Shown: in pieces, positions 1-64,000 of the stretch | How positions within the stretch are numbered: position 1 is the first letter of the stretch | Layout of the letters: each line of letters opens with the position of its first letter | From: a virus | Taxonomy: Duplodnaviria; Caudoviricetes | Length of the DNA: 64,000 bases | Virus record (IMG/VR): IMGVR_UViG_3300028832_000114 | Coordinates: 32,001-96,000 of that record | Strand: one strand, 5' to 3' | The notes under the pieces: model-generated | The model's input: the letters and a program-made list of their open reading frames with translations, nothing else | What the model was told of the DNA's origin: nothing | Databases searched by the model: none | Made by a program: the position numbers and the translations under genes

Positions 1-1316
1 GACCATAATATTAATTGCTTAATTAAAGAAACCGAATATGATTTAAATGCTGCGGAAGCCCGCCTAGAGATTGTAGATGGATTATTAAAAGCATTAGCAG
101 ATATTGATAATATAATTGCTTTTATTAAGAAATCTGAGTCAAGTGCAGCCGCACGTGATGGTTTAATTAAAGAATATAAATTTACTGAACCTCAAGCAAA
201 ATCAATTGTTGCTATGAGATTAGGTAGTTTGGCTAAACTTGAAGGTGTTGAGCTTAATACAGAAAAAGCTGATTTAATAAAAGATATTAAAAATTATAAT
301 AAAATTTTATCTTCAAAAGATAGTCAAATAGAAATTATAAAAAATAAATTAAATGAATTAGTTAAAAAATATGGTGATGATAGAAGAACTGAGTTAGCAC
401 AAATTGATATTCCAAAAGAAGATAAGGAAATTCAAGCCGTTGTTCCTGAAGATGTTGTAGTTATGTTATCTCAATCTGGAGATATTAAGCGTATTCCTAA
501 ATCAAGTTTTAGAACCCAAAGAAGAAATGGTAAAGGTGTTAAATCAGAAGATGACGCAGTATTAGCATCTATCAGAACCAACACTATTGATAATTTATTA
601 TTATTTACTAATAAAGGCAAAATGTATAAAATATTAGTTGATAAATTACCTGTTGGAACAAACGCTTCAAAAGGTCAAAATATTGCTAGTTTAGTATCAA
701 TAGAATCAGATGAAAAAGTAATGGCGGCAGCATCATTAGATAAGGTGTAGATGCAGATTATGTTGTCTTTATCACAAAACAAGGAATTGTTAAAAAGTCA
801 TTATTATCTGAATATACGGGTCTTAAAAAATCTACTGGAGCTCAAGCTATTAAGTTAAAAGATGGTGACAGTATTGCTAATGTTCTATTTATGAAAGATG
901 AAGATTTAATTTTAGTATCTAAACAAGGTATGATGATTAGATTTACTACAAGTGATATTGCCCCTATTGGAAGAGTAACCACTGGTGTAAAAGGAATTAG
1001 ATTAAATGAGGGAGATGAAATTCTAACCGGAGTTATGCTTAAAGGTGGAACACATCTAGTCCTAATTAATAAAAGTGGAACTGGTAAAAAATGTTTATTA
1101 ACAGAATTTACTCCTCAAGGTAGAGGCGGTAAAGGAGTTAAGGGTTGCGGTGAAGAATTAGCTGGTGCCGCACTGGTTAATAATGAAGATAGTTTATTAT
1201 TAATTGGAAAACCTAATAGTATATGTATTGATGCAAGTGAATTGCCAGAACAAGGTAGAACTACTATTGGTGTAAAGATAGCTAAAAATGAAATTAAAAA
1301 TGTTGTTAAACTATAA
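1..1316 (+). CDS. gyrA: DNA gyrase subunit A, C-terminal part (5'-truncated by the window edge; apparent 1-nt frameshift at ~742-744)
   Basis: Frame is open from base 1. GyrA-box-like TQRRNGKG and beta-pinwheel repeats (GRVTTGVKGI, QGRGGKGVKG). The reading continues in the -1 frame after 742 (GVDADYVVFITKQGIVKKS) into ORF 891-1316. Confidence 0.85.
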
Positions 1317-1334
1317 CAACATTTTTTATTATTC

Positions 1335-1363
1335 TTGAAAATACTGAAAAAATATTATATAAT
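1335..1363 (+). promoter_or_regulatory. sigma-A/70-type promoter upstream of ligA
   Basis: TTGAAA-17 nt-TATAAT. Confidence 0.65.
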
Positions 1364-1387
1364 ATATTTATAAGGGAAGTGATATAT

Positions 1388-3319
1388 ATGGAAAACGAAA
1401 TAAGAAATTTAATTGATAAATTAAATTATTATACAAAATTATATGATGAAGGACATCCAGCAATAACTGATCAACAATGGGATATGTTATATTTTCAATT
1501 ACAAAAAATGGAAAATGAATCTGGTATATATTTTTATGATAGTCCAACACAATCAGTTAATTATCAAGTAGTTAATAAATTAAATAAAGTAAAACATAAT
1601 CACCAAATGTTATCATTAGATAAGACAAAAGATATAAATGTAATTAAATCTTTTATTAGTGGAAAAAATTATATCGCTATGGCTAAAATGGACGGACTAA
1701 CTTGTTCACTTCACTATTTAGATGGTAAACTTATATCTGCAGAAACCCGCGGAAATGGTATTGAGGGTGAAGATATTTTACATAATGCTTTACAAGTAAA
1801 AAATATTCCTAATAAAATTAATTATAAAGAAGAATTAATAGTAGATGGCGAAATAATTTGTACTTATAAAGATTTTAAAGATTTTGAAACTGAATATAAA
1901 AATCCTAGAAATTTTGCTTCAGGAAGTATTAGATTATTAGATAGCAAAGAAAGTTCTTCTAGACATCTTACTTTTATTGCGTGGGATTGTATTAAAGGTT
2001 TTGATAAATTTGAAACATTAGCTGGAAAATTATATCAATTATCATTAATTGGTTTTACCGTTGTTCCTCAAGCACCAGAACATATAAATTTAGAAGAACA
2101 AATAAATCATATTATAGACTGGGCAAAAGAAGAAGGATATCCAATTGATGGTATTGTATTTAAATACAATAATTGCGATGAATATGAAGCTGCAGGTAAA
2201 ACTGACCATCATTTTAAAGGTGGTTTAGCATATAAATTTTATGATGAAGAGTATGAAACTCAATTAATAGATATAGAATGGAGTATGGGCAGAACTGGAG
2301 TTCTTACGCCTGTTGCTATATTTGAACCTGTCGAAATAGATGGTACTGAGGTATCAAGAGCAAGTTTACATAATATTAGTATTATTAGGGATTTATTTGG
2401 TCAAATACCTAAAAAAGGACAAAAAATATGGATATACAAAAGCAATATGATTATACCTCAAATATCAAAAGTAGAAAAATACAAAGAAACAGGAGAAGAT
2501 GATTTAAAATATCTTAATCCCCCTACCATATGTTCTATATGTGGAGAATCTACACAATTATCTGGCGATAATGATAGTATATTTTTAAGTTGCGGCAATC
2601 CACATTGTCAAGGTAAGTTTATAAACCGTTTAGACCACTTTTGTGGTAAATCCGGTTTAGATATAAGAGGGCTTTCAACGGCAACTCTCGAGAAACTTGT
2701 GAACTGGGGCTGGATTTCTAATTATGTAGATATATATAAATTAGAAAACAAGTCAAATGAATGGAAAAACAAAGCTGGTTTTGGAGAAAAGTCAGTAGAG
2801 AGGATCTTGGAAGCCATCAACAATAGTAAACATCCAACTCTTGAAGCAGTAATTGCGGCAGCGGGTATTCCTTTGATAGGACGCGCTGTTGCGAAAGAGT
2901 TGTGTAAATATATTAAAACCTATGAGGATTTTAAAAATAAGATTAACTCAGGTTTTGATTTTACTGAATATAATGGATTTGGTGAAGCTATGAAAGATGC
3001 TTTATTAAACTTTGATTACACAGAGATTGATGAAGTAGTAAATCAAATGCTTAATATTCAAACAGATATACAAAAAAATAATAGTAATAAGTTAGATGGA
3101 CTTGTATTCTGTGTTACAGGAAAAGTTCATCTATATAAAAATAGAGATGAATTAAAAGCAGATGTTGAAAATAAAGGCGGAAAAGTTGTTAGTTCAATGA
3201 GTAGCAAGGTTAATTATCTTGTTAATAATGATATAACTAGCACATCTAGTAAAAATATTGCCGCCCAACAAATGAATATTCCAATTATTACGGAAGAAGA
3301 ATTACGATTAATGTTTTAA
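1388..3319 (+). CDS. ligA: NAD-dependent DNA ligase
   Basis: KMDG adenylation motif, TRGNG, NPRNFASGS, Cys4 zinc finger and C-terminal BRCT (FCVTGK). All 8 Trp codons are TGG. Confidence 0.95.
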   Translation: MENEIRNLIDKLNYYTKLYDEGHPAITDQQWDMLYFQLQKMENESGIYFYDSPTQSVNYQVVNKLNKVKHNHQMLSLDKTKDINVIKSFISGKNYIAMAKMDGLTCSLHYLDGKLISAETRGNGIEGEDILHNALQVKNIPNKINYKEELIVDGEIICTYKDFKDFETEYKNPRNFASGSIRLLDSKESSSRHLTFIAWDCIKGFDKFETLAGKLYQLSLIGFTVVPQAPEHINLEEQINHIIDWAKEEGYPIDGIVFKYNNCDEYEAAGKTDHHFKGGLAYKFYDEEYETQLIDIEWSMGRTGVLTPVAIFEPVEIDGTEVSRASLHNISIIRDLFGQIPKKGQKIWIYKSNMIIPQISKVEKYKETGEDDLKYLNPPTICSICGESTQLSGDNDSIFLSCGNPHCQGKFINRLDHFCGKSGLDIRGLSTATLEKLVNWGWISNYVDIYKLENKSNEWKNKAGFGEKSVERILEAINNSKHPTLEAVIAAAGIPLIGRAVAKELCKYIKTYEDFKNKINSGFDFTEYNGFGEAMKDALLNFDYTEIDEVVNQMLNIQTDIQKNNSNKLDGLVFCVTGKVHLYKNRDELKADVENKGGKVVSSMSSKVNYLVNNDITSTSSKNIAAQQMNIPIITEEELRLMF

Positions 3320-3323
3320 TACA

Positions 3324-3352
3324 TTGATACTATAAAAATTTTTGTATATAAT
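3324..3352 (+). promoter_or_regulatory. sigma-A-type promoter
   Basis: TTGATA-17-TATAAT, with an ATG 7 nt downstream. Confidence 0.6.
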
Positions 3353-3358
3353 ATTAGT

Positions 3359-3550
3359 ATGAAAGATAAAGAAATTGAAGAAATAGCCAAATATTTTTAT
3401 GAATTAGAATTGCAATATCAAAGCAATCCTCAAGACCAAACTATTATTAATCGTTTAGAGGAATTGACCGAGCATCTTTCACTCGAAGATATTCTTGCAA
3501 TAAGTGATTACTTAGATGAACATTTTCATTGAAACAATAAAAATTTTTAG
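3359..3550 (+). CDS. small acidic hypothetical protein (probably leaderless)
   Basis: MKDKEIEEIAKYFYELEL... TGA at 3530 read as W, TAG at 3548-3550. Confidence 0.55.
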
Positions 3551-3557
3551 TTATAAT
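3529..3557 (+). promoter_or_regulatory. sigma-A-type promoter
   Basis: TTGAAA-17-TATAAT. Confidence 0.6.
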
Positions 3558-3604
3558 ATTCATATAAAAAAATAAAAGGTTTAAGAAAAGGAGAAAAGAA
3601 GATT

Positions 3605-3874
3605 ATGTTAAAACCAAATAGTAAATTAGTTTTTGATTATGTAAAAGCACATGGAAGCGAAAATATTACAGCTAATGATATCGCTGAAGGAACTGGATTA
3701 GCAGTTAGAAGCGTAAACGGTATCGTTACATCAGCATTCCAAAGAAAAGGATTAATGGAAAGAGTTCCTGCTGAAATCGAAATGCCAGATGGTACTCATA
3801 AAGCTATTAAGTTAATCAAACTTACTGCTGAAGGAGAAGATTTCGATCCAGAAGCTGTAGAAGAAGCTGAATAA
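3605..3874 (+). CDS. winged helix-turn-helix DNA-binding protein
   Basis: HTH-like ITANDIAEGTGLAVRSVNGIVTSAFQRKGL followed by wing IKLTAEG; strong RBS. Confidence 0.65.
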   Translation: MLKPNSKLVFDYVKAHGSENITANDIAEGTGLAVRSVNGIVTSAFQRKGLMERVPAEIEMPDGTHKAIKLIKLTAEGEDFDPEAVEEAE

Positions 3875-3893
3875 TTATAAATGGATTATTAGG

Positions 3894-3927
3894 AGGAGTT
3901 GGGTTTAACCCAGCTCCTTTTTATTTT
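3894..3927 (+). terminator. intrinsic terminator
   Basis: AGGAGTTGGGT/ACCCAGCTCCT stem followed by a T-run. Confidence 0.7.
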
Positions 3928-3938
3928 AGGAGAGAGAA

Positions 3939-4865
3939 ATGAAAGATTTTATAACTATATTTTTTGGTATAATGTGTTGTATTCTATTTGTAATATTAAT
4001 ATTTAAAAAATGAAAAATTTATGAAGTTAATAAAGATATAGAAAATTATAATGAAAATTTAAGAAGAGAAAGAGATTTAATTATTGAAGATATACACACT
4101 TTAAATAATTCAAAACTAGAAAAAAGTAAAGAATTAGAAAAATTAACTGATATAACTAAAGATATTAATGCCGCCGCCTATGACGCTTTTTCTCAATATT
4201 GTGAGTCATTAGATACTAAATATAAATTAACAGAAGAAGAGTATGATGATGCTATTGAATCATTAGAAGAAGCATATGATGAAATACAAAAAAATTTAAT
4301 GGCGGAAATAGATAATATAAAAAAAGATTTAAAGAAAATCTCTGCAACACGTGCTGCCGCAATGGAGGCTCAACTTAAAGAACAAGAGGTTAAAGATAGA
4401 CAAACATTCTATTGTCCACAAATTCCTGAAGCTGATCTTAAAGATGCTAAAACTCTACACGATATAGAATATAAATTAAACAATCCTCGTATATTGCGTA
4501 TGTTAATATGACAATCTTATTATCAAAAGCCAATGAATCAAGTATGTGCTAACGTATTAGGCGGCAATACTGCAGAAAAGTGCGGCATATATAAAATTAC
4601 AAATCAAAAAACTGATTTGGTATATATAGGTCAAGCTGTTGATATAGCCACTCGTTGGAAAAATCATGCGAAAGCCGGTCTAGGGATCGATACTCCCGCA
4701 AATAATAAACTATATAAAGCTATGCTAGATGATGGACTAGAATCATTCTCTTTTGAGGTTTTAGAAGAGTGTAGCCGCGATCAACTTAATGAAAAGGAAA
4801 GATTTTATATTCAACTTTATCAATCCGACCTATATGGTTATAATAGCCAATCTGGGAATAAATAA
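3939..4865 (+). CDS. membrane-anchored coiled-coil protein with C-terminal GIY-YIG nuclease (code 4)
   Basis: One frame through TGA at 4011 and 4509. N-terminal hydrophobic ITIFFGIMCCILFVILIF; GIYKITN...YIGQA...RW..H...E motif. Confidence 0.8.
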
Positions 4866-4871
4866 GTAGTT

Positions 4872-4900
4872 TTGATAACTATTTATTTTTTTTATATAAT
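4872..4900 (+). promoter_or_regulatory. sigma-A-type promoter
   Basis: TTGATA-17-TATAAT. Confidence 0.55.
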
Positions 4901-4948
4901 ATATATATGAAAAGAAATAAATTCTAAAACCGTGAAAAGAGTACAGAT

Positions 4949-4977
4949 TTGACATCTGTAAAATTTTTTGGTATAAT
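4949..4977 (+). promoter_or_regulatory. consensus sigma-A promoter upstream of the SSB-like gene
   Basis: TTGACA-17-TATAAT with a TGn extension; the -35 box is flanked by the inverted repeat TACAGAT/ATCTGTA. Confidence 0.8.
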
Positions 4978-5070
4978 TATTATGAGAATAATTGTAAATC
5001 ATAAAGATAAATAAAAGATTAAGATTTTAGAATTATTTGAAAAGAAAATTTAAAGAAAAGGAGAAAAAGA

Positions 5071-6006
5071 ATGAGAAAAGCACAAAACACAGAGAGAATT
5101 GAAGGTAGAATTTATCAACATGATTTAACGGTTAAGCAAGTTCAAAACCAAGCATCTGAAAATTTTGGTAAAGATTTCATAGCTGGTAATATCGAAGTTG
5201 CAACTGATGACGAAATGTTAAATGTTATCAAGGTTCACTTCACTTATGTAACTGAAACTAATAAGAATGGAGTTAAGAACGCAACTTATGCAACTTTAAA
5301 GAAAATTATTGATGAAAATAAAACTTGCGTTACAGTTGGAAAGGATACAGCAACAAAAGTTAGAATTGATACTGCATTAGCATTAAATGACTTCTATAAT
5401 AATAATGATGAGTTAGTATCTGCAAAAACAAATGAAGGCGGATTTGTAACAATCATTAATGAATTAGGAGAGCCTAAAGAAAGAAACACATTCTCAGTTG
5501 ATATGGTTATCACAGGTGTAACACATGTAGATAAAGATGATGAGAAAAATATTAAAGAACATGCATTAGTTAAAGGAGCAATCTTTAACTTCAGAAATGA
5601 TTTATTACCTGTTGAGTTTAAAGTTGAAAATGAAGCTGGTATTAAATATTTTGATGATTTAGGAGCTTCAGGTTCTGAACCAGTATACACAAGAGTTTGG
5701 GGAAAGATTATATCTGAAACTAAAACTACAACTCAAGAAGTTGAAAGTGCATTTGGTGAGGCAGCAGTTAGAACATATAGAAACACAAATAAAGAATGGG
5801 TTATCACAGGAACTGCAAAAGTACCTTATGATTTTGGTGATGAAAATATCTTAACTGCAGAAGAATTAACTAAAGCAGCTCAAAATAGAGAAGTTTATTT
5901 AGCAGATGTTAAAAAAAGAGCAGAAGAATATAAAGCTAGTCGTGCAGCAGGAACAGCTCCAGCAGCAGGAACTACAGCTACTAAAACAGCAGAATTTAAT
6001 TTTTAA
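5071..6006 (+). CDS. putative single-stranded DNA-binding protein
   Basis: Beta-rich body, flexible Ala/Thr tail ending AEFNF, located next to a recombinase-type ATPase (inference). Confidence 0.5.
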   Translation: MRKAQNTERIEGRIYQHDLTVKQVQNQASENFGKDFIAGNIEVATDDEMLNVIKVHFTYVTETNKNGVKNATYATLKKIIDENKTCVTVGKDTATKVRIDTALALNDFYNNNDELVSAKTNEGGFVTIINELGEPKERNTFSVDMVITGVTHVDKDDEKNIKEHALVKGAIFNFRNDLLPVEFKVENEAGIKYFDDLGASGSEPVYTRVWGKIISETKTTTQEVESAFGEAAVRTYRNTNKEWVITGTAKVPYDFGDENILTAEELTKAAQNREVYLADVKKRAEEYKASRAAGTAPAAGTTATKTAEFNF

Positions 6007-6018
6007 TAGGAGAACCAT

Positions 6019-7041
6019 ATGGCTATAAATTTATTGGAAATTGAACCACATAAGGTTAGCCGCGATTTAAAAGGATATTCAGTATTCTTTTATGGAGAAC
6101 CAAAGAGTGGGAAGACAACTACTGCCGCCCACTTTCCAAAAGCTCTATTACTAGCTTTTGAAAAAGGTTATAACGCAATCCCAGGAATTATGGCTCAACC
6201 TATTAATAAGTGGTCTGAATTTAAAAGTGTATTAAGAGAATTAAAAAAAGAAGAAGTAAAACAAAAATTTGAAACAATTATTATAGATACTGCGGATATT
6301 GCATATGATTATTGCACAAAATATATTTGTGATAACACTAAACGCCCAGATGGTTCATTTGGAGTAGATTCTGTAAGTGATATACCTTATGGTAAAGGTT
6401 ATGGAATGGTTGGACAAGAGTTCGACGAGTGTTTAAGAAGTATTGTTCAAATGGATTACGGTCTAGTTATTATTTCTCACGCAACTGATAAAACATTTAG
6501 AAATGAAAGTGGCGAAGAATATAATCAAATCGTTCCAACATTAGACAAAAGAGGAACAAATATAGTTTCAAGAATGGCAGATATCATTGGTTACTCTAGA
6601 ATTGTAGATACAGAAGCTGGAGAAAAAACAATGTTATTTATGAGAGGAACTAATAGATATATGGCGGGATCAAGATTTAAATATACCCCTGACTATATTG
6701 AATTTAGTTATGAAAATTTAACAAATGCTATTGCTGACGCTATTGATGCTCAAGCTAAAGAAGATGGACAACAATTCTTCACAAATGAAAAAAGCAATTT
6801 ATATTTAAAAAAGGATAACGAGTTGGATTTTGATAAATTAATGTTAGAGTTCCAAGATGTTATTAATAGAATAATTAAAAAAGCTAACTCTGAGGAAGTA
6901 TTCCAAAATGAATATACTCCAAAAATTACTCAAATTACTGATAAATATTTAGGTAGAGGAAATAAAGTTAGTCAATGTTCAAGAGAACAAGTAGAAGCAT
7001 TATCTCTAATTGTTGAAGAACTAAAAGAATTAGAAAAATAA
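6019..7041 (+). CDS. AAA_24/Sak4-like P-loop ATPase (recombination)
   Basis: Walker A YGEPKSGKTT, Walker B IIIDT, VIISHA. Confidence 0.75.
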   Translation: MAINLLEIEPHKVSRDLKGYSVFFYGEPKSGKTTTAAHFPKALLLAFEKGYNAIPGIMAQPINKWSEFKSVLRELKKEEVKQKFETIIIDTADIAYDYCTKYICDNTKRPDGSFGVDSVSDIPYGKGYGMVGQEFDECLRSIVQMDYGLVIISHATDKTFRNESGEEYNQIVPTLDKRGTNIVSRMADIIGYSRIVDTEAGEKTMLFMRGTNRYMAGSRFKYTPDYIEFSYENLTNAIADAIDAQAKEDGQQFFTNEKSNLYLKKDNELDFDKLMLEFQDVINRIIKKANSEEVFQNEYTPKITQITDKYLGRGNKVSQCSREQVEALSLIVEELKELEK

Positions 7042-7068
7042 TACAGGACGCAGATTAATGCGTCTTTT

Positions 7069-7097
7069 TTGATTTATTATAAAATAAGTAGTATAAT
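7069..7097 (+). promoter_or_regulatory. sigma-A-type promoter, preceded by a small terminator hairpin (GACGCA/TGCGTC)
   Basis: TTGATT-17-TATAAT. Confidence 0.6.
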
Positions 7098-7135
7098 ATT
7101 ATTAGATATGAATATGTTAAAGAGGAGGTGCGGAA

Positions 7136-7657
7136 ATGGCTAAACTACTCGCTAAATGTTACTATTGTAATCAGCAATTTGACAGAAACAAAGAAGAATG
7201 AGTATCTGTAAATGCAAGAAGATATGCACACAAGTCTTGTCATGAAAAAGCTCAAGCTGGTAAAAGTCAAGATGAAAAAGATTATGAAGAACTTATTAGC
7301 TATGTTAAACAAAAATTTGGCTATCAAACTATTCCCGCAAAAATCTCCAGACAAATAACAGATTATAAAAAAGCTTATAACTTTACATATAGCGGAATGT
7401 TAAAAGCATTAAAATGGTGATTTGATATTAAGGGCAATACCTTGGAGGGTACAAATGGCGGTATAGGAATTTTACCCTATATATATAATGATGCAAGAAC
7501 ATACTATTATGGTTTATACGTTGCTAAATTAGTAAATGAAAATAAAGATTTAGAGCATTATAAAACTAAAGTTGAAATTGTAGAGATTGCACCTCCACAA
7601 GTTTATGTGCAACCGCCGCGTTTATTTAATATAGAGGGAGAAGATGAAAATGAGTAA
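7136..7657 (+). CDS. zinc-binding hypothetical protein upstream of the helicase (code 4)
   Basis: RBS GAGGAGGTG; MAKLLAKCYYC...RRYAHKSC; in-frame TGA at 7199 and 7418. Confidence 0.75.
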
Positions 7658-9185
7658 GTATGTAGATATTCCAGCTATTGTTCAAGTTATAGGTAATATA
7701 TATTTGAATCCAGGATTATTAGATAATGAAAAATATAAATTTTATGAAGAAGATTTTCCTAATGAATTTCATAAAGTTATATTTGGAAGTATTTATAATT
7801 TACATGCTCTTGGAGCAAAAGAAATAAATATAAATACAATTGAAGATTATTTATATAACCGTCCAAAATCATATGGCGTGTATCAAAATAATAATGGTAA
7901 AGAATATTTACAAAAATTATCTGATACAGTTCAATTAGCAACATTTGATTATTATTATAGTCGAATGAAAAAAATGACATTATTAAGAATGTATGATAAA
8001 ACTGGACTAGATTTAAAATGGTTATATGATCCAGATAATATATTAGATAGTAAAAAGAAACAAGCACAAGAGGATTGGTTAGATAACACCTCTCTTGAAG
8101 ATATAGCCGAAAGTATAGATAAAAAAATAGTTGATATAAAATTAAAATATGTAGATGGAACAGATGAAGAATATGTTCAAGCTGGAGATGGAATCACAGA
8201 TTTGATTGAGAGATTACAGCGTAATCCTGAAGTTGGTTATCCATTATATGGACCTCTAGTTAATACAGTTACAAGAGGAGCAAGATTAAAAAAACTATAT
8301 TTAAGAAGTGCGGCAACCGGTGTAGGAAAGACAAGGGCGATGATCGCTGACGCATGTAACATAGCCTGTGATGAAATATGAAGTGCGGAAACAAATAAGT
8401 GGGAAGTTAATGGAACGAAAGAACCTACATTATTTATAACTACCGAGCAGGAAGTTGATGAAATTCAAACAATGATGTTAGCGTTCTTATCAAATGTTAA
8501 TGAAGCACATATTATATATAATAAATATGAGAACGATGAATTTGAACGCGTTATGCATGCGGCAAATCTTATTAAAAACTCACCGCTTCATATAAAGAGA
8601 TTACCTGACTTCAGTTTGCAAGATATTGAAAATGCAATAAAATATGGTATTCACGAATGGGGTATTAGATATGTATTCTTTGATTATCTACATACATCAT
8701 TAAAAATCTTAGGTGAAGTATCATCTAAGGCAGGAATAAAGGGTTTAAGAGAAGATAATGTTCTCTTTATGATAGCAATAAGATTAAAAGATTTGTGTAA
8801 TGAATATGGTGTCTTTATTATGACATCAACACAGTTAAATGCAGAGTATACAACAGCACAACAATATGACCAAAACTTATTGCGTGGTGCAAAATCTATT
8901 GCAGATAAGATTGACTACGGTGCGATTATGCTACAAACTAGTCAAGAAGATAAAGAGGCATTAAAGCCAATATTAGTTAAGCAAGGCTTCCCTGAACCAA
9001 TTATTAAAATGTCTGTTTATAAGAATAGACGAGGACAATATAAAGACATATTATTATGGTGTAAAGCAGATAGGGGTACTTGTAGAATAGAACCTATGTT
9101 TGCTACAACATATCAATATGAACTTGTTGATTTACCTGATTTAAAAATTAAGATAAATCCTAGTATGTCAGCAAGTGCATTTTAG
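7650..9185 (+). CDS. dnaB: replicative DnaB-like helicase (code 4)
   Basis: SAATGVGKT Walker A, ITTEQ, FFDY, TSTQLN, LRGAKSIADKID, KNRRG. ORFs 7644 and 8472 are joined across TGA 8379. Confidence 0.9.
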
Positions 9186-9202
9186 GAAAGGAGAGTGCGG
9201 CA

Positions 9203-10303
9203 ATGGATGATAAAGAACAATTAGAGCAAATAAAAAATAATTTATCTATTGACCAGATATTTGATTTGCTTATATCTTTAGGTGCGGATCCTGTACTTAA
9301 AGATGATATAATCATGTGCCGTACAATCTGTCATGGCGGTGATAGTCATAAATTATACTATTATGATAACACAAAACTATTCCGCTGTTATACAGAATGT
9401 AGTGATACCTTCGATGTATTTCAACTCGTGGTTAAAGTACAATCGACCGGCGGCCGCACATTCTCATTACCGAAAGCTGTCAACTATATAATTAATTATT
9501 TTAATTTAAGCGTAGAAACTAAAAATTTTCCTGATGATAAGGATAAACTATCTGATTGGCAAATTTTATACAGGTATGGCAAAAATTTAAAAGAAGAGGA
9601 TAGCGAAAGAAAAATTGAGATAAAGTTTTATGATGATAAGATTTTATCATTCTTACCGCGTCCCCGCATTTTACCATGGGAGGCTGAAGGGATTAGTAAG
9701 GAAGTTATGAATTATCATAATATATGTTATAACCCTTCGTCTCAAGCAATAGTAATTCCTCACTATGATGTTGAGGGTAGATTAGTGGGAATCAGAGAAA
9801 GAACTCTTATAAAAGAGAATGAGATCTATGGTAAATATAGACCTATGTATTTGAATAAACAAATGTATAATCACCCGCTAGGATTTAATCTATATAATCT
9901 TAATTATAGTAAAGAAAATATAAAGCAAACTAAAAAAGCAATTATATTTGAAGGTGAAAAAAGTTGTTTATTATTTCCTAGTTATTTTGGACAAGAGAAT
10001 GATATATCTGTGGCTGTATGCGGCAGCTCGTTATCTAGTTATCAAGTTCAACTATTATTAGATTTAGGAATTGAAGAAATGATTATTGCTTTTGATAAAC
10101 AGTTTCAACAACTTGGTGACAAAGAGCATCAAGGTTGGGTTAAAAAATTAAAAGATATTAATAAAAAATATAGTAAATATATAAAAATTAGTTATATTTT
10201 TGACAAAGAAAATCTTTTAGGTTATAAGGATTCTCCTATCGACCGAGGTAAGGAGGTATTCTTAGAATTATTTAATAAAAGATTTAGTTTGGAGGAGGAA
10301 TAA
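9203..10303 (+). CDS. DNA primase
   Basis: N-terminal zinc motif (ICH...CYTEC) and TOPRIM motifs IIFEGEKS and IAFD. Confidence 0.85.
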   Translation: MDDKEQLEQIKNNLSIDQIFDLLISLGADPVLKDDIIMCRTICHGGDSHKLYYYDNTKLFRCYTECSDTFDVFQLVVKVQSTGGRTFSLPKAVNYIINYFNLSVETKNFPDDKDKLSDWQILYRYGKNLKEEDSERKIEIKFYDDKILSFLPRPRILPWEAEGISKEVMNYHNICYNPSSQAIVIPHYDVEGRLVGIRERTLIKENEIYGKYRPMYLNKQMYNHPLGFNLYNLNYSKENIKQTKKAIIFEGEKSCLLFPSYFGQENDISVAVCGSSLSSYQVQLLLDLGIEEMIIAFDKQFQQLGDKEHQGWVKKLKDINKKYSKYIKISYIFDKENLLGYKDSPIDRGKEVFLELFNKRFSLEEE

Positions 10304-10307
10304 AAAT

Positions 10308-10517
10308 ATGAACGATAAACTCGAGTTATGAATAAAAACTTGAGACAACCCTACGTTTACGTTCTTTGGTTGAGTAACCGAGGCGGGACAATATTCCGCT
10401 TTAAGTCAGCTTGATGAAAATCAAGTTAAAGAAGCTATTATTATAGCTCGTGGAGCCAACGACCAAATACGTATGGTTAATTATCGAGACTATGAAAACA
10501 AAGGCAAGGTGAGATAA
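10308..10517 (+). CDS. hypothetical protein, 69 aa (code 4, three TGA)
   Basis: RBS GGAGGAGG; MNDKLELWIKTWDNPTFTFFGW...; exactly fills the primase-recJ gap. Confidence 0.65.
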
Positions 10518-10518
10518 A

Positions 10519-12324
10519 ATGAAATATAAATTAATTAAAGAAGTCGATCCAGCCCTAAGTCCTATTCAGCAAATATTGTTGAATAGGGGTATTAAGTTAA
10601 GTGATATGCATCATTACTTAAATACAACAGACGCAGATATTTTGGACGCGGAGATGCTCGGTTCTGAGAGCATCAAAGCGGCCGCTGCCGCATTAATTTT
10701 AGCGATAAATAATAATTCAAAAACATTAGTATTGGTAGATTGCGATTGCGATGGTTATACATCTGCCGCAATACTTATAAATTACTTATATGATTTATTC
10801 CCTACTTTTGTAACAAATAATTTAAAATATTATTTACACGAAGATAAAACACATGGTTTATCAGATTGTATAGATTATATAGAAAAAAATGATTTTAAAT
10901 TAATTATTATCCCTGATGCTGCAAGTAATGATTATGAGTATCATCACAAACTAAAAGAAGAGGGTCGTACAATTATTATTCTAGACCACCATGAAGCACC
11001 AATGGTATCTAAAGATGCTATTGTGCTTAATAATCAATTATCAAATTATCCAAATAAACAATTATCAGGAGCTGGTGTCGTATGGCAGTTTTGTCGTTAT
11101 TTAGATAAGATACGTGGTGGACATACAGCAGATGAATATATAGATTTAGCCGCATTAGGAAATTGCGGCGACATGATGAGTTTACGCTCAATCGAGACTA
11201 AACATATTATAACCAAGGGTTTCCGCAACGAAAATATAAAGAACCCATTTATATATGGTATGGCTGAAAAGAACGCATACTCATTAGGAAATAAAATAAC
11301 CCCAATAGGTGCAGCATTTTATATAGTTCCTTTTGTTAACTCAATGGTTAGAAGTGGAACTCTTGAAGAAAAAGAAATCTTATTTAAATCAATGCTTAAA
11401 AACGAAGCATTTAAAATGATATTATCTAATAAGCGTGGACATAAATTAGGTGAAGAAGAAAAATTAGTTGACCAAGCGTTAAGAACTGCGACCAATGTAA
11501 AAAGTCGTCAAACAAGAGAACAAGATAAAGGTATGGCTTTAGTAGAAGAGCAGATAGAAAAAAATAATATGATGCAACATAAAGTATTAATTTTCTTATT
11601 AGAACCAGGACAAATTGATCCTAATATTGCGGGATTGATAGCTAATAAAATAATGGCTAAATATCAAAGACCCGTATTAATGCTAACAAAAGTAAAAGTA
11701 TTAAATCAAAATATGATATTAACATCTAATCCACCACAACCTTATTATGATACTTATTACAGGGGTAGTGCGCGTGGATACTCTAAATCAGGAATTGAAA
11801 ATTTTAAAGATATATGTCAAGAAACCGGTTTGGTAGAATACGCAGAAGGACATCAAAATGCTTTTGGTATTAGTATTTTATCATCTTATATTGATAGGTT
11901 TATAGAATTAACAGATGAAGCATTAAAAGATTTACAAAGCGAACCTTTATATTATGTTGATTATATTTTCAAAGGGGTTGATGTTCAACCCAATACAATT
12001 TTAGATATAGCCAATCTAAGTGATATATGGGGACAAGATATGGATGAAAGTTTAATTTGTATTGAAAACTTAAAGGTTGTAAAAGAAAATTTAACTTTGA
12101 TGAGTCCTGATAAAAAGCCAACATTGAAAATAACTTTACCAAATAAGATTAGTTTAATTAAGTTTGGTAGTTCACAAGAAGAATATGATAAATTATTAAC
12201 AGATGGATATATAGAATTAAATGTCGTGGGTAAATGTAATGCAAACGAATGAATGGGAAATATTACACCACAAATACTTATTGAAGATTATGAAGTTATA
12301 GGACAAAGTAAATATAATTTTTAG
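10519..12324 (+). CDS. recJ: RecJ-like DHH ssDNA exonuclease (code 4)
   Basis: DCDCDG, LDHH, GSARG, GHQNAFG; TGA 12250 gives the typical C-terminal NEWMG..TPQILIEDY. Confidence 0.9.
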
Positions 12325-12353
12325 TTGATAAATATTTAAAAATATAATATAAT
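12325..12353 (+). promoter_or_regulatory. sigma-A-type promoter
   Basis: TTGATA-17-TATAAT. Confidence 0.6.
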
Positions 12354-12376
12354 ATAAATGAAAGTGAGGGCAGCAG

Positions 12377-13579
12377 ATGATTCAATTAAACGATAAACAA
12401 CTTGAAGGTTTAAATCTTGCAGTAGCCAGATATAGAGATGGTGAAAAGACTACTATTATATCAGGTTATGCGGGAACTGGAAAGTCAACCTTAGTTAAAT
12501 TTATTATTGCCGCCCTAAATAATGACGGTATTGATCCAGATAAAGATGTTGTATATACATCGTTCACTGGTAAAGCAACTCAAGTATTACAAAAAAAAGG
12601 AAATAAAAATGTTAGTACATTGCACAAACTATTATATGAGTATTTTCCTAGAGCAGATGGCACATTCTTTAGGAAACCAGTATTAGATATACCATATAAA
12701 ATTGTTATTGTAGATGAATGTAGTATGGTGCCTAAAGAATTATTAATGCAACTTGCAAAATATAAAGTTCATATAATTTGTTTAGGAGATCCAGGCCAAT
12801 TGCCGCCAATAAATAAAGATGAAGATAATCATTTACTTGACAATCCACACGTATTTCTAAATGAGATTATGCGTCAAGAAGAACAAAGTGAAATAATAAA
12901 ACTTACTATGGATGTCAGAGCAGGAAAACCTTTAAATCATTTTATTGGAAAAGAAGTTCAAATATTAGATAAAGATGAGCTTACAACAGGTATGTTAATG
13001 TGGGCAGACCAAATTATTTGTTCTACCAATGCAACAAGAATAGCATTAAATAAACAAATGAGGGCTTTATTAGGTCGCTGTGATAATCCTGAAGATGGAG
13101 ATAAAGTAATTTGTCTTCGTAATTATTGAGATATATTAAGCGAAGATAAATCACCACTTGTAAATGGAACAATTGGAACATTAAAAAATAGTTTTGAAAG
13201 TTTCTTTAAATTACCTGGATATATTACAAATTATAGAATATCACAGATACCAACTGTTCTTGCAACTTTTGCATCAGATGATGGTATAACTACATTTAAT
13301 AATTTAACAATGGATAAAAAAATGATTTTAGAGGGTGAACCAACATTAACTTCTAAAGAAAATTTTAAATTAAGTAAAAATAAAAAATATGTAAATAGTA
13401 TTCCATTAAGTTTTACTTATGGATATGCCATTACTTGCCACAAAGCACAAGGTAGTGAATGGGATAATGTACTTGTTATTGAAGAAGGCTTTCCTTTTGA
13501 TAAACAAGAACATATTAAATGATTATATACAGCCGCAACTAGGGCTGCTAAAAAACTAGTTATAATAAGAAAGATATAG
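12377..13579 (+). CDS. RecD/Dda-like SF1B helicase (code 4)
   Basis: GYAGTGKST, VDECSM, GDPGQLPP, HKAQGSEW and K(W)LYTAATRA; TGA at 13127 and 13520. Confidence 0.9.
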
Positions 13580-13591
13580 GAGGAATAATTA

Positions 13592-13882
13592 ATGAATAAT
13601 AAGTATACAGTGCAAGGAGTTATGAATGACAGATGAGTTATTTGGTATAAAGATTTAAAGAAAAAAGGTAATAAAATAGGTGTTTATAAAATAATTGATT
13701 TAAATGATGGCAAAAAGACAGCAAGATTTGCAGTAAGATATAAACCAAGAGAGAATCAAACTCAAGAAGTTTCAGATTCATTAATTATATCTAACTGTAT
13801 TGCAAATTTTTATAAACATTCTTACACAAATCCAAGAGTAAGATCTAGGGGCGGAAGACGCAGTTCATTCGTTTCAGGATAG
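13592..13882 (+). CDS. basic hypothetical protein (code 4)
   Basis: RBS AGGAGG; MNNKYTVQGVMNDRWVIWYK...; one TGA. Confidence 0.65.
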
Positions 13883-13890
13883 GCGGCCGC

Positions 13891-14358
13891 ATGAAACTTA
13901 GGTTATCTTACTTTTATCAAATAAGAAATTTTAAACCTAATATGATACCAATGTCAACTGCAATGTCAGATCCAGCCTGGTATCATGATTTTAAAGACTC
14001 AACTCATATCTTCACAGATAAACGAGGAATATTAAATGGACTTAGGTTACTCCCTATTATAGTTCAAAATGCAAATGGTGAAGTTCACTGTCCATGCGAA
14101 CATAGAGATGCAACTAGATGTCCACTAGCTCATGATTATGAGGCGGCTCTTGAAAAAGTAGACCTCCCTAAATTAATGAAAGGCGTAAAATCATTTTGTG
14201 ATGATTACTGCCAACAAAATAAAATTAAAGAAGAGCCTATTGCAGTATTAATGGTATATGAAGCACCTAATAATCCTTGCAGTGAAAGATATAGTTTATT
14301 AAAATATTTTAATTCACACGGAATTGAATGTAAAGAACTAGACTACCCTATAGAGTAG
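13891..14358 (+). CDS. hypothetical protein (possibly DUF488-like)
   Basis: ORF track; SYF at the N-terminus and a late LMVYE...C.ER pattern. Confidence 0.55.
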   Translation: MKLRLSYFYQIRNFKPNMIPMSTAMSDPAWYHDFKDSTHIFTDKRGILNGLRLLPIIVQNANGEVHCPCEHRDATRCPLAHDYEAALEKVDLPKLMKGVKSFCDDYCQQNKIKEEPIAVLMVYEAPNNPCSERYSLLKYFNSHGIECKELDYPIE

Positions 14359-14363
14359 TCTAT

Positions 14364-14392
14364 TTGATTTTTATTTAATTTTTTAGTATAAT
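14364..14392 (+). promoter_or_regulatory. sigma-A-type promoter upstream of dnaE
   Basis: TTGATT-17-TATAAT. Confidence 0.6.
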
Positions 14393-14424
14393 ATAAATAT
14401 ATAGGTATGAAAGGAAGGGAAGAT

Positions 14425-17400
14425 ATGAGTAATAGATTTGAAGTTCATAGTCATACAATGTATAGTAATTTAAGACTTTTAGATAGTATTAACCGTCCGA
14501 AAGATTTAATTAATAAAGCAATTGAATTAGGATTAGCTGGTATAGCAATCACAGATCATGAGTGTATAAGTTCTCATCCTGAAATAAATTTTTATCAAAC
14601 AGAAGTTCAAAAAGAACATCCTGATTTTAAAATAGCATTAGGAAATGAAATATATTTAACTGACACAAGAGATAGTGGTCAAAGATATTATCACTTTATT
14701 TTAATAGCAAAAAATAAAATAGGTCATCGCGCATTAAGAGAATTATCTTCAAGAGCGTGGATGAATAGTTATTGGAATCGAGGTCTTGAACGTGTTCCAA
14801 CATTAAAAGATGATTTAGAAGAAATATTAAAAAAGTATCCGAATAGTTTAATTGGAACAACAGCATGTTTAGGTGGGGAATTAAGTATTAATACATTAGA
14901 ATTAATAAAATGTGAAAAAACTAATGATAAAGATGGTGCGGCAGTTGCACATAATAATATAGTAAAATTTTTGTTATGGTGCAAAAATGTATTTGGAGAT
15001 AATAATTTTTATATTGAATGTGCTCCTGGTACAAGTCGTGAACAAATCTTAGTTAATAAAAGATTTCCCGCAATTGCAAAAGCATTTGGATTAAAAATGG
15101 TTATTGGAACAGATGCACATTATCTTAAAAAAGAAGATAGATATGTTCATAAAGCATATCTTAATAGTAAGTTTGGAGAGCGTGAAGTAGATGAGTTCTA
15201 TGAATTTGCATATCTTCAAAATAACGAAGAAATAATAGAACATTTAAAAGCATCTGATTTTAGTAATGAATTTATAGATGAAATGTTTCAAAATAGTTAT
15301 GAAATATATGCAAAGATAGAAAATTATAATTTAGCTCATGCGCAAACAATCCCTCATGTTGAAGTAGAAGATTATCCTATTATAGAGATTGAATCAGAAG
15401 AATTTTTAGATAAGTATCCAGTTTTATCTGATATGTTTCAATCAAATGATCAAATAGAAAGATATTGGGTAAACAAATGTTCAAATAAATTAAGAAAATT
15501 GGGTTTAAGAAATGAAACTTATCTAAGTAGATTAGAAGAAGAGGCGGATATTAAAAGAACAATTAGTGAAAAATTAGGAACTAATATGTTTGCATATCCA
15601 GTTACACTTCAACATTATGTAGATTTATTTTGGAATTGTGGAAGTATAGTAGGAGCTGGTCGTGGTTCAAGTTGTTCAGGTTTAAATCATTATTTATTAG
15701 GTATAACTCAACTTGATCCGATACAATGGAATCTTCCATTCTGGAGATATTTAAATAAAGAGCGTGTTGAGTTAGGTGATATAGATTTAGATTTATGTCC
15801 AAGTAAGCGTCCTAAGATTTTAAATGAAATTAAAAAAGAAAGAGGACAAAATTTTAAGGCGGAAATAGATGATTTAAGTAGAAAGAATCTTGGTTGTACA
15901 TTAATAGCAACATTTGGTACAGAGGGTACAAGATCAACAATATTAACTGCATGTCGTGGTTATAGGAATGAAGAGTATCCAGATGGTATAGATGTTGATA
16001 CAGCACAATATTTATCATCATTAATCCCAAGTGAACGTGGGTTCTTATGGCCGCTTAATGATGTTATTAATGGTGATGAAGAAAAAGGTAGAAAGCCAAT
16101 TAAAACATTTATAAATGAAGTAAATATGTTTCCTGGATTATTAGATATAATGTCTGGTATTGAAGGTTTAGTAAATAAAAGAAGTAGTCATGCTTCAGGA
16201 GTTATCTTATTTGATGAAGATCCATATGAGTTTGGTGCATTTATGAGAACTCCAAAAGGAGAAATTATCACAGCGTATGATTTGCATATGTGTGAAGCAT
16301 GTGGTATGACGAAATATGACTTCTTAGTAACAGAAGTTCAAGATAAATTAACAGAAGCAATTAAAATGTTGCAAGATTATGGAGAAATTGAAAGTGATTT
16401 AACATTAAGAGAAGTATATGATAAATATTTTCACCCAAATGTTCTTCCTATTGAAGATAATAAATATTGGAAAGTATTGCAAGATAATAGTGTTTTAAAT
16501 ATCTTTCAGTTTGATAGTGATGTTGGAGGTCAAGCCGCAAAAAAGATTAAGCCAACAAATATAATGGAAATGGCGGATGCAAATGGTTTGATGAGATTAA
16601 TGACTGCGGAAAAAGGTCAAGAAACTCCAATGGAAAAATATATAAGATTTAAGAATAATATAAATTTATGGTATAGAGAAATGGACTCATATGGTCTAAC
16701 AAAAGAAGAACAAAAAGTATTAGAGCCATATTTTAAGAGTTCACATGGTGTTCCTCCAAGCCAAGAGCAGTTAATGAGAATGTTAATGGATGAAAAGATT
16801 TGTAACTTTACTCTTGCGGAAGCGAATGCCGCACGTAAGATAGTTGGTAAGAAACAAATGAATAAGATCCCCGCATTAAGACAACAGGTATTAGATCAAG
16901 CGTCAAGTCCATGTATGGGTAATTATATATGGAAGTGTGGTGTTGGTCCGCAGATGGGATATTCATTTAGTATCATTCACGCGTTAGCATATAGTTTCAT
17001 TGGTTTTCAAACAATGTATATAGCGACAAGATGGAATCCGATATATTGGAACACAGCGTGTTTAATAGTTAATAGCGGAAGTCTTGAAGAAGATAGTGAT
17101 TTTGAAGAAGACGAGGATGGATATATAGTTGAGAAAAAAGAAAAATCAACAGATTATAGTAAAATAGCAAAAGCGTTAGGAGATATAATTAATAAAGGAA
17201 TTAAAGTTAGTTTAGTTGATATAAATAGGTCAGATTATAGTTTTCAACCAGATGTAGATAATAATGAAATATTATTTGGTATGAAAGCATTAAATAATGT
17301 TGGCGGTCCGATTATTGAACAAATAAAAGCAAGTCGTCCTTATGCGGGAATCGCAGATTTTATGGCAAAGTGTCCGTTGAATAAGAGTGCAATGATTAGT

Positions 17401-18378
17401 TTAATTAAGGCGGGTGCATTTGATAAAGTAGATAGAGATAATGCGGCGGCCGCAGGTGTAGAACCACGAATCTGGACAATGGTATATTATTTAAGTAAGG
17501 TTTGTGAAGCAAAGAAAAGATTAACCTTACAAAACTTTAATGGTCTATTGCAACACGAACTTATTCCTCAAGAATTAGATTTTCAAAAAAGAACTTTTGT
17601 ATTTAATAAATATTTAAAAGCAAATCAAAAAGTTGGAAAATATTATGTATTTAATCCATCTTGCGAAGAGTTTTATAATAAGTTTTTTGATGCTGACCAG
17701 TTAGAAGTAATAAATGGTTTAACTTGTATTCTTCAAACAAGATGGGATAAGATTTATCAAGATGTTATGGCGGAAGCCCGCACATGGTTACAAGAACATC
17801 AAGAAGAAATGTTAAAGAAATTTAATATGATATTATTTAAAGAATATTGGGATAAATATGCACAAGGAAATATTTCTGCGTGGGAAATGGAATCATTATG
17901 TTTCTATTATCATGAACACGAGTTAGCACATGTTAATACATATAAATATGGAATTGCAAATTTCTTTGATTTGCCAACAGAACCTCCTATTGATTCAATG
18001 TTTAAGAGAAATGGTAAAGACATTCCAATCTATCAAACATTTAAAATAATAGGAACAGTAATTAATAAAAATGATGTAAAAAGTTCAATCACAATATTAA
18101 CGACAAAAGGTATCGTAACTGTCAAATTTACAAAAGAATATTATGCAATGTATAATCGTCAGTTAAGCGAAATCCAAGAAGATGGAACAAAAAAGATAAC
18201 TGAAAAAGGTTGGTTCACAAGAGGAACAAAAGTTATGATAACTGGGTTTAGAAGAGATGATATGTTTGTTGCAAAAAGTTATACAAAAACACAAACACAT
18301 CAATTATATAAAATATTAGAAGTAGATGGCGGCAATATGAAACTCGAACATGAAAGAAAAACAGCCGCAGAAGAATAG
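14425..18378 (+). CDS. dnaE: DNA polymerase III alpha subunit (family C)
   Basis: PHP domain (HSHTMYS..LD, AITDH, TDAHY), GAGRGS, catalytic DIDLD, HASGV, YSFSIIHA and C-terminal OB fold. All 19 Trp codons are TGG. Confidence 0.95.
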   Translation: MSNRFEVHSHTMYSNLRLLDSINRPKDLINKAIELGLAGIAITDHECISSHPEINFYQTEVQKEHPDFKIALGNEIYLTDTRDSGQRYYHFILIAKNKIGHRALRELSSRAWMNSYWNRGLERVPTLKDDLEEILKKYPNSLIGTTACLGGELSINTLELIKCEKTNDKDGAAVAHNNIVKFLLWCKNVFGDNNFYIECAPGTSREQILVNKRFPAIAKAFGLKMVIGTDAHYLKKEDRYVHKAYLNSKFGEREVDEFYEFAYLQNNEEIIEHLKASDFSNEFIDEMFQNSYEIYAKIENYNLAHAQTIPHVEVEDYPIIEIESEEFLDKYPVLSDMFQSNDQIERYWVNKCSNKLRKLGLRNETYLSRLEEEADIKRTISEKLGTNMFAYPVTLQHYVDLFWNCGSIVGAGRGSSCSGLNHYLLGITQLDPIQWNLPFWRYLNKERVELGDIDLDLCPSKRPKILNEIKKERGQNFKAEIDDLSRKNLGCTLIATFGTEGTRSTILTACRGYRNEEYPDGIDVDTAQYLSSLIPSERGFLWPLNDVINGDEEKGRKPIKTFINEVNMFPGLLDIMSGIEGLVNKRSSHASGVILFDEDPYEFGAFMRTPKGEIITAYDLHMCEACGMTKYDFLVTEVQDKLTEAIKMLQDYGEIESDLTLREVYDKYFHPNVLPIEDNKYWKVLQDNSVLNIFQFDSDVGGQAAKKIKPTNIMEMADANGLMRLMTAEKGQETPMEKYIRFKNNINLWYREMDSYGLTKEEQKVLEPYFKSSHGVPPSQEQLMRMLMDEKICNFTLAEANAARKIVGKKQMNKIPALRQQVLDQASSPCMGNYIWKCGVGPQMGYSFSIIHALAYSFIGFQTMYIATRWNPIYWNTACLIVNSGSLEEDSDFEEDEDGYIVEKKEKSTDYSKIAKALGDIINKGIKVSLVDINRSDYSFQPDVDNNEILFGMKALNNVGGPIIEQIKASRPYAGIADFMAKCPLNKSAMISLIKAGAFDKVDRDNAAAAGVEPRIWTMVYYLSKVCEAKKRLTLQNFNGLLQHELIPQELDFQKRTFVFNKYLKANQKVGKYYVFNPSCEEFYNKFFDADQLEVINGLTCILQTRWDKIYQDVMAEARTWLQEHQEEMLKKFNMILFKEYWDKYAQGNISAWEMESLCFYYHEHELAHVNTYKYGIANFFDLPTEPPIDSMFKRNGKDIPIYQTFKIIGTVINKNDVKSSITILTTKGIVTVKFTKEYYAMYNRQLSEIQEDGTKKITEKGWFTRGTKVMITGFRRDDMFVAKSYTKTQTHQLYKILEVDGGNMKLEHERKTAAEE

Positions 18379-18386
18379 GAGAATAT

Positions 18387-18740
18387 ATGAAAAAAATAAT
18401 TGAACATGGTTTTATGAGTTATATGGAAACTACCTGTCCATACTGCGGTTGTAAGTTTTCATTTGAATGGGAAGATGTAATTAGCCCAACATGAGGTCCT
18501 ACTTGAAGATATGATAATACAAATATTACAGTTAGTGGTTGTTGTATTACTACAGGAACGGCTCAAAATTATGAAATTTTCTGCCCTGAATGCAAAAGAA
18601 AATTTCCTATTTTAAACTGGTCTTTCTCATATCCTAGAGGTAATTGTCCTTTTACTTATAGTGGAGAATGGAAAAATACATCTGTAACAAAATGTGACAC
18701 AGAATGTACGTGTCATAAGTGTTCAGACAAAAATGATTAA
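18387..18740 (+). CDS. Cys-rich zinc-ribbon protein (code 4)
   Basis: CPYCGC...CPEC...CxxxCxCxxC; two TGA. Confidence 0.65.
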
Positions 18741-18814
18741 TCATATTAAGCAAAAATTAAAATTGTCATAGAGGTTAAAATCCTTGAAATAATTTAAATA
18801 CTAAGGAGGAGACT

Positions 18815-21070
18815 ATGAAAGTCATTAAACGTGATGGTCGCTTGGTTGTTTTTGACCCAGCGAAAATCGAGAGAGCTATTCTCGCAGCATTCGAGGATGT
18901 AGATGGTGAAATATCTGACTACGCTAAAGATAAAGCTGAAAATATAGCAAGTTATATTGAAGGATATTATTTAGATGTTGATGAAACACCTAATATTGAA
19001 GATATCCAAGACCTAGTAGAAAAAGGTCTAATGGCAACAAAAAGAAAAGATGTTGCAAAAGCCTATATTTTATATAGGGAAGAAAGAAATAAAATTAGAA
19101 ATTCCAATAGCCAATTAATGAAGGCTATTAAGGAAAAGATTGAAGCATCAGATGTTCAAAATCAAAATGCTAATATTGATGAATATTCTTTCGGCGGCCG
19201 TATGGGTGAAGCCCGCAGTGAGTTAATGAAAGATTATGCATTAAATTATTTAGTATCTGATATGGCAAGAGAAAATCATTTAAATAATGAAATTTATATT
19301 CATGATTTAGATGCTTATGCTGTTGGTATGCATAACTGTTTAACCATTCCTTTTGATAAACTATTAGCAGAAGGATTTAACACAAGACAAACAGATGTTA
19401 GACCAGCTCGTTCAATTAACACAGCATTTCAATTAGTTGCAGTTTTATTTCAATTACAATCACTTCAACAATTTGGAGGAGTTAGCGCAAGTCATTTAGA
19501 TTGAACTATGGTTCCATATGTTCGTATGTCATTTAGAAAACATTGGATTAATGGTGTAAAATATATTGAAGATAAAGTTAATGAAATTCCTGTTCAATAT
19601 TTACCAGAAGAAACATCTATTGAAGATGAAGATTATCAAATGTTTCCAAGAGCATATCAATATGCAATGGATATGACAACAAAAGAACTTATGCAAGCTG
19701 TTCAAGGTATGTATCATAATCTAAATACACTACAATCTAGAAGTGGAAATCAATTACCTTTTACTTCTATTAACTATGGTACTTGTACTTTACCTGAAGG
19801 TAGAATGGTTACAAAAGCATTATTAGAAGGCTCTATTGAAGGTGTAGGAAAAGTTAGAAAAACTCCTATATTCCCATGCGGTATATTCCAATGTATGAAA
19901 GGTGTTAATCGTAAACCTGGAGACCCTAACTATGATTTATTTAAGTTAGCATTAAAATCAACAGCTCAAAGATTATATCCTAATTATGTTAATATAGATT
20001 GGTCTACTAACGCGGGATATGATATTAACGATCCTAAAACATATGTTTCAACTATGGGTTGTAGAACTTATAATGGTGCGGATATTAATGCTGAACCTGG
20101 CACAAATCCTCAAACTAAGGACGGCCGCGGCAATATATGTCCAGTTACTATTGTAATGCCAACATTAGCTATGGAAGCTAAAGAAGAAGCTGAAAGATTT
20201 AGAGAGGGAGCAGATGTATATTTTGATAAAATTGAATTATTTATGACGCTATTAGATAAAAAAATCCATGAAGCTAGAGATATGTTAGTTGAAAGATATA
20301 AATGGATTATTAGTCAAAATCCTGAATCTGCAAAATTTATGTATGAAAATGGATTAATGCTTGGCTATGATGGTAAGACAGTTGAAAGTGCTATGAAACA
20401 TGGAACTCTTGTAATAGGTCAAATTGGTATGGCTGAAACATTACAAATTTTAATTGGTTGCGACCATACAGAACCTAGAGGAATGGAATTAGCAAAAAGA
20501 ATTGAACAATTATTTAAAGATAGATGTGCTGAATTTAAAAAAGAATTACACTTAAATATTGGTGTTTATTATACACCTGCTGAAAATATGTGTTATACAT
20601 CTATGAAAAAATTTAGAAAAAAATATGGAATTATTCCTAATGTAAGTGATAGAGATTATTTCACAAATAGTATTCATGTTCCTGTATGGAAAGAAATGAG
20701 TCCATTTGAAAAAATTGATATTGAAAGTCAATTAACTGGATATAGTAATGCAGGATGTATTACTTATGTAGAATTAGAGGGCGGAGTTAAAAATAATTTA
20801 GACGCTCTTGAAACTATTGTTAACTATGCTATGGATAAAGATATTCCATATTTCGCAATAAATGTTCCAAATGATATATGTTTAGATTGTGGCTATACTG
20901 ATGAATTCAATGATAAATGTCCAATGTGCGGAAGCACGCATATTCAACAACTTAGACGTGTTACTGGATATTTAACAGGAGATTATAAAACAGCATTTAA
21001 TAAAGGTAAACAACAAGAAACTGAACAAAGATATAAACATAGTAAAAAATTGGAGAACTGGCATGATTAG
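18815..21070 (+). CDS. nrdD: anaerobic (class III) ribonucleotide reductase (code 4)
   Basis: ATP cone (VIKRDG), IYIHDLD, MGCRT, TPAE, CxxC-CxxC and the RRVTGY glycyl-radical motif; joined across TGA 19502. Confidence 0.95.
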
Positions 21071-21560
21071 AATTGCTGGGTTAAATGGAAATGATTTTGT
21101 CAATGGAGAAGGTGTAAGCGTTAGCTTATTCCTTCAAGGTTGTCATTTTCATTGTAAAGGATGTCATAATCCTGAAACTTGGAATCCTGAAGGCGGAATT
21201 GAAGTTGATGAAGGAGATTTAATTCAACAAATTTTAACATTAATAAATGCTAATAATATTACTCGTAATCTTAGTATCTTAGGTGGAGAACCACTTGATA
21301 CCGAACAAAAAAGATATTTTTTAAGAGAATTAATAATACGAGTAAGATATTATTATCCAGAAATTAAAATTGTGCTTTGGACAGGATATAAATATAATGA
21401 TATAAAAGATAAAGAAGATTTTAAATATATATTAGAAAATATAGATTATTTGATTGAAGGCCCTTTTATATTAGAGGAACGCGACATAACGCTTAAATGG
21501 CGCGGCAGCCGCAATCAAAATATAAGAAATATGAAAACAGGAGAAAACATCAATGATTAA
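21063..21560 (+). CDS. nrdG: anaerobic RNR activating enzyme (radical SAM)
   Basis: CHFHCKGC, LGGEP, RGSRNQ. Confidence 0.92.
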   Translation: MIRIAGLNGNDFVNGEGVSVSLFLQGCHFHCKGCHNPETWNPEGGIEVDEGDLIQQILTLINANNITRNLSILGGEPLDTEQKRYFLRELIIRVRYYYPEIKIVLWTGYKYNDIKDKEDFKYILENIDYLIEGPFILEERDITLKWRGSRNQNIRNMKTGENIND

Positions 21561-21714
21561 TTTTTTAAAAATATTTTTTCCAGCTCTTATGGTAACTGGA
21601 GCAGTTGGTAGCTGCGTTGTAAATCTTGTTACAGATAAATCTAATTGGCCTGTAACATTGCAATGGTTTGGAGCTGCATTGCTATATACAGCATTATTAT
21701 TTAGAAACAAATAA
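21553..21714 (+). CDS. small two-TM membrane protein, 53 aa
   Basis: MINFLKIFFPALMVTGAVG...WFGAALLYTALLF; RBS AGGAG. Confidence 0.6.
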   Translation: MINFLKIFFPALMVTGAVGSCVVNLVTDKSNWPVTLQWFGAALLYTALLFRNK

Positions 21715-21719
21715 AAGGT

Positions 21720-21765
21720 AAGGAGGTAAGTTATAATTTATTAAAATAGCTTACCTCCTTTTTCT
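21720..21765 (+). terminator. intrinsic terminator
   Basis: AAGGAGGTAAGTTAT/ATAGCTTACCTCCTT stem followed by a T-run. Confidence 0.75.
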
Positions 21766-21784
21766 TATTTTTCAGGGGGTAATC

Positions 21785-22717
21785 ATGGAAAGAAAAGAAA
21801 TATGTGATAAGATTTATTACATGACTAAAAAAAGAAAATCTTTTAAAACCGTTTGTCAAGAATTAAATTTAAAAGATTATGAAGTTATAGGTTTAGTAAC
21901 TATAATGGCACAAGAGGGATATAATATTGATTTTGTAGATGGAGAGCTTATTATTAGAAAAGTTCCTAAACAAAATCAAGATGTTTATGAAATTCCATAT
22001 AATTTAGAACATTTAAAATTATTATTAATTAGTGATACTCATTTATGTTCTAAATATGATAGATTAGATATTTTAAAATATTTATATTCAAAAGCAGAAG
22101 ATAAAGGTATTCAACATATATTACACTCAGGTGATTTTACTGATGGTCGTTCAAATAGACCAGAACATGTATATGAATTAAAAGAGCATTCTTATGAAGG
22201 ACAAGTTGATTATTGTGTTGATAGATATCCTCAATTTAATGGAAAAACATATATAATTTCAGGTAATCATGATGACTGGTGGTATAAATCTGCAGGAAGT
22301 GAAATTGTAAAAACAATAGCTAAACAAAGAGAAGATATGGTTTATTTAGGTCCTGATGTTGCAGATTTAAAAATTGGTAAATTAAAAATTAGATTATTTC
22401 ATGGAATGGGCGGCGGCGCATATGCTAAATCTTATAAATTACAAAAATATTTAGATAGCATTCCAACCGCAGAAAGACCTGATATTTTACAAACAGGACA
22501 TACTCATCAATCATTCTATATGAAACAAGATGGTACACATTGTTTTCAAACCAGCTGTTTAGAAGATCAAACGCCATATTGTAGAAGTATGGGTATGGGA
22601 AATGATAAATCATGTTGATGAGTTGATGTAGACTTTGATGATAAGGGAAATATTTATAGTATTAAACCTGAATTAGAAACATTTGGAGACAAGAAAATTT
22701 ATACTAAAAGGAAGTAG
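21785..22717 (+). CDS. calcineurin-like metallophosphoesterase with N-terminal extension (code 4)
   Basis: SDTH, HSGDFTDG, GNHD, FHG, GHTH; tandem TGA TGA at 22616-22621 read as WW. Confidence 0.85.
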
Positions 22718-22722
22718 TTTTT

Positions 22723-23142
22723 ATGAAAGATGTTACACAATGAATGATAAACAGCTATGGGTTAGATGATAAGGGCTATGATTTTATGGGTTATACTTTT
22801 ACAGATCAAAGACAATTAAGCTTTCATCATCTCATCGTTCCTAAAAAAGATTGCCCTAAATTAAGATTGGGCAATGGATACTTTTTATGAAATGGAGCTA
22901 TTTTAAAACAACTAACCTCACATAATTATTTACACGTAATAGAAAGAATAGATAGAAATACTTTTTTAAAAATTACACAAATATTAATAGCAGAAAATCA
23001 AACAGGAGAAATAAATATAGAATTATTAAAACAAATTAGATTTTTATTAGAACATTTTGAAAAAGAGCATTATGATGAAACTGATAAAAAAGGCAAAATT
23101 TTAATTAAATCGAAATATATAACAGAAAGGATCCCGCTATAA
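22723..23142 (+). CDS. hypothetical protein with an HNH-like His pattern (code 4)
   Basis: SFHHLIVP...GNG...NGAIL...SHNYLH; two TGA. Confidence 0.6.
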
Positions 23143-23424
23143 ATGACAATAGAAGAAAAAATACAAAAACATCAAGAATTATTGAATATCCTACATGAAG
23201 TTTATATTGCAAAAAATCATGATTATGGGGATAGTGTTCATGATACTTATAATAAATATGGAATAGTTTCTTTTTTGGTAAGACTTGAAGATAAATTAAA
23301 TAGAGCTAGAACAATTAGTTCTAAATCTCAAATGGTAGAAGATGAAAAATTGAAAGACACTTTATTAGATATGGCAAACTATGCTATTTTAGCAATTTTA
23401 GAGTTGGAGGATAATAATGGATAA
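23143..23424 (+). CDS. nucleotide modification associated domain 1 (DUF1599-like) protein
   Basis: KNHDYGDS...RLEDKLNR...[12 protein letters not shown]. Confidence 0.8.
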
Positions 23425-24646
23425 AAAAATAAAAGAAGCATTAGAAAAAGAAATTATAAGACAACAACAAAATATTGAATTAATTGCGAGTGAAAATTAT
23501 GTATCTAATGATATATTAAAATTACAAGGAAGTATATTTACAAATAAATATGCAGAAGGATATCCCTCTAAAAGATATTATGGGGGATGTGAAAATGTTG
23601 ATACTGTTGAACAATTAGCTATTGATTATGTATGTAAATTATTTAATGTAAAATATGCAAATGTTCAACCTCATAGTGGTAGCAGTGCTAATATGGCGGT
23701 ATATAGAGCATTATTACAACCTGGTGATACTGTATTAGGCATGAATTTAAGTTCCGGTGGACATTTAACACACGGATATAAATTAAATTTTAGTGGAAAA
23801 GATTATAATATTATTAGTTATGATGTTGATTATAATGGATATATTAATTATGATAATATTGAAGAATTAGCACTACAATATAAACCTAAAATGATTATAG
23901 CAGGCGCTTCCGCATATCCAAGAAAAATAGATTTTGCAAGATTTAAAGATATTGCAGATAAATGTGGTGCATATTTAATGGTTGATATGGCACACATAGC
24001 TGGATTAGTTGCGGCAGGTTTTCATCAAAATCCTTGTGATTATGCAGATGTAGTAACTTCCACTACACATAAAACACTACGTGGACCTCGTGGAGGAATT
24101 ATATTAACAAATAATAGTGAAATTAGTAAAATAATTAATAAAACAATATTCCCAGGTATTCAAGGTGGACCTTTAGAGCATGTAATCGCCGCAAAAGCTC
24201 AGTGTTTTTATGAGGCACTACAATCCGATTTTAAAGAATATCAAAAACAAGTATTAAAAAATATTACAGCAATGGCTGAAGAGTTTCGTTCACTTGGGGT
24301 TTCTTTAGTAAGTGATGGCACTGATAATCATTTAATTTTAGTTGATGTATTTCACTCTTTTGGTTTAACAGGGGCGGAAGCAGAAATAATTTTAGATAAA
24401 ATTCATATTACAGTTAATAAAAACACTATTCCAGGAGAAACATTAAAAGCAACTGAGGCAAGTGGTATTAGAATTGGTAGTCCTGCTATGACAACTAAAG
24501 GACTTAAAGAAGAAGATTTTAAAACAATAGCAGATATTATTTATATGGCTTTATCTTTAAGAACTGATAAAAATGCATTAGAAAGACAAAAAGAAAGGGT
24601 ATTAGAAATTACAAATAAAATTTATTATGAGCAAACTAATTTTTAG
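23417..24646 (+). CDS. glyA: serine hydroxymethyltransferase
   Basis: [32 protein letters not shown] and the PLP lysine motif [13 protein letters not shown]. Confidence 0.97.
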
Positions 24647-25202
24647 ATATAGTGCTATGAATAGTGGCAAAACAACCAATTTGTTACAAGTAGCACATAA
24701 TTATGAAGAACGCGGGTTTATGGTTAAAATAGCTAAACCTGAAATAGATACAAAGGCGGATGACCGTGTTTCTAGCCGCATTGGACTAGAACGAAAGGTA
24801 GACTACCTAATACCGCCGCAAGGAGAAATATCAATAGATCTAAGAACTAATGTGCTATTGATTGACGAAGCACAATTTCTAAATAAAGAACAAATAGATC
24901 AATTATATGAAATATCAAAATTATATAATATTTTAATTATTTGCTATGGTTTAAGAACGGATTTCCGCATGCAAGGATTTCCTGGGGCTACTCGTCTACT
25001 AGAAATAGCTGATGAAATTGAAGAATTAAAAACTATTTGCTCTTGTGGCAAAAAGGCTACATTTAATCTTCGTCTAATTAATGGTTTTCCAACATTTGAA
25101 GGAGACCAAGTGTCTATTGATAATCAAGAAGAAATAAAATATGATAGTATATGCGGGGATTGTTATTTAAAATTAAAACAAGGAGCTAAAAATGGATTAT
25201 AA
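24627..25202 (+). CDS. tdk: thymidine kinase
   Basis: [23 protein letters not shown], zinc-binding cysteines. Confidence 0.95.
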
Positions 25203-25815
25203 AATTGAAACTAAAATTACTGATTTTGATATTAATTGAAAAAAAATAAAATCAGCATGTATGACTACTATATCAAAAGAAGCTGGAGATAAAGAACCAT
25301 CAAGTGAATGAAAAAGAAAATTATTATTATGTGAGCATAGTCCTATTCGTCGCGGTACTGTAAGTTGGAAGTGAGATGCTATTCCCTATGCAATTTCAAC
25401 TCATTTTGTAAGACATCATGAAGGTGTAGAAAAATGGGTAGGCACTCAAAGAGCTGATAGAACAGAAGTAAAAGATAGAAGTGAAAGAAGCCAAATGAAT
25501 CCAGTCCCTATGGAGATGGAAGCTAATATTCAAGCATTAATTAATATATCATATAAAAGACTTTGTACTTGTGCAGATCCACTTACTAGAAAATATTGGG
25601 AAAATACTTTATTAGCAATTAAGGAATATGATGAAGATATATTCTGGGCTTGTGTTCCTCAATGTATTAGATGTGGAGGATGCCCTGAATATAAAACTTG
25701 TGGATATTATGAACAATTTGCAAAAAATCTAACAATGGAAGAACAAATAGATATTCATAAAAGATATGATAAATATAATGAAGAAAGAGCTAAAAGACTA
25801 ACTTTGAAAAAATAA
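25192..25815 (+). CDS. thyX: flavin-dependent thymidylate synthase-like protein (code 4)
   Basis: EHSPIR, STHFVRHH, QRADR, KRLC; the N-terminal half is hidden by three TGA codons. Confidence 0.75.
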
Positions 25816-25832
25816 AAAAAATATATTATAAT
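25804..25832 (+). promoter_or_regulatory. sigma-A-type promoter
   Basis: TTGAAA-17-TATAAT. Confidence 0.55.
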
Positions 25833-25866
25833 ATTTATATATAAAATAAGAAAAGAGGTAAAAAAT

Positions 25867-26352
25867 ATGATAAGACCAATTTTAACATATCCTGCGGATA
25901 AAGAAATATTAACACAAAAAAGTGTTGAAGTAACAGAATTTAATGATGAAATAAAAGAAATTATAACCGATTTAATTGATACATTAAAAAATTCAACTGG
26001 TGCAGGCATTTCCGCAATTCAAATTGGAAAACCTTATCGTATTTGTGTTATAAATTGGTGTGATATTCATGTTTTAGTTAACCCAAAAATAACTAGAACA
26101 AGAGGAACTCATTCAATGAGGGAAGGCTGTTTATCAGTTCCTGGATTATTTGTTGATCATGAACGAGCTCAAAAAGTATGGATCACTGCACTAAACGAAA
26201 ATGGTGAAGAATATGAATATGCTGAGGGCGGCAATGGTAGCTATATTGCTCAACATGAATTAGACCATTTTGAAGGTACTTGTTCATTATTCCAAGCATA
26301 TGATGAAATAGAAAAAAATATAGGGGTTGAAAAGAAAAATGAAAATAATTAA
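25867..26352 (+). CDS. def: peptide deformylase
   Basis: GAGISAIQIG, EGCLS, QHELDH. Confidence 0.93.
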   Translation: MIRPILTYPADKEILTQKSVEVTEFNDEIKEIITDLIDTLKNSTGAGISAIQIGKPYRICVINWCDIHVLVNPKITRTRGTHSMREGCLSVPGLFVDHERAQKVWITALNENGEEYEYAEGGNGSYIAQHELDHFEGTCSLFQAYDEIEKNIGVEKKNENN

Positions 26353-26842
26353 AAGATTTTTATTAAATAGAAAATTAAAAAAAGAATATAAAAGAAAAAT
26401 ATTAGAACATAAAACAAAATTAATTCAAATTTTTAGAGAATTATTACAATGAAAAGATTGTGATTGGATAACTAAAGACTTGGATGTAATGAATAATTTA
26501 TGGTATAGAATATTAGAACATGATGATAGTCTATATGATAAAATAGAAATGAAAATATTTAAAAATCCTGATGGGAATTATTCTCAAGAAGAATATGACG
26601 CCGCAGTTCAACATCACATAAATAATAACGACCATCATTGGGAGAATAGAGTAGATGACCAAATTTTAACCTTACAAACTAAGCTAGCCTGTGTTGAAAA
26701 TCTACTAGATTGAATGTCTTATAAAACAGCTCCTTATGAAGAATGATTTACATTCATTGAAAATACAAAACTACCAGAAATACAAAAAAACTTCATGAAA
26801 GAATTTATGTGAGTAATAATAAATAATAAAATGGAGGTATAA
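26339..26842 (+). CDS. HD-like protein (DUF5662-like; code 4)
   Basis: EHK...EHDDS...EE..A..HH..NNDHHWE...E..LDW; four TGA. Confidence 0.6.
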
Positions 26843-26844
26843 TT

Positions 26845-27021
26845 ATGTTATGGTTTTGGATATTAGTTGGAATAGTAGTAGTATTAACAATAATATTTGT
26901 AATCTGCGCTATTATAACTGGTAAAAGTATGGAAGCATATTACACAGGACTAGATGACGAAGAGAGGTATTTAAATGATATTCCAGAAAAACAAGAAGAA
27001 AAAATTAAAGAAGAAGAATAG
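26845..27021 (+). CDS. small single-TM protein
   Basis: MLWFWILVGIVVVLTIIFVICAII plus an acidic tail; RBS GGAGG. Confidence 0.6.
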   Translation: MLWFWILVGIVVVLTIIFVICAIITGKSMEAYYTGLDDEERYLNDIPEKQEEKIKEEE

Positions 27022-27427
27022 CACTGTTGAAATGGGAACTTCTCTTTACGAAGTAAATAAAGGGCTTGTAGAAAAAAATGTTCCTGATTTAACAGATGAA
27101 GAAATGCAAAATAAAAAAACATTAATAATTGATTTTATAAATAATACAAGTAATCAATATTATATGTTATTATGCAATGATAAAAAAGATTATACAATAT
27201 TTAGAAGAGAAACGAATGAAAATAAAGATTTCTTAGACAATCTTGAAACTCCAGACCGCGATAGATTATGGAATGTATTAATTGATGAATGTCTTCCTAA
27301 CCGCGGCCGCACAAAATCAATAGAATTAACTGAAAATCAAGATGCTGTTGAGATATGGATCTCAATTGAGAGCGAAAGTTATTGCTATATGTTTTTTCCA
27401 TATGATGCAGCTATCATTGAATGTTAG
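26975..27427 (+). CDS. hypothetical protein
   Basis: ORF track; start uncertain. Confidence 0.65.
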   Translation: MIFQKNKKKKLKKKNSTVEMGTSLYEVNKGLVEKNVPDLTDEEMQNKKTLIIDFINNTSNQYYMLLCNDKKDYTIFRRETNENKDFLDNLETPDRDRLWNVLIDECLPNRGRTKSIELTENQDAVEIWISIESESYCYMFFPYDAAIIEC

Positions 27428-27436
27428 GAGGATAAA

Positions 27437-27703
27437 ATGACAATTATTGCAAATGTAAAAGGTTTTACTTTAGCACATCCAGTTATGGTTGTTGATAATG
27501 ATAAAGTCGTTTATGCAACAAAAGCATCTTTAAAAGATATGCCTGAATTACTTTCTCATTTTGCTCAAACTTATAATTGTAATCATATTACTTTTGTAGG
27601 TAATCAAAAATTTGCTGAGAAAATGGCAAATCAAACTAAAGATATTTTTAAAGCTAAATATAGTAAAGAAACTGAATTAGAAATTGAATACATTACTAAA
27701 TAA
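27437..27703 (+). CDS. hypothetical protein
   Basis: ORF track; RBS AGGAGG. Confidence 0.7.
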   Translation: MTIIANVKGFTLAHPVMVVDNDKVVYATKASLKDMPELLSHFAQTYNCNHITFVGNQKFAEKMANQTKDIFKAKYSKETELEIEYITK

Positions 27704-27719
27704 TAGTAATGTTTTTTTG

Positions 27720-27748
27720 TTGAAAAAAATAAAAAAATAGAGTATAAT
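27720..27748 (+). promoter_or_regulatory. sigma-A-type promoter heading the dut/glycosyltransferase run
   Basis: TTGAAA-17-TATAAT. Confidence 0.6.
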
Positions 27749-27780
27749 AAAGTATAAAGGAAAGAAAAGGAGATAAAATT

Positions 27781-28032
27781 ATGAAATATTTATTAGAAAC
27801 AACTGAATCTTATAGAGTTAGTACTGAAGAAGAAGTAACTCAATTAATAGAAAATGCAAAAAAAGATAATCATTATATATTAAAAAAACACACTTCACAA
27901 ATTAAAGAGCGTAAACAAAAAGGTGAGGTTGTTGATATGTGGTATAAAGTAACCTTAACAAAATATTTTACAAGTGAAAAAGAACCTGAAGGAACAACAG
28001 AAATTGTTTATAATGAGGGGAGCGCATTTTAA
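27781..28032 (+). CDS. hypothetical protein
   Basis: ORF track; RBS AAGGAG. Confidence 0.7.
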   Translation: MKYLLETTESYRVSTEEEVTQLIENAKKDNHYILKKHTSQIKERKQKGEVVDMWYKVTLTKYFTSEKEPEGTTEIVYNEGSAF

Positions 28033-28034
28033 TT

Positions 28035-28469
28035 ATGGAAATAAAATATAAAAAATTAGATTCAAATGCAAAAGAACCAACTCAAGGGAGTCCATATGCA
28101 GCAGGATATGATTTATATGCAGCAACAGATAAAGCAACAGGAATTAGACCGCATACAACAGTAAAGATTGGAACTGGTATTGCTATTGAGTTACCTGAAA
28201 ATACCTTTGGTGCTATTTTTGCTAGAAGCGGACTTGCTACAAAACAAGGATTGCGTCCTGCAAATTGTGTAGGAGTAGTTGATTCGGATTATAGAGGAGA
28301 AGTTATTGTAGCATTACACAATGATACAGATAATATACAAGTTATTTCATCTGGTGATCGTATAGCTCAATTGGTAGTTATGCCTTATATACCTGTTAGA
28401 TTTATTGAAACAGAAGAATTAACAGATACTGTCCGTGGTGATGGTGGATTTGGTTCTACAGGAGTTTAA
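28035..28469 (+). CDS. dut: trimeric dUTPase
   Basis: AAGYDL, ARSGLA, GVVDSDYRGE, RIAQLV, RGDGGFGSTG. Confidence 0.96.
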   Translation: MEIKYKKLDSNAKEPTQGSPYAAGYDLYAATDKATGIRPHTTVKIGTGIAIELPENTFGAIFARSGLATKQGLRPANCVGVVDSDYRGEVIVALHNDTDNIQVISSGDRIAQLVVMPYIPVRFIETEELTDTVRGDGGFGSTGV

Positions 28470-28471
28470 TA

Positions 28472-28674
28472 TGTTTGCAGCTCTAATGGGATTGCTTACA
28501 GCCCAAAACAATCTTAGAATGACTCAAGCAAGATTAATAACTCATCATATACCAATTAATAATAATGATATTGAAAAAGAACAAAAAGAAAAAGAAGAAT
28601 ATAAACCAAAGCATGAAGAAGAATTTTATAGACCTAAACATGCTAGTGAAATAGATATGTCAATATCAATTTAG
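28472..28674 (+). CDS. hypothetical protein
   Basis: MFAALMGLL...; contains a short repeat (YKPKH/YRPKH). Confidence 0.45.
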
Positions 28675-28682
28675 GAGGAAAA

Positions 28683-29609
28683 ATGAAATATTTAATTACA
28701 GGTAGCGGTTATTTGGCTAAAAATTTAATAGCTAGATTGTTAAACCACCCAGACACTGAAAAAATTAAAATCTTTTCAAGAGCAGAAAAAGAACAATGAG
28801 AAACAAAAACTCTTTTTAATAATGATTCTAGATTAGAATTTATTATTGGAGATGTTAGAGATTATCAAGCAATTTGTACTGCTTTTGTTGACGTAGATCG
28901 TTGTATTCATACTGGCGCAATTAAAAGAATTGAAGTTGCAGAAAAACAACCAATGGAAGCAATTAAAACTAATGTAATTGGTAGTATGAATGTTATAAAT
29001 GCGGCAATCGCTAATAAAGTTAAAAAACTTATACTTATCTCAACTGACAAAGCGACTTCCGCAACCACTTGCTATGGCAGTACTAAATTCTTAATGGAAT
29101 GTATGGCATATGCAAACGAAAGTGATACAGATATTATTTGCACTCGTTATGGAAATGTATTTGGTTCAACCGGCAGTGTTGTTCCAATATTTGATGAATT
29201 AAGCAAACAAGGTAAACCATTAACTATTAGAAATGGAGAAATGACTCGTTTCTTTATGGAAGTAAGTAAATGTGTTGATATTATTATAACTGCATTAGAT
29301 TGTGGGAAAAATGGAGAATTATGGATATATGCTAGTAAAGCCTGTACAATTAAAGATCTAGCCGATGCTTTTGGCGGAGAACAAATTATTACTGGTGTAG
29401 AAAACATTGAAAAAAATGATGAAGCCCTTATTACTATTAATGAATTAAATCACAGTATAAAAGCTGATGAATATTATATTATTCGTAAAGATTATAAAAG
29501 TGACATTGAATATACAGAGCCGTTAACAAGTTATACAGCAGAAAGATTAACACAAGATGAAATTAAACAAATGATTAAGAATTGGAGGATGGCAAATGAT
29601 AAAAGTTAG
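28683..29609 (+). CDS. NDP-sugar 4,6-dehydratase/epimerase (PseB/CapE-like, Polysacc_synt_2; code 4)
   Basis: ITGSGYL, IFSR, IGDVRD, KTNVIG, ISTDKA, YGSTK, RYGNVFGSTGSVVP, MTRF; one TGA. Confidence 0.88.
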
Positions 29610-30180
29610 TATCTTAATGCCAGCCTTCAATGCTGAACGTTTTATTCGAAATGCTTTAGCAAGCATTCCAAAAACTGACGAGATAGAAATTATAGTTGTT
29701 AATGATGGCTCTACAGATAAAACTGCGGCAATAGCTAAAGAATTTGATGTAAAATTAATTGACCGTAAGAAAAATATGGGCGTTGGTTATTCGCGCAAAG
29801 AGGCGCTTGCCGCCGCACAAGGTGAATACATAATGTTCTTTGATAGTGATGATACTATTAATACTGAAAATTTTAAAAAAGTAGTAGAAATGTTAGATGG
29901 AACTGATATAGTTTATTACGATATGATAAATAATAATGGAGAAATATATCATTTAAATGATTATTATAAAACAAAAGTTGTAGGAATGGTTAAATTTATT
30001 AGAAGAGAATATGCAAATAAATTTGATTATCCAGCACTACCAAGATACGAAGACGTAACTTTTAATGAAATGTTACAAAGTCTTCCACATACAGAAAAAT
30101 TTTCTAATTTAATTGTAGTAAACTATAATAACCCTAGATATGATAGCACTAGCGCAAAATGGCTTAGAGGTGAATTATAA
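29596..30180 (+). CDS. glycosyltransferase family 2
   Basis: SILMPAFN, IVVNDGSTD, FFDSDD, YED. Confidence 0.88.
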   Translation: MIKVSILMPAFNAERFIRNALASIPKTDEIEIIVVNDGSTDKTAAIAKEFDVKLIDRKKNMGVGYSRKEALAAAQGEYIMFFDSDDTINTENFKKVVEMLDGTDIVYYDMINNNGEIYHLNDYYKTKVVGMVKFIRREYANKFDYPALPRYEDVTFNEMLQSLPHTEKFSNLIVVNYNNPRYDSTSAKWLRGEL

Positions 30181-30181
30181 A

Positions 30182-30994
30182 ATGAAAATCAAATTATATT
30201 CACAATATCGTAGGTTTAATGATTTTCAAGAGCCAAAATATATTCAATGAGATCCAGACGGACAAATAGAAGCATATCATGATGTTTTTATCTCGGCGGC
30301 AATTCATAATAAAAATAACGGAAAAAAGAAAATTGCAATTATAACAGAACCAAGATGTGTTTGGCAACATGTTTTTGGAAACTTTGATATAGAACTATTT
30401 TTAAAAAGACAATATAATCTTTTTCAATATATATTTACATTTGATAATGAAATATTAAAATTGCCTAATGCTAAACCAATAGGTTTTCCTGGAATATGAT
30501 ATTCAGGAGACGAAGAAAAAACAAAAAATATCTCTATGTGTTGTTCTAATAAATCTATGTGTCCATCACATCTTAAAAGAAAAAAAGTTGCAGATAAATT
30601 AAAAAATAAAGTTGATATATTAGGAGATTATTTAGGAGAAGCAAGAGCTTCAACAAAAGACATATATAGTCAATATAAATACAGTGTTGTGTTAGAAAAT
30701 GATTGCTCTTATTGATATTATACAGAAAAAGTTATTAATGCTTTTGCTAATAAATGTATTCCAATTTATTATGGTACGCCTAGAATATTAGAACTATTTA
30801 ATCCAAAAGGAATAATTTTTGTTGAAAATTTAGATAAAATAGAAGAAATTATTGATAATCTAAACCCTCACTATTATGAAGAAAATATAGACGCAGTAAA
30901 TGAAAATTTTGAACTAGCAAAAAAATATAGTTGTTATGAAGATTGCCTATATTTAGATTATCAAAAAGAATTGGAGGACTTATGAAAATATTAG
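30182..30994 (+). CDS. glycosyltransferase family 10 (fucosyltransferase)-like (code 4)
   Basis: YKYSVVLEN....YYTEKV.NAF...CIPIYYG motif; missing from the ORF track because of TGA codons. Confidence 0.8.
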
Positions 30995-33321
30995 TTTTAA
31001 GTTGTGATAAGTATTCATATTTATGACCAACTTTTTTTACATTGCTAGATAAGTATTATCCAAATCATCCAGAGGTATATCTTTCAACAGAACAAAAAAA
31101 TTGTAAATATTGTAAAACAATCAATACTAAATCTGAAATATGAACAGATAGATATCAAAATGCGTTAAGACAAATTCCTGATGATTATGTTTTAGTTTTG
31201 TTAGAAGATTTTTTTATTCGTGGACCTGTTGATGAAGAGCGTATTAATCAATCATTAGAACTAATGAAAAACAATAAAAAAATTGCAGTATGTAATTTTG
31301 AATTACAATATAGAAAAGGAATTGAAAATGCATATCCTGGATATGATATTCAAAAAAATAATCAAATATATTTAAACTCTTGTCAACCTAGTTTGTGAAA
31401 TAGAGAAATATTAATTAATAGATTACAAACACCTCAAGATGCATGAGCATGAGAGACAACTCTTATTAATAGTCCATATCTTCATTTAATTAATAATACA
31501 AATAAATATATTATTGATATTGGATATAGACACCAAGCCATAACTGGAGATGGTTGAGGAGTAACAAGAGGCAGATTGTCTCAAGAGTGTCAAGACTTCT
31601 TAAAAACAGAAGGTTTAGAAATTAAAAAACATAAATTAAGTATTATTACACCCTATTACAATGTCTTAAACTATACCAAAGAGTTGGCGGCAGCACTTGA
31701 ACCGCAATTAACAGATGCAGTGGAATGAATTATTGTAGATGATGGTTGTAATGAGACCGAATTAGATAAATTAAATGCTCAAGTTATTCATTTAAAAGAG
31801 AATAGCGGCGGCGCTAGTGTTCCACGAAATGAAGGAATGAAAATTGCAGATGGCGATTATACAGTATTTATAGATGCTGATGATTTAGTTCAACCATATT
31901 ATATAAAAACAATTTTAAATAAAATTGAAAATAGTACATTTGATTATTGCTATTTTGGCTGAAAGGGTATTGGAGCATTACCTGTAAACATAATGATTAC
32001 TGATCAACCGCCAGAATGGAACACATCAATATGAAATTGTATTTATAAAACAGAAAATATAAAAAATATTCAATTTGATCCTGCGCTATGTATGGCTGAG
32101 GATTATGAATTTAATAAGCTAGCCCGCATAGGAAAATGTGAACACATAAATAAAATAATTTATATTTATAGGGCTGGTGTTGAAAATGGATTAACAAAAC
32201 GTGGAACTAAATATAACCCAAAATATAATAAACAATATGATTATAGTAATGTATTTTATTTTTATAAATTATCTGAAATTGGTGGTGTTGAAACATTTAT
32301 ATATCAACTTGCAAAAAAATACCAAAATTTAGATATAACAGTATTTTATAAAGAAGCTGATTCTCAACAATTAGCACGATTAAGCAGATATGTTAGTGTT
32401 AAACAATATACAGGACAAAAAATTACTTGTAAAAAAGCATTCTTTCACTATGATAGAAGTGCTATTGATACAATACAAGCTGATGAATATTATGGTATGA
32501 TACATGCAGATTATCTTAATTTTAGAGCTGCTCCTCCACCAACACATCCTAAAATTAAAACATATATTGGAGTAACTCAAGCTGTTTGTGATGCATTTAA
32601 AAAACGCACTGGTAAACCTTGTGTTTGCTGTTACAATCCTTTAGTAATAGGAAATCCACCTAAGGTATTAAGATTACTTTCCGCAACCAGATTTACATAT
32701 GAAAAGGGTGCTCAAAGAATAGAACAACTTGCAACAGCTTTAGAACAAGCTGGTATCCCATATGAGTGAACTATTTTTTCAGATACGGTATTTCCTGCAA
32801 AAAAACATAATATTATATTTAGAAAACCTCGTATGGAAATTTATGATGATCTAAGAAGAGCAGATTATGTAGTTCAATTAAGCGATACAGAATCGTTTTG
32901 CTACACAATGGTTGAAGCACTATCTGTTGGAACTCCAGTTATTGTATGCCCATGACCATGTTTAAAAGAACTTGGAGTTAACGAAACAAATTCATTTATT
33001 TTACCATTTAATATGAAAAACATTCCCGCAAAAGAAATTTATGAGAAAAAATTTAATTTTAAATATACTGTTCCAAAAGATATGTGAAACACATTCTTAA
33101 CTCAAGATGAATCAACCTATGCCCAAGAGCGTAGTAGATTATATTTAGTAGAGGCTCTTGATACTTATGAAGAAATGAAGTTAAAAGACGGTGTTTTGGG
33201 ATATCTACCTAAACGCGGAACAAGATGAACAGTAAATAAAGATAGATTAGATTATTTATTAGGTCAAAATCCTAGACATGTAGCATTTGTTAGAATTATT
33301 CCAGATGATGAATCAAAGTAG
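30982..33321 (+). CDS. trimodular glycosyltransferase (GT-A-like + GT2 + GT-B/GT4-like), 779 aa (code 4)
   Basis: Single frame with 13 TGA and 1 TGG. SCDKY..LW...LLEDFF; SIITPYYN..VDDG..FIDADD; IGGVETF...LSDTESFCYTMVEALSVGTPV. Confidence 0.85.
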
Positions 33322-33329
33322 GAGGAATT

Positions 33330-33899
33330 ATGAAACTTAGTATAATTACTCCTTACTTTGACGCTTTGGATTATACAACAGAATTGGCAAACAAACTTAT
33401 TCCTCAATTAAATAAAGATGTTGAATGAATTATAATTGATGATGGATGTCATGAAAAAGAACTTAATAAATTTTCTAAAAAAGTATTACACTTAGCTCAA
33501 AATCGCGGCTGCGCGGGATTACCGCGTAATATAGGTTTAGATGCCGCCCAGGGCGAATATATTACATTTGTTGATGCTGATGATTTAGTGGCGGACAATT
33601 TTGTTGAAGCAATTCTTAATAAAATAAATACCTCAACATTTGACTATTGTTATATGAATTGAGAAAGATTAGATAAATTATTTCACACAAATGTAAAAAA
33701 GGGTCGTCCTGAATGAAATTGTAGTGTATGAGGAATTGTATATAAAAAAACACTGATAAACTCTCATCGTTTTAATGATAAAAAAATTGCAGAAGATTAT
33801 GATTTTAATAAAGAAGTATTAAATGGAACGCAAGAAATTATTACTGATTTTCTATACTTTTATAGATTAAATAAAAAAGGAATTAGTCGTAACTATTAA
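33330..33899 (+). CDS. glycosyltransferase family 2 (code 4)
   Basis: SIITPYF, IIDDG, PRNIGLD, FVDADD, AEDYDFN; four TGA. Confidence 0.85.
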
Positions 33900-33911
33900 T
33901 AAGGAGGTATT

Positions 33912-35012
33912 ATGACTACAACGTATTCAAATATATATTATTTTAACAATATTTGTGCAATAGGAGGAACAGAAACCTTCTTATATCAATTAGCAAAAAA
34001 ATATAAAGATTTAGATTTAACGATTGTTTATCGTGATGCTGATATTACACAATTAAATAGATTAAAACAATACGTAAGATGTATAAAATTTACAGGACAA
34101 AAATTAAAATGTAAAAAAATATTTTTTAATTATCATTTTGATATTATTGATAATGTTGATGCGGAAGAATACATTTTAGTTGTTCATGCAGATTATGCCG
34201 CATTAAAGAAAACAATGCCTAATTTAAAACCACCAATACACAACAAAATTACAAAATATATCGGAGTAAGTAAAAATGCTTGTAAAATGTTTACTCAATT
34301 TACTGGTAAACCATGTGAATTATGTTATAACCCATTTACCTATGAAAAACCTAAAAAACAATTAAAATTAGTAAGTGCAACTAGATTATCAAGAGAAAAA
34401 GGTAAAAATAGAATTATTGCATTAGCAAATTTATTAGATAAAGCAAAAATAGATTATGTATGAACAATTTATACCACAGATAAGAAAGCAATAGAAAACC
34501 CGCACATCATTTATAAAGATCCAGTATTAGATATAGAAAAATACATTGCGGATGCTGATTATCTAGTTCAATTAAGTGATAATGAAGGTTTTTGTTATTC
34601 TGTAGTTGAAGCATTATGTTCAGGAGTTCCTGTTATAGTAACACCATGTCCAGTATTTGAAGAATTTGGATTAAAAGATGGTATTAATTCATATATAGTG
34701 CCTTTTGATATGAAAAATATTGATGTAAAAAAATTCTTAAAAGTACCAAAAAACTTTACTTTCACGCCACCTAAAGATAGTTGGAAAACATTTTTAGATA
34801 ATACTCCAAGTACATATGAAAAAGAAAAAAAAGCTATCTATTTAGTTGAGGCATTACCTATTTATCATGAAGGAAAACCAATCACTGATAGTCAATTAGG
34901 TAGAGTACCTGAAGTTGGAGAACGTTGGGAAGTAAATAAAGAAAGATTAGATATATTGCTTGGTAATAATCCAAGACATCAAGTTTTTGTTAAAGTAATA
35001 AATATGAAGTAG
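33912..35012 (+). CDS. GT-B/GT4-like glycosyltransferase (code 4)
   Basis: IGGTETF, ATRLSREKG, LSDNEGFCYSVVEALCSGVPV; TGA 34461. Confidence 0.85.
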
Positions 35013-35050
35013 TTAATTAAATTAACTACTTTTTTTATTTTACAAAAATA

Positions 35051-35079
35051 TTGCGTTCTAAAAAATTTTTGTGTATAAT
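35051..35079 (+). promoter_or_regulatory. sigma-A-type promoter, following a terminator hairpin at ~35008-35040
   Basis: TTGCGT-17-TATAAT. Confidence 0.55.
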
Positions 35080-35106
35080 GAAAGTAGAGAAAAGTAGGTG
35101 TTGATT

Positions 35107-35616
35107 ATGAAAATACTTAGTTTAGATTTGTCTACTAAAAGTTCAGGATGAGCAATATTTGAAAATGGTATGTTAATGAAATCTGGATGTATTACATCTT
35201 CATCTTTAGATTTAATTAAAAGAATTAAGATAATGACTGCAGGAATCCACGATCTTATAAATGAAAATGGCCCAATTGATAAAATCATTGCTGAAGAAGT
35301 TAGACCAGAAGGGACTGGATATGGTGTTGGAAATCAAAAGACACACAAAGCATTAATGTATCTTCAGGCGGCAATTAATTTTATGTTATATGATGATTTC
35401 GATAAAAAAGAAATGGAACTTATATATCCTAGCTCTTGAAGGGCGGCTATAGGAATTCACACTGGCCGCGGTATTAAAAGAGCTAGTTTAAAAGAAAAAG
35501 ATATTCAATTTGTAAAAGAAAATTATAATCTTGATGTTAATGATGATGAAGCGGATGCTATCTGTATTGGATACTCTTGCTCTCACGATGAAGAAACCGA
35601 TATAAATTGGGAATAA
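35107..35616 (+). CDS. RuvC-like Holliday junction resolvase (code 4)
   Basis: ILSLDLSTKSSG(W)A, IAEE, PSS(W)R, DDEADAICIG. Confidence 0.85.
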
Positions 35617-35689
35617 AAATTTTATTCCTTTACGATACTTTTTATCATAAAAGTATTTTTTTTACTCTACAAGTCAAATTTTAAGCACA

Positions 35690-35730
35690 AAAAAATAGCA
35701 CAGGTATAAAAACCTGTGCTTTTTATTTTT
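35690..35730. terminator. bidirectional terminator where the two arms converge
   Basis: A-run, AGCACAGGT/ACCTGTGCT stem, T-run. Confidence 0.75.
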
Positions 35731-38587
35731 ATAATTTTGTTTGAACTTGAGTTGCTGATATACTCATTGTTCCATTTATATCTAAAGGTATAGATAATGA
35801 ATTCATCATAAAATCTCCATGAATATCAGCTTCATTAGATTGTATCGTAACTCTTGTATTGGGTTCAAGATGATAAATAGGCATTAATGAAATATTAACA
35901 TTTGAATTATATTTTGTATATTCTCATAATAAATTTTTAATTTCATTAAAACAACTATTGTGTAATCCACCGACACTTATACCAGAATAAATATTAGAAC
36001 TTACTTGGCAATAATCTTGATTTCTTCTTTCGCATTCTTCTCTTTTTGCCTCTGCAGAATCTCCGGTTTCAATAATAACAATATCTGGAATTTCAGATTC
36101 AAACACACAGTTTAAATCATTACTACTTTTAGCAAGACTTCTACGACCAATATTATTTACATTTAATTCACTAATTTCTGCGTCACTATCTATAAAATCT
36201 AACCAATAATCGACATTTCAAGGATTAGTTAAAACATCTTCATAAAATGCTCCTGTATAAATAATTTTACCATTACTGTCTGTATAATAATCTGCTTGTA
36301 AATTATATAATTTAGGTCATTCAGCTTCTAATTCAGCATAATAATAATTTGTTTCCAATCCTAATGGGGCAGCAGTAGCTCCTGATAAGTATAATTCAGA
36401 ACGTCAATCTGTAGCTTGAACATTAACCATAGGATGTTCTTTATATCTAACATATTCATTTTGAGAAAATAATAAACTGCTTTTTGTTGTTTCATATGCT
36501 TGCTTAATTGTTTCAATATCATTTTCATATTGCGTAATATGATGATTTTCTATAAGAATATGTTGTTCAATTTCTGCTACTTCCATTTCATAATCTTGTA
36601 AATATTGCTGTCTAATTAATGCTTGTTGTTCTTCATAAGTTTGAATTTGAGTTGCTAATTGTAAATTTGCTAATTCAGTTTCTTGTTCACTAATTTCAGT
36701 AGAAATTTCTTGTACCGTCGCTTGAGCGGTTTCTAAAGCATTAGTATATGCAAGAATTTGAACATTAAGTTCTGCTAATTTTGTTGTATCTGTTTCATTG
36801 TTTATTTGTCCAGATACAACAGTTATATCTTGTGCTTTTTTCATTGCCGCATCTTGTTCTTTTGCAGCTTGTATTCTCAATTCGTTAATCTCATCATCAT
36901 ATTTTTTTTGAGTATCTTTACAAGATTGAATTTTTGTACTAAGACTTTTTACTTGGGTTAAATATTTATTAAATTGTTTATCTAAATCTTCTATTTGTTT
37001 TTTATAATTTGAAATATTTTTATTACATTGATTAATTAAATTTTGTTTAGTTTTTATATCTGTATTATAATTAATTTCCATAATTTTTAATTGATTAGCC
37101 ACTGCTTTATAATGAGTACTACCTGGATTTAATGTTCAAATATATTTTTTAGTAGTAGATAAATCTACATATATCTTGTTAAATTCTCCTAAATTTGGAA
37201 AATTATTTATAGTAGAATATTCTTCATATGTATAACCGTCAATAGAAACATACCTTTGATTTGTTCCATCTCATCTATAAATTGCATTTGTACTAGTGTC
37301 TAAATAAAATGTTTCTTCAGCTCCAATTTCTGGAAATAAAGCTTTTGTTTGATATTTCAATGGACATTTAGCTTTTCTTAATCCATCATTTGGATCGTCA
37401 TAAAAGAAAACCTCATATATTTTACCTATTTCAGGTTTTGTATCAATAGCCAAATGATAACGAATAGGTAATTTTAATCCTGTTGTAGTTTCTCTAATTC
37501 CCCATACTACAAAATCATTTTTAATTTTAGTATATTGTGGACTGTTAGAAAAATTTATAACTAATTTATTATCGCTAAAATCATAAACAGATTTGCCATC
37601 TGTAATATTAATTACATAATCATCATTGTTCATATTGGCCAAATCAACAGTTGCTTGTGTAGTATTTAAATAATTTTTAATTTCTTGAAATACAAAATTT
37701 CCATCGACATCATAAAAATATTCAAAATTACCTAATAAATTTTTAATTTTATCTAAAATAGTGCATACATTATCTCCTGCATTAGCAGTTAAATCTTTAT
37801 TACTTCAAACAAAATCAGTATAAATAAAACCAACATCTTCTCCATAATTAAATTGTTGAATAACCCCACCGGTTTGTTTTGCATTAGCAAAAGATGTTGT
37901 AAGCGTATGAGACTCTCCTTTGCTTGTTAAATAAATTGGATTATCTCCTAATCAACGCATAACCATTTTAATTCTTTCTTCAATATCGTTTATTACAATT
38001 TTTGTTAAATCTTCTTTTCCAAAATGATTAACCAATTCTTTAATAATTGTTGTTAAAGTTGGTTGAATTGTAATCATCTCTCCTGTTAAAGTATCAATTG
38101 TATCATATTTATCAAAAACAACAGATGATGTAATTACTCCTCCACACTCTCCATTTAATAAGCACATTTTATCTTTTAATTGGGCGGAAAGATTAGTTCC
38201 AGAACCAAGATCTGTGTTTACACTACATTGAGTAAAAACAAAAGTTCCTTGTGGATATCATAAAATATCATAATTTGTATATTTATTCGTTCTATTAACA
38301 ATACCAATTTCTACATATACTTTTTTATTAATAGAAATTAAATTTTTTACATCGGTAATTTTACCTGTTGAAACATCTTTAACTGTCATAGATAAACTAC
38401 AGGTTCTACGAATGGCAGAACTACCATTAATTGAAATAGTTCCGCCAGTTGCAATACCTTGAATTTCCTGTAAAGGATTTTCATCTCAATCTAATAATGT
38501 CAATTTAATAAATTGAGTTTGTAATCTTTGTGTGTCTGCCAGATATAAAAAACTAGTATCTTTTAAATAAGGATAATCTCTTTTCAT
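35729..38587 (-). CDS. virion tail/baseplate-region protein (DUF5048-like) with an internal coiled coil, ~952 aa (code 4)
   Basis: ORF fragments 37952, 37271, 36404 and 35924 share one frame. Starts MKRDYPYLKD...LD(W)DENP; contains DKMCLLNG. Confidence 0.7.
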
Positions 38588-38588
38588 A

Positions 38589-40943
38589 TTATTCCTCCAT
38601 ATAAGGAATAGATATTATATCATATTCTCCTGTAAGTTTATTTCATACATATAAATTTTCATTATCTGTATATAAACGATTAACTACTCCATTTAAATCT
38701 ATATAATTTGGATTTGATGCATCTCATAATGGAACAGAAATAAGTTTATATTTTTGTTCATCTTCTATTCATACATAAATATCTTTATTATAAATATATA
38801 AAACTTTTTCTTTGCCAGGTGAAGGAAATTCACTTTCATTATTAATAAATACAACTCTTCTAATTGGTGTTAATGTATTATCTCCATCATCTTCAAGAAC
38901 TTTATCATCATAAACTCTAGTAAATATATTATATTTTTCATAATTATCAAGATTACATTCATCAATTTCATATGCAGTAGCAGAAAAACTCCATAACCTA
39001 CGACCAAGTGTTTGATTTGGTTGATAATTAACATCCATTAATTTAATTAAAATATTTCCTTCTGTTGGACTGCGAAATAATTTAACATCATCCGCCTCTA
39101 AGAAATCTTTAACTTTATCTCTAAAGAATTTTTCTCATACCATATCCTGATAATCGCTAACATAATTTTCAATATTGTATTGATTATAATTATCTACATA
39201 ATCTTTATAAGCCTCTTCTTTAGTAAGAAATAAACCATCTTCATCCATTGCTGAAGATATCATTCCACCAATAGGAAATTGAACATAACTCATATATCCA
39301 TTTCGTTTTACATATGGATATTTACTTCCAATTGTATCAACTTTTGTTTCACTAATGGTACGTTTAAATGAAGATATATTTGGATTAAATTTTAATTTTA
39401 ATTGTTTATCTTTACAAGTCAAAAACATATGTTCAAAATTTATCATAATAGGTTCTTTAAACATATCCATTGGAGCTCTAGCACCCCTAGCATCGACAGC
39501 TTGTATTCCATATAAATAAAATACACCACTTTCTATTGTATAATCATATCATACAAAATCTATATATGGTGCATGATCAAATGTTGAAATATACATATCT
39601 TCTCATTTTGCAAAGTTATCTTGCGCAGTTGCTCTTCTAATAATAATTTTACCAGTAAATTTACCATGAGATCTAGATCTATTAATATGCATACCAATAC
39701 GACCATTTTCTTCATCTTTATATGCTATAATTTGTAAATTTAAGTCTGGTACTTCCGCAGAAGAAACTGTAAATTCATATTTATGAGTTTCTGTATATAA
39801 ATTTTGAGTTACATAAGTTAATGTAAAATAATATTCATGATCTGCTCTGAATCAATAATTCATTTCATAATTAAAATTATTAATATCAGTAAATTCATTA
39901 GCATAAATATCGCCACTATCTAATAATAATTTATCTTCTCCATCTTGCGCTGGCTCATAAGCTTTAATTCTATAATTTCTTAAAGTTTCAGTTTCATTTC
40001 TACTAGCAAAAGTAATTTCACCAATTACTTTTGTATTTATAATTGTATCTCAAATATCTGTCGCAGAAGACTCGTCAAAATCTTGCAAAGTAATTGTTGG
40101 AACAGAAATTCCTCGTACTAAACATACTGTAGATCATTCACTAAAATATTGTAAATTTCTACTTAACCAGCCATCAATTGCTTGCACAGCATCCCCATCA
40201 TTTAAATCAATACCTGAACTTGGTGCATTACTAGATGTAAATCTAATTTGCACTTTATAATATTGATCAATAGTAAAATTACATCCATTTAAATCTTCTG
40301 GCTTAATATCAATAAAATATTTATCCCTAGCTCCCGCAGCTTCCTTTGCAGGATCTAGTTGAACTGATTTTAACATTATATCACAAGGATATTTAATTTT
40401 ATGTAAAACAGATTTATTTGTTAATTGACTTCTTACAGTAACTTGTGCATTAGCAATTTCTGAGATAGAATTAAATTGAGATAAAGAAAAATATACTCTA
40501 CAAATAAATCTTCTATCTGTTGTTGGACTAGTTGTTGTTTTTACATTTGTCGTAACAGAACTAACAACAATAGTTGGTTCTGGTTCAAAAAACACATTTT
40601 CCGTAACATTTGCAGTAGATGAACCAGATATTAAATCCATTAAATAAACCTGATAAGTTTTTCTTAATTGTAACTCTAAATCAATACGAGTTGGATCTGT
40701 TGGATCTGGATATTGTGCTGCAATACTTGCAAGAGCAGCATCATATTGATTTTTTAAATCAGATACACCATTAATACTTGAATTAGTAATATATTCATCA
40801 TATGCATTATTATAAGCATCTAAAGCTGCATAAGAAGTTTTAATATAAGTTTTTGGTATAGTTTTTACAGATACGCTTTTAATTAAAAAAGCTGGCATGT
40901 ACGTATCCACAATAGGTGGGTATAAATTATTCGTTACAGCCAT
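38589..40943 (-). CDS. virion structural protein of the tail region (code 4)
   Basis: Fragments 40134, 39135 and 38769 share one frame; LYPPIVDTYMPAF, LFRSPTEGNI. Confidence 0.7.
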
Positions 40944-41018
40944 ATCTCTCATCTCCTTTTATCTCTGCGGAAATAGTAGATCTAATAATTCCTAGACCGG
41001 GCTCCCGCAATCTATATT

Positions 41019-41513
41019 TTATTCTCTATTTTCGTTCTTTAAACAAATTCCACTTTTTTTAGGTAAAGCGCGGATTTCTTCCATAAGCTCATCAATAAAA
41101 CTATTGCCGCCTTCATCTTTATAATGACTATATCTTTTTTCAATACAATCTAAACTATAATCATCTATATATCCAACTTGATAGCAAAAATAATGATGTT
41201 TTTCAGTTATCCAAGCTTTAATATCATCTCTATCTGACGCTTCTAATAAACTTACAGATTTTTGAATATCTGCTATTGTATTTTTAATTTGTATTTGACA
41301 ACCTTCAATTTCATTCTTCATACTTTTTTGTTCTTGAGTTAAATCATCAATACTTTTTTTCATAGCCTCTTGTTCATTAAGTTTACCAGCATGTTTATTA
41401 ATTTTATCTTTAGCTCAGTCAATTCATGTAATTACACCTTTTACTGCAGCACTTAATAAAACGATAAACATAACGATTTCATCAACAGAGTATGTATTTA
41501 GCAAATCTTTCAT
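41019..41513 (-). CDS. holin-like membrane protein (N-terminal TM, coiled coil, GGN motif; code 4)
   Basis: MKDLLNTYSVDEIVMFIVLLSAAVKGVIT(W)ID(W)...YKDEGGNSFI; RBS AAAGGAG. Confidence 0.55.
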
Positions 41514-41556
41514 ATTATCGTCTCCTTTTCTTCCAAAGATACTTCTTTTACTATTG

Positions 41557-41598
41557 TATATTAAAAACTGTTTAAGGGAATGATTTATTTTAGGCCAA
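41557..41598 (-). promoter_or_regulatory. candidate late-promoter motif
   Basis: TTGGCCTAAAAT-N20-TTTTAATATA; spacing shared with 44107, 53684 and 59855. Confidence 0.45.
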
Positions 41599-41626
41599 AA
41601 TAAAAAAGAAAGCAGAGTATCCAACT

Positions 41627-42070
41627 CTACTTTCTAGGTATTTTCATAAAATAACAATAAACTTTTTCATCAATAGCATCTGGATCTATAATAAAATCTT
41701 TACTAAATTTAGCATACCATTCTATATTTTCTTCAAATAAATCATGATAATCATTATATGCAGAATTCATTACAATCCAAAAATCAACAGGTCTAATATC
41801 TGAATAACCATAATTACCTCTAACTCCTTCGGTATCGGTTAAAGTTCATTTCATTCCATAAGGTTTCATATCTTCAATTATTTCTTTAGCCATATCTTCA
41901 TTTAATACTTTACCTTCTGCTATTTCATATAGTTTTTGTTCTACTTTTTCTAACTCTCTATCGCCAACCATATCAATGATATACTCCATATATTCAGACA
42001 TTTCTTCAATTTTATCTGTATCACCAGAGCTTAAGATTTTTGTTATATATTTTTTATAATCCATTTCCAA
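41627..42070 (-). CDS. hypothetical protein, last gene of the six-gene cassette (code 4)
   Basis: ...MKPYGMK(W)TL...DFWIVMNSAYNDY...DFIIDPDA..KVYCYF. Confidence 0.75.
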
Positions 42071-42254
42071 TTTTTTCCACCTTTCTTAATATTTCATTTA
42101 ACAATCTATTTTGATATTCTAATTTATGTTCCATATCAAAAATAATTGTATCAAGTTTTCTACTTTGAGATTCGTTTTCTTCATAAGAATGAAGAGAAAT
42201 ATAAGATAAAAGCACAGTTAATAAATCTAGTGCATCAAGATTACGATCATTCAT
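42054..42254 (-). CDS. hypothetical small coiled-coil protein (cassette)
   Basis: ORF track; overlaps both neighbours. Confidence 0.7.
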   Translation of the reverse strand: MNDRNLDALDLLTVLLSYISLHSYEENESQSRKLDTIIFDMEHKLEYQNRLLNEILRKVEKIGNGL

Positions 42255-42607
42255 TAAATACTCCCAACTGTAATTGTTTCACTTTTTGGATTTACACAAG
42301 AAGTGATAACAAATTGTCCATCTTCATAATTATCATTCCCATTACCATACATAATAGGATATCTTACTCTAGTATTTAATTGATTTGCATATATTGTATT
42401 TCCTGCTTTACATAAAACAGGTATATTTCCTATCTCAGTTTGAATAAATACAGGTAAGTTGGCAGTTGCGGCAGCATTATTACAAATAATTAAACCATAA
42501 GTTTCTGTATTTACTAAATTTTTAACTGTTCTATTTGGGATTAAAATAACCTCTTCATCGGTAGTTTCAACAGTTGAACAATACATTGTTTGACAGCTAT
42601 AATTCAT
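42254..42607 (-). CDS. hypothetical beta-rich Cys-containing protein (cassette)
   Basis: Start MNYSCQ follows RBS AAAGGAG; the upstream extension in the ORF track overlaps a hairpin. Confidence 0.7.
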   Translation of the reverse strand: MNYSCQTMYCSTVETTDEEVILIPNRTVKNLVNTETYGLIICNNAAATANLPVFIQTEIGNIPVLCKAGNTIYANQLNTRVRYPIMYGNGNDNYEDGQFVITSCVNPKSETITVGSI

Positions 42608-42626
42608 TTCAATCTCCTTTCTAAAT

Positions 42627-42655
42627 AAAAAATGCGGAAGCACCTAGCCTCCGCA
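42627..42655 (-). terminator. internal terminator-like hairpin in the cassette
   Basis: TGCGGAGGC/GCTTCCGCA stem followed by a U-run on the minus strand. Confidence 0.55.
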
Positions 42656-42687
42656 CGTCAACTTGCAAAAGCAAGGATTAAGTTAAA

Positions 42688-43257
42688 CTAATATAAAGAA
42701 TTGCATCCACAACCAGTGTAGCAAGGTGGATTTAAAACATATCTACCTTGTAAATTTAAAATTGTGTCTGTTGAATTTTGTACAGCTGCAGTTAAAGCGG
42801 CAGTTTGATTTGCATTAGATAATGCATCTCTAGTAGTTTGAAGTTTATCACTTAATTCTCTGATATAATTATCTTGAATCATTTGTCTTGTAGCATTATT
42901 TTCAGTAGTAACTAAATTACCAATTGCGGCAATACTATTACTAATTTGTTGTTGAATATCTTTCATAGAAACTAAATTATTATAGTTACTAGTTAAAACA
43001 GTATCAGTTAATGCACATTGACCATTAGCTAAACCTCTAATAGCAGCGTCTTGTGATTGGAAATATAAGCTATTTTGAAGGTCGCTTTGTCCTAAAGCTG
43101 TAGCTCCATTATTCCAGAATCCACCATTTCCGCCAAATAATAAAATGAAAATAATGATTAATGAGAAAATACCCATTGAACCACCAAATAATCCATCATT
43201 ACCGTCTCTTGTTAATGCTAATACATCAGCAGCTGACATTCCAGTATTATCGTTCAT
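42688..43257 (-). CDS. Gly-rich single-TM coiled-coil protein with a Cys-rich tail (cassette)
   Basis: MSAADVLAL...IFSLIIIFILLFGGNGGF...CYTGCGC. Confidence 0.75.
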   Translation of the reverse strand: MNDNTGMSAADVLALTRDGNDGLFGGSMGIFSLIIIFILLFGGNGGFWNNGATALGQSDLQNSLYFQSQDAAIRGLANGQCALTDTVLTSNYNNLVSMKDIQQQISNSIAAIGNLVTTENNATRQMIQDNYIRELSDKLQTTRDALSNANQTAALTAAVQNSTDTILNLQGRYVLNPPCYTGCGCNSLY

Positions 43258-43314
43258 TCTCTTTCCTCCCTTTCCTAAAAATATATTTTTTATAATAAAA
43301 AGCTAGTCACGTGC

Positions 43315-43539
43315 CTATCTTTTATTACCATTAATTAAATTAATCATTTGCATAAATTGTTCTTTTGTAATCCCTTTTTCATTACACATTTTTGCAATAC
43401 TTTCCGCCTGTTTTTCAGTGGGTTGACTACTTAGCGTATTAAAAAGTTGTAACTGTTGTGGATTTAGTAGACTTGTTAGGGCTTGTTGTGGTTGACTTGA
43501 CATCAACATTTGTGACAACAGGTTCTGTATGTTTATCAT
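43315..43539 (-). CDS. Gln/Met-rich small protein (cassette)
   Basis: ORF track; RBS GGAGGAGAG. Confidence 0.7.
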   Translation of the reverse strand: MINIQNLLSQMLMSSQPQQALTSLLNPQQLQLFNTLSSQPTEKQAESIAKMCNEKGITKEQFMQMINLINGNKR

Positions 43540-43897
43540 TCAATCTCTCCTCCAATTCTTTTAATTTATTTTCTAATTCATCAATTTTTATATCTTTTGC
43601 ATCTTTAGGAATTATAATTTCATAATTCTTAGAAATTGTTCCATCTAATTCTTTAACACATATTCTATGATTTGTTTCGTCGATAAATAATGTTTTTTTA
43701 GTTATAATAACATTCTTTATATCCTCTTCTGGTTTTAAATATCTTACTTCAGTATCAGAGGAATTAGATGTATTAATAATATTTTGAATTGGAGTGGTTT
43801 GATTAGCCATACCTTGATATTGATTTATCATATTTTCAATATTTTCTTTTTGTCTATAAAGTTGTGTCATCATACCACCATAATTATTATAAGGCAT
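43439..43897 (-). CDS. hypothetical protein, first gene of the cassette
   Basis: MPYNNYGG...VKELDGTI; C-terminal coiled coil. Confidence 0.75.
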   Translation of the reverse strand: MPYNNYGGMMTQLYRQKENIENMINQYQGMANQTTPIQNIINTSNSSDTEVRYLKPEEDIKNVIITKKTLFIDETNHRICVKELDGTISKNYEIIIPKDAKDIKIDELENKLKELEERLNDKHTEPVVTNVDVKSTTTSPNKSTKSTTVTTF

Positions 43898-43920
43898 TCT
43901 ATCCCTTCCTTTCTTTAATA

Positions 43921-43972
43921 CAACAAAAAAAGCCGCGCAATAGGAAACGAATTATCTCCTATTACGCGGCTT
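43921..43972 (-). terminator. 16-bp terminator hairpin in the 5' leader of the cassette (attenuator candidate)
   Basis: AAGCCGCGTAATAGGA/TCCTATTGCGCGGCTT followed by a U-run; lies between the candidate promoter and the first gene. Confidence 0.75.
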
Positions 43973-44005
43973 AAAATGTCGTAATAATAATTTCATTCAA
44001 TCCAT
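43952..44005 (-). CDS. putative leader peptide MD(W)MKLLLRHFKPRNRR (alternative start 43996)
   Basis: Preceded by AAAAGGAA; its TAA stop lies in the terminator loop. Confidence 0.4.
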
Positions 44006-44067
44006 TTCCTTTTTATAATTCTAGTAAAGATGGCATACAATAACATTGTATCTTCATCCTTACATAT

Positions 44068-44110
44068 ATATTTAATTTTTATCTCAAATCAATTATACTC
44101 TTTGTCCCAA
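44068..44110 (-). promoter_or_regulatory. candidate late-promoter motif upstream of the cassette leader
   Basis: GGACAAAGAG-N20-AATTAAATAT. Confidence 0.45.
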
Positions 44111-44124
44111 AAATTTTTTCAATC

Positions 44125-45072
44125 TTATCTTCAACGACCTATTGCTAACCAACAAAATCTTAATGGCGAACCATATAATGCTGTTTGCCCTGCATCTGCA
44201 GGAGGTAAATAAGAATACCTTCTATAAAAACAACAATTTGTATTGTTGTTAGGTGTTGGAATAATATTTGTCGCTAAAATATTTGCCTGGCCAACTGAAG
44301 ATGCACTAATATATGCTGGATTAGAAATAACTGTAACATAAGAATTAGTACAAAAAGGTTCAGGATATGTAACTGTTAAATAGCTATCAGGAACAGCCTG
44401 CCCACCACTAGAGAACGTTGCTATTCCTCCCTCAAGCATTAAACCGCCATCAAATTTTATCCAGTAAGTATAATTAGATCCTCCATCTACTACTTTTAAT
44501 CCACTGGTATATCCTAATGCTTTTCCAGGTTTATAAGTAGTCGCCTCTCTAACTTCAAATTGTACATTATAATTATTTTTAAATCATTCTCAAGTCTTAT
44601 CTGAGTCAAGAACATAAAATTCAATAGCAATGTATTTCATTGTACCTGTTGCACCAGTTGGTTTTAAATTAATTTTAGATTGACTAATAGCAAGGGTGCT
44701 TGATGTTTGAGATGCTTTTAAATAAGCACTTGTTCTTGCCATTGCTTGTCCATTTTCATTAAATCCAACAATATAATATGAACAAACTCCTATTGGTAAC
44801 CCAGAAAAATAATAAGTTCCATTAACTGTTCAATCAACTGGAATTAAATTTGAACATAACGCAGATGAAGAAGGAGAACCTACTAAAGTATCTGAATTAT
44901 ATCCCCAATAATATCAACCTGTAATTAAATTTTTAGTATGAATTTCATCTATATATATGGGAGCTGTAATTGGTCTTCTTCCAATTAAATAACTTTTTAA
45001 CATGTAATGTCCATGTGCAATTCCATCACTATCTAAAAACATTGAATCATTAAATTTAAAAGCTTTTGACAT
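44125..45072 (-). CDS. tail fibre/receptor-binding-type protein with a gp53-like C-terminal domain (code 4)
   Basis: YWIKFDGGLMLEGG...VTYPEPF...CWLAIGR(W)R; several TGA. Confidence 0.65.
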
Positions 45073-45086
45073 AATTTAACCTCCTT

Positions 45087-46958
45087 CTACCATTCATCCA
45101 CAACAGTATATTCTAATATTGTTTTATCATTTATTTTTATTGTTCCCATAGAAGTTGTTCCATTAATATAATTATTTAAACAAGTTGCGCTTGGATATTC
45201 ATTATTTCAATTTGAACTTGAAGTATTTAAAGCATTAACTTTATTATCAATAACTTCTGCTGAGAATCTTAATTTATCTTTTAAGTTATCTTGATAAATA
45301 ATTATTACTGTTAAATCCATATCTGATCCAACAAGTTCTTCAGTTCCATAGTTAGAAACTTTATATGTATTAGAGTTGTCTGCTAAAGTATAAACAACTG
45401 TTTCCACTCCATAATAAATATAATTACTATCAAACATATAAGGAACATCTAAAGCTTGTACGGTTGCAAGATTTGAAGCACTATATGGTAATCTAGCAGT
45501 TCTTTTATAAAATTTTCCATCTGTTAAATTAAGTTCATCGTAATATTCTTCAGTATCATCAAGATTAACTAATCCATAATCTGTAATTACAGTTCCATTA
45601 GCATCAGAATATGGAATATTAAATGAATATTCATAATAACTTTCATATACCCCTTCATTAACTCCTTCCCAAGTTAAATGACAACATAAATCTGCAATAT
45701 TTGGAGTTGATACACAAAGGTATCCTTCATCTTCAACAAGAACATGTTGTCTTGTAGTATTATTAATTAAACTATCAGCCCATTCTGAAGAACTTACTGC
45801 AGTTAATAATTCTACTGAGCTTGATGTTGTTGGTATTGTCTCAATAAACCCAATTTTTCCTAAAGTAGCTGCACCAGTTGTTACCAATTCGATAGTGTAA
45901 GTTTCTGGGGTTACTTTAAAATAAACAACATAATTATTTGATGTACTAACAATATCTCCATTATTATCAATACTGTATCCAGAAAAAATCTTAGTTCCAT
46001 CTTTATCAAATTGATTTAAACCAATTGATAATAATTTAGAAGGATTAGAATTTAATACTACACCAGTTTGTTGTGCAATATAATTAATTTCAATAATATC
46101 ATCTACCGTTACAGTTCCACTACTAATTGCGATACCATAATTACTTAAAGTAACAGAAGTGTTATTTAATTGCCATTCATTTGCAGTATAACTTATAACA
46201 ATAGTATCTCCAATATTTTCTCTTGATGTTGTTGTAATTCCATATTCAAGCATATCAACCCATGTACTTCCATATTTTCATTGATTAGCAACATAATCTA
46301 CAACAATTTGATCATCTTGAACTTCTTGTCCAGTAGTTGTAATTCCGTATTGACTCATTGTTACTGTCGTACTGTTTAAAGTTCAATTACTACCATTATA
46401 AATAAAAATATATGTTCCTGTCGTTTGATTTACTTTATTAACAAAGGTATTTTTATTAATATCCCCAGACATTCTAGAAGATTGATCATCTACAAGAAGA
46501 CTTGCATCAAAAGTAAAAGTATAAGTATCAGTAATCATTTCTACTTTTTTTGCAAAAGTAGATTTATCAAGTAAATAAACATCTGTAGAGCTTGTACTTA
46601 TAATTGGAGTATAAATAAAATCATATATTCCAGAAGTAGAAATTTGAGTTTTAAATGTTGTAGAATTAACACTAACTGTTAGTGTTTCTGCGGAAGTTAC
46701 TGTTGTTGTTAAACTTTCTTCTATAGTAGAAGATTCACTATGTCCAATTAAACTAGATAATTCAGCATAACCATCAGAGATATCTAACTCTCCACCGGAA
46801 GTTCTATATTGCCAAGTATCTTCATCAGTGATACCTTCTTCAGAAGTAAGGTTATCTGCTAATCCTACTGTTACTCCAGGATAATTTCCATCTGGATTAA
46901 TTTCAGGATAAACTTGATTAGTTTTCGCAGCATCTTGATAAAATTTTATTTCAGCCAT
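45087..46958 (-). CDS. tail-associated protein with W..N...V.L..YGI repeats (code 4)
   Basis: Fragments 46383 and 45207 share one frame; Thr/Ser-rich. Confidence 0.65.
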
Positions 46959-46982
46959 AATTTATCTTTCTCCTTTCATATT

Positions 46983-47777
46983 CTAATTAATAGAATAGAA
47001 TAAACCAGTTGTAATTTGTTCACCATCAATGGTTCCAACACCACGTGTTTTTCCTGATTCTCTTTGATAAGTAAAACCAATAGTATGCATTTCTACATTA
47101 CCAGTATTTTCTACTCCAATTAAACTATAACTTGTATCTGTTGTAGATATAGAAACAGTCACTATATCTGCTACAAAATCATTAAACATTGTATTGATTT
47201 GAGTTTTATTATAAAAACCACTCAAATCATCTCCTAATTTTTCTCAACCATTATTTATATAAAAATATTCATCAAATCTTTTGACTTCTGTTGGATTAGG
47301 AGTATCCATAACATAAAATGTATCATTACTAATATCTGTAGTAGGTAATACATTTACATATTGAAATTTAACAGACCCCATTTCTCCCTTAGGACCGCGG
47401 ATATTAACTGTTTGTGGATTTGGCAATCCTTTATCATTCGTTCAAGATATATTTCCATTAGAATCAACAGAAGGAGTAAATACAGCACCATTATCTCCAT
47501 CTGTACCATCAACGGCAAAATAAGATATTGAATAACTAATTAATGAAGTATCATCATTATATTTTAATGTAATTCTAGTTCATAAATATTGTCCCTGTGT
47601 AACTACAGGAAAATCAGTTGATCAAGTTCCACTAGGGATAACAGTTGCGCTGGTTGATGCTTGATATTCAACAACTTGATCATAAATACCTCTTCCATCT
47701 TCACCTCTAGCATATACTTCAACATCAATTGTATCATCTGTAGATAACATGTTACCCATTGCAGTTGTTCCAGCCAT
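46983..47777 (-). CDS. tail-fibre-associated protein (code 4)
   Basis: PSGT(W)STDFPVVTQGQYL(W)TR, NIRGPKGE, FDEYFYINNG(W)EKLG. Confidence 0.65.
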
Positions 47778-47778
47778 A

Positions 47779-48147
47779 TTATATACTACCTCCTTCTTCA
47801 CTACTAATAGCTTCAGGATATAAAATTAATAATTTAGGTCCATCATTATCATATCCTACTAAAGTAGTATTTCCATTTAATTCTATTTCATATCAATATG
47901 TTTTTGGTTGACTTTTTAAAGGCTCACCAATTTTCATCTCTTCTGAAGTAAAATCTAAATCCACCGAATCAGTGTTTTCATTGATATTAAATCGTTTTTC
48001 TAATAAAACTTCCCTTAAATCATTTTCTTTGCAAATATAAAATGTAATATAATCACCAATTCTAAAAGTGTCACTATTATTTACCAAATGAATTGTAATT
48101 TTATCTCCTCTATTTACATAAATTATTTTATTTTTTATTTTATACAT
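47779..48147 (-). CDS. hypothetical structural protein (BppU-N-like; code 4)
   Basis: IYVNRGD...TY(W)YEIEL...LYPE. Confidence 0.6.
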
Positions 48148-48162
48148 ACCATATCCTCCCTT

Positions 48163-49662
48163 CTACGAAATCTCATAATGCAGACCAAGAACAACTTCTC
48201 TATCATCTACATATAGAGATCCTCCCTCTGCAGAAGTAGATGTTTGATATTTTAATCCAGTAAATGTATTAGACAATCTAGTATTATATATTTGCGATCC
48301 AGATGTTGCTGTGGCTTCTTGCACACCTGTTAAATAATAAGTTTGATTTGCAGAAACCAATTCAGTTGATACAGCTCCTGGTTGTGGTGCATATAATGTA
48401 ATAGCATTATTATCTCCAACCTTAATTGTACCAACAGTTGCTCCACTTTGTTGAACTGGAGTAATTGTAATATCAGCAGCATTAAGATAACTTTTTCCTT
48501 CAACAAAGCTTGCAACAGCTTGAGATGTAGGTAATTTAGTACTTGTACTTGCTGCGGAAATACTTGAATCAACATCTTTATATGCTGCATTATCTAATCC
48601 ATAAACCGCAATATTTTGTACACTTCCGCTAGATGGTGTTACTTTAATTTGACCATTTGCATCACCAGTAGCAAAAGTATAAGTTGTATCACTACCAGGA
48701 ATTCCTAGTCCAGTAATATCAGATTTACCAACTGCGGAAACTGATTTAATATGTCCCTCTGCAGTAGTTGCTAATTTATATAAACCTTCAGACTGAGCAG
48801 TTGTTAATCTATTTGAATCTGTTGCATGATCATATGCAATTTTACCACGATCTCCGCGATAAGCAGTTGAACTAGTTTCACCTAAAGCAAGTGTTTCACT
48901 AATAACTACAAATCCACTAAGATTTCCTCCCCATCTATAAGTTTTTTCAGTGGTTATATCAACATAAATTTTACCAGTCTCACCAACAATTTCTGTTGTA
49001 TGAGCAGCTTCTTTATAAAATTTATTGTTATAATAATATCCCTCAATTACATCATCAACATAACTTGGTAATTGTAAACTAGGCACTTTACCATTTGCAT
49101 CTAATTCTGCTAAACCATTATTAGAACCTTTTAATGAAGTATCTAACTTATTAGCAAGACCTGCATTAACAGCTCCAGAAGTAATTAGTTTTGTACTAGA
49201 AGCAGTTCCTCCAACAGAAATATCAATTCCTTTTGTTGCTATTGCACTGATTCCACTACCAATTAAAACTTCTCCAGAAGTAAATGTTCCAATCCCAGTA
49301 CCGCCTCGTGAAACAGGTAAAACTCCAGTTGTAATATCTGATGTATCTACTACAGATTTAAAAGCTAAATCTCCTAATCCATAAACCGATATTTCCGCAT
49401 TAGTACCATTAGTATTTACTTTAATTGTACCATTAGTTGTACCAGTTTCAATAGCTCTAACACCAGCATTTGTAATATTTTTATTAGTAATTGTAATACC
49501 ATTAGAACCAGTATAATTTATACCATCTATTTGAATTCTATGAGTACTATCTTTATCTAAATATAATTTTTGAGTATCTTGAACAAAAATAATTTGTCCT
49601 TCTACTATATCAAGAGAGGATAATTCAGAATTATTTATTTTTCTAAATCTAACTTGTACCAT
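48163..49662 (-). CDS. tail fibre protein
   Basis: GVLPVSRGGTG, GLAELDANGKVPSLQLPSYVDDVIEG, LALGETSSTAYRGDRGK. Confidence 0.75.
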   Translation of the reverse strand: MVQVRFRKINNSELSSLDIVEGQIIFVQDTQKLYLDKDSTHRIQIDGINYTGSNGITITNKNITNAGVRAIETGTTNGTIKVNTNGTNAEISVYGLGDLAFKSVVDTSDITTGVLPVSRGGTGIGTFTSGEVLIGSGISAIATKGIDISVGGTASSTKLITSGAVNAGLANKLDTSLKGSNNGLAELDANGKVPSLQLPSYVDDVIEGYYYNNKFYKEAAHTTEIVGETGKIYVDITTEKTYRWGGNLSGFVVISETLALGETSSTAYRGDRGKIAYDHATDSNRLTTAQSEGLYKLATTAEGHIKSVSAVGKSDITGLGIPGSDTTYTFATGDANGQIKVTPSSGSVQNIAVYGLDNAAYKDVDSSISAASTSTKLPTSQAVASFVEGKSYLNAADITITPVQQSGATVGTIKVGDNNAITLYAPQPGAVSTELVSANQTYYLTGVQEATATSGSQIYNTRLSNTFTGLKYQTSTSAEGGSLYVDDREVVLGLHYEIS

Positions 49663-49677
49663 ATTTTATTCTCCTTT

Positions 49678-51756
49678 CTATGATATATCATAATAAAAAC
49701 CTGTTGGCACAGGTTTATCATCTACATATAATGTTCCACCACTTGCAGATGTTGAAGTTTGATACTTAACTCCTGTAAATGTGCTTGACATCCTAGTATT
49801 ATAAAGTTGTGTATCATCAGATGAACTTGTACTTTGAACACCTGTTAAATAATATGTTTGATTTGCATTTGATAATGGAGCAGAAACACGTCCAGAATCA
49901 AGTACTTTATAAGCACCGCCATTAACATAAACATTACCCGCATAAAATCCATTTCCAGATCAATCGAGTGCATACGCATTAGAACGTGCGTTCTCTGCAG
50001 TTCCATTTCCAACAATATCTAGAAAAGTACTATTAGAATCTACTATATTATATCTACCTTGAACATGTTGATAATCACTTGCTGCAACAGTATACTCACC
50101 TTCAGCATGAGATTTTTGTCCTGATGCTGTTGTTCCACTACCTTCAGCATGAGAAGCATAATCTGATGCTGTAGTATAATAACCTTCTGCATGACCATAT
50201 TTTCCTGATGCATTAGTTGAACGACCTTCTGCATGTGCATATTCATTTGATGCAATAGTTGAACGACCTTCCGCATGAGAATACTTTCCGGCAGCTTTTG
50301 TAGAATATCCTTCTGCAAAAGCATATTCACCCATAGTATAACTAGCACTTTCCTCATCTGTTCCAATTGCTCTTAAGCTTCCTGTCGTAGAACCATTAAG
50401 TAAATTACTATTTACTTCACTTGTCAAAGGTGTAATTGAATTACTACCAAGAGTAATAACACCATTATTTATTTTTGCATCTGTAATACCATAACCACTT
50501 AATGTTGTAGGATTTGTACCTGCGGTAATATGACCAGTATCATTAACAGTTACAGAACGATATGTTCCTGCTGTTATTCCAGAAGTTGCATGTGAAATTG
50601 TGCGGCTACCACTTGTTGTAATTGCAGAACTGCTATCTATTGAAATAGGGCTAGTTGCATTAATTGTGATACTTGTTACTGTTCCACTAGGTTCGTCTCC
50701 TGATGGAATTAGTTCCCATGTATTTGCATTGCTTGTCTTAGTTAAACAAATAAATGTATCTCCAACTTTTGCTGCTTTAGAAGCATATGTTCCATCTGTA
50801 ATTACCTTATAAGTATCACCCACATTAGCAGTTCCATCAACAGGTAATGAAGTAATTGTACCACCAGTACCTAAACTACCCTTAAATATCATTGGTTCTG
50901 GTAAATTATCAATAGCAGTATCAACATATGCAGTTGTAGCTATCTTTGTAGAATTATCTCCTTGAGTTTGGGTGGTTGCAGTAACACTACTTGGAATAGC
51001 TCCACTTAATTGTGTTGCATCAAGAGTTGAACTTGATGTTAATGGAGTAATTGTATTACTTCCTAAAGTAATAACTCCACTATCTATTTTCGCATCAGTA
51101 ATTCCATATCCACTTATAGTTGTTGGATTGCTTCCTGCTGTAACATGTCCTTGAGCATCTACTGTAACACTTTTATATGTACCAGCTGTAACTCCTGATG
51201 TTGCATGATTTAAAGTTATTTTTCCACTAGCTCATGTACTAGAAAGAGCTGTTCCTGCCACAACTTTTGTATAATTTTCACGAACAGTAACAGATCACGT
51301 TCCACCATTAGCATTTGTTAATTTATATACATAAGTTTGATCTCCTTGTTGAGAATCACTATGTGAACTTACACTTCTATAATATTGAAATTCAACATTT
51401 GTGGGATTTGTTTCATCACTAACATATGCCATAAATGCCATACGTGTTTGACTTCCACTTGCTGGATTTGCATTTGAACTAGCACGACAATAAACTACAT
51501 GTTTATTAGTATAAGCAGTAATAAAATCTTGTCAAGTAGAACTTCCATATTTTAAAATTGTCATACCTGACATAAAATTACTATCATTAATTAATTGACT
51601 TGTTTTTGTTGGACTTGGACTTAATTCTATTCTATTTGTACCATCTTCATCTAAATACACTTTTTGTGTATCAGTAGTTACAATAAATTGTCCTTCTGAG
51701 ACAGAGAGATTTTCTAATTGAGAAGACTCAATTTTATAAGGTTTAAACTTTGCCAT
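49678..51756 (-). CDS. tail fibre protein with YadA-head-like 14-aa repeats (code 4)
   Basis: Fragments 51532 and 49960 share one frame; tandem (S/A)HAEG.xT.A repeats; duplicated HATSG..AGTY...GYGITDAKI block. Confidence 0.75.
50090..50330 (-). repeat. 42-nt coding tandem repeat (HAEG repeats)
   Basis: accttc(t/a/c)gcatg recurs at a 42-nt period. Confidence 0.7.
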
Positions 51757-51794
51757 ATAATTCCTCCTTTTGTCTCTTTTATTATTTTTATATT

Positions 51795-53165
51795 TTAAAT
51801 ACTTGTGCTAATAGTTTCTCATTCTAAAATGCTATCAGCATAAGCTTTAGCACCATAAATTGTATTAGCACTAGCAGTATCACTTACACTACCAATTACA
51901 GTACTTTGTACAGTACTTGCACTACCAGCCGCATCAAAATCAGTTGTTGCCGCATAAGCCGCACTGTCTAACCCATAAATACTAACAGCTATACTTCCAA
52001 CTTTAAATGTTCCATTTGTTGTACCAGTTGTAATATCACTAGGTTGAACTGCACTATCTGCTAATCCACCTTGAGCTGCAGTAGCATAAGCACTACTTGC
52101 AGTATAAGCTGCGCTATCTAAGCCATAAACGCTAACTGGACTACCATCAACTTTAATAGTTCCATTAGTAGTTCCTGTAGTTACACTTTGAACAGCTGTA
52201 TCTGCTTTACCACCTTGTGTAGAAGTAGCATAAGCGTCACTATTTGTATAAGCAGCACTACCAAGACCTTTAACTTTTACAGTAGTATAATTAGTTCCAT
52301 TAATAGTATATTTAATTTCACCATTAACATCACCTTGTGCAATACTTTGAACAGCAGTATCAGCTTTTCCTAAACTAGCTGTAACTGCGTCTGCTAATTT
52401 AGCACTTGTAACAGCTTTACTATCTAATTTATCAGTTGTAACTGCTCCATTAGTTAATTCAGTTGTTCCAATACTACCGGCAACAATAGTTGCACTAATT
52501 ACATTATTATTATCAATAGCTAATTGTACTTGAGTTGCACTTGGTTGAGCAGTATAAATATCAACTAAATCTTTTGCGGCAATATAAATTGTATCACTAG
52601 TTGCATTAGCAATTACTAATTTAATATATTTACCAGCATTTGCCGCACTTGCAGTTCCAGTTCCAACAATTTTACTTGTTACATCTGTTGTTCCATCATA
52701 TAATTTACCATCTGATGAATTATAAGTAATATCAACAACAGTTCCACTTTCAACTACCATATCTTTAGGAATATCAATATTAGCATTTAATCCAGTAGCA
52801 CTTTGTACTATATTATATCTTTTTGAATAAGGATCTGAACTAGAGCCTGAAGTTTCAGTAACCGTAACAGTATAATTTGTTGCCGCAGGCACACTTACAT
52901 AAAGACCTTCTTCACCAGAACCAGTTTGTAAAGTAATATTATTTCCTACTTTTGATGAAATTTGTACTCCAACTTGATTGTTATTTGTAACTATAATTGA
53001 TTTATCTTTAGCAACAACTTCAGTTAAATATCCAGGGATATCTGTATTTGATAATTCTATTTCACCTAAATAAAACTTATCAGTATCCGTTAAATAATAA
53101 AAATCATCAGCACTTTTTGTTAATAAAGCATATTGCTCTGAAGTACACTTATAAAATTTTATCAT
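51795..53165 (-). CDS. tail fibre-like protein with KADTAVQ/GLDSAAY repeats
   Basis: ORF track, extended through the terminal TGA (ILE(W)ETISTSI). Confidence 0.7.
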
Positions 53166-53187
53166 AATTCTTCCTTCCTTTCTTTAA

Positions 53188-53622
53188 CTACTGAGTTATT
53201 TCTTCTCATGCGGAACCTCCGCTGATTTCATCATAACTATTAGTTAAACTATTCCAACGATATAAAGTCGTTGCTTCAACATATAAAACTTCATTTTCTC
53301 CTTCACTTGGAAGTCCACTATCAGAGAATACTAAATTAGACTTTTGACCAGTCATTTGTGTTCATAATCCATTATAATAATTCCATAAAGCGTTTTCTCT
53401 TCTAACATAATAGAAACCCTCAATTGGAGATTTCATGGCCTGTCTAGTGGCATCGTCTACAATAGTCATAATATCTGCGTAGGTTGTTCTTTTTCCGTCT
53501 ACGTCTAAATATATTGCTCTATCATCAGTTGTAAAGATTAATTGTCCAGCTTTAAGACCGATTTTGTCTAGCTTGTCGGATGTAGTGGCAATAAATTTCA
53601 TTATTATTTTATTATTAGCCAT
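53188..53622 (-). CDS. short fibre-associated protein (code 4)
   Basis: MANNKIIMKF...GQLIFTTDDRAIYLD; RBS AAGGAGG; two TGA. Confidence 0.65.
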
Positions 53623-53644
53623 ATTCGTATCCTCCTTCTGAATA

Positions 53645-53686
53645 TATACTAAAAATAGCATAATCTTATTTTTCGCTTTTGACCAT
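53645..53686 (-). promoter_or_regulatory. candidate late-promoter motif
   Basis: GGTCAAAAGC-N20-TTTTAGTATA. Confidence 0.45.
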
Positions 53687-53723
53687 AATAAAACAAATAA
53701 AAAAAAGATTAGTTTATACAAAA

Positions 53724-54026
53724 CTAATCTTCTTTTACTTCCTCAGTAGGAATTTCTTCTTGAATAGGTTGCTCTTCAATTTCAGGTTGAATTTCTTCAG
53801 CTTCATCTCTTTCAATTAATTCTTCTTCCATATCAACTTCTGGTAATCCAGCAACTGATGTTAAGATAGATAATAATGCGGCTAGTGCACTTGTTCCTAA
53901 CACTGTTAGCCAACTAACTTCATTAATTGAAATTCCTGCTGGAATTAATGCTAAAGCTGTTTGTGCAAAAGTTTTAAGAGCTCTAACTAATGCACGTCTT
54001 AACCATACTTTAAAATTTGTTCTCAT
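53724..54026 (-). CDS. holin, r1t family
   Basis: RALKTFAQTA...VSW..VLGTSALAALLSILTSVAGLPEV. Confidence 0.85.
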   Translation of the reverse strand: MRTNFKVWLRRALVRALKTFAQTALALIPAGISINEVSWLTVLGTSALAALLSILTSVAGLPEVDMEEELIERDEAEEIQPEIEEQPIQEEIPTEEVKED

Positions 54027-54027
54027 A

Positions 54028-54327
54028 CTATTCTTTTTCCTCCTCTTTTTCTTCAACTATTTCAGCCTCTCCTGATTGAACTTCATCAACTGGCATTGAT
54101 GGCAATGTTCCAGAAGCTAACGCGCCCAATAAATCTAAAACAGGATTTTGTTCATTAATAGCCTCTGTTGATTCTTCTTCTTTATGTTCCTCTTGTTTGA
54201 TTGCTTCTTGATATTGATTTGCCATCATAGAATAAATATCAAAAACTGCATAATAACTTTCTTCAAGAGATGCTTTTGAATTATTAATTAAATCAATAAT
54301 TTTATTTTTTAAATCATTAATTTTCAT
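54028..54327 (-). CDS. acidic hypothetical protein (paralogue of the neighbouring gene)
   Basis: NDLKNKIIDLINNS...YY...DI pattern. Confidence 0.7.
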   Translation of the reverse strand: MKINDLKNKIIDLINNSKASLEESYYAVFDIYSMMANQYQEAIKQEEHKEEESTEAINEQNPVLDLLGALASGTLPSMPVDEVQSGEAEIVEEKEEEKE

Positions 54328-54565
54328 TTATTTCTTCCTTTCCTTTCTCTTCTTGCTCTTTTATTTCTTCGGTTTCCTGATTTTGTTCTTGTTTTCCTTT
54401 TAAATCAAATTCAACTGTCTCATTTTCTTCATTTTCAAGTTGTTTATTATATAAATCAACAACCTCTGTCATAATATCTCTTAATACAAAATATATACAA
54501 TCAATTGATAAATTTGATTGAATGATTGTATCAGTAATATTTTTTCTTAAATCATTTAATAACAT
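54317..54565 (-). CDS. acidic hypothetical protein
   Basis: NDLRKNITDTIIQS...YF...DI pattern. Confidence 0.7.
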   Translation of the reverse strand: MLLNDLRKNITDTIIQSNLSIDCIYFVLRDIMTEVVDLYNKQLENEENETVEFDLKGKQEQNQETEEIKEQEEKGKEEINEN

Positions 54566-54595
54566 TTTAAAATCCTCCTTTTATTTCCTTTTATA

Positions 54596-57500
54596 TTACG
54601 TTGTTAAAGTACAGGTTGTAATAATTCCTTTCTTAATAACAAAATGAATATTTGCATAATCACCAGTTCAAAAATCTTTTGAAACACCTGCAGTGCCATT
54701 AATTCTCAATTCTCCGTCTGGATTTAAATTTACATAGGTTCCTGATTTAATTCCCACTGCGCTACCAGCATCTATATTCATATTTACATTTGCATACACA
54801 CGACCAGAGCCACCAGATCCAAATGAAACGTAACCAATTTGATTACCCGCACCAGTTCTTGAACTTGCACTACGGAACGAAATTGATGAAGTCCCACTTG
54901 ATCCAGATCCAGGATCTGCAGTTGCACTTGCAACATTTAATCTACTTACATATGGATGACTTGTTCATCCAGATGATGCAAATCCCATTCTTAAAAATCC
55001 AGTACCATTATAAACATCTAACATACCAGATGAAATTGTATTAGCACTAACACTTGTAATATGTCCACTACTAATTTTTAAATCTCCATTACTATCAATA
55101 GAACATCCTCCAATAGTTCCAGCGGTTGCTGTAATAGTTCCACCTACTGTGGCATCACTTAATACAGCATTTTTAGCATAAATAGTTCCAGTATTAGTTA
55201 CACCAAAATTATCTCCAGCCTTAAATACTATATTAGATCTGTTTGTTCCACCGATAGTTGCAGTTATTCCAGTATTACCTAAATATAATGCATTGCTGGC
55301 TGTATAAAGTGCATTTGCACCAAGTGTCCATCCAGCAATCTCCCCAGATGTTGCAGTAATTGCACCAGCTTTAGTTACTTTAAATGTAGATCCAGTACCA
55401 AGTGATATACCATCTTTACCAATATATACACCTTCAGTATTTGCCGTTAAACTAGATTTACCATTATATATTGCATCTGCAGTAACAGTTCAAGGCCCAA
55501 TTGTGCTTCCAGCACCCGCACTTAATGTTCCACTAATTGTAGCACTTTTTGCAGTTAAAGCTCCTGCAGTTGTTACTTGAAAAGCACTTGTTCCATCTGC
55601 AACAGCTCCTAGTGCAATACCATTTGTTCCAATGTAAAAACCCGATGCATTTGTATTAAAATTAGATTTTCCATAATAAATAGCACTATTAGCATTTCCA
55701 GTCCCATTAGTACCTATTGTAATTTTATTTGTTCCGTTTCCAAAAGTTCCTGCGGTAGCATTAATTGTACCACTTATAGTTGCTCCAGATGAATATAAAT
55801 TACCAGATGAGTCTACTCCAAAATTAGAGCCAGATATAAAACGTCAATTAGCAGCCGCATGTCCAGCTATTGTTTTATTAGCGCCTAAATTAGCAGTACC
55901 TAAATATAATGTTGGATTATCAACTGACCCGCCATACCATAATTTATTTGTTTCAATTTTTCAATTTGCAATAGTTCCAGATTTTGCAGTTAATGTTCCT
56001 GTATTAGTAACTGAGAATACAGAGTTAGCTCCTAAAGCAATTCCATTTGTTCCTATGTAAACGCCATCTTTAGCATCTGCTAAACCTGTTTTTGTATTAT
56101 AAATATATGTATTTTTAATTGTTCATCCGCTAGCACCATTTCCAATATATCCTGAAGTTGCGGTAATTTTTCCTTTTAAAATTACATTATTAGCATATAA
56201 ATTACCACTATTATCAACTTGAAATATAGATTTAGTAATAGATTCACCATTAACACCTTCATAGGTAGTTGTTTTTCCTAAACCAATACCTTCTTTTCCA
56301 AGATAAAAACCATCACTATTAGCATCTAACGATTTTTTAGTTGTATATACTTGACCTTTTGTTCCATTTAAAAATAATTGATTATTATATAATACATCGT
56401 CAGAACCATCCTTTCCAATAGTCCATCCTCCAATGTGTCCGCCGCCTGCAGCAGTTAATTCACCATTCTTATCTACTTTAAATTTTCCACTACCAAATCT
56501 AATTTCAGGTGTAGCTAAATCAATAAGCATACCGGCAGGATTTTCATTATTTTCAGTATAATTAATTGGTAAACCAACATTTTCATCATCAGTATGATAA
56601 CTTTTTCAAAAATTATTACTATAAAGTAATGCTTTATCTGTTTGTGGGTCTACAATAATTTGTCCACCGTTTCCACCCTTACCAAAAATGGCAGAACCAT
56701 TTTTACTATTTAAAAATAAACTTCTAATTCCTTTATGGTACCCTATTAATCCTACATCTGAATTAGTTCTTCCTCTTTCACGAACAGCACCCATATATAC
56801 ACCAGTAAAAGTTCCATCAGATTCTTTTAAACCTGCTCCGGCTTGCGGAGTTAAAATTCTACCAGCAGCATTATCTATTGAAATTGAATTTCCATCTCAA
56901 CTTTCAATTCCTGCTAATCCATGTCTATTTAAATAAAAATGGACAGGAATATGAATCTTTGCAATTTGTATATCATCTTTATCTTTAATTTTGACTTCTA
57001 TCGCATCGGTTAAACATTCTCCATTATAATCATCCTTTGGAAAATAAATTTTTGAATTTTCCATTAAATTATTTTTTGGAATTAAATGTTTATCAGATAT
57101 TCAAGAAGTACCATTTTTAACTCTTCCTTGTGTAGACCATACATAAGTTACCCTATAATCATTAGACACTGTAGAAATATCTTCAACAAATCCATTAATA
57201 ACTTTTGTTACTTGTAAAGTAAATGGCTCAGCATTATCATACATAGGGTTACGACCATCACTAGAATAACATACATATCTAAAACCAGTATTTTTAATTA
57301 ATTTTACAGCATAATCAGAAGATGTTTCCGCAGTAATAATTGGCATTGTGCAATAATAACTAATTCCTTGATAAGTTACAATACCTTGAATAATATTTGC
57401 AGGTTGATCATCTTGATATTTATCTCAATTAAATTCATATTTATGATCATTTGTTTCTTCAATTATAATAGAAGAGCTATCTTTTGTTACTGTGTCTGGC

Positions 57501-59773
57501 GTACCATTTAAAGTATTATATTTATTTTGTAAAACTTTTCATTCCACAGTAAAACTACCGCTACTATCAGTTCCATCAAATATTTTTTGTCCGTTTTCTC
57601 ATAATTGAATTCTAAATCATTTTTTTGGAGTAGCAACACCATAATTCATAATACCATTTAAAACCATTGGATAGTCATCAAAATTACTATTATTTGTATT
57701 TGGAACTATTTTACATATAATGTCACTACCATTAGTTCCAGGTTCACCCTGTTTTACAAAAATAAAATTAGTTTTTGCTTCTAAAGTTAAATTTTTATAT
57801 TTAACTGTTAATTTAATATCATTATTTGTTTTATTAATATTATATTCATCCACAATTCCATATCTCAAGCTTAAATTATTAGAACTTTCTCCAACTAATA
57901 AAGTATTTTCAGTTGGAACTTCCCATTGAACATCACATTCTTCTAAAACAATGTCACTTAAAAGATAACCTAAATTATCTGTAATTGTAAATGTTAATGG
58001 CTCAATAGTAATTGGTCTTTCTAATGAACTATTAACAGGTGAAACACCTAAATCATCATAAGTAAATACTTGAGTTCCATTAATAATATTTAAAACATAT
58101 TCACCTTCAGTCAATAGTCTATTGTGAAGAGTAATTGCGGCAGTACCTACAACTAAATCTTGTTTTTTAACCAAACATTTAAAAGTTGTATAATTAGTTA
58201 CTTGACGCATATCTATTTTAATAAGTTTATTTTTTTCAACCCTTTGAATATTATCATATTTATCTACAATTACTTGAAGCGCGTCCAAGTCTGCTTGAAC
58301 GGCCGCAGGCATTATTTCTTCAGTTGCAATCTTTGCTTGTATTAAGTCACGATCTGCAATCGCTTCATTATATTCAATATTTTCATCATAAGTTTCTAAT
58401 AATTCAGTTACGGTACCATTAACATCAACCATGCTTCATGAATAAGTATAATCTTCTAAATTTTCTTCTTTATCAACATAGCAAGTCAATGTTGGTCTTC
58501 CATTATCAAAATAAAATTTTGTACCTAAACTACTAATAATACTAAGTTCTGTGTTACCTTCATAAACATAAATACATATTTCATCTTTCGCAAGTATCTC
58601 TTCTCTTTTAACAACAATACATTTAATATTAGTACAACTACTATTACAAAAACTTCTTGTAATAACACATTTATCATTTTGAGTTAATCACATTTTAGTT
58701 TGTTCATCAACGATATTATATTCATTAATACATTCCCACCCCTCACCAGCATAATTTATATAATTAACATCATTAATTTTTACTTCATTGTTTTCTCTAA
58801 ATCAGTAATATTGAATTTCTGTATTATTAACAATCTTACCATCGTTTCTTAGTACACTTTCAATAGTAACAGTATCGGTAGGTAAACTAAATTCATTAAA
58901 ATATCCTTTACCAGGTTTACTTAACACCAATGTATATCCATTACTATTAGATAAATCTCTTAATCCATATAATTCAAAATCTTTAATAAAAATATCATTT
59001 TTTAATAAATTATCATTAGTAATAATATAAGGAAAGCCCTTTTCAAAAATGTAAATAGATTTAACCTGAATAAAATTTTCATTACTAATTTCAAAAATAT
59101 CATATTGTTTAGTATAATCTTTTTGATCATATGGAGAACCTGTCATCCTGTTAACATCAACAACAAAATCTTTTTGAATAACATCACCGGTAATATTATC
59201 CGTAAATTCCATAGTGACACCAAATCCAAAATTACCACTTTTTTGTTGTTCTACTGGTAAATCGGTTTTAAACTTAGCTCCACAAAGTATCATTCTTGTT
59301 TCAGCAATAGATTCAGAAAAAACTATCGGGTCAAAATTAATATTATTAACATTATTTTCTACATCATATAAATATAATTTATTATTATCTTTGTAAGAAC
59401 ATAATTCAAATTCTTGTATTGCGGAAATTGAATTTCCAACCTCTATTTCATATTGTTCATCTTCTTCCTTAATAATATTTCTTTCTATTGCTTCTTTATC
59501 AACAGTATCAAGAATTGTTTTTGTTTTACTAAAATCATTATTAGGAATTGTAATGTATACTAAAGTTCCTTCTGGATACTTTATATCAATATTACTAGAA
59601 TATGCTTCAATTTCACTATCTTGGTATTTTATTTTATATTTTCCAGTTTCCGCATCTTCAAGTGAAATAATTGTCCCTTGAATTGTTCTATCATAACCAG
59701 CTTTAGACACTGCATTATCTACCATAGTTTCAATAGCATCAAGAATTTGATTTTCATAATTAACACTACTCAT
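54596..59773 (-). CDS. very large tail/central fibre protein, ~1725 aa (code 4)
   Basis: Fragments 58802, 57617, 57101, 56606 and 56123 share one frame; C-terminal G.I.GW.I repeats. Not every intervening codon was checked. Confidence 0.7.
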
Positions 59774-59815
59774 TGAAACACTCTCCTTTTCTCTCTTCTT
59801 TTATTCTTCTAAAAT

Positions 59816-59857
59816 AATATAAAAAATTATTAAATTATATTTTCTTTATTGGGCCAA
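59816..59857 (-). promoter_or_regulatory. candidate late-promoter motif
   Basis: GGCCCAATAA-N20-TTTTTATATT. Confidence 0.45.
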
Positions 59858-59859
59858 AT

Positions 59860-59896
59860 AAAAAAAATAGGTAGTTATTATTTTAACTACCTATTT
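59860..59896 (-). terminator. terminator after the tape measure gene
   Basis: AATAGGTAGTTA/TAACTACCTATT stem followed by a U-run on the minus strand. Confidence 0.7.
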
Positions 59897-62800
59897 TCCA
59901 TTACCCTTTGTGCAGCAACATTAACTAAATTATTTAACGCCTCTTCAATTTCTCTTGCATTACGAACATTAGGGAATGATGCGTCAATGTGAACATCTTG
60001 TTCTAATAATCCATTGCCGCCACTAATATTTGTATAACCAGAAGCACTTGCATTTGCTAATTTAGATAATACTGTACTACCAAGTGAATATGTTAATCCT
60101 CTCATTACTGAAATAGCATTTAACATATTTTTAGTATCTGATTGATTTAAAACAAGTTCTTTTTGATGTAGAGTTGCTAAACGACCTTGACCACTTCAAT
60201 TGCCAGTATAACCACCAGTATCATATCCAGAAATATCTTTAATTTTAATCCATCCAACTCATGAACTACTCTTACTAAAATCAGGACTTGTTCCAACATG
60301 AACTCAACCCTTACTCTTATAATTTGTATTTTGGATATATAATTTTGAACCTTTTTTATAATATGGATTTTTTATGTAACCGCTTCCAACAGATGTTGCA
60401 TAACTAGAATTAATTGTAACTTTATCTCCAACATCAACTTGTCCATTGCCTTGAGGTTCTACTTTTGTAGGTTCTTGTTTTTCTTCAAGAGTTTCATTAT
60501 TATTTTCATTATTGCCTTGATTACCTTGTTGACCATTTTTTTCTTCATCTTCAATTTCATCTATTTGTTTATTCTTTTCTTTATGTTCATATTCATAAGC
60601 TGCGGTTGCCGCATTTTTTGCAGCCTCTTCTGCATCTTTATATTGTTTTGTTAATTTAACAACTTCATCATAAACCTTTTTAACATATTTTAATTCTTTT
60701 TTATAACAGTCAATTAAATCTTTATTATCTTTTACTAAAGTTTCTGTTTTAGTAATATCTTCATCAAGACCATTTTTAATTTCTTCAAATGTTTTGCCAG
60801 ATGATTTTTCTAAAGCCGCTATATCAGATGAATATGTTTTTTGAGCTTTAGTAATTTTTTGTCAACTTTTTTTAGTAACAGTAGCAAAACCACTTTCTCC
60901 ATTGAACGTATCGTTCATATTGTTTGTATTATCAACAATATTTTGTGCAGCTTCTTGAAAACTTTGAGACATTTCATTAGTTTTACTTTTTACAGAATTA
61001 GATGTTTTAGTAAAGGCTAAATCAATTGCCGCAATTCCACCTTCTCCATCTTCTCCTGTTAAGAAGTAATCAAGCATATCTGAAACACCAGTTTTTCAAG
61101 TTGGCACCATTTCACGTAAAATTAAATCTTTTTCAGTATTGGTTAAATTTGCAAAAGCCTCTTCAGACAAATCATTTAAATTTTTTCAATCCTCAAAAGC
61201 AGATTCTTGTAAATTATATTTTGAATCTAAATAATCTTGTTCAATTTGAACCATTAACTCATTATATTGTTCTTGGATTAATTTTTCTTTTTCTGCACGT
61301 TTTTCTGGATCTGTAATCATTGCAGCTTCTGCCATTTTTTGCTGATATTCACTATAAATGCTGTAAGCATCATTTAATACTTGATTATATCTTTCTTTAT
61401 CAAAATTATATAATGAATTAGTTAATTGATCAACTTGATCTTGCGCTTTTTGAATTTCATCTTGATTAGCAGTATACTGATAAGTATAATTACCTTGGCT
61501 ATCTCTTCTTAATCTCATTTGAGATTTATTTTGACGAGCATCTTCAAGGGCTAATCTAGCAACTTCAAGTTCATATAATTTATTTGCTCTATCTAAATCA
61601 TATTGAGTTAATCTATCTTTCTCTTCTAACGTTGCTAATTGCTCATCCATAATTTTTTTCAATTTTTGTTGAGCTTTAGTATTATCAGATTTATTAATAG
61701 CATCTGTATATTTTTTCTCTAATTCTCGAATGCCATAAGTTGCATTGATTGTATCAAGATATCTGTCTGCATTTTTATTAATTAGTTCTCATTGTTCATT
61801 TACAAAATCCAATCCTTTTCCACCCGTTACTTCATTATTTAAAGCTTTAAAAATTCCATTAATAGCATTTTGAAATTTATCAACTGCATTTTGCAAACTT
61901 TCTTCTAATGTTTTGTTAAGATCTTGGGCTGCAGTTTTTCAATTTTCAGTAACAGCTTCAAGTCTCTCTTCTGCATCTAAATACTCATCTTGAACTTCTT
62001 TTCATTCTGTACTATTTTCTTCTAATGTACTTAATTCTTTTTGTAAATTATCAACTCTTGTTTGTTCTGCGCTCATTTGTTCTGCTCAGAATTGTTTTTC
62101 TTGTCTTTGAAAATCTAATGTATCATTATAATTTTCTTGCTGTCTTGTATAAAATTGGTCTAACTCTTCATATGAGTCTTCTCCATAAACTAATTGAATA
62201 ATTTTTTTATCATGTTCTATTAAATCATTTAATAAATTATAATTATCAATTTGTTTATCAAAAGCTTCTTGAGATGCAGCTATTTGATCTAATACCGCTT
62301 GATGTAAATCTCTTTCAACTTGTTCAGCATCTTCAATAGATTGCATTAAAGCAGTATATTTATCTTTAAGTTCATCTAATGCTTTAGCTCGATCATTAAC
62401 AGTAGTACCATCTGCCGCCTTAGCGCTATAAACGGAACTAAGACCACCTTCATCCATAATTTTTAATTCTCTAAGAATTGATTGTACTTGTGATGTTTGA
62501 GCTTGAATATCTCCACGACCATTTGCCGCATAATATGTTTGAAGATCTGCTTTTCTAGCTTTAGCATTACCTAAAATATCGCTTTCTCTAATACCTTGAA
62601 TATTTTTCTTTTTTCATGCATTTCAATCTCTTGTTGCTTGATTCATATCAAGAGTAATTTCTAATTTTAAATTAAATTTTTGAATTTGAATTTCTATTTG
62701 TTTTTCTAATGCATCTAATCTACTTTGTTCTAATTCTGGAATTAAACTAACTGTAACTTCATCATATCTATCAATATCAGATTTAAATTTTTCATATTTT

Positions 62801-63999
62801 TCTTTTGCTTTACTTAAAATTTCATCATCGTCTCATTTTTCTTGCTGAGCTTTAGTTAAACCATTATATTTATCTACTAATGCATTATATTCAGCTTCTG
62901 CAGCATCTAATGCTTCTTTATAATTAGAAACTGTTTTATCACTGTTAAACACAACACCCCGTGCAGCTAATTTTTTAGCTAACTCATCTTGTTCGCCCTC
63001 AGCAATTTTTAATTTTTTAGTATAATTATTAACTTGAGTATTTAATAAACTCCATTGTTGATTTAAATTTTTTAATAAATTACCACCAACAAGTTTATTT
63101 TGTTGAGATTCTAATTTTTTTAATGAATTATCAATTTTTGTAATCTGAGTATTAATTTTATGATATCTATCTACTTCATCATCTATATGTTTTTCTTTTT
63201 TAGGTTTTGATTTTGATCCGCCGCCAGATTTTCCTTTTCCTGTGTCTGTTGGTGGTTTATATTTAAAATTACCAACATTTGCACCTTTAAACTTAGTATT
63301 ACCAGCATTAATTACAGGAATATTGATTTGTCCCTGAACATCTGTAGTTGCTTTATTAGTAAATGTTTTTGTTTCTCCTGTCGTTGGGTCTGTATATTGG
63401 TATGTTGCGGTTTCAGAGTTAACCTCAGTAAGAGTTGCTGGAACCGTATCAATTGTAGGATTATAACCAATACCAGCTAAAATTTCATTAGCCTGTTCTT
63501 TAGTAATATCAAAATTTCTTAATAAAATATTTAATTTTTCTGCTAGTTGTGGATCAATTTCAGTTCCAATTTGTATCTTTTCAAGATCTAATCCCTGAAT
63601 ATAATTTACCAAATCATTAACTTCATTTGGTAATTTATCTTTTCAATCTGTTTTTAAATTAACAATAAAATCTTTTGTTGCAGCTTTTTGTAAATCATCT
63701 AAAACCTTTATATCACCACTTGCTAATTTTTGTATTTCTTTTAAATGATCTCTAACAAAATCTTCTGATATATCTTTTCCTAAAATATCTTTTACTGCGG
63801 TAATAGCTTTACCAACCTGTTCCATTTCATCTGGAGTAAGATTTTGTCTTTTTTGTCATTTCTTAAGACTATCTTCTCCATCTTTTAATGCCGTATTTAA
63901 AGTATCTAATTTTTTACTTAATTTATAATGATGTTCTGCTGCGGTAATAGCAAATGAATCATTTTCTTTTAAAGCTTTGCTATTTTTTATTAATTCTTG
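59887..63999 (-). CDS. tape measure protein, C-terminal part (5'-truncated; code 4)
   Basis: Six ORF fragments in one frame; long helical/coiled composition; terminal YDTGGYTG.(W)...LATLHQKELVLN...IDASFPNV. Confidence 0.8.
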
Positions 64000-64000
64000 A

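Follow-up and report, generated by a model that had tools for sequence, protein, structure and literature searches.

A probable case of TGA read as tryptophan by a phage-borne tRNA in an SPbeta-like phage with likely standard-code hosts

The window, that is, the whole stretch of 64,000 nucleotides that was analysed, is the middle of an SPbeta-like phage of ~150 kb, of which 104 kb are sequenced; the GC content of the phage DNA is 29%. Its left part (1..30139, plus strand) is a TGA-poor replication and nucleotide-metabolism module with a NAD ligase, a yorF–yorL-like block with Sak4, DnaB, RecJ, and further genes for RecD, Pol III alpha, NrdD/NrdG, SHMT, TK, dUTPase, and others. The RecD-like helicase gene (12377..13579, plus strand) has 2 in-frame TGA codons, and read-through is required for its function because helicase motif VI is located downstream of the second one. 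In NrdD, the anaerobic ribonucleotide reductase (18815..21070, plus strand), a single TGA occupies codon 230 of 751, and the glycyl-radical domain is located downstream of it.

The first TGA-rich block (30140..35616, plus strand) is composed of glycosyltransferase genes and a RuvC-like gene. The glycosyltransferases are represented by a GT10-like enzyme, a 796-aa GT2+GT4 fusion (30931..33321, plus strand) with 14 TGA and 1 TGG, a GT2, and a GT4-like enzyme. The RuvC-like gene lies at 35098–35616 (plus strand); the Pfam RuvC family has no match on the contig, this gene included. The remaining part (35729..64000, minus strand) is a TGA-rich virion and tail module, in which the large genes have TGA:TGG ratios of 10:2, 9:2, 5:3, 4:0, 9:4, 16:6, and 27:6. 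The last value belongs to the gene for a 2880-aa YomI-like tape-measure protein, which continues on the minus strand beyond the window and reaches contig position 100529. A 1725-aa tail-fibre-like protein (54596..59773, minus strand) carries a GGW-type repeat written with both TGG and TGA. The phage also encodes peptidoglycan-directed enzymes, namely NlpC/P60 and PG_binding_1 proteins. No terminase was found on the contig, since the contig ends within the structural module.

The initial annotation treated TGA as a sense codon, and the coding structure agrees with this. ORFs of at least 300 aa cover 31% of the window under code 11 and 72% when TGA is sense, while the same treatment of TAG and TAA gives 32% and 39%; the window is tiled by code-4 ORFs. 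Its 46 ORFs with 100 aa or more contain 111 in-frame TGA versus 108 TGG, with one or more TGA in 29 of them, and the whole 104-kb contig has 157 in-frame TGA among 81 ORFs. The TGA codons are evenly spread within ORFs: 5 fall into the last 15 codons versus ~6 expected by our own estimate, so there is no sign of TGA still terminating genes. The 81 gene models end with TAA (51) or TAG (30), TGA being excluded by construction. TAG is a stop despite the presence of a tRNA(CUA), since its reading as sense gives no gain in coverage and TAGs are located at ORF ends. A weak-termination context was not evident at in-frame TGA, where the next base is A in 46% of cases versus 37% generally (p = 0.07–0.12, not significant).

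Comparison of sequences indicates that TGA almost certainly means tryptophan in this phage. The orthologue codons opposite the phage TGA are TGA or TGG at 100 of 106 positions (51/52 for L027, 29/34 for L029, and 20/20 for L028), and related phages from other samples retain the in-frame TGA sites. The main test of TGA identity is the 796-aa glycosyltransferase, in which sites 344, 368, 613, and 719 are occupied by Trp in 47–68 of 71 distant homologues. At these four sites, two table-11 homologues have TGG, which amounts to 4 of the 6–7 TGA sites. The SPbeta, EF1, VRE9, and H1 phages served as controls for the residues opposite TGA. The cultured Enterococcus phage EF1, which uses the standard code, has W opposite 6 of 13 TGA sites and Ser at one. 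The 10 sites covered in SPbeta show F, Y, G, V, M, W, and one gap (W at 1, Phe or Tyr at 4, Gly at 2), which is weak evidence when taken alone.

The motifs from which the Trp reading was originally deduced vary in their value. The tail repeat of the 1725-aa protein (G-x-I-x-G-W-T/K-I) does use both codons as described, with TGG at 1117 and 1482 and TGA at 1217, 1271, 1428, and 1603. Both TGA sites of RecD, including K(W)LYTA, correspond to Trp in the RecD-like helicase of EF1; however, this Trp is not family-wide, being restricted to a close subfamily, since R, N, or Q occurs there in the solved RecD and Dda structures. The two aligned sites of the RuvC-like gene fall opposite one W, as claimed, and one Y. 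The RecJ motif NE(W) does not hold as a conserved Trp, its sites being opposite F, G, or Y. The NrdD site was also tried as a family-wide Trp and rejected, as solved structures have F/E there.

The window contains no tRNA gene, as noted previously, and the recommended search of the full contig revealed a tRNA-Trp(UCA) 13.8 kb upstream of it (contig 18093–18188; ARAGORN and Rfam). This gene adjoins a tRNA-Trp(CCA) within an array of 23 tRNAs. It has every element of the bacterial Trp identity set (A1-U72, G2-G5:C68-C71, and G73), as these elements are listed in PMC9976931; the tRNA-Trp of the candidate hosts has the same acceptor stem and likewise G73. Neither TrpRS (PF00579) nor a release factor (PF00472) was found on the 104-kb contig, which extends the earlier statement on the absence of a release factor gene from the window; CheckV completeness is 70%, and a TrpRS or RF1 “code-change module” could be located in the missing ~30% of the genome.

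The form of this tRNA gives some ground to suppose that TGA stands for a residue other than Trp (Gly by analogy with code 25, Ser because of the long arm, Sec, or Cys) or, more broadly, that the TGA sites are due to pseudogenes or assembly errors. A long extra arm together with G73 represents the bacterial SerRS determinants (PMC9976931), the ARAGORN label is tRNA-SeC, and Gly stands at two SPbeta-aligned TGA sites. However, the 7-bp acceptor stem and 4-bp D stem do not correspond to the Sec geometry, and TGA is aligned with Trp far more often than with any other residue, Ser being opposite one site in EF1 and Gly opposite two in SPbeta. The codon that replaces TGA is TGG rather than GGN or TCN, and for Gly in particular the orthologue TGG swaps, together with TGG in the table-11 homologues, rule this assignment out. 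As for pseudogenes or errors, all 157 contig sites are in frame and are kept in related phages from other samples. Taken as a whole, this group of alternatives is extremely improbable.

The hosts, judged from metagenomic binning and gene similarity, are likely uncultured walled low-GC Bacilli of the gut or rumen, with small 26%-GC genomes and the normal code. Relatives of the phage polymerase (78–89% identity) occur in three MAGs of ~1.1 Mb labelled Bacilli or Erysipelotrichaceae. These MAGs have prfB (RF2) above the cut-off, a TGA-free rpoB, and murG; their tRNA-Trp is of the CCA type only, and no tRNA(UCA) was found in the three. The phage SHMT has 73–75% identity to the chromosomal SHMT of Bacilli contigs with 26% GC, where 16 genes contain 37 TGG, no in-frame TGA, and one TGA stop, and where the cell-wall genes MreC/D and PBP5 are located near SHMT. 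In a sample of 201 genomes of the order to which one MAG belongs (this MAG included), no other carrier of the phage polymerase was found, so this survey lends no support to a prophage.

Since the likely hosts possess RF2, TGA-free genes, and only tRNA-Trp(CCA), the recoding appears to be phage-specific, as was suspected initially; the SHMT contigs and the peptidoglycan-directed enzymes of the phage support this as well. The use of UGA as a sense codon via tRNA(UCA) is shared with code 4 (Mycoplasma, Spiroplasma), where it also means Trp, and with code 25 (Absconditabacteria, Gracilibacteria). In those organisms the change is organism-wide and RF2 is lost, whereas the candidate hosts still have RF2 and avoid TGA within genes.

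One may suppose that the host itself uses code 4, being a Mycoplasma/Spiroplasma-type member of Mollicutes or a reduced lineage of Bacilli, and that the phage follows its host. The class Bacilli does include the code-4 Mollicutes, the candidate hosts belong to this class and have small genomes (0.7–1.3 Mb), and the GC content of the phage is very low. Nevertheless, we consider such a scenario highly improbable, given RF2, the TGA-free rpoB, and the sole tRNA-Trp(CCA) in the candidate MAGs, the 37 TGG without a TGA in the closest cellular SHMT contexts, and the fact that the phage carries a tRNA(UCA) of its own. The peptidoglycan-binding and -cleaving domains of the phage and murG in the MAGs also argue against it, as does the non-uniform use of TGA along the contig.

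This non-uniformity limits the initial statement that TGA is Trp throughout: the Trp reading stands, but “throughout” does not, because the use is bipartite. With the contig divided at position 62.9 kb, the left side, which holds the tRNAs and replication genes, has a TGA:TGG ratio of 40:148 (TGA in 21% of Trp codons), and the right side, with the glycosyltransferase and structural genes, has 117:42 (74%; Fisher p = 5e-23). The tRNA array is situated in the TGA-poor part. Pol III alpha has 19 TGG and the ligase 8 TGG, both without TGA. The conserved Trp residues of early genes remain TGG, and TGA is found at less conserved sites. The two peptidoglycan-directed proteins (NlpC/P60 and PG_binding_1) are TGA-poor.

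We are inclined, with some reservation, to consider the uneven use of TGA a device for late-gene timing, as proposed for recoded phages. The tRNA array and most replication genes, which avoid TGA, would be translatable at once, while the glycosyltransferase and virion genes, with about three quarters of their Trp encoded by TGA, would give full-length products only after the suppressor tRNA has built up. Alternatively, the pattern may be purely historical and have no timing function: the structural and glycosyltransferase half could be recombined from a more deeply recoded phage, or could evolve faster under AT pressure. SPbeta-like phages are mosaic, TGA and TGG readily replace each other among close relatives, some TGA is present in replication genes too, and the placement of TGA at the less conserved Trp sites of early genes is also in line with history. 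However, the TGA-free Pol III alpha and ligase would be hard to obtain by drift alone at 29% GC, and the same early/late bias is reported for independent recoded clades (bioRxiv 10.1101/2021.08.26.457843), which makes the historical scenario rather unlikely.

The early/late split is imperfect in its own right, since DnaB, RecJ, RecD, and NrdD contain 1–2 TGA each and require the respective number of read-throughs. A small ORF before the terminator at 43930–43972 was considered as a code-sensing leader peptide with an in-frame TGA; this reading is weak, since the same ORF has a second in-frame ATG, which follows the TGA and stands at a better distance from the AGGA motif.

In its features, the phage matches the Agate-type code-4 recoding, which is a known kind. 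Borges et al. (bioRxiv 10.1101/2021.08.26.457843) described code-4 “Agate”-type phages as low-GC phages of ~127–154 kb from the cattle, pig, and human gut, with standard-code Firmicutes as predicted hosts. In these phages TGA accumulates in structural genes but remains scarce in the adjacent genes for replication; the phages encode TGA suppressor tRNAs of their own and mostly lack a TrpRS or RF gene, the TrpRS + RF1 module being present in some recoded clades only and thus not obligatory. Our phage is similar to them in the size class, low GC content, TGA in structural genes, and suppressor tRNA. It differs in that its peptidoglycan-directed proteins are TGA-poor, whereas Borges et al. stressed the recoding of lysis genes.

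A partial likeness was also found to phAss-1 of the proposed Phassvirus (PMC10607447), a ~136 kb gut phage of Bacillota with suppressor tRNAs and late-gene recoding, since a 952-aa tail protein is 31% identical between the two. However, phAss-1 reassigns TAG to Gln and has three tRNA(CUA), while here TGA is assigned to Trp, TAG is the stop in 30 of 81 genes, and a single tRNA(CUA) is present. With SPbeta and the Enterococcus phages EF1, VRE9, and H1, our phage shares the size class, a giant YomI-like tape-measure protein, and the gene order yorF-yorG-yorH-yorI-yorJ-yorK-yorL; the tblastn matches of this block are arranged in the same order at SPbeta 100052–110841. The YorL-type Pol III alpha has 39% identity to those of SPbeta and the Enterococcus VRE9/EF1 phages, the alignment spanning 99% of its length. 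Unlike our phage, all four use the standard code.

In our opinion, the phage probably decodes TGA as Trp with its own tRNA in a standard-code host. UGA would be read by tRNA-Trp(UCA), whose charging by the host TrpRS is probable, since no TrpRS gene is present on the contig; the charged tRNA would then compete with the host RF2 at UGA.

The variable-arm position of this tRNA is occupied by a second anticodon-like hairpin, with a 5-bp stem and a loop of 7 nt whose sequence, CUCCAAA, is identical to that of the anticodon loop in tRNA-Trp(CCA). In a set of 36 unique viral tRNA(UCA) genes with such a hairpin, 30 different stems occur with 94% of stem positions paired, and the loop is always N-U-C-C-A-A/U-N; the UCCA motif is absent from 15 tRNA-Sec-like long-arm tRNA(UCA) genes. 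The paper by Borges et al. has no description of the extra CCA hairpin. From these sequence features, we tentatively suggest that a tRNA of a type not yet described may underlie the code change and that its hairpin would serve as a “decoy” anticodon. The hairpin would provide the unmodified host TrpRS with the C34-C35-A36 determinants lost from the decoding arm, so that UGA could be rewritten without a phage synthetase. If true, the decoy-hairpin tRNA may explain the use of the host TrpRS by phages that encode no synthetase. At the loci of decoy-arm tRNAs, the median coverage gain is 0.15 for code 4 versus 0.04 for code 15; these loci are short, and other tRNA classes differ from them to a modest extent.

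The combination of a likely host lineage that has RF2 and no in-frame TGA with a phage that has 157 of them supports the view that the phage switches the code of the cell during infection. The recoded phages gain an SPbeta-like member from poorly known Bacilli with small genomes. For annotation, the contig and its relatives need table 4, as otherwise the virion, tail, and glycosyltransferase genes are fragmented; the tape-measure gene alone contains 27 TGA.

The recoding of TGA claimed in the initial annotation is real and was correctly interpreted there, and it is an example of an already known type of system. The window corresponds to positions 32001–96000 of a 104,464-bp linear contig (IMG/VR class) with a CheckV completeness of about 70% and a GC content of 29%. 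With TGA read as sense, 72% of the window falls in ORFs of 300 aa or more, versus 31% under code 11; opening TAG or TAA instead gives 32% and 39%. Under code 4, successive ORFs fill the window, occupying the plus strand up to approximately 35.6 kb and the minus strand beyond. Greedy gene models with only TAA and TAG as stops (ORFs of at least 100 aa) hold 157 in-frame TGA and 190 TGG codons in the 81 ORFs of the whole contig, and 111 and 108, respectively, in the 46 ORFs lying entirely within the window. In the 81-ORF models, the in-frame TGAs are evenly distributed over ORF deciles, and just five occur in the final 15 codons, where we estimate that about six would be expected by chance. Nothing suggests that gene termination by TGA persists. 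One of these five belongs to a 315-aa gene ending with TGA AGA TAA (window 44125–44133, minus strand), for which the standard code would place the stop two codons earlier.

Four independent lines of sequence comparison point to tryptophan as the meaning of TGA. In related phage contigs, TGA or TGG stands opposite the phage TGA at 51 of 52 codons (a STEW19 scaffold, glycosyltransferase 84% identical to that of the phage), 29 of 34 (an NCBI metagenome contig, glycosyltransferase 64% identical) and 20 of 20 (a third contig used for the codon comparison). The swaps between orthologues also occur in the reverse direction, and the two codons behave as synonymous. The 796-aa glycosyltransferase (window 30931–33321) contains 14 TGA and one TGG; among 71 homologues with 31–50% identity, 68, 47, 66 and 56 have Trp at its sites 344, 368, 613 and 719, respectively. 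Since the close relatives are themselves called with code 4, two distant homologues were examined at the DNA level; both are table 11 sequences with zero in-frame TGA and with TGG at all four sites. For the cultured standard-code Enterococcus phage EF1, 13 TGA sites could be aligned; Trp stands at six of them (both RecD sites among these), Tyr at two and Phe at one. In SPbeta, which covers 10 TGA sites, five of nine aligned residues are aromatic (Phe, Tyr or Trp). The alternation of codons noticed initially in a tail protein repeat is borne out by the G-x-I-x-G-W-T/K-I motif of a 1725-aa tail-fibre-like protein, encoded with TGA four times and TGG twice. Glycine (code 25), serine and selenocysteine were considered as well, and they do not fit the orthologue, homologue or repeat data. 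The single-motif examples offered at first were only partly right: within the close subfamily the RecD motif carries Trp, yet the solved RecD and Dda structures show R, N or Q there, and Trp is unconserved at the RecJ sites.

The statement that TGA is used in this way “throughout” the genome went too far. On the left side of contig position 62.9 kb, in the region carrying the tRNA array along with genes for replication and nucleotide metabolism, TGA represents 40 of 188 Trp codons (21%), whereas to the right, among glycosyltransferases, virion and tail genes, it represents 117 of 159 (74%; Fisher p = 5e-23). Pol III alpha and NAD ligase have 19 and eight TGG without any TGA, and a tape-measure-like gene has 27 TGA and six TGG. 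The split is incomplete, as DnaB, RecJ, RecD and NrdD each require one or two read-throughs and have essential domains 3′ of TGA. Immediately ahead of the structural module, in a cassette that encodes a sugar-nucleotide dehydratase and five glycosyltransferases (window 28683–35012), TGA climbs from one per gene to 14:1; therefore, the TGA-rich domain begins there rather than with the first virion gene.

No tRNA-Trp(UCA) had been seen in the window, which proved to be devoid of tRNA genes of any kind. The search of the full contig located a tRNA-Trp(UCA) 13.8 kb before the window start (contig 18093–18188, 96 nt, minus strand), adjoining tRNA-Trp(CCA) (18014–18089, minus strand), in a minus-strand array at contig 11.4–22.0 kb comprising 23 tRNAs, one tmRNA (13570–13988, 89.9 bits) and one ROOL RNA (11661–12265, 174.5 bits). 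Its elements A1-U72, G2-G5:C68-C71 and G73 correspond to the bacterial Trp identity set (Giegé and Eriani, PMC9976931) and agree with tRNA-Trp of the candidate hosts. TrpRS and RF domains were not found on the 104-kb contig (some 30% of the genome lies outside it), so charging by the host TrpRS is the simplest reading. The array also contains an amber suppressor tRNA(CUA) (contig 16294–16370, minus strand, Rfam 64.8 bits) with a C-C mismatch in the anticodon stem and an acceptor stem unlike that of the phage's own tRNA-Gln. Despite its presence, TAG closes 30 of 81 genes, and reading TAG as sense brings no coverage gain; TAG is recoded in the related gut phage phAss-1, with which one tail protein shares 31% identity.

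The part likely to surprise a specialist lies outside the window, in the 26-nt variable region of tRNA-Trp(UCA), where a 5-bp stem and the loop CUCCAAA, identical to the tRNA-Trp(CCA) anticodon loop, form a second anticodon-like hairpin. Nucleotides 50–96, from this hairpin to the 3′ end, align en bloc with host-type tRNA-Trp (79–83% identity). An IMG/VR scan fixing nothing but the UCA anticodon arm and the T loop returned 72 unique tRNA(UCA) genes: 19 with a short loop, 15 with a tRNA-Sec-like long arm without UCCA and 38 with a long arm with UCCA. Aligning 35 of these 38 with the phage's own gene (36 unique viral sequences) revealed 30 different extra-arm stems with compensatory changes; pairing reaches 4.72 of five positions, versus a mean of 2.94 and a maximum of 3.44 in 1000 shuffles of partners. 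The loop is N-U-C-C-A-A/U-N in all 36, and G73 is invariant. We infer that the hairpin may be a selected decoy anticodon for TrpRS. The literature search found no published description of it; Borges et al. (bioRxiv 10.1101/2021.08.26.457843) go no further than the comment that suppressor tRNAs may be non-canonical.

The walled Bacillota host proposed initially is supported, through binning and similarity, as probably a standard-code member of Bacilli. Relatives of the phage polymerase (78–89% identity) occur in three GTDB genomes of about 1.1 Mb each, labelled Bacilli bacterium, uncultured Bacilli bacterium (Lapin-004 isolate) and uncultured Erysipelotrichaceae bacterium (RUG13160). In each, prfB exceeds the curated cut-off, the rpoB frame (1081–1215 aa) is free of stops and murG is present; tRNA-Trp(CCA) was found in two, and tRNA(UCA) in none of the three. 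Among 201 sampled genomes of one MAG's order, the polymerase is absent from all but the MAG itself. In one candidate (L147, G002:C103:2490–3521), the six-frame match of prfB has one internal TGA and one TAA, which could reflect the programmed +1 frameshifting usual for RF2. The phage SHMT (window 23417–24646), which contains zero Trp, is 73–75% identical to chromosomal SHMT on long 26%-GC contigs, one labelled Bacilli bacterium; this similarity suggests a recently acquired host gene. These contigs encode PolC, MreC/D, a PBP5-type peptidase and SpoIIM, and 16 of their genes have 37 TGG and zero in-frame TGA, one being terminated by TGA. The phage itself has genes for an NlpC/P60 and for a PG_binding_1 protein. 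Its SHMT is neighboured by thymidine kinase, peptide deformylase, dUTPase and NrdD/NrdG, the latter marking an anaerobic lifestyle.

At window 43930–44010 (minus strand), a small ORF, ATG GAT TGA ATG AAA ... TAA, runs into a strong terminator consisting of 19 pairs and a subsequent T run, and has its stop within the terminator loop; together they may form an attenuator. A code-sensing role of the ORF is doubtful; its second ATG, in frame with the first, makes TGA read-through unnecessary.

The phage shares the yorF–yorL gene order with SPbeta, and its polymerase is 39% identical to the counterparts in SPbeta and Enterococcus phages VRE9, EF1 and H1. With the code-4 Agate phages of Borges et al. 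it has in common size, low GC, a probable Firmicutes host and cattle-type relatives, a likeness judged by features, the terminase lying off the contig. Agate phages likewise have TGA in structural genes and lack it in replication genes.

Follow-up and report, generated by a model that had tools for sequence, protein, structure and literature searches.

Background

Why should an AT-rich phage genome hold on to a short GC-rich word? The phage considered here, which comes from the gut or rumen and reads TGA as tryptophan, keeps the 4-bp word GCGG/CCGC in both orientations at 4-5 times the expected number, at the cost of an unusual choice of codons and a slight shift in dipeptide usage in its AT-rich genome. 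Phages are known to lose short words through the avoidance of restriction and other defences; to our knowledge, there are few cases of a phage gaining and keeping a word, and these have so far concerned the host Chi octamer in one orientation. A sequence-only reading of a 64-kb window of the phage (the whole stretch of 64,000 nucleotides analysed here) had drawn attention to the word and to the NotI sites built from it, proposing either a selected cis-motif (for protein binding, packaging, a Chi-like function or modification) or a mutational or protection signature.

Methods

Genes were called with TGA as Trp, and expected word counts in coding DNA were obtained by shuffling synonymous codons within each gene. 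Synonymous substitutions were polarised by three-taxon parsimony in seven disjoint trios of relatives at 83-89% identity. The search for methyltransferases was extended to five larger relatives, of which one is 100% complete.

Results and discussion

Size and distribution of the excess

With base frequencies of 0.150 for G and 0.1435 for C, the plus strand of the window carries 236 copies of GCGG and CCGC taken together, against 59.5 expected at order 0 and 48.7 at order 1. Nearly a third of all CpG in the window (236 of 789, 30%) sits in the word, while 4.4% is expected, which bears out the earlier impression that it recurs on both strands throughout and takes a disproportionate share of CpG. 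The complete 104,464-bp phage genome holds 392 sites (96-101 expected), divided between 193 GCGG and 199 CCGC on the plus strand. All four genome modules are enriched, as is the non-coding, non-tRNA DNA, where 48 sites compare with 13.6 (M1) or 8.0 (M0) expected, i.e. 3.5 times M1; the tRNA genes are rich in sites (22 in 2.3 kb). GCGG prefers any base but A at its 5' flank and any but T at its 3' flank (B-GCGG-V). Neither polarity along the genome nor terminal clustering was found in the phage or in the complete relative G407, each quarter of which shows the excess equally in the two orientations. The excess is a property at the DNA level: non-coding DNA shows it as strongly as the rest, and it is present in either orientation and in every module. 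The strand and spacing distribution, which the sequence-only reading had proposed to examine, thus gives equal orientations without end polarity, and lends no support to a role in packaging or as a classical Chi site.

The five NotI sites (GCGGCCGC) noted earlier were recovered at exactly 9450, 10678, 13883, 17446 and 27303 (Table 1), and the expectation of about 0.01 sites given for them is close to the order-0 value of ~0.015 in 64 kb. There are 10 such sites in the complete genome. They exceed the codon-shuffled expectation (8 vs 0.59) but lie only about 8-fold above order 3, i.e. once the 4-mer excess is allowed for. Most fall within runs of Ala, Gly or Arg codons, at places where two junctions that each form the motif stand side by side. 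Because of such adjoining junctions and the 4-mer excess, NotI is regarded as a by-product of the 4-mer bias and not as a site in its own right.

Table 1. Positions in the 64-kb window of the word, of its paired and NotI forms and of two genes considered in relation to it
Feature	Position	Strand	Remarks
Dispersed field of 236 GCGG/CCGC sites (~3.7 per kb)	1..64000	both strands	coding and non-coding DNA
89-aa ORF, called wHTH in the sequence-only reading	3605..3874	+	no Pfam or PHROG match; in just one locus, but outside the fetched flanks of most relatives
DnaG-type primase, candidate reader	9203..10303	+	phrog_47, E=6e-40; in 10/10 full-flank relatives
NotI site (GCGG abutting CCGC)	9450..9457		within primase gene
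NotI site with a further CCGC straight after it (GCGGCCGCTGCCGC)	10678..10685		within DHH/RecJ-like gene
NotI site	13883..13890		8-bp gap directly before ATG of ORF 13891-14358
GCGGCGGCCGC: NotI site and GCGG-N3-CCGC pair	17443..17453		encodes Ala-Ala-Ala-Ala in DnaE
GCGG-N3-CCGC pair (GCGGCAGCCGC)	21502..21512		NrdG-like gene
NotI site (CCGCGGCCGC), overlapping SacII-type CCGCGG	27303..27310		within ORF 26975-27427
GCGG-N3-CCGC pair (GCGGTTGCCGC)	60602..60612		late gene of 2880 aa

Codon and amino acid usage

The codon-usage control, set beforehand as the test that could refute the enrichment, leaves it in place: CCGC occurs 139 times against 44.2 in the shuffled genes (z=17.3) and GCGG 194 times against 105.6 (z=10.7), an excess of about +90 in each orientation, and the two are the top 4-mers of all 256 by this score. 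Total CpG is unchanged by the same measure (1224 vs 1213), and among the 16 NCGN contexts only GCGG and CCGC are enriched. Synonymous choice does contribute as had been supposed, with motif-making codons preferred at the matching junctions: Arg is encoded by CGC in 40% vs 3% of cases after a C-ending codon (OR 20), Gly by GGC in 35% vs 8% before GGN, Ala by GCC in 23% vs 5% before GCN and Pro by CCG in 23% vs 4% before C. Control CpG-forming codon junctions show no effect. Dipeptides which permit the motif are mildly over-used (z 3.4-5.9).

It might be argued that the excess is a side-effect of amino acid content, codon usage, tRNA genes, local clumping of G+C or the better survival of CpG between G/C neighbours in AT-rich DNA, as many sites lie at Ala, Gly and Arg codon junctions, with close pairs in Ala runs, and the tRNA genes are rich in them. 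This explanation is very improbable and was rejected, as the excess outlasts the codon shuffle and extends to non-coding, non-tRNA DNA, while the other all-G/C 4-mers (GGCC, GCGC, CCGG and CGCG) are not enriched in the codon-shuffle comparison. Moreover, the observed/expected ratio is about 1 both in a phage of similar G+C content and CpG depletion and in distant AT-rich Bacilli, and among ten all-G/C word classes the rate at which this word is gained by substitution is the highest (2.6 times the rest, p=9e-7).

Related phages and candidate hosts

All 36 related phage loci carry the excess, at 3-6 times the expected number, and in the pooled clade (652 kb) the word is the top 4-mer (2372 vs 1172, z=48), and words of greater length contribute nothing beyond the 4-mer. 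In an Enterococcus phage, which is distantly related and whose replication module is syntenic, there is no excess (0.72-0.99 times expected). The candidate hosts, which are the genomes with the nearest SHMT and may not include the true host, have 0.7-1.9 sites per kb, compared with 3.75 per kb in the phage. These genomes over-represent AGCGG/CCGCT 2.3-2.7 times. In the phage, AGCGG is the only flank context that is not enriched (17 vs 29.3 in CDS), and the hexamer AGCGGT stands at 1.0 times expected. A word of the phage type at comparable strength was seen in no sampled genome. The bias, which the sequence-only reading had suggested looking for in related phages and in the host, is therefore present in all 36 related loci and, in its phage form, absent from the sampled candidate hosts; the phage excess is not inherited from any sampled host, and a host-imposed cause is excluded just for the genomes sampled.

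Turnover of sites and substitution bias

Individual sites turn over rapidly. Relatives have 16 of 23 sites in common at 93% amino acid identity and 1-7 at 80-85%, and in 25 DnaE orthologues the sites are spread over 102 alignment positions. Individual positions are not conserved and are therefore not fixed binding sites, which removes protein binding at fixed sites from the proposed roles.

Among the polarised synonymous substitutions, W>S transitions which create the word occur at a rate of 0.071, compared with 0.026 for those creating other CpG (p=3e-7), and the corresponding transversions at 0.0205 vs 0.0073 (2.8 times, p=0.015; 8/390, a small count). In the reverse direction, S>W transitions destroying the word occur at 0.085 vs 0.165 (p=7e-4), and transversions at 0.015 vs 0.051 for changes with no effect on CpG (0.30 times, p=0.009; 5/330, likewise small). 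Word-creating changes are thus fixed about 2.6-2.8 times as often as matched controls and word-destroying changes about 0.3-0.7 times as often, and the size of the excess follows from this ratio of gain to loss. In a raw comparison, CpG within GCGG is not lost at a significantly lower rate than CpG in other contexts, and what is raised is the rate of gain; of the 46 gains inferred in that comparison, parallel losses would by our own estimate explain only about 2. Since transitions and transversions are both biased into the word and against leaving it, the bias is one of fixation and acts on the word itself.

The mutational or protection signature offered as an alternative by the sequence-only reading is largely rejected by these data, as the gain is raised and the loss not significantly slowed in the raw comparison, transversions are affected equally and the one-transition precursors are not depleted (GTGG 164 vs 163.2; CCAC 67 vs 65.5). 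GCAG and CTGC are mildly low (0.87 and 0.93). The proposal of a selected cis-motif stands in its general form, on the grounds of the DNA-level excess and the fixation bias, but none of the features examined speaks for its particular roles of packaging, classical Chi function or modification, or for fixed binding sites. We therefore favour, with a probability of roughly 0.55, the view that GCGG/CCGC is a selected, dispersed and orientation-independent word which acts through its density and is held at 4-5 times the expected number across this TGA-recoded clade, a general claim that names no particular reader. The fixation bias would then represent weak natural selection on each site, with a scaled strength of about 1-1.5 by our own calculation from the rate ratios.

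The substitution data fit selection and word-directed biased gene conversion or repair alike. In the latter case, mismatch processing by the host or the phage would favour the GCGG-bearing strand, and the word would accumulate without function in a broader analogue of Dcm/Vsr very-short-patch (VSP) repair, which reportedly shapes oligonucleotide frequencies such as that of CCWGG in E. coli (Bhagwat and McClelland 1992; Merkl et al. 1992). There too, the whole genome has too many copies, on either strand, of a short word that contains C, at positions that are not conserved, through a bias in allele survival. Biased conversion likewise predicts a raised gain with a lowered loss and a density that is kept while positions change, and the phage brings recombination machinery of its own, so that frequent heteroduplexes may be presumed. 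However, unlike in Dcm/Vsr repair, the A>C and T>G transversion paths are preferred just as strongly as the changes typical of VSP repair (T>C and A>G), and the T-containing precursors are not depleted; a deamination, protection or VSP-repair signature was rejected. Besides, neither a C5 or N4 methyltransferase nor Vsr was found in the phage genome, nor a C5 or N4 methyltransferase in the five larger relatives (PF00145 in neither the phage nor the relatives, PF03852 not in the phage, PF01555 not in the relatives), and the phage-type bias is missing from the sampled candidate hosts. A C5 methyltransferase is present in four of the five candidate hosts, and the host may encode a cognate enzyme for VSP-type repair. 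Biased repair in the wider sense is accordingly considered an unlikely competitor of selection on the word.

Restriction and modification

The enriched words are identical to the recognition sequences of the AciI (CCGC) and NotI restriction-modification systems, and AciI-type duplex 4-mers are typical methyltransferase targets. Restriction targets are normally lost by phages, whereas GCGG/CCGC is enriched 4-5 times and therefore does not behave as one; avoidance of a restriction target was rejected, the word being over-represented and not under-represented. On the other hand, several 4-bp palindromes (GATC, GTAC, ACGT, TCGA and CATG) are depleted in the phage, which suggests that its DNA is exposed to ordinary restriction. 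The word could instead be the target of a sequence-specific modification of C or G (a methyl group or a bulkier adduct), introduced by an unrecognised enzyme, with fitness scaling with the number of modified sites. A symmetric, orientation-free excess suits recognition of a duplex, and the phage carries a large glycosyltransferase cassette together with SHMT. Such an origin is nevertheless improbable: searches of the clade for known families yielded no C5 methylase, N4/N6 methylase, TGT/DpdA or ThyA-like hydroxymethylase, SHMT is sporadic (3 of 37 loci) and the bias universal, the palindromes are depleted, and enrichment is not normal for modification targets.

Comparison with Chi sites

A further explanation relates the word to the host AddAB/RecBCD-class enzyme. 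If GCGG acted as its Chi, accumulation would attenuate nuclease attack on phage ends and turn it into recombination, by analogy with the phages LLS, P1 and MD8. AGCGG and GAAGCGG, which are Chi sites known from Firmicutes, both have GCGG as their 3' core, a Chi of 4-5 nt could plausibly occur as often as the word does here (one site per ~530 nt per strand), and the candidate hosts have an AddB-like gene in addition to their over-represented AGCGG/CCGCT. The phage further resembles the Chi-rich phages (E. coli LLS and P1 and P. aeruginosa MD8; Zheng et al. 2025, PMC12315714; Bobay et al. 2013, as cited there) in carrying a short word far above the prediction from composition and codon usage, Chi accumulation beyond codon usage being known in phages (PMC12315714). 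However, those phages carry the exact host 8-mer, almost always in one orientation (20 of 23 sites in LLS, 32 of 32 in MD8; PMC12315714) and near one genome end, whereas the present word is a 4-mer in both orientations without polarity or terminal clustering. The Chi-rich lambdoid phages lack Rec modules; this phage encodes recombination-type functions of its own (a Sak4-like AAA_24 protein, a DHH/RecJ-like exonuclease, an SF1 Dda-like helicase and Metallophos nucleases). In addition, the form that the candidate hosts over-represent, AGCGG, is the one which the phage does not enrich, and none of the sampled genomes shows the phage-type word at comparable strength. A borrowed host Chi is, on balance, doubtful.

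Candidate readers of a selected word

If the word is selected, some protein probably reads it, and selection would be expected to arise where a protein which tracks along or samples the DNA must meet the word often and not at fixed places. A Chi-like control word for a host helicase-nuclease comes first among the candidates, as a tentative choice. Second, and slightly less probable, is a use of the word by the conserved replisome of the phage itself, for example as a place where its DnaG-type primase starts primers; on a level with this stands the third candidate, an unrecognised protein which modifies or coats DNA and has the word as its target. Primase recognition words (GTC-containing pentamers for T7 gp4, trinucleotides for bacterial DnaG) are similarly short, are needed often on any lagging-strand template, are used to an extent that depends on their flanks, and matter more by their density than by where they lie; the phage encodes a DnaG-type primase that is conserved across the clade. 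We are not aware of any primase word for which enrichment in its own genome has been reported, and an AT-rich specificity seems a simpler solution for a reader than a GC-rich word in an AT-rich genome.

A more specific proposal, put forward tentatively, is that GCGG/CCGC represents an undescribed kind of phage 'frequent word', weakly selected in both orientations in stop-codon-recoded gut and rumen phages, whose own conserved DnaE-type replisome or recombination machinery must meet it every few hundred bases. It would be a phage-autonomous counterpart of Chi rather than a borrowed host signal, and could serve in primer initiation, in the control of a helicase or nuclease, or in telling phage DNA from site-poor host DNA. 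A reader protein, if it exists, would offer a new handle on replication or DNA protection in uncultured recoded phages.

The bias is strong and clade-specific enough to be used as a practical marker for metagenome fragments of this phage group. A 3.6-kb contig binned as a Bacteroidales genome stands out by its GCGG/CCGC bias.

Size of the excess and codon controls

The tetranucleotide GCGG/CCGC (hereafter the word) occurs 236 times in the window against an expectation of 49-60 and holds 30% of the 789 CpG dinucleotides present, where 4.4% would be expected; the five NotI sites, in which GCGG abuts CCGC, compare with an expectation of ~0.015. These counts agree with the sequence-only reading, which had located the same five NotI sites and proposed an over-representation of the word, a disproportionate share of CpG and its frequent construction through synonymous codon choices. 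In the whole genome, 392 occurrences are observed against ~100 expected, together with 10 NotI sites.

TGA is a Trp codon in this phage, the coding fraction being 0.745 under code 11 and 0.888 with TGA read as Trp, with much longer ORFs (up to 2,881 aa), and every coding-based test was run on gene calls made with code 4. The excess, which the sequence-only reading would have abandoned as an effect of amino acid and codon usage had it vanished under such a control, persists in a within-gene shuffle of synonymous codons. On the sense strand, CCGC is found 139 times against 44.2 expected (z=17.3) and GCGG 194 times against 105.6 (z=10.7), an absolute excess of about 90 per orientation. The two are the top deviants among the 256 tetranucleotides and the sole enriched contexts among the sixteen of the form NCGN; GGCC, GCGC, CCGG and CGCG show no enrichment, and total CpG is the same as in the shuffled sequences. 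Synonymous choices do build the word: CGC makes up 40% of the Arg codons that follow a codon ending in C and 3% of the others, GGC is used in 35% before GGN versus 8%, GCC in 23% before GCN versus 5% and CCG in 23% before C versus 4%, with no effect at control codon junctions forming other CpG contexts. Non-coding, non-tRNA DNA carries the same excess (48 sites against 13.6 expected), which excludes codon-pair effects at the level of translation as the cause and, together with the codon shuffle, rules out a codon or amino acid artefact.

Distribution among related phages

The same bias, which the sequence-only reading had suggested looking for in related phages, was found in 36 of the 36 related loci (DnaE 64-93% identical), at 3-6 times the order-1 expectation. 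The relative rated as 100% complete (G407, 131.6 kb) carries 512 sites against 105.5 expected, with the excess present in both orientations and in every quarter of the genome. This genome (loci L146-L152) is classed as having direct terminal repeats, yet its ends overlap exactly over just 71 bp, which suggests an artefact of circular or permuted assembly rather than true fixed ends. An Enterococcus phage with the same replication gene order, similar G+C content (31.7%) and similar CpG depletion shows no bias (o/e 0.72-0.99, rank 38); the bias is therefore not inherent in DnaE-type replication modules. A 3.6-kb contig binned as Paludibacteraceae (L041), whose SHMT is 74% identical to that of the phage, shows the phage-type bias, with the word in 46% of its CpG and an order-1 o/e of 7.8. 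This contig probably derives from a phage of the clade and owes its place in a Bacteroidales MAG to mis-binning.

Anatomy and placement of the word

In 652 kb pooled from the clade, a maximal-order Markov model ranks the word clearly first among 4-mers (2,372 occurrences against 1,172 expected, z=48), and extending it to 5-7 nt brings no further signal. Its flanks modulate it, a 5' A and a 3' T being disfavoured: TGCGGC and GGCGGC stand at 12-14 times the composition expectation and AGCGGT at 1.0 times. In the same pool, CTTA/TAAG and TAATTA are strongly depleted and GAAG/CTTC is enriched.

All modules of the genome are enriched in the word. No strand or end polarity was seen along the genome, and no even spacing or periodicity was detected, the spacing per strand being near random (CV 1.03-1.26). 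Sites are not associated with gene starts or stops; the few that fall between a ribosome-binding site and the ATG are the one exception, and their number is too small to account for a genome-wide bias. Several GCGG in the window lie between a Shine-Dalgarno-like GGAGG/GGAGAG and the start codon, for example in AGGAGGTGCGGAAATG and GGAGAGTGCGGCAATG.

The word is clustered at very short range. In 759 kb, GCGGCGG (70), CCGCGG (68), GCGG-N3-CCGC (80), NotI (43) and GCGG-N4-CCGC (31) all exceed the 2.5-5 occurrences expected by chance. These clusters lie mostly in stretches rich in Ala, Gly and Arg, where adjoining codon junctions can each hold the word. The mirror arrangement CCGC-N1-GCGG is almost absent because AGCGG is disfavoured. 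The pairs forming GCGG-N0/3-CCGC are real (43 and 80 in the pooled sequence against 2.5 by chance), but a separate palindromic element was rejected, since they follow from the adjoining of word-making codon junctions in Ala/Gly-rich stretches and from the disfavouring of AGCGG. The NotI sites and the spaced palindrome are thus read as by-products of the 4-mer bias.

Turnover and substitution bias

Among 25 codon-aligned DnaE orthologues, the number of sites per gene ranges from 6 to 25 where composition alone would give ~4 (our own calculation), and 102 distinct alignment positions hold the word in at least one orthologue. At 93% amino acid identity 16 of 23 sites are shared, and at 80-85% only 1-7 are. 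Such fast turnover rules out positionally conserved binding sites and suggests an equilibrium of gain and loss.

A position-wise test of gains against a genome-wide baseline is confounded by codon position, and a synonymous-site analysis was used instead. Here parsimony gave the direction of lineage-specific substitutions within seven disjoint trios (relatives 83-89% identical), and the counts cover synonymous third-position changes with unchanged flanks. Transitions from A/T to G/C that create the word occur at 0.071 per opportunity, compared with 0.026 where another CpG is created (2.75 times, p=3e-7) and 0.041 where CpG is unaffected; the corresponding transversions occur at 0.0205 versus 0.0073 (2.8 times, p=0.015). 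In the reverse direction, transitions destroying the word occur at 0.085 versus 0.165 (0.52 times, p=7e-4) and transversions at 0.015 versus 0.036 and, for changes that leave CpG unaffected, 0.051 (0.30 times this value, p=0.009). The ratio of gain to loss relative to other CpG contexts is ~5, in line with the observed excess. By our estimate, parallel losses misread as gains could explain just ~2 of the 46 gains inferred when the test was first run.

Since every route into the word is favoured and every route out of it disfavoured, for transitions and transversions alike, the pattern is that of a fixation bias acting on the word, not of a mutational signature. It rules out a flank preference of a CpG methylase as well as the classical very-short-patch mechanism acting on T:G, which the undepleted GTGG/CCAC also contradicts. 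Protection from deamination, one form of the protection signature offered from the sequence alone, is rejected, as gains are raised and losses are not merely lowered. A generic effect of G/C-rich neighbours is ruled out by comparison with other all-G/C tetranucleotides, whose gain is exceeded 2.6 times by that of the word (p=9e-7), the highest of ten word classes. From the rate ratios, we calculate a scaled selection coefficient of ~1-1.5 per site. Word-directed biased conversion, the main rival to selection, predicts the same substitution footprint.

Modification genes and restriction

No genes for PF00145 (cytosine-C5) or PF01555 (N4/N6) methyltransferases, TGT/DpdA or ThyA-like hydroxymethylases were found in the larger relatives searched, the complete one included. 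PF00145, TGT/DpdA and ThyA-like genes were also not found in the record itself, the sole genome searched for Vsr, which was likewise not found there. The palindromes GATC, GTAC, ACGT, TCGA and CATG stand at ~0.4-0.7 of the codon-shuffle expectation in the window and the clade, a depletion consistent with avoidance of restriction, and the phage DNA therefore appears open to ordinary restriction.

Candidate hosts

The phage SHMT shares 70-75% identity with its homologues in uncultured gut and rumen MAGs of Bacilli/'Tenericutes' (0.9-1.4 Mb, 24-28% G+C), considered here as candidate hosts. The gene is present in just 3 of the 37 loci of the clade and is therefore a recently acquired accessory gene and a weak host marker. 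These MAGs carry 0-3 NotI sites each and the word at 0.7-0.9 per kb, against 3.75 per kb in the phage. Their modest excess in the codon shuffle sits in AGCGG and CCGCT (2.7 and 2.3 times; z 11.7 and 7.6), with no enrichment of TGCGG, GGCGG or CCGCA, the opposite of the phage. The lower density and the AGCGG-type excess argue against mimicry of the host. More distant Bacilli stand at ~1.1-1.5 times expectation, and no bias is seen over 120 kb each in G676 and G678, two MAGs whose flanks had looked phage-like in small samples. Of 301 genomes of the class screened with GCGGNNNCCGCA, just two exceeded the control, both of 40% G+C, in one of which (G603) the excess is dominated by AGCGG; no small AT-rich genome with the word density of the phage was found among the 301. 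Spacer-grade DNA matches gave no convincing host among 401 genomes of the candidate order. As far as the sampled genomes go, the bias is particular to the phages of this clade.

Five of the candidate host MAGs (G001-G005; loci L117-L136) carry a shortened AddB-like gene of ~760-790 aa. By analogy with B. subtilis, AGCGG may be the Chi site of these small gut Bacilli. Some of the five have almost no GCGC or ACGT.

Putative reader of the word and comparison with Chi

Composition, codon usage, host mimicry and the known mutational or repair signatures fail to explain the clade-wide excess, which is surprising for phage genome biology; a literature search found no described GCGG excess in phages. 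The best description of the phenomenon is a dispersed DNA word under selection, with a putative reader, a protein that would recognise it. The selected cis-motif of the sequence-only reading is retained in this form and is given up as a set of fixed binding sites. Such a protein would need frequent encounters with the word rather than encounters at set places, and many weakly selected, interchangeable sites would maintain its density.

Among described phenomena, the nearest is that of phages LLS, P1 and MD8, which accumulate Chi (PMC12315714). Chi sites described for Firmicutes include AGCGG and GAAGCGG, the GCGG core of which is contained in the word, and the candidate hosts both carry the AddB-like gene and over-represent AGCGG, consistent with a Chi-like reading. 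However, Chi-rich phages carry the exact Chi of the host, 87-100% in one orientation and clustered near one end, and are without recombination genes (PMC12315714), whereas this phage shows no polarity, has recombination genes of its own and is not enriched in AGCGG, and thus lacks their defining features. The word may still have a Chi-like role toward a host with a different Chi, in a permuted genome with ends anywhere. Two other candidates for the reader are as compatible with the data as this role: the DnaG-type primase conserved in the clade, whose initiation words would have to occur on either strand, and an unrecognised modifying or coating protein.

Gene content and tRNA genes

The record, of which the window covers positions 32,001-96,000, spans 104,464 bp with 29.7% G+C and an estimated completeness of 70%. 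The replication and nucleotide-metabolism arm encodes a gyrase fragment, NAD-ligase, a Sak4-like AAA_24 protein, a DnaB-like helicase and the DnaG-type primase, as well as a DHH/RecJ-like exonuclease, an SF1 helicase, a DnaE-type polymerase, NrdD/NrdG, SHMT, peptide deformylase and dUTPase. The helicase of DnaB type spans window 7644-9185. Clade-core proteins of unknown function are encoded at window 5071-6006, 7136-7657, 13891-14358, 26975-27427 and 27781-28032, and a further ORF lies at 3605-3874. The phage polymerase shares 39% identity with its counterparts in SPbeta-like Bacillus phages and in 130-140-kb Enterococcus phages, and the replication gene order is common to the phage and the latter. 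The GIY-YIG protein was detected in just three related loci, the gene lying partly outside the fetched flanks.

Features of the phage genome and their coordinates
Feature	Coordinates	Strand	Remarks
Replication and nucleotide-metabolism arm	window	+	
Late arm	window	-	
308-aa protein, C-terminal GIY-YIG domain	window 3939-4865		matches homing-endonuclease PHROGs
DnaG-type primase	window 9203-10303		candidate reader
SHMT	window 23417-24646		
GCGG before start codon	window 7130-7135		
GCGG before start codon	window 9197-9200		
GCGG before start codon	window 13883-13890		
24 tRNA genes and tmRNA (ARAGORN)	record 11396-22007		locus L137/L138, outside the window

In-frame TGA codons number 185 against 216 TGG; they are enriched in the late arm and in glycosyltransferase genes and almost absent from the core replication genes. 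In the MAGs taken as candidate hosts, the genetic code is the standard one. Within the tRNA cluster, a tRNA with anticodon UCA (called SeC) adjoins tRNA-Trp(CCA) and is likely a UGA suppressor. A tRNA with anticodon CUA (called Pyl) is also encoded in the record, yet 41 ORFs still end in TAG.
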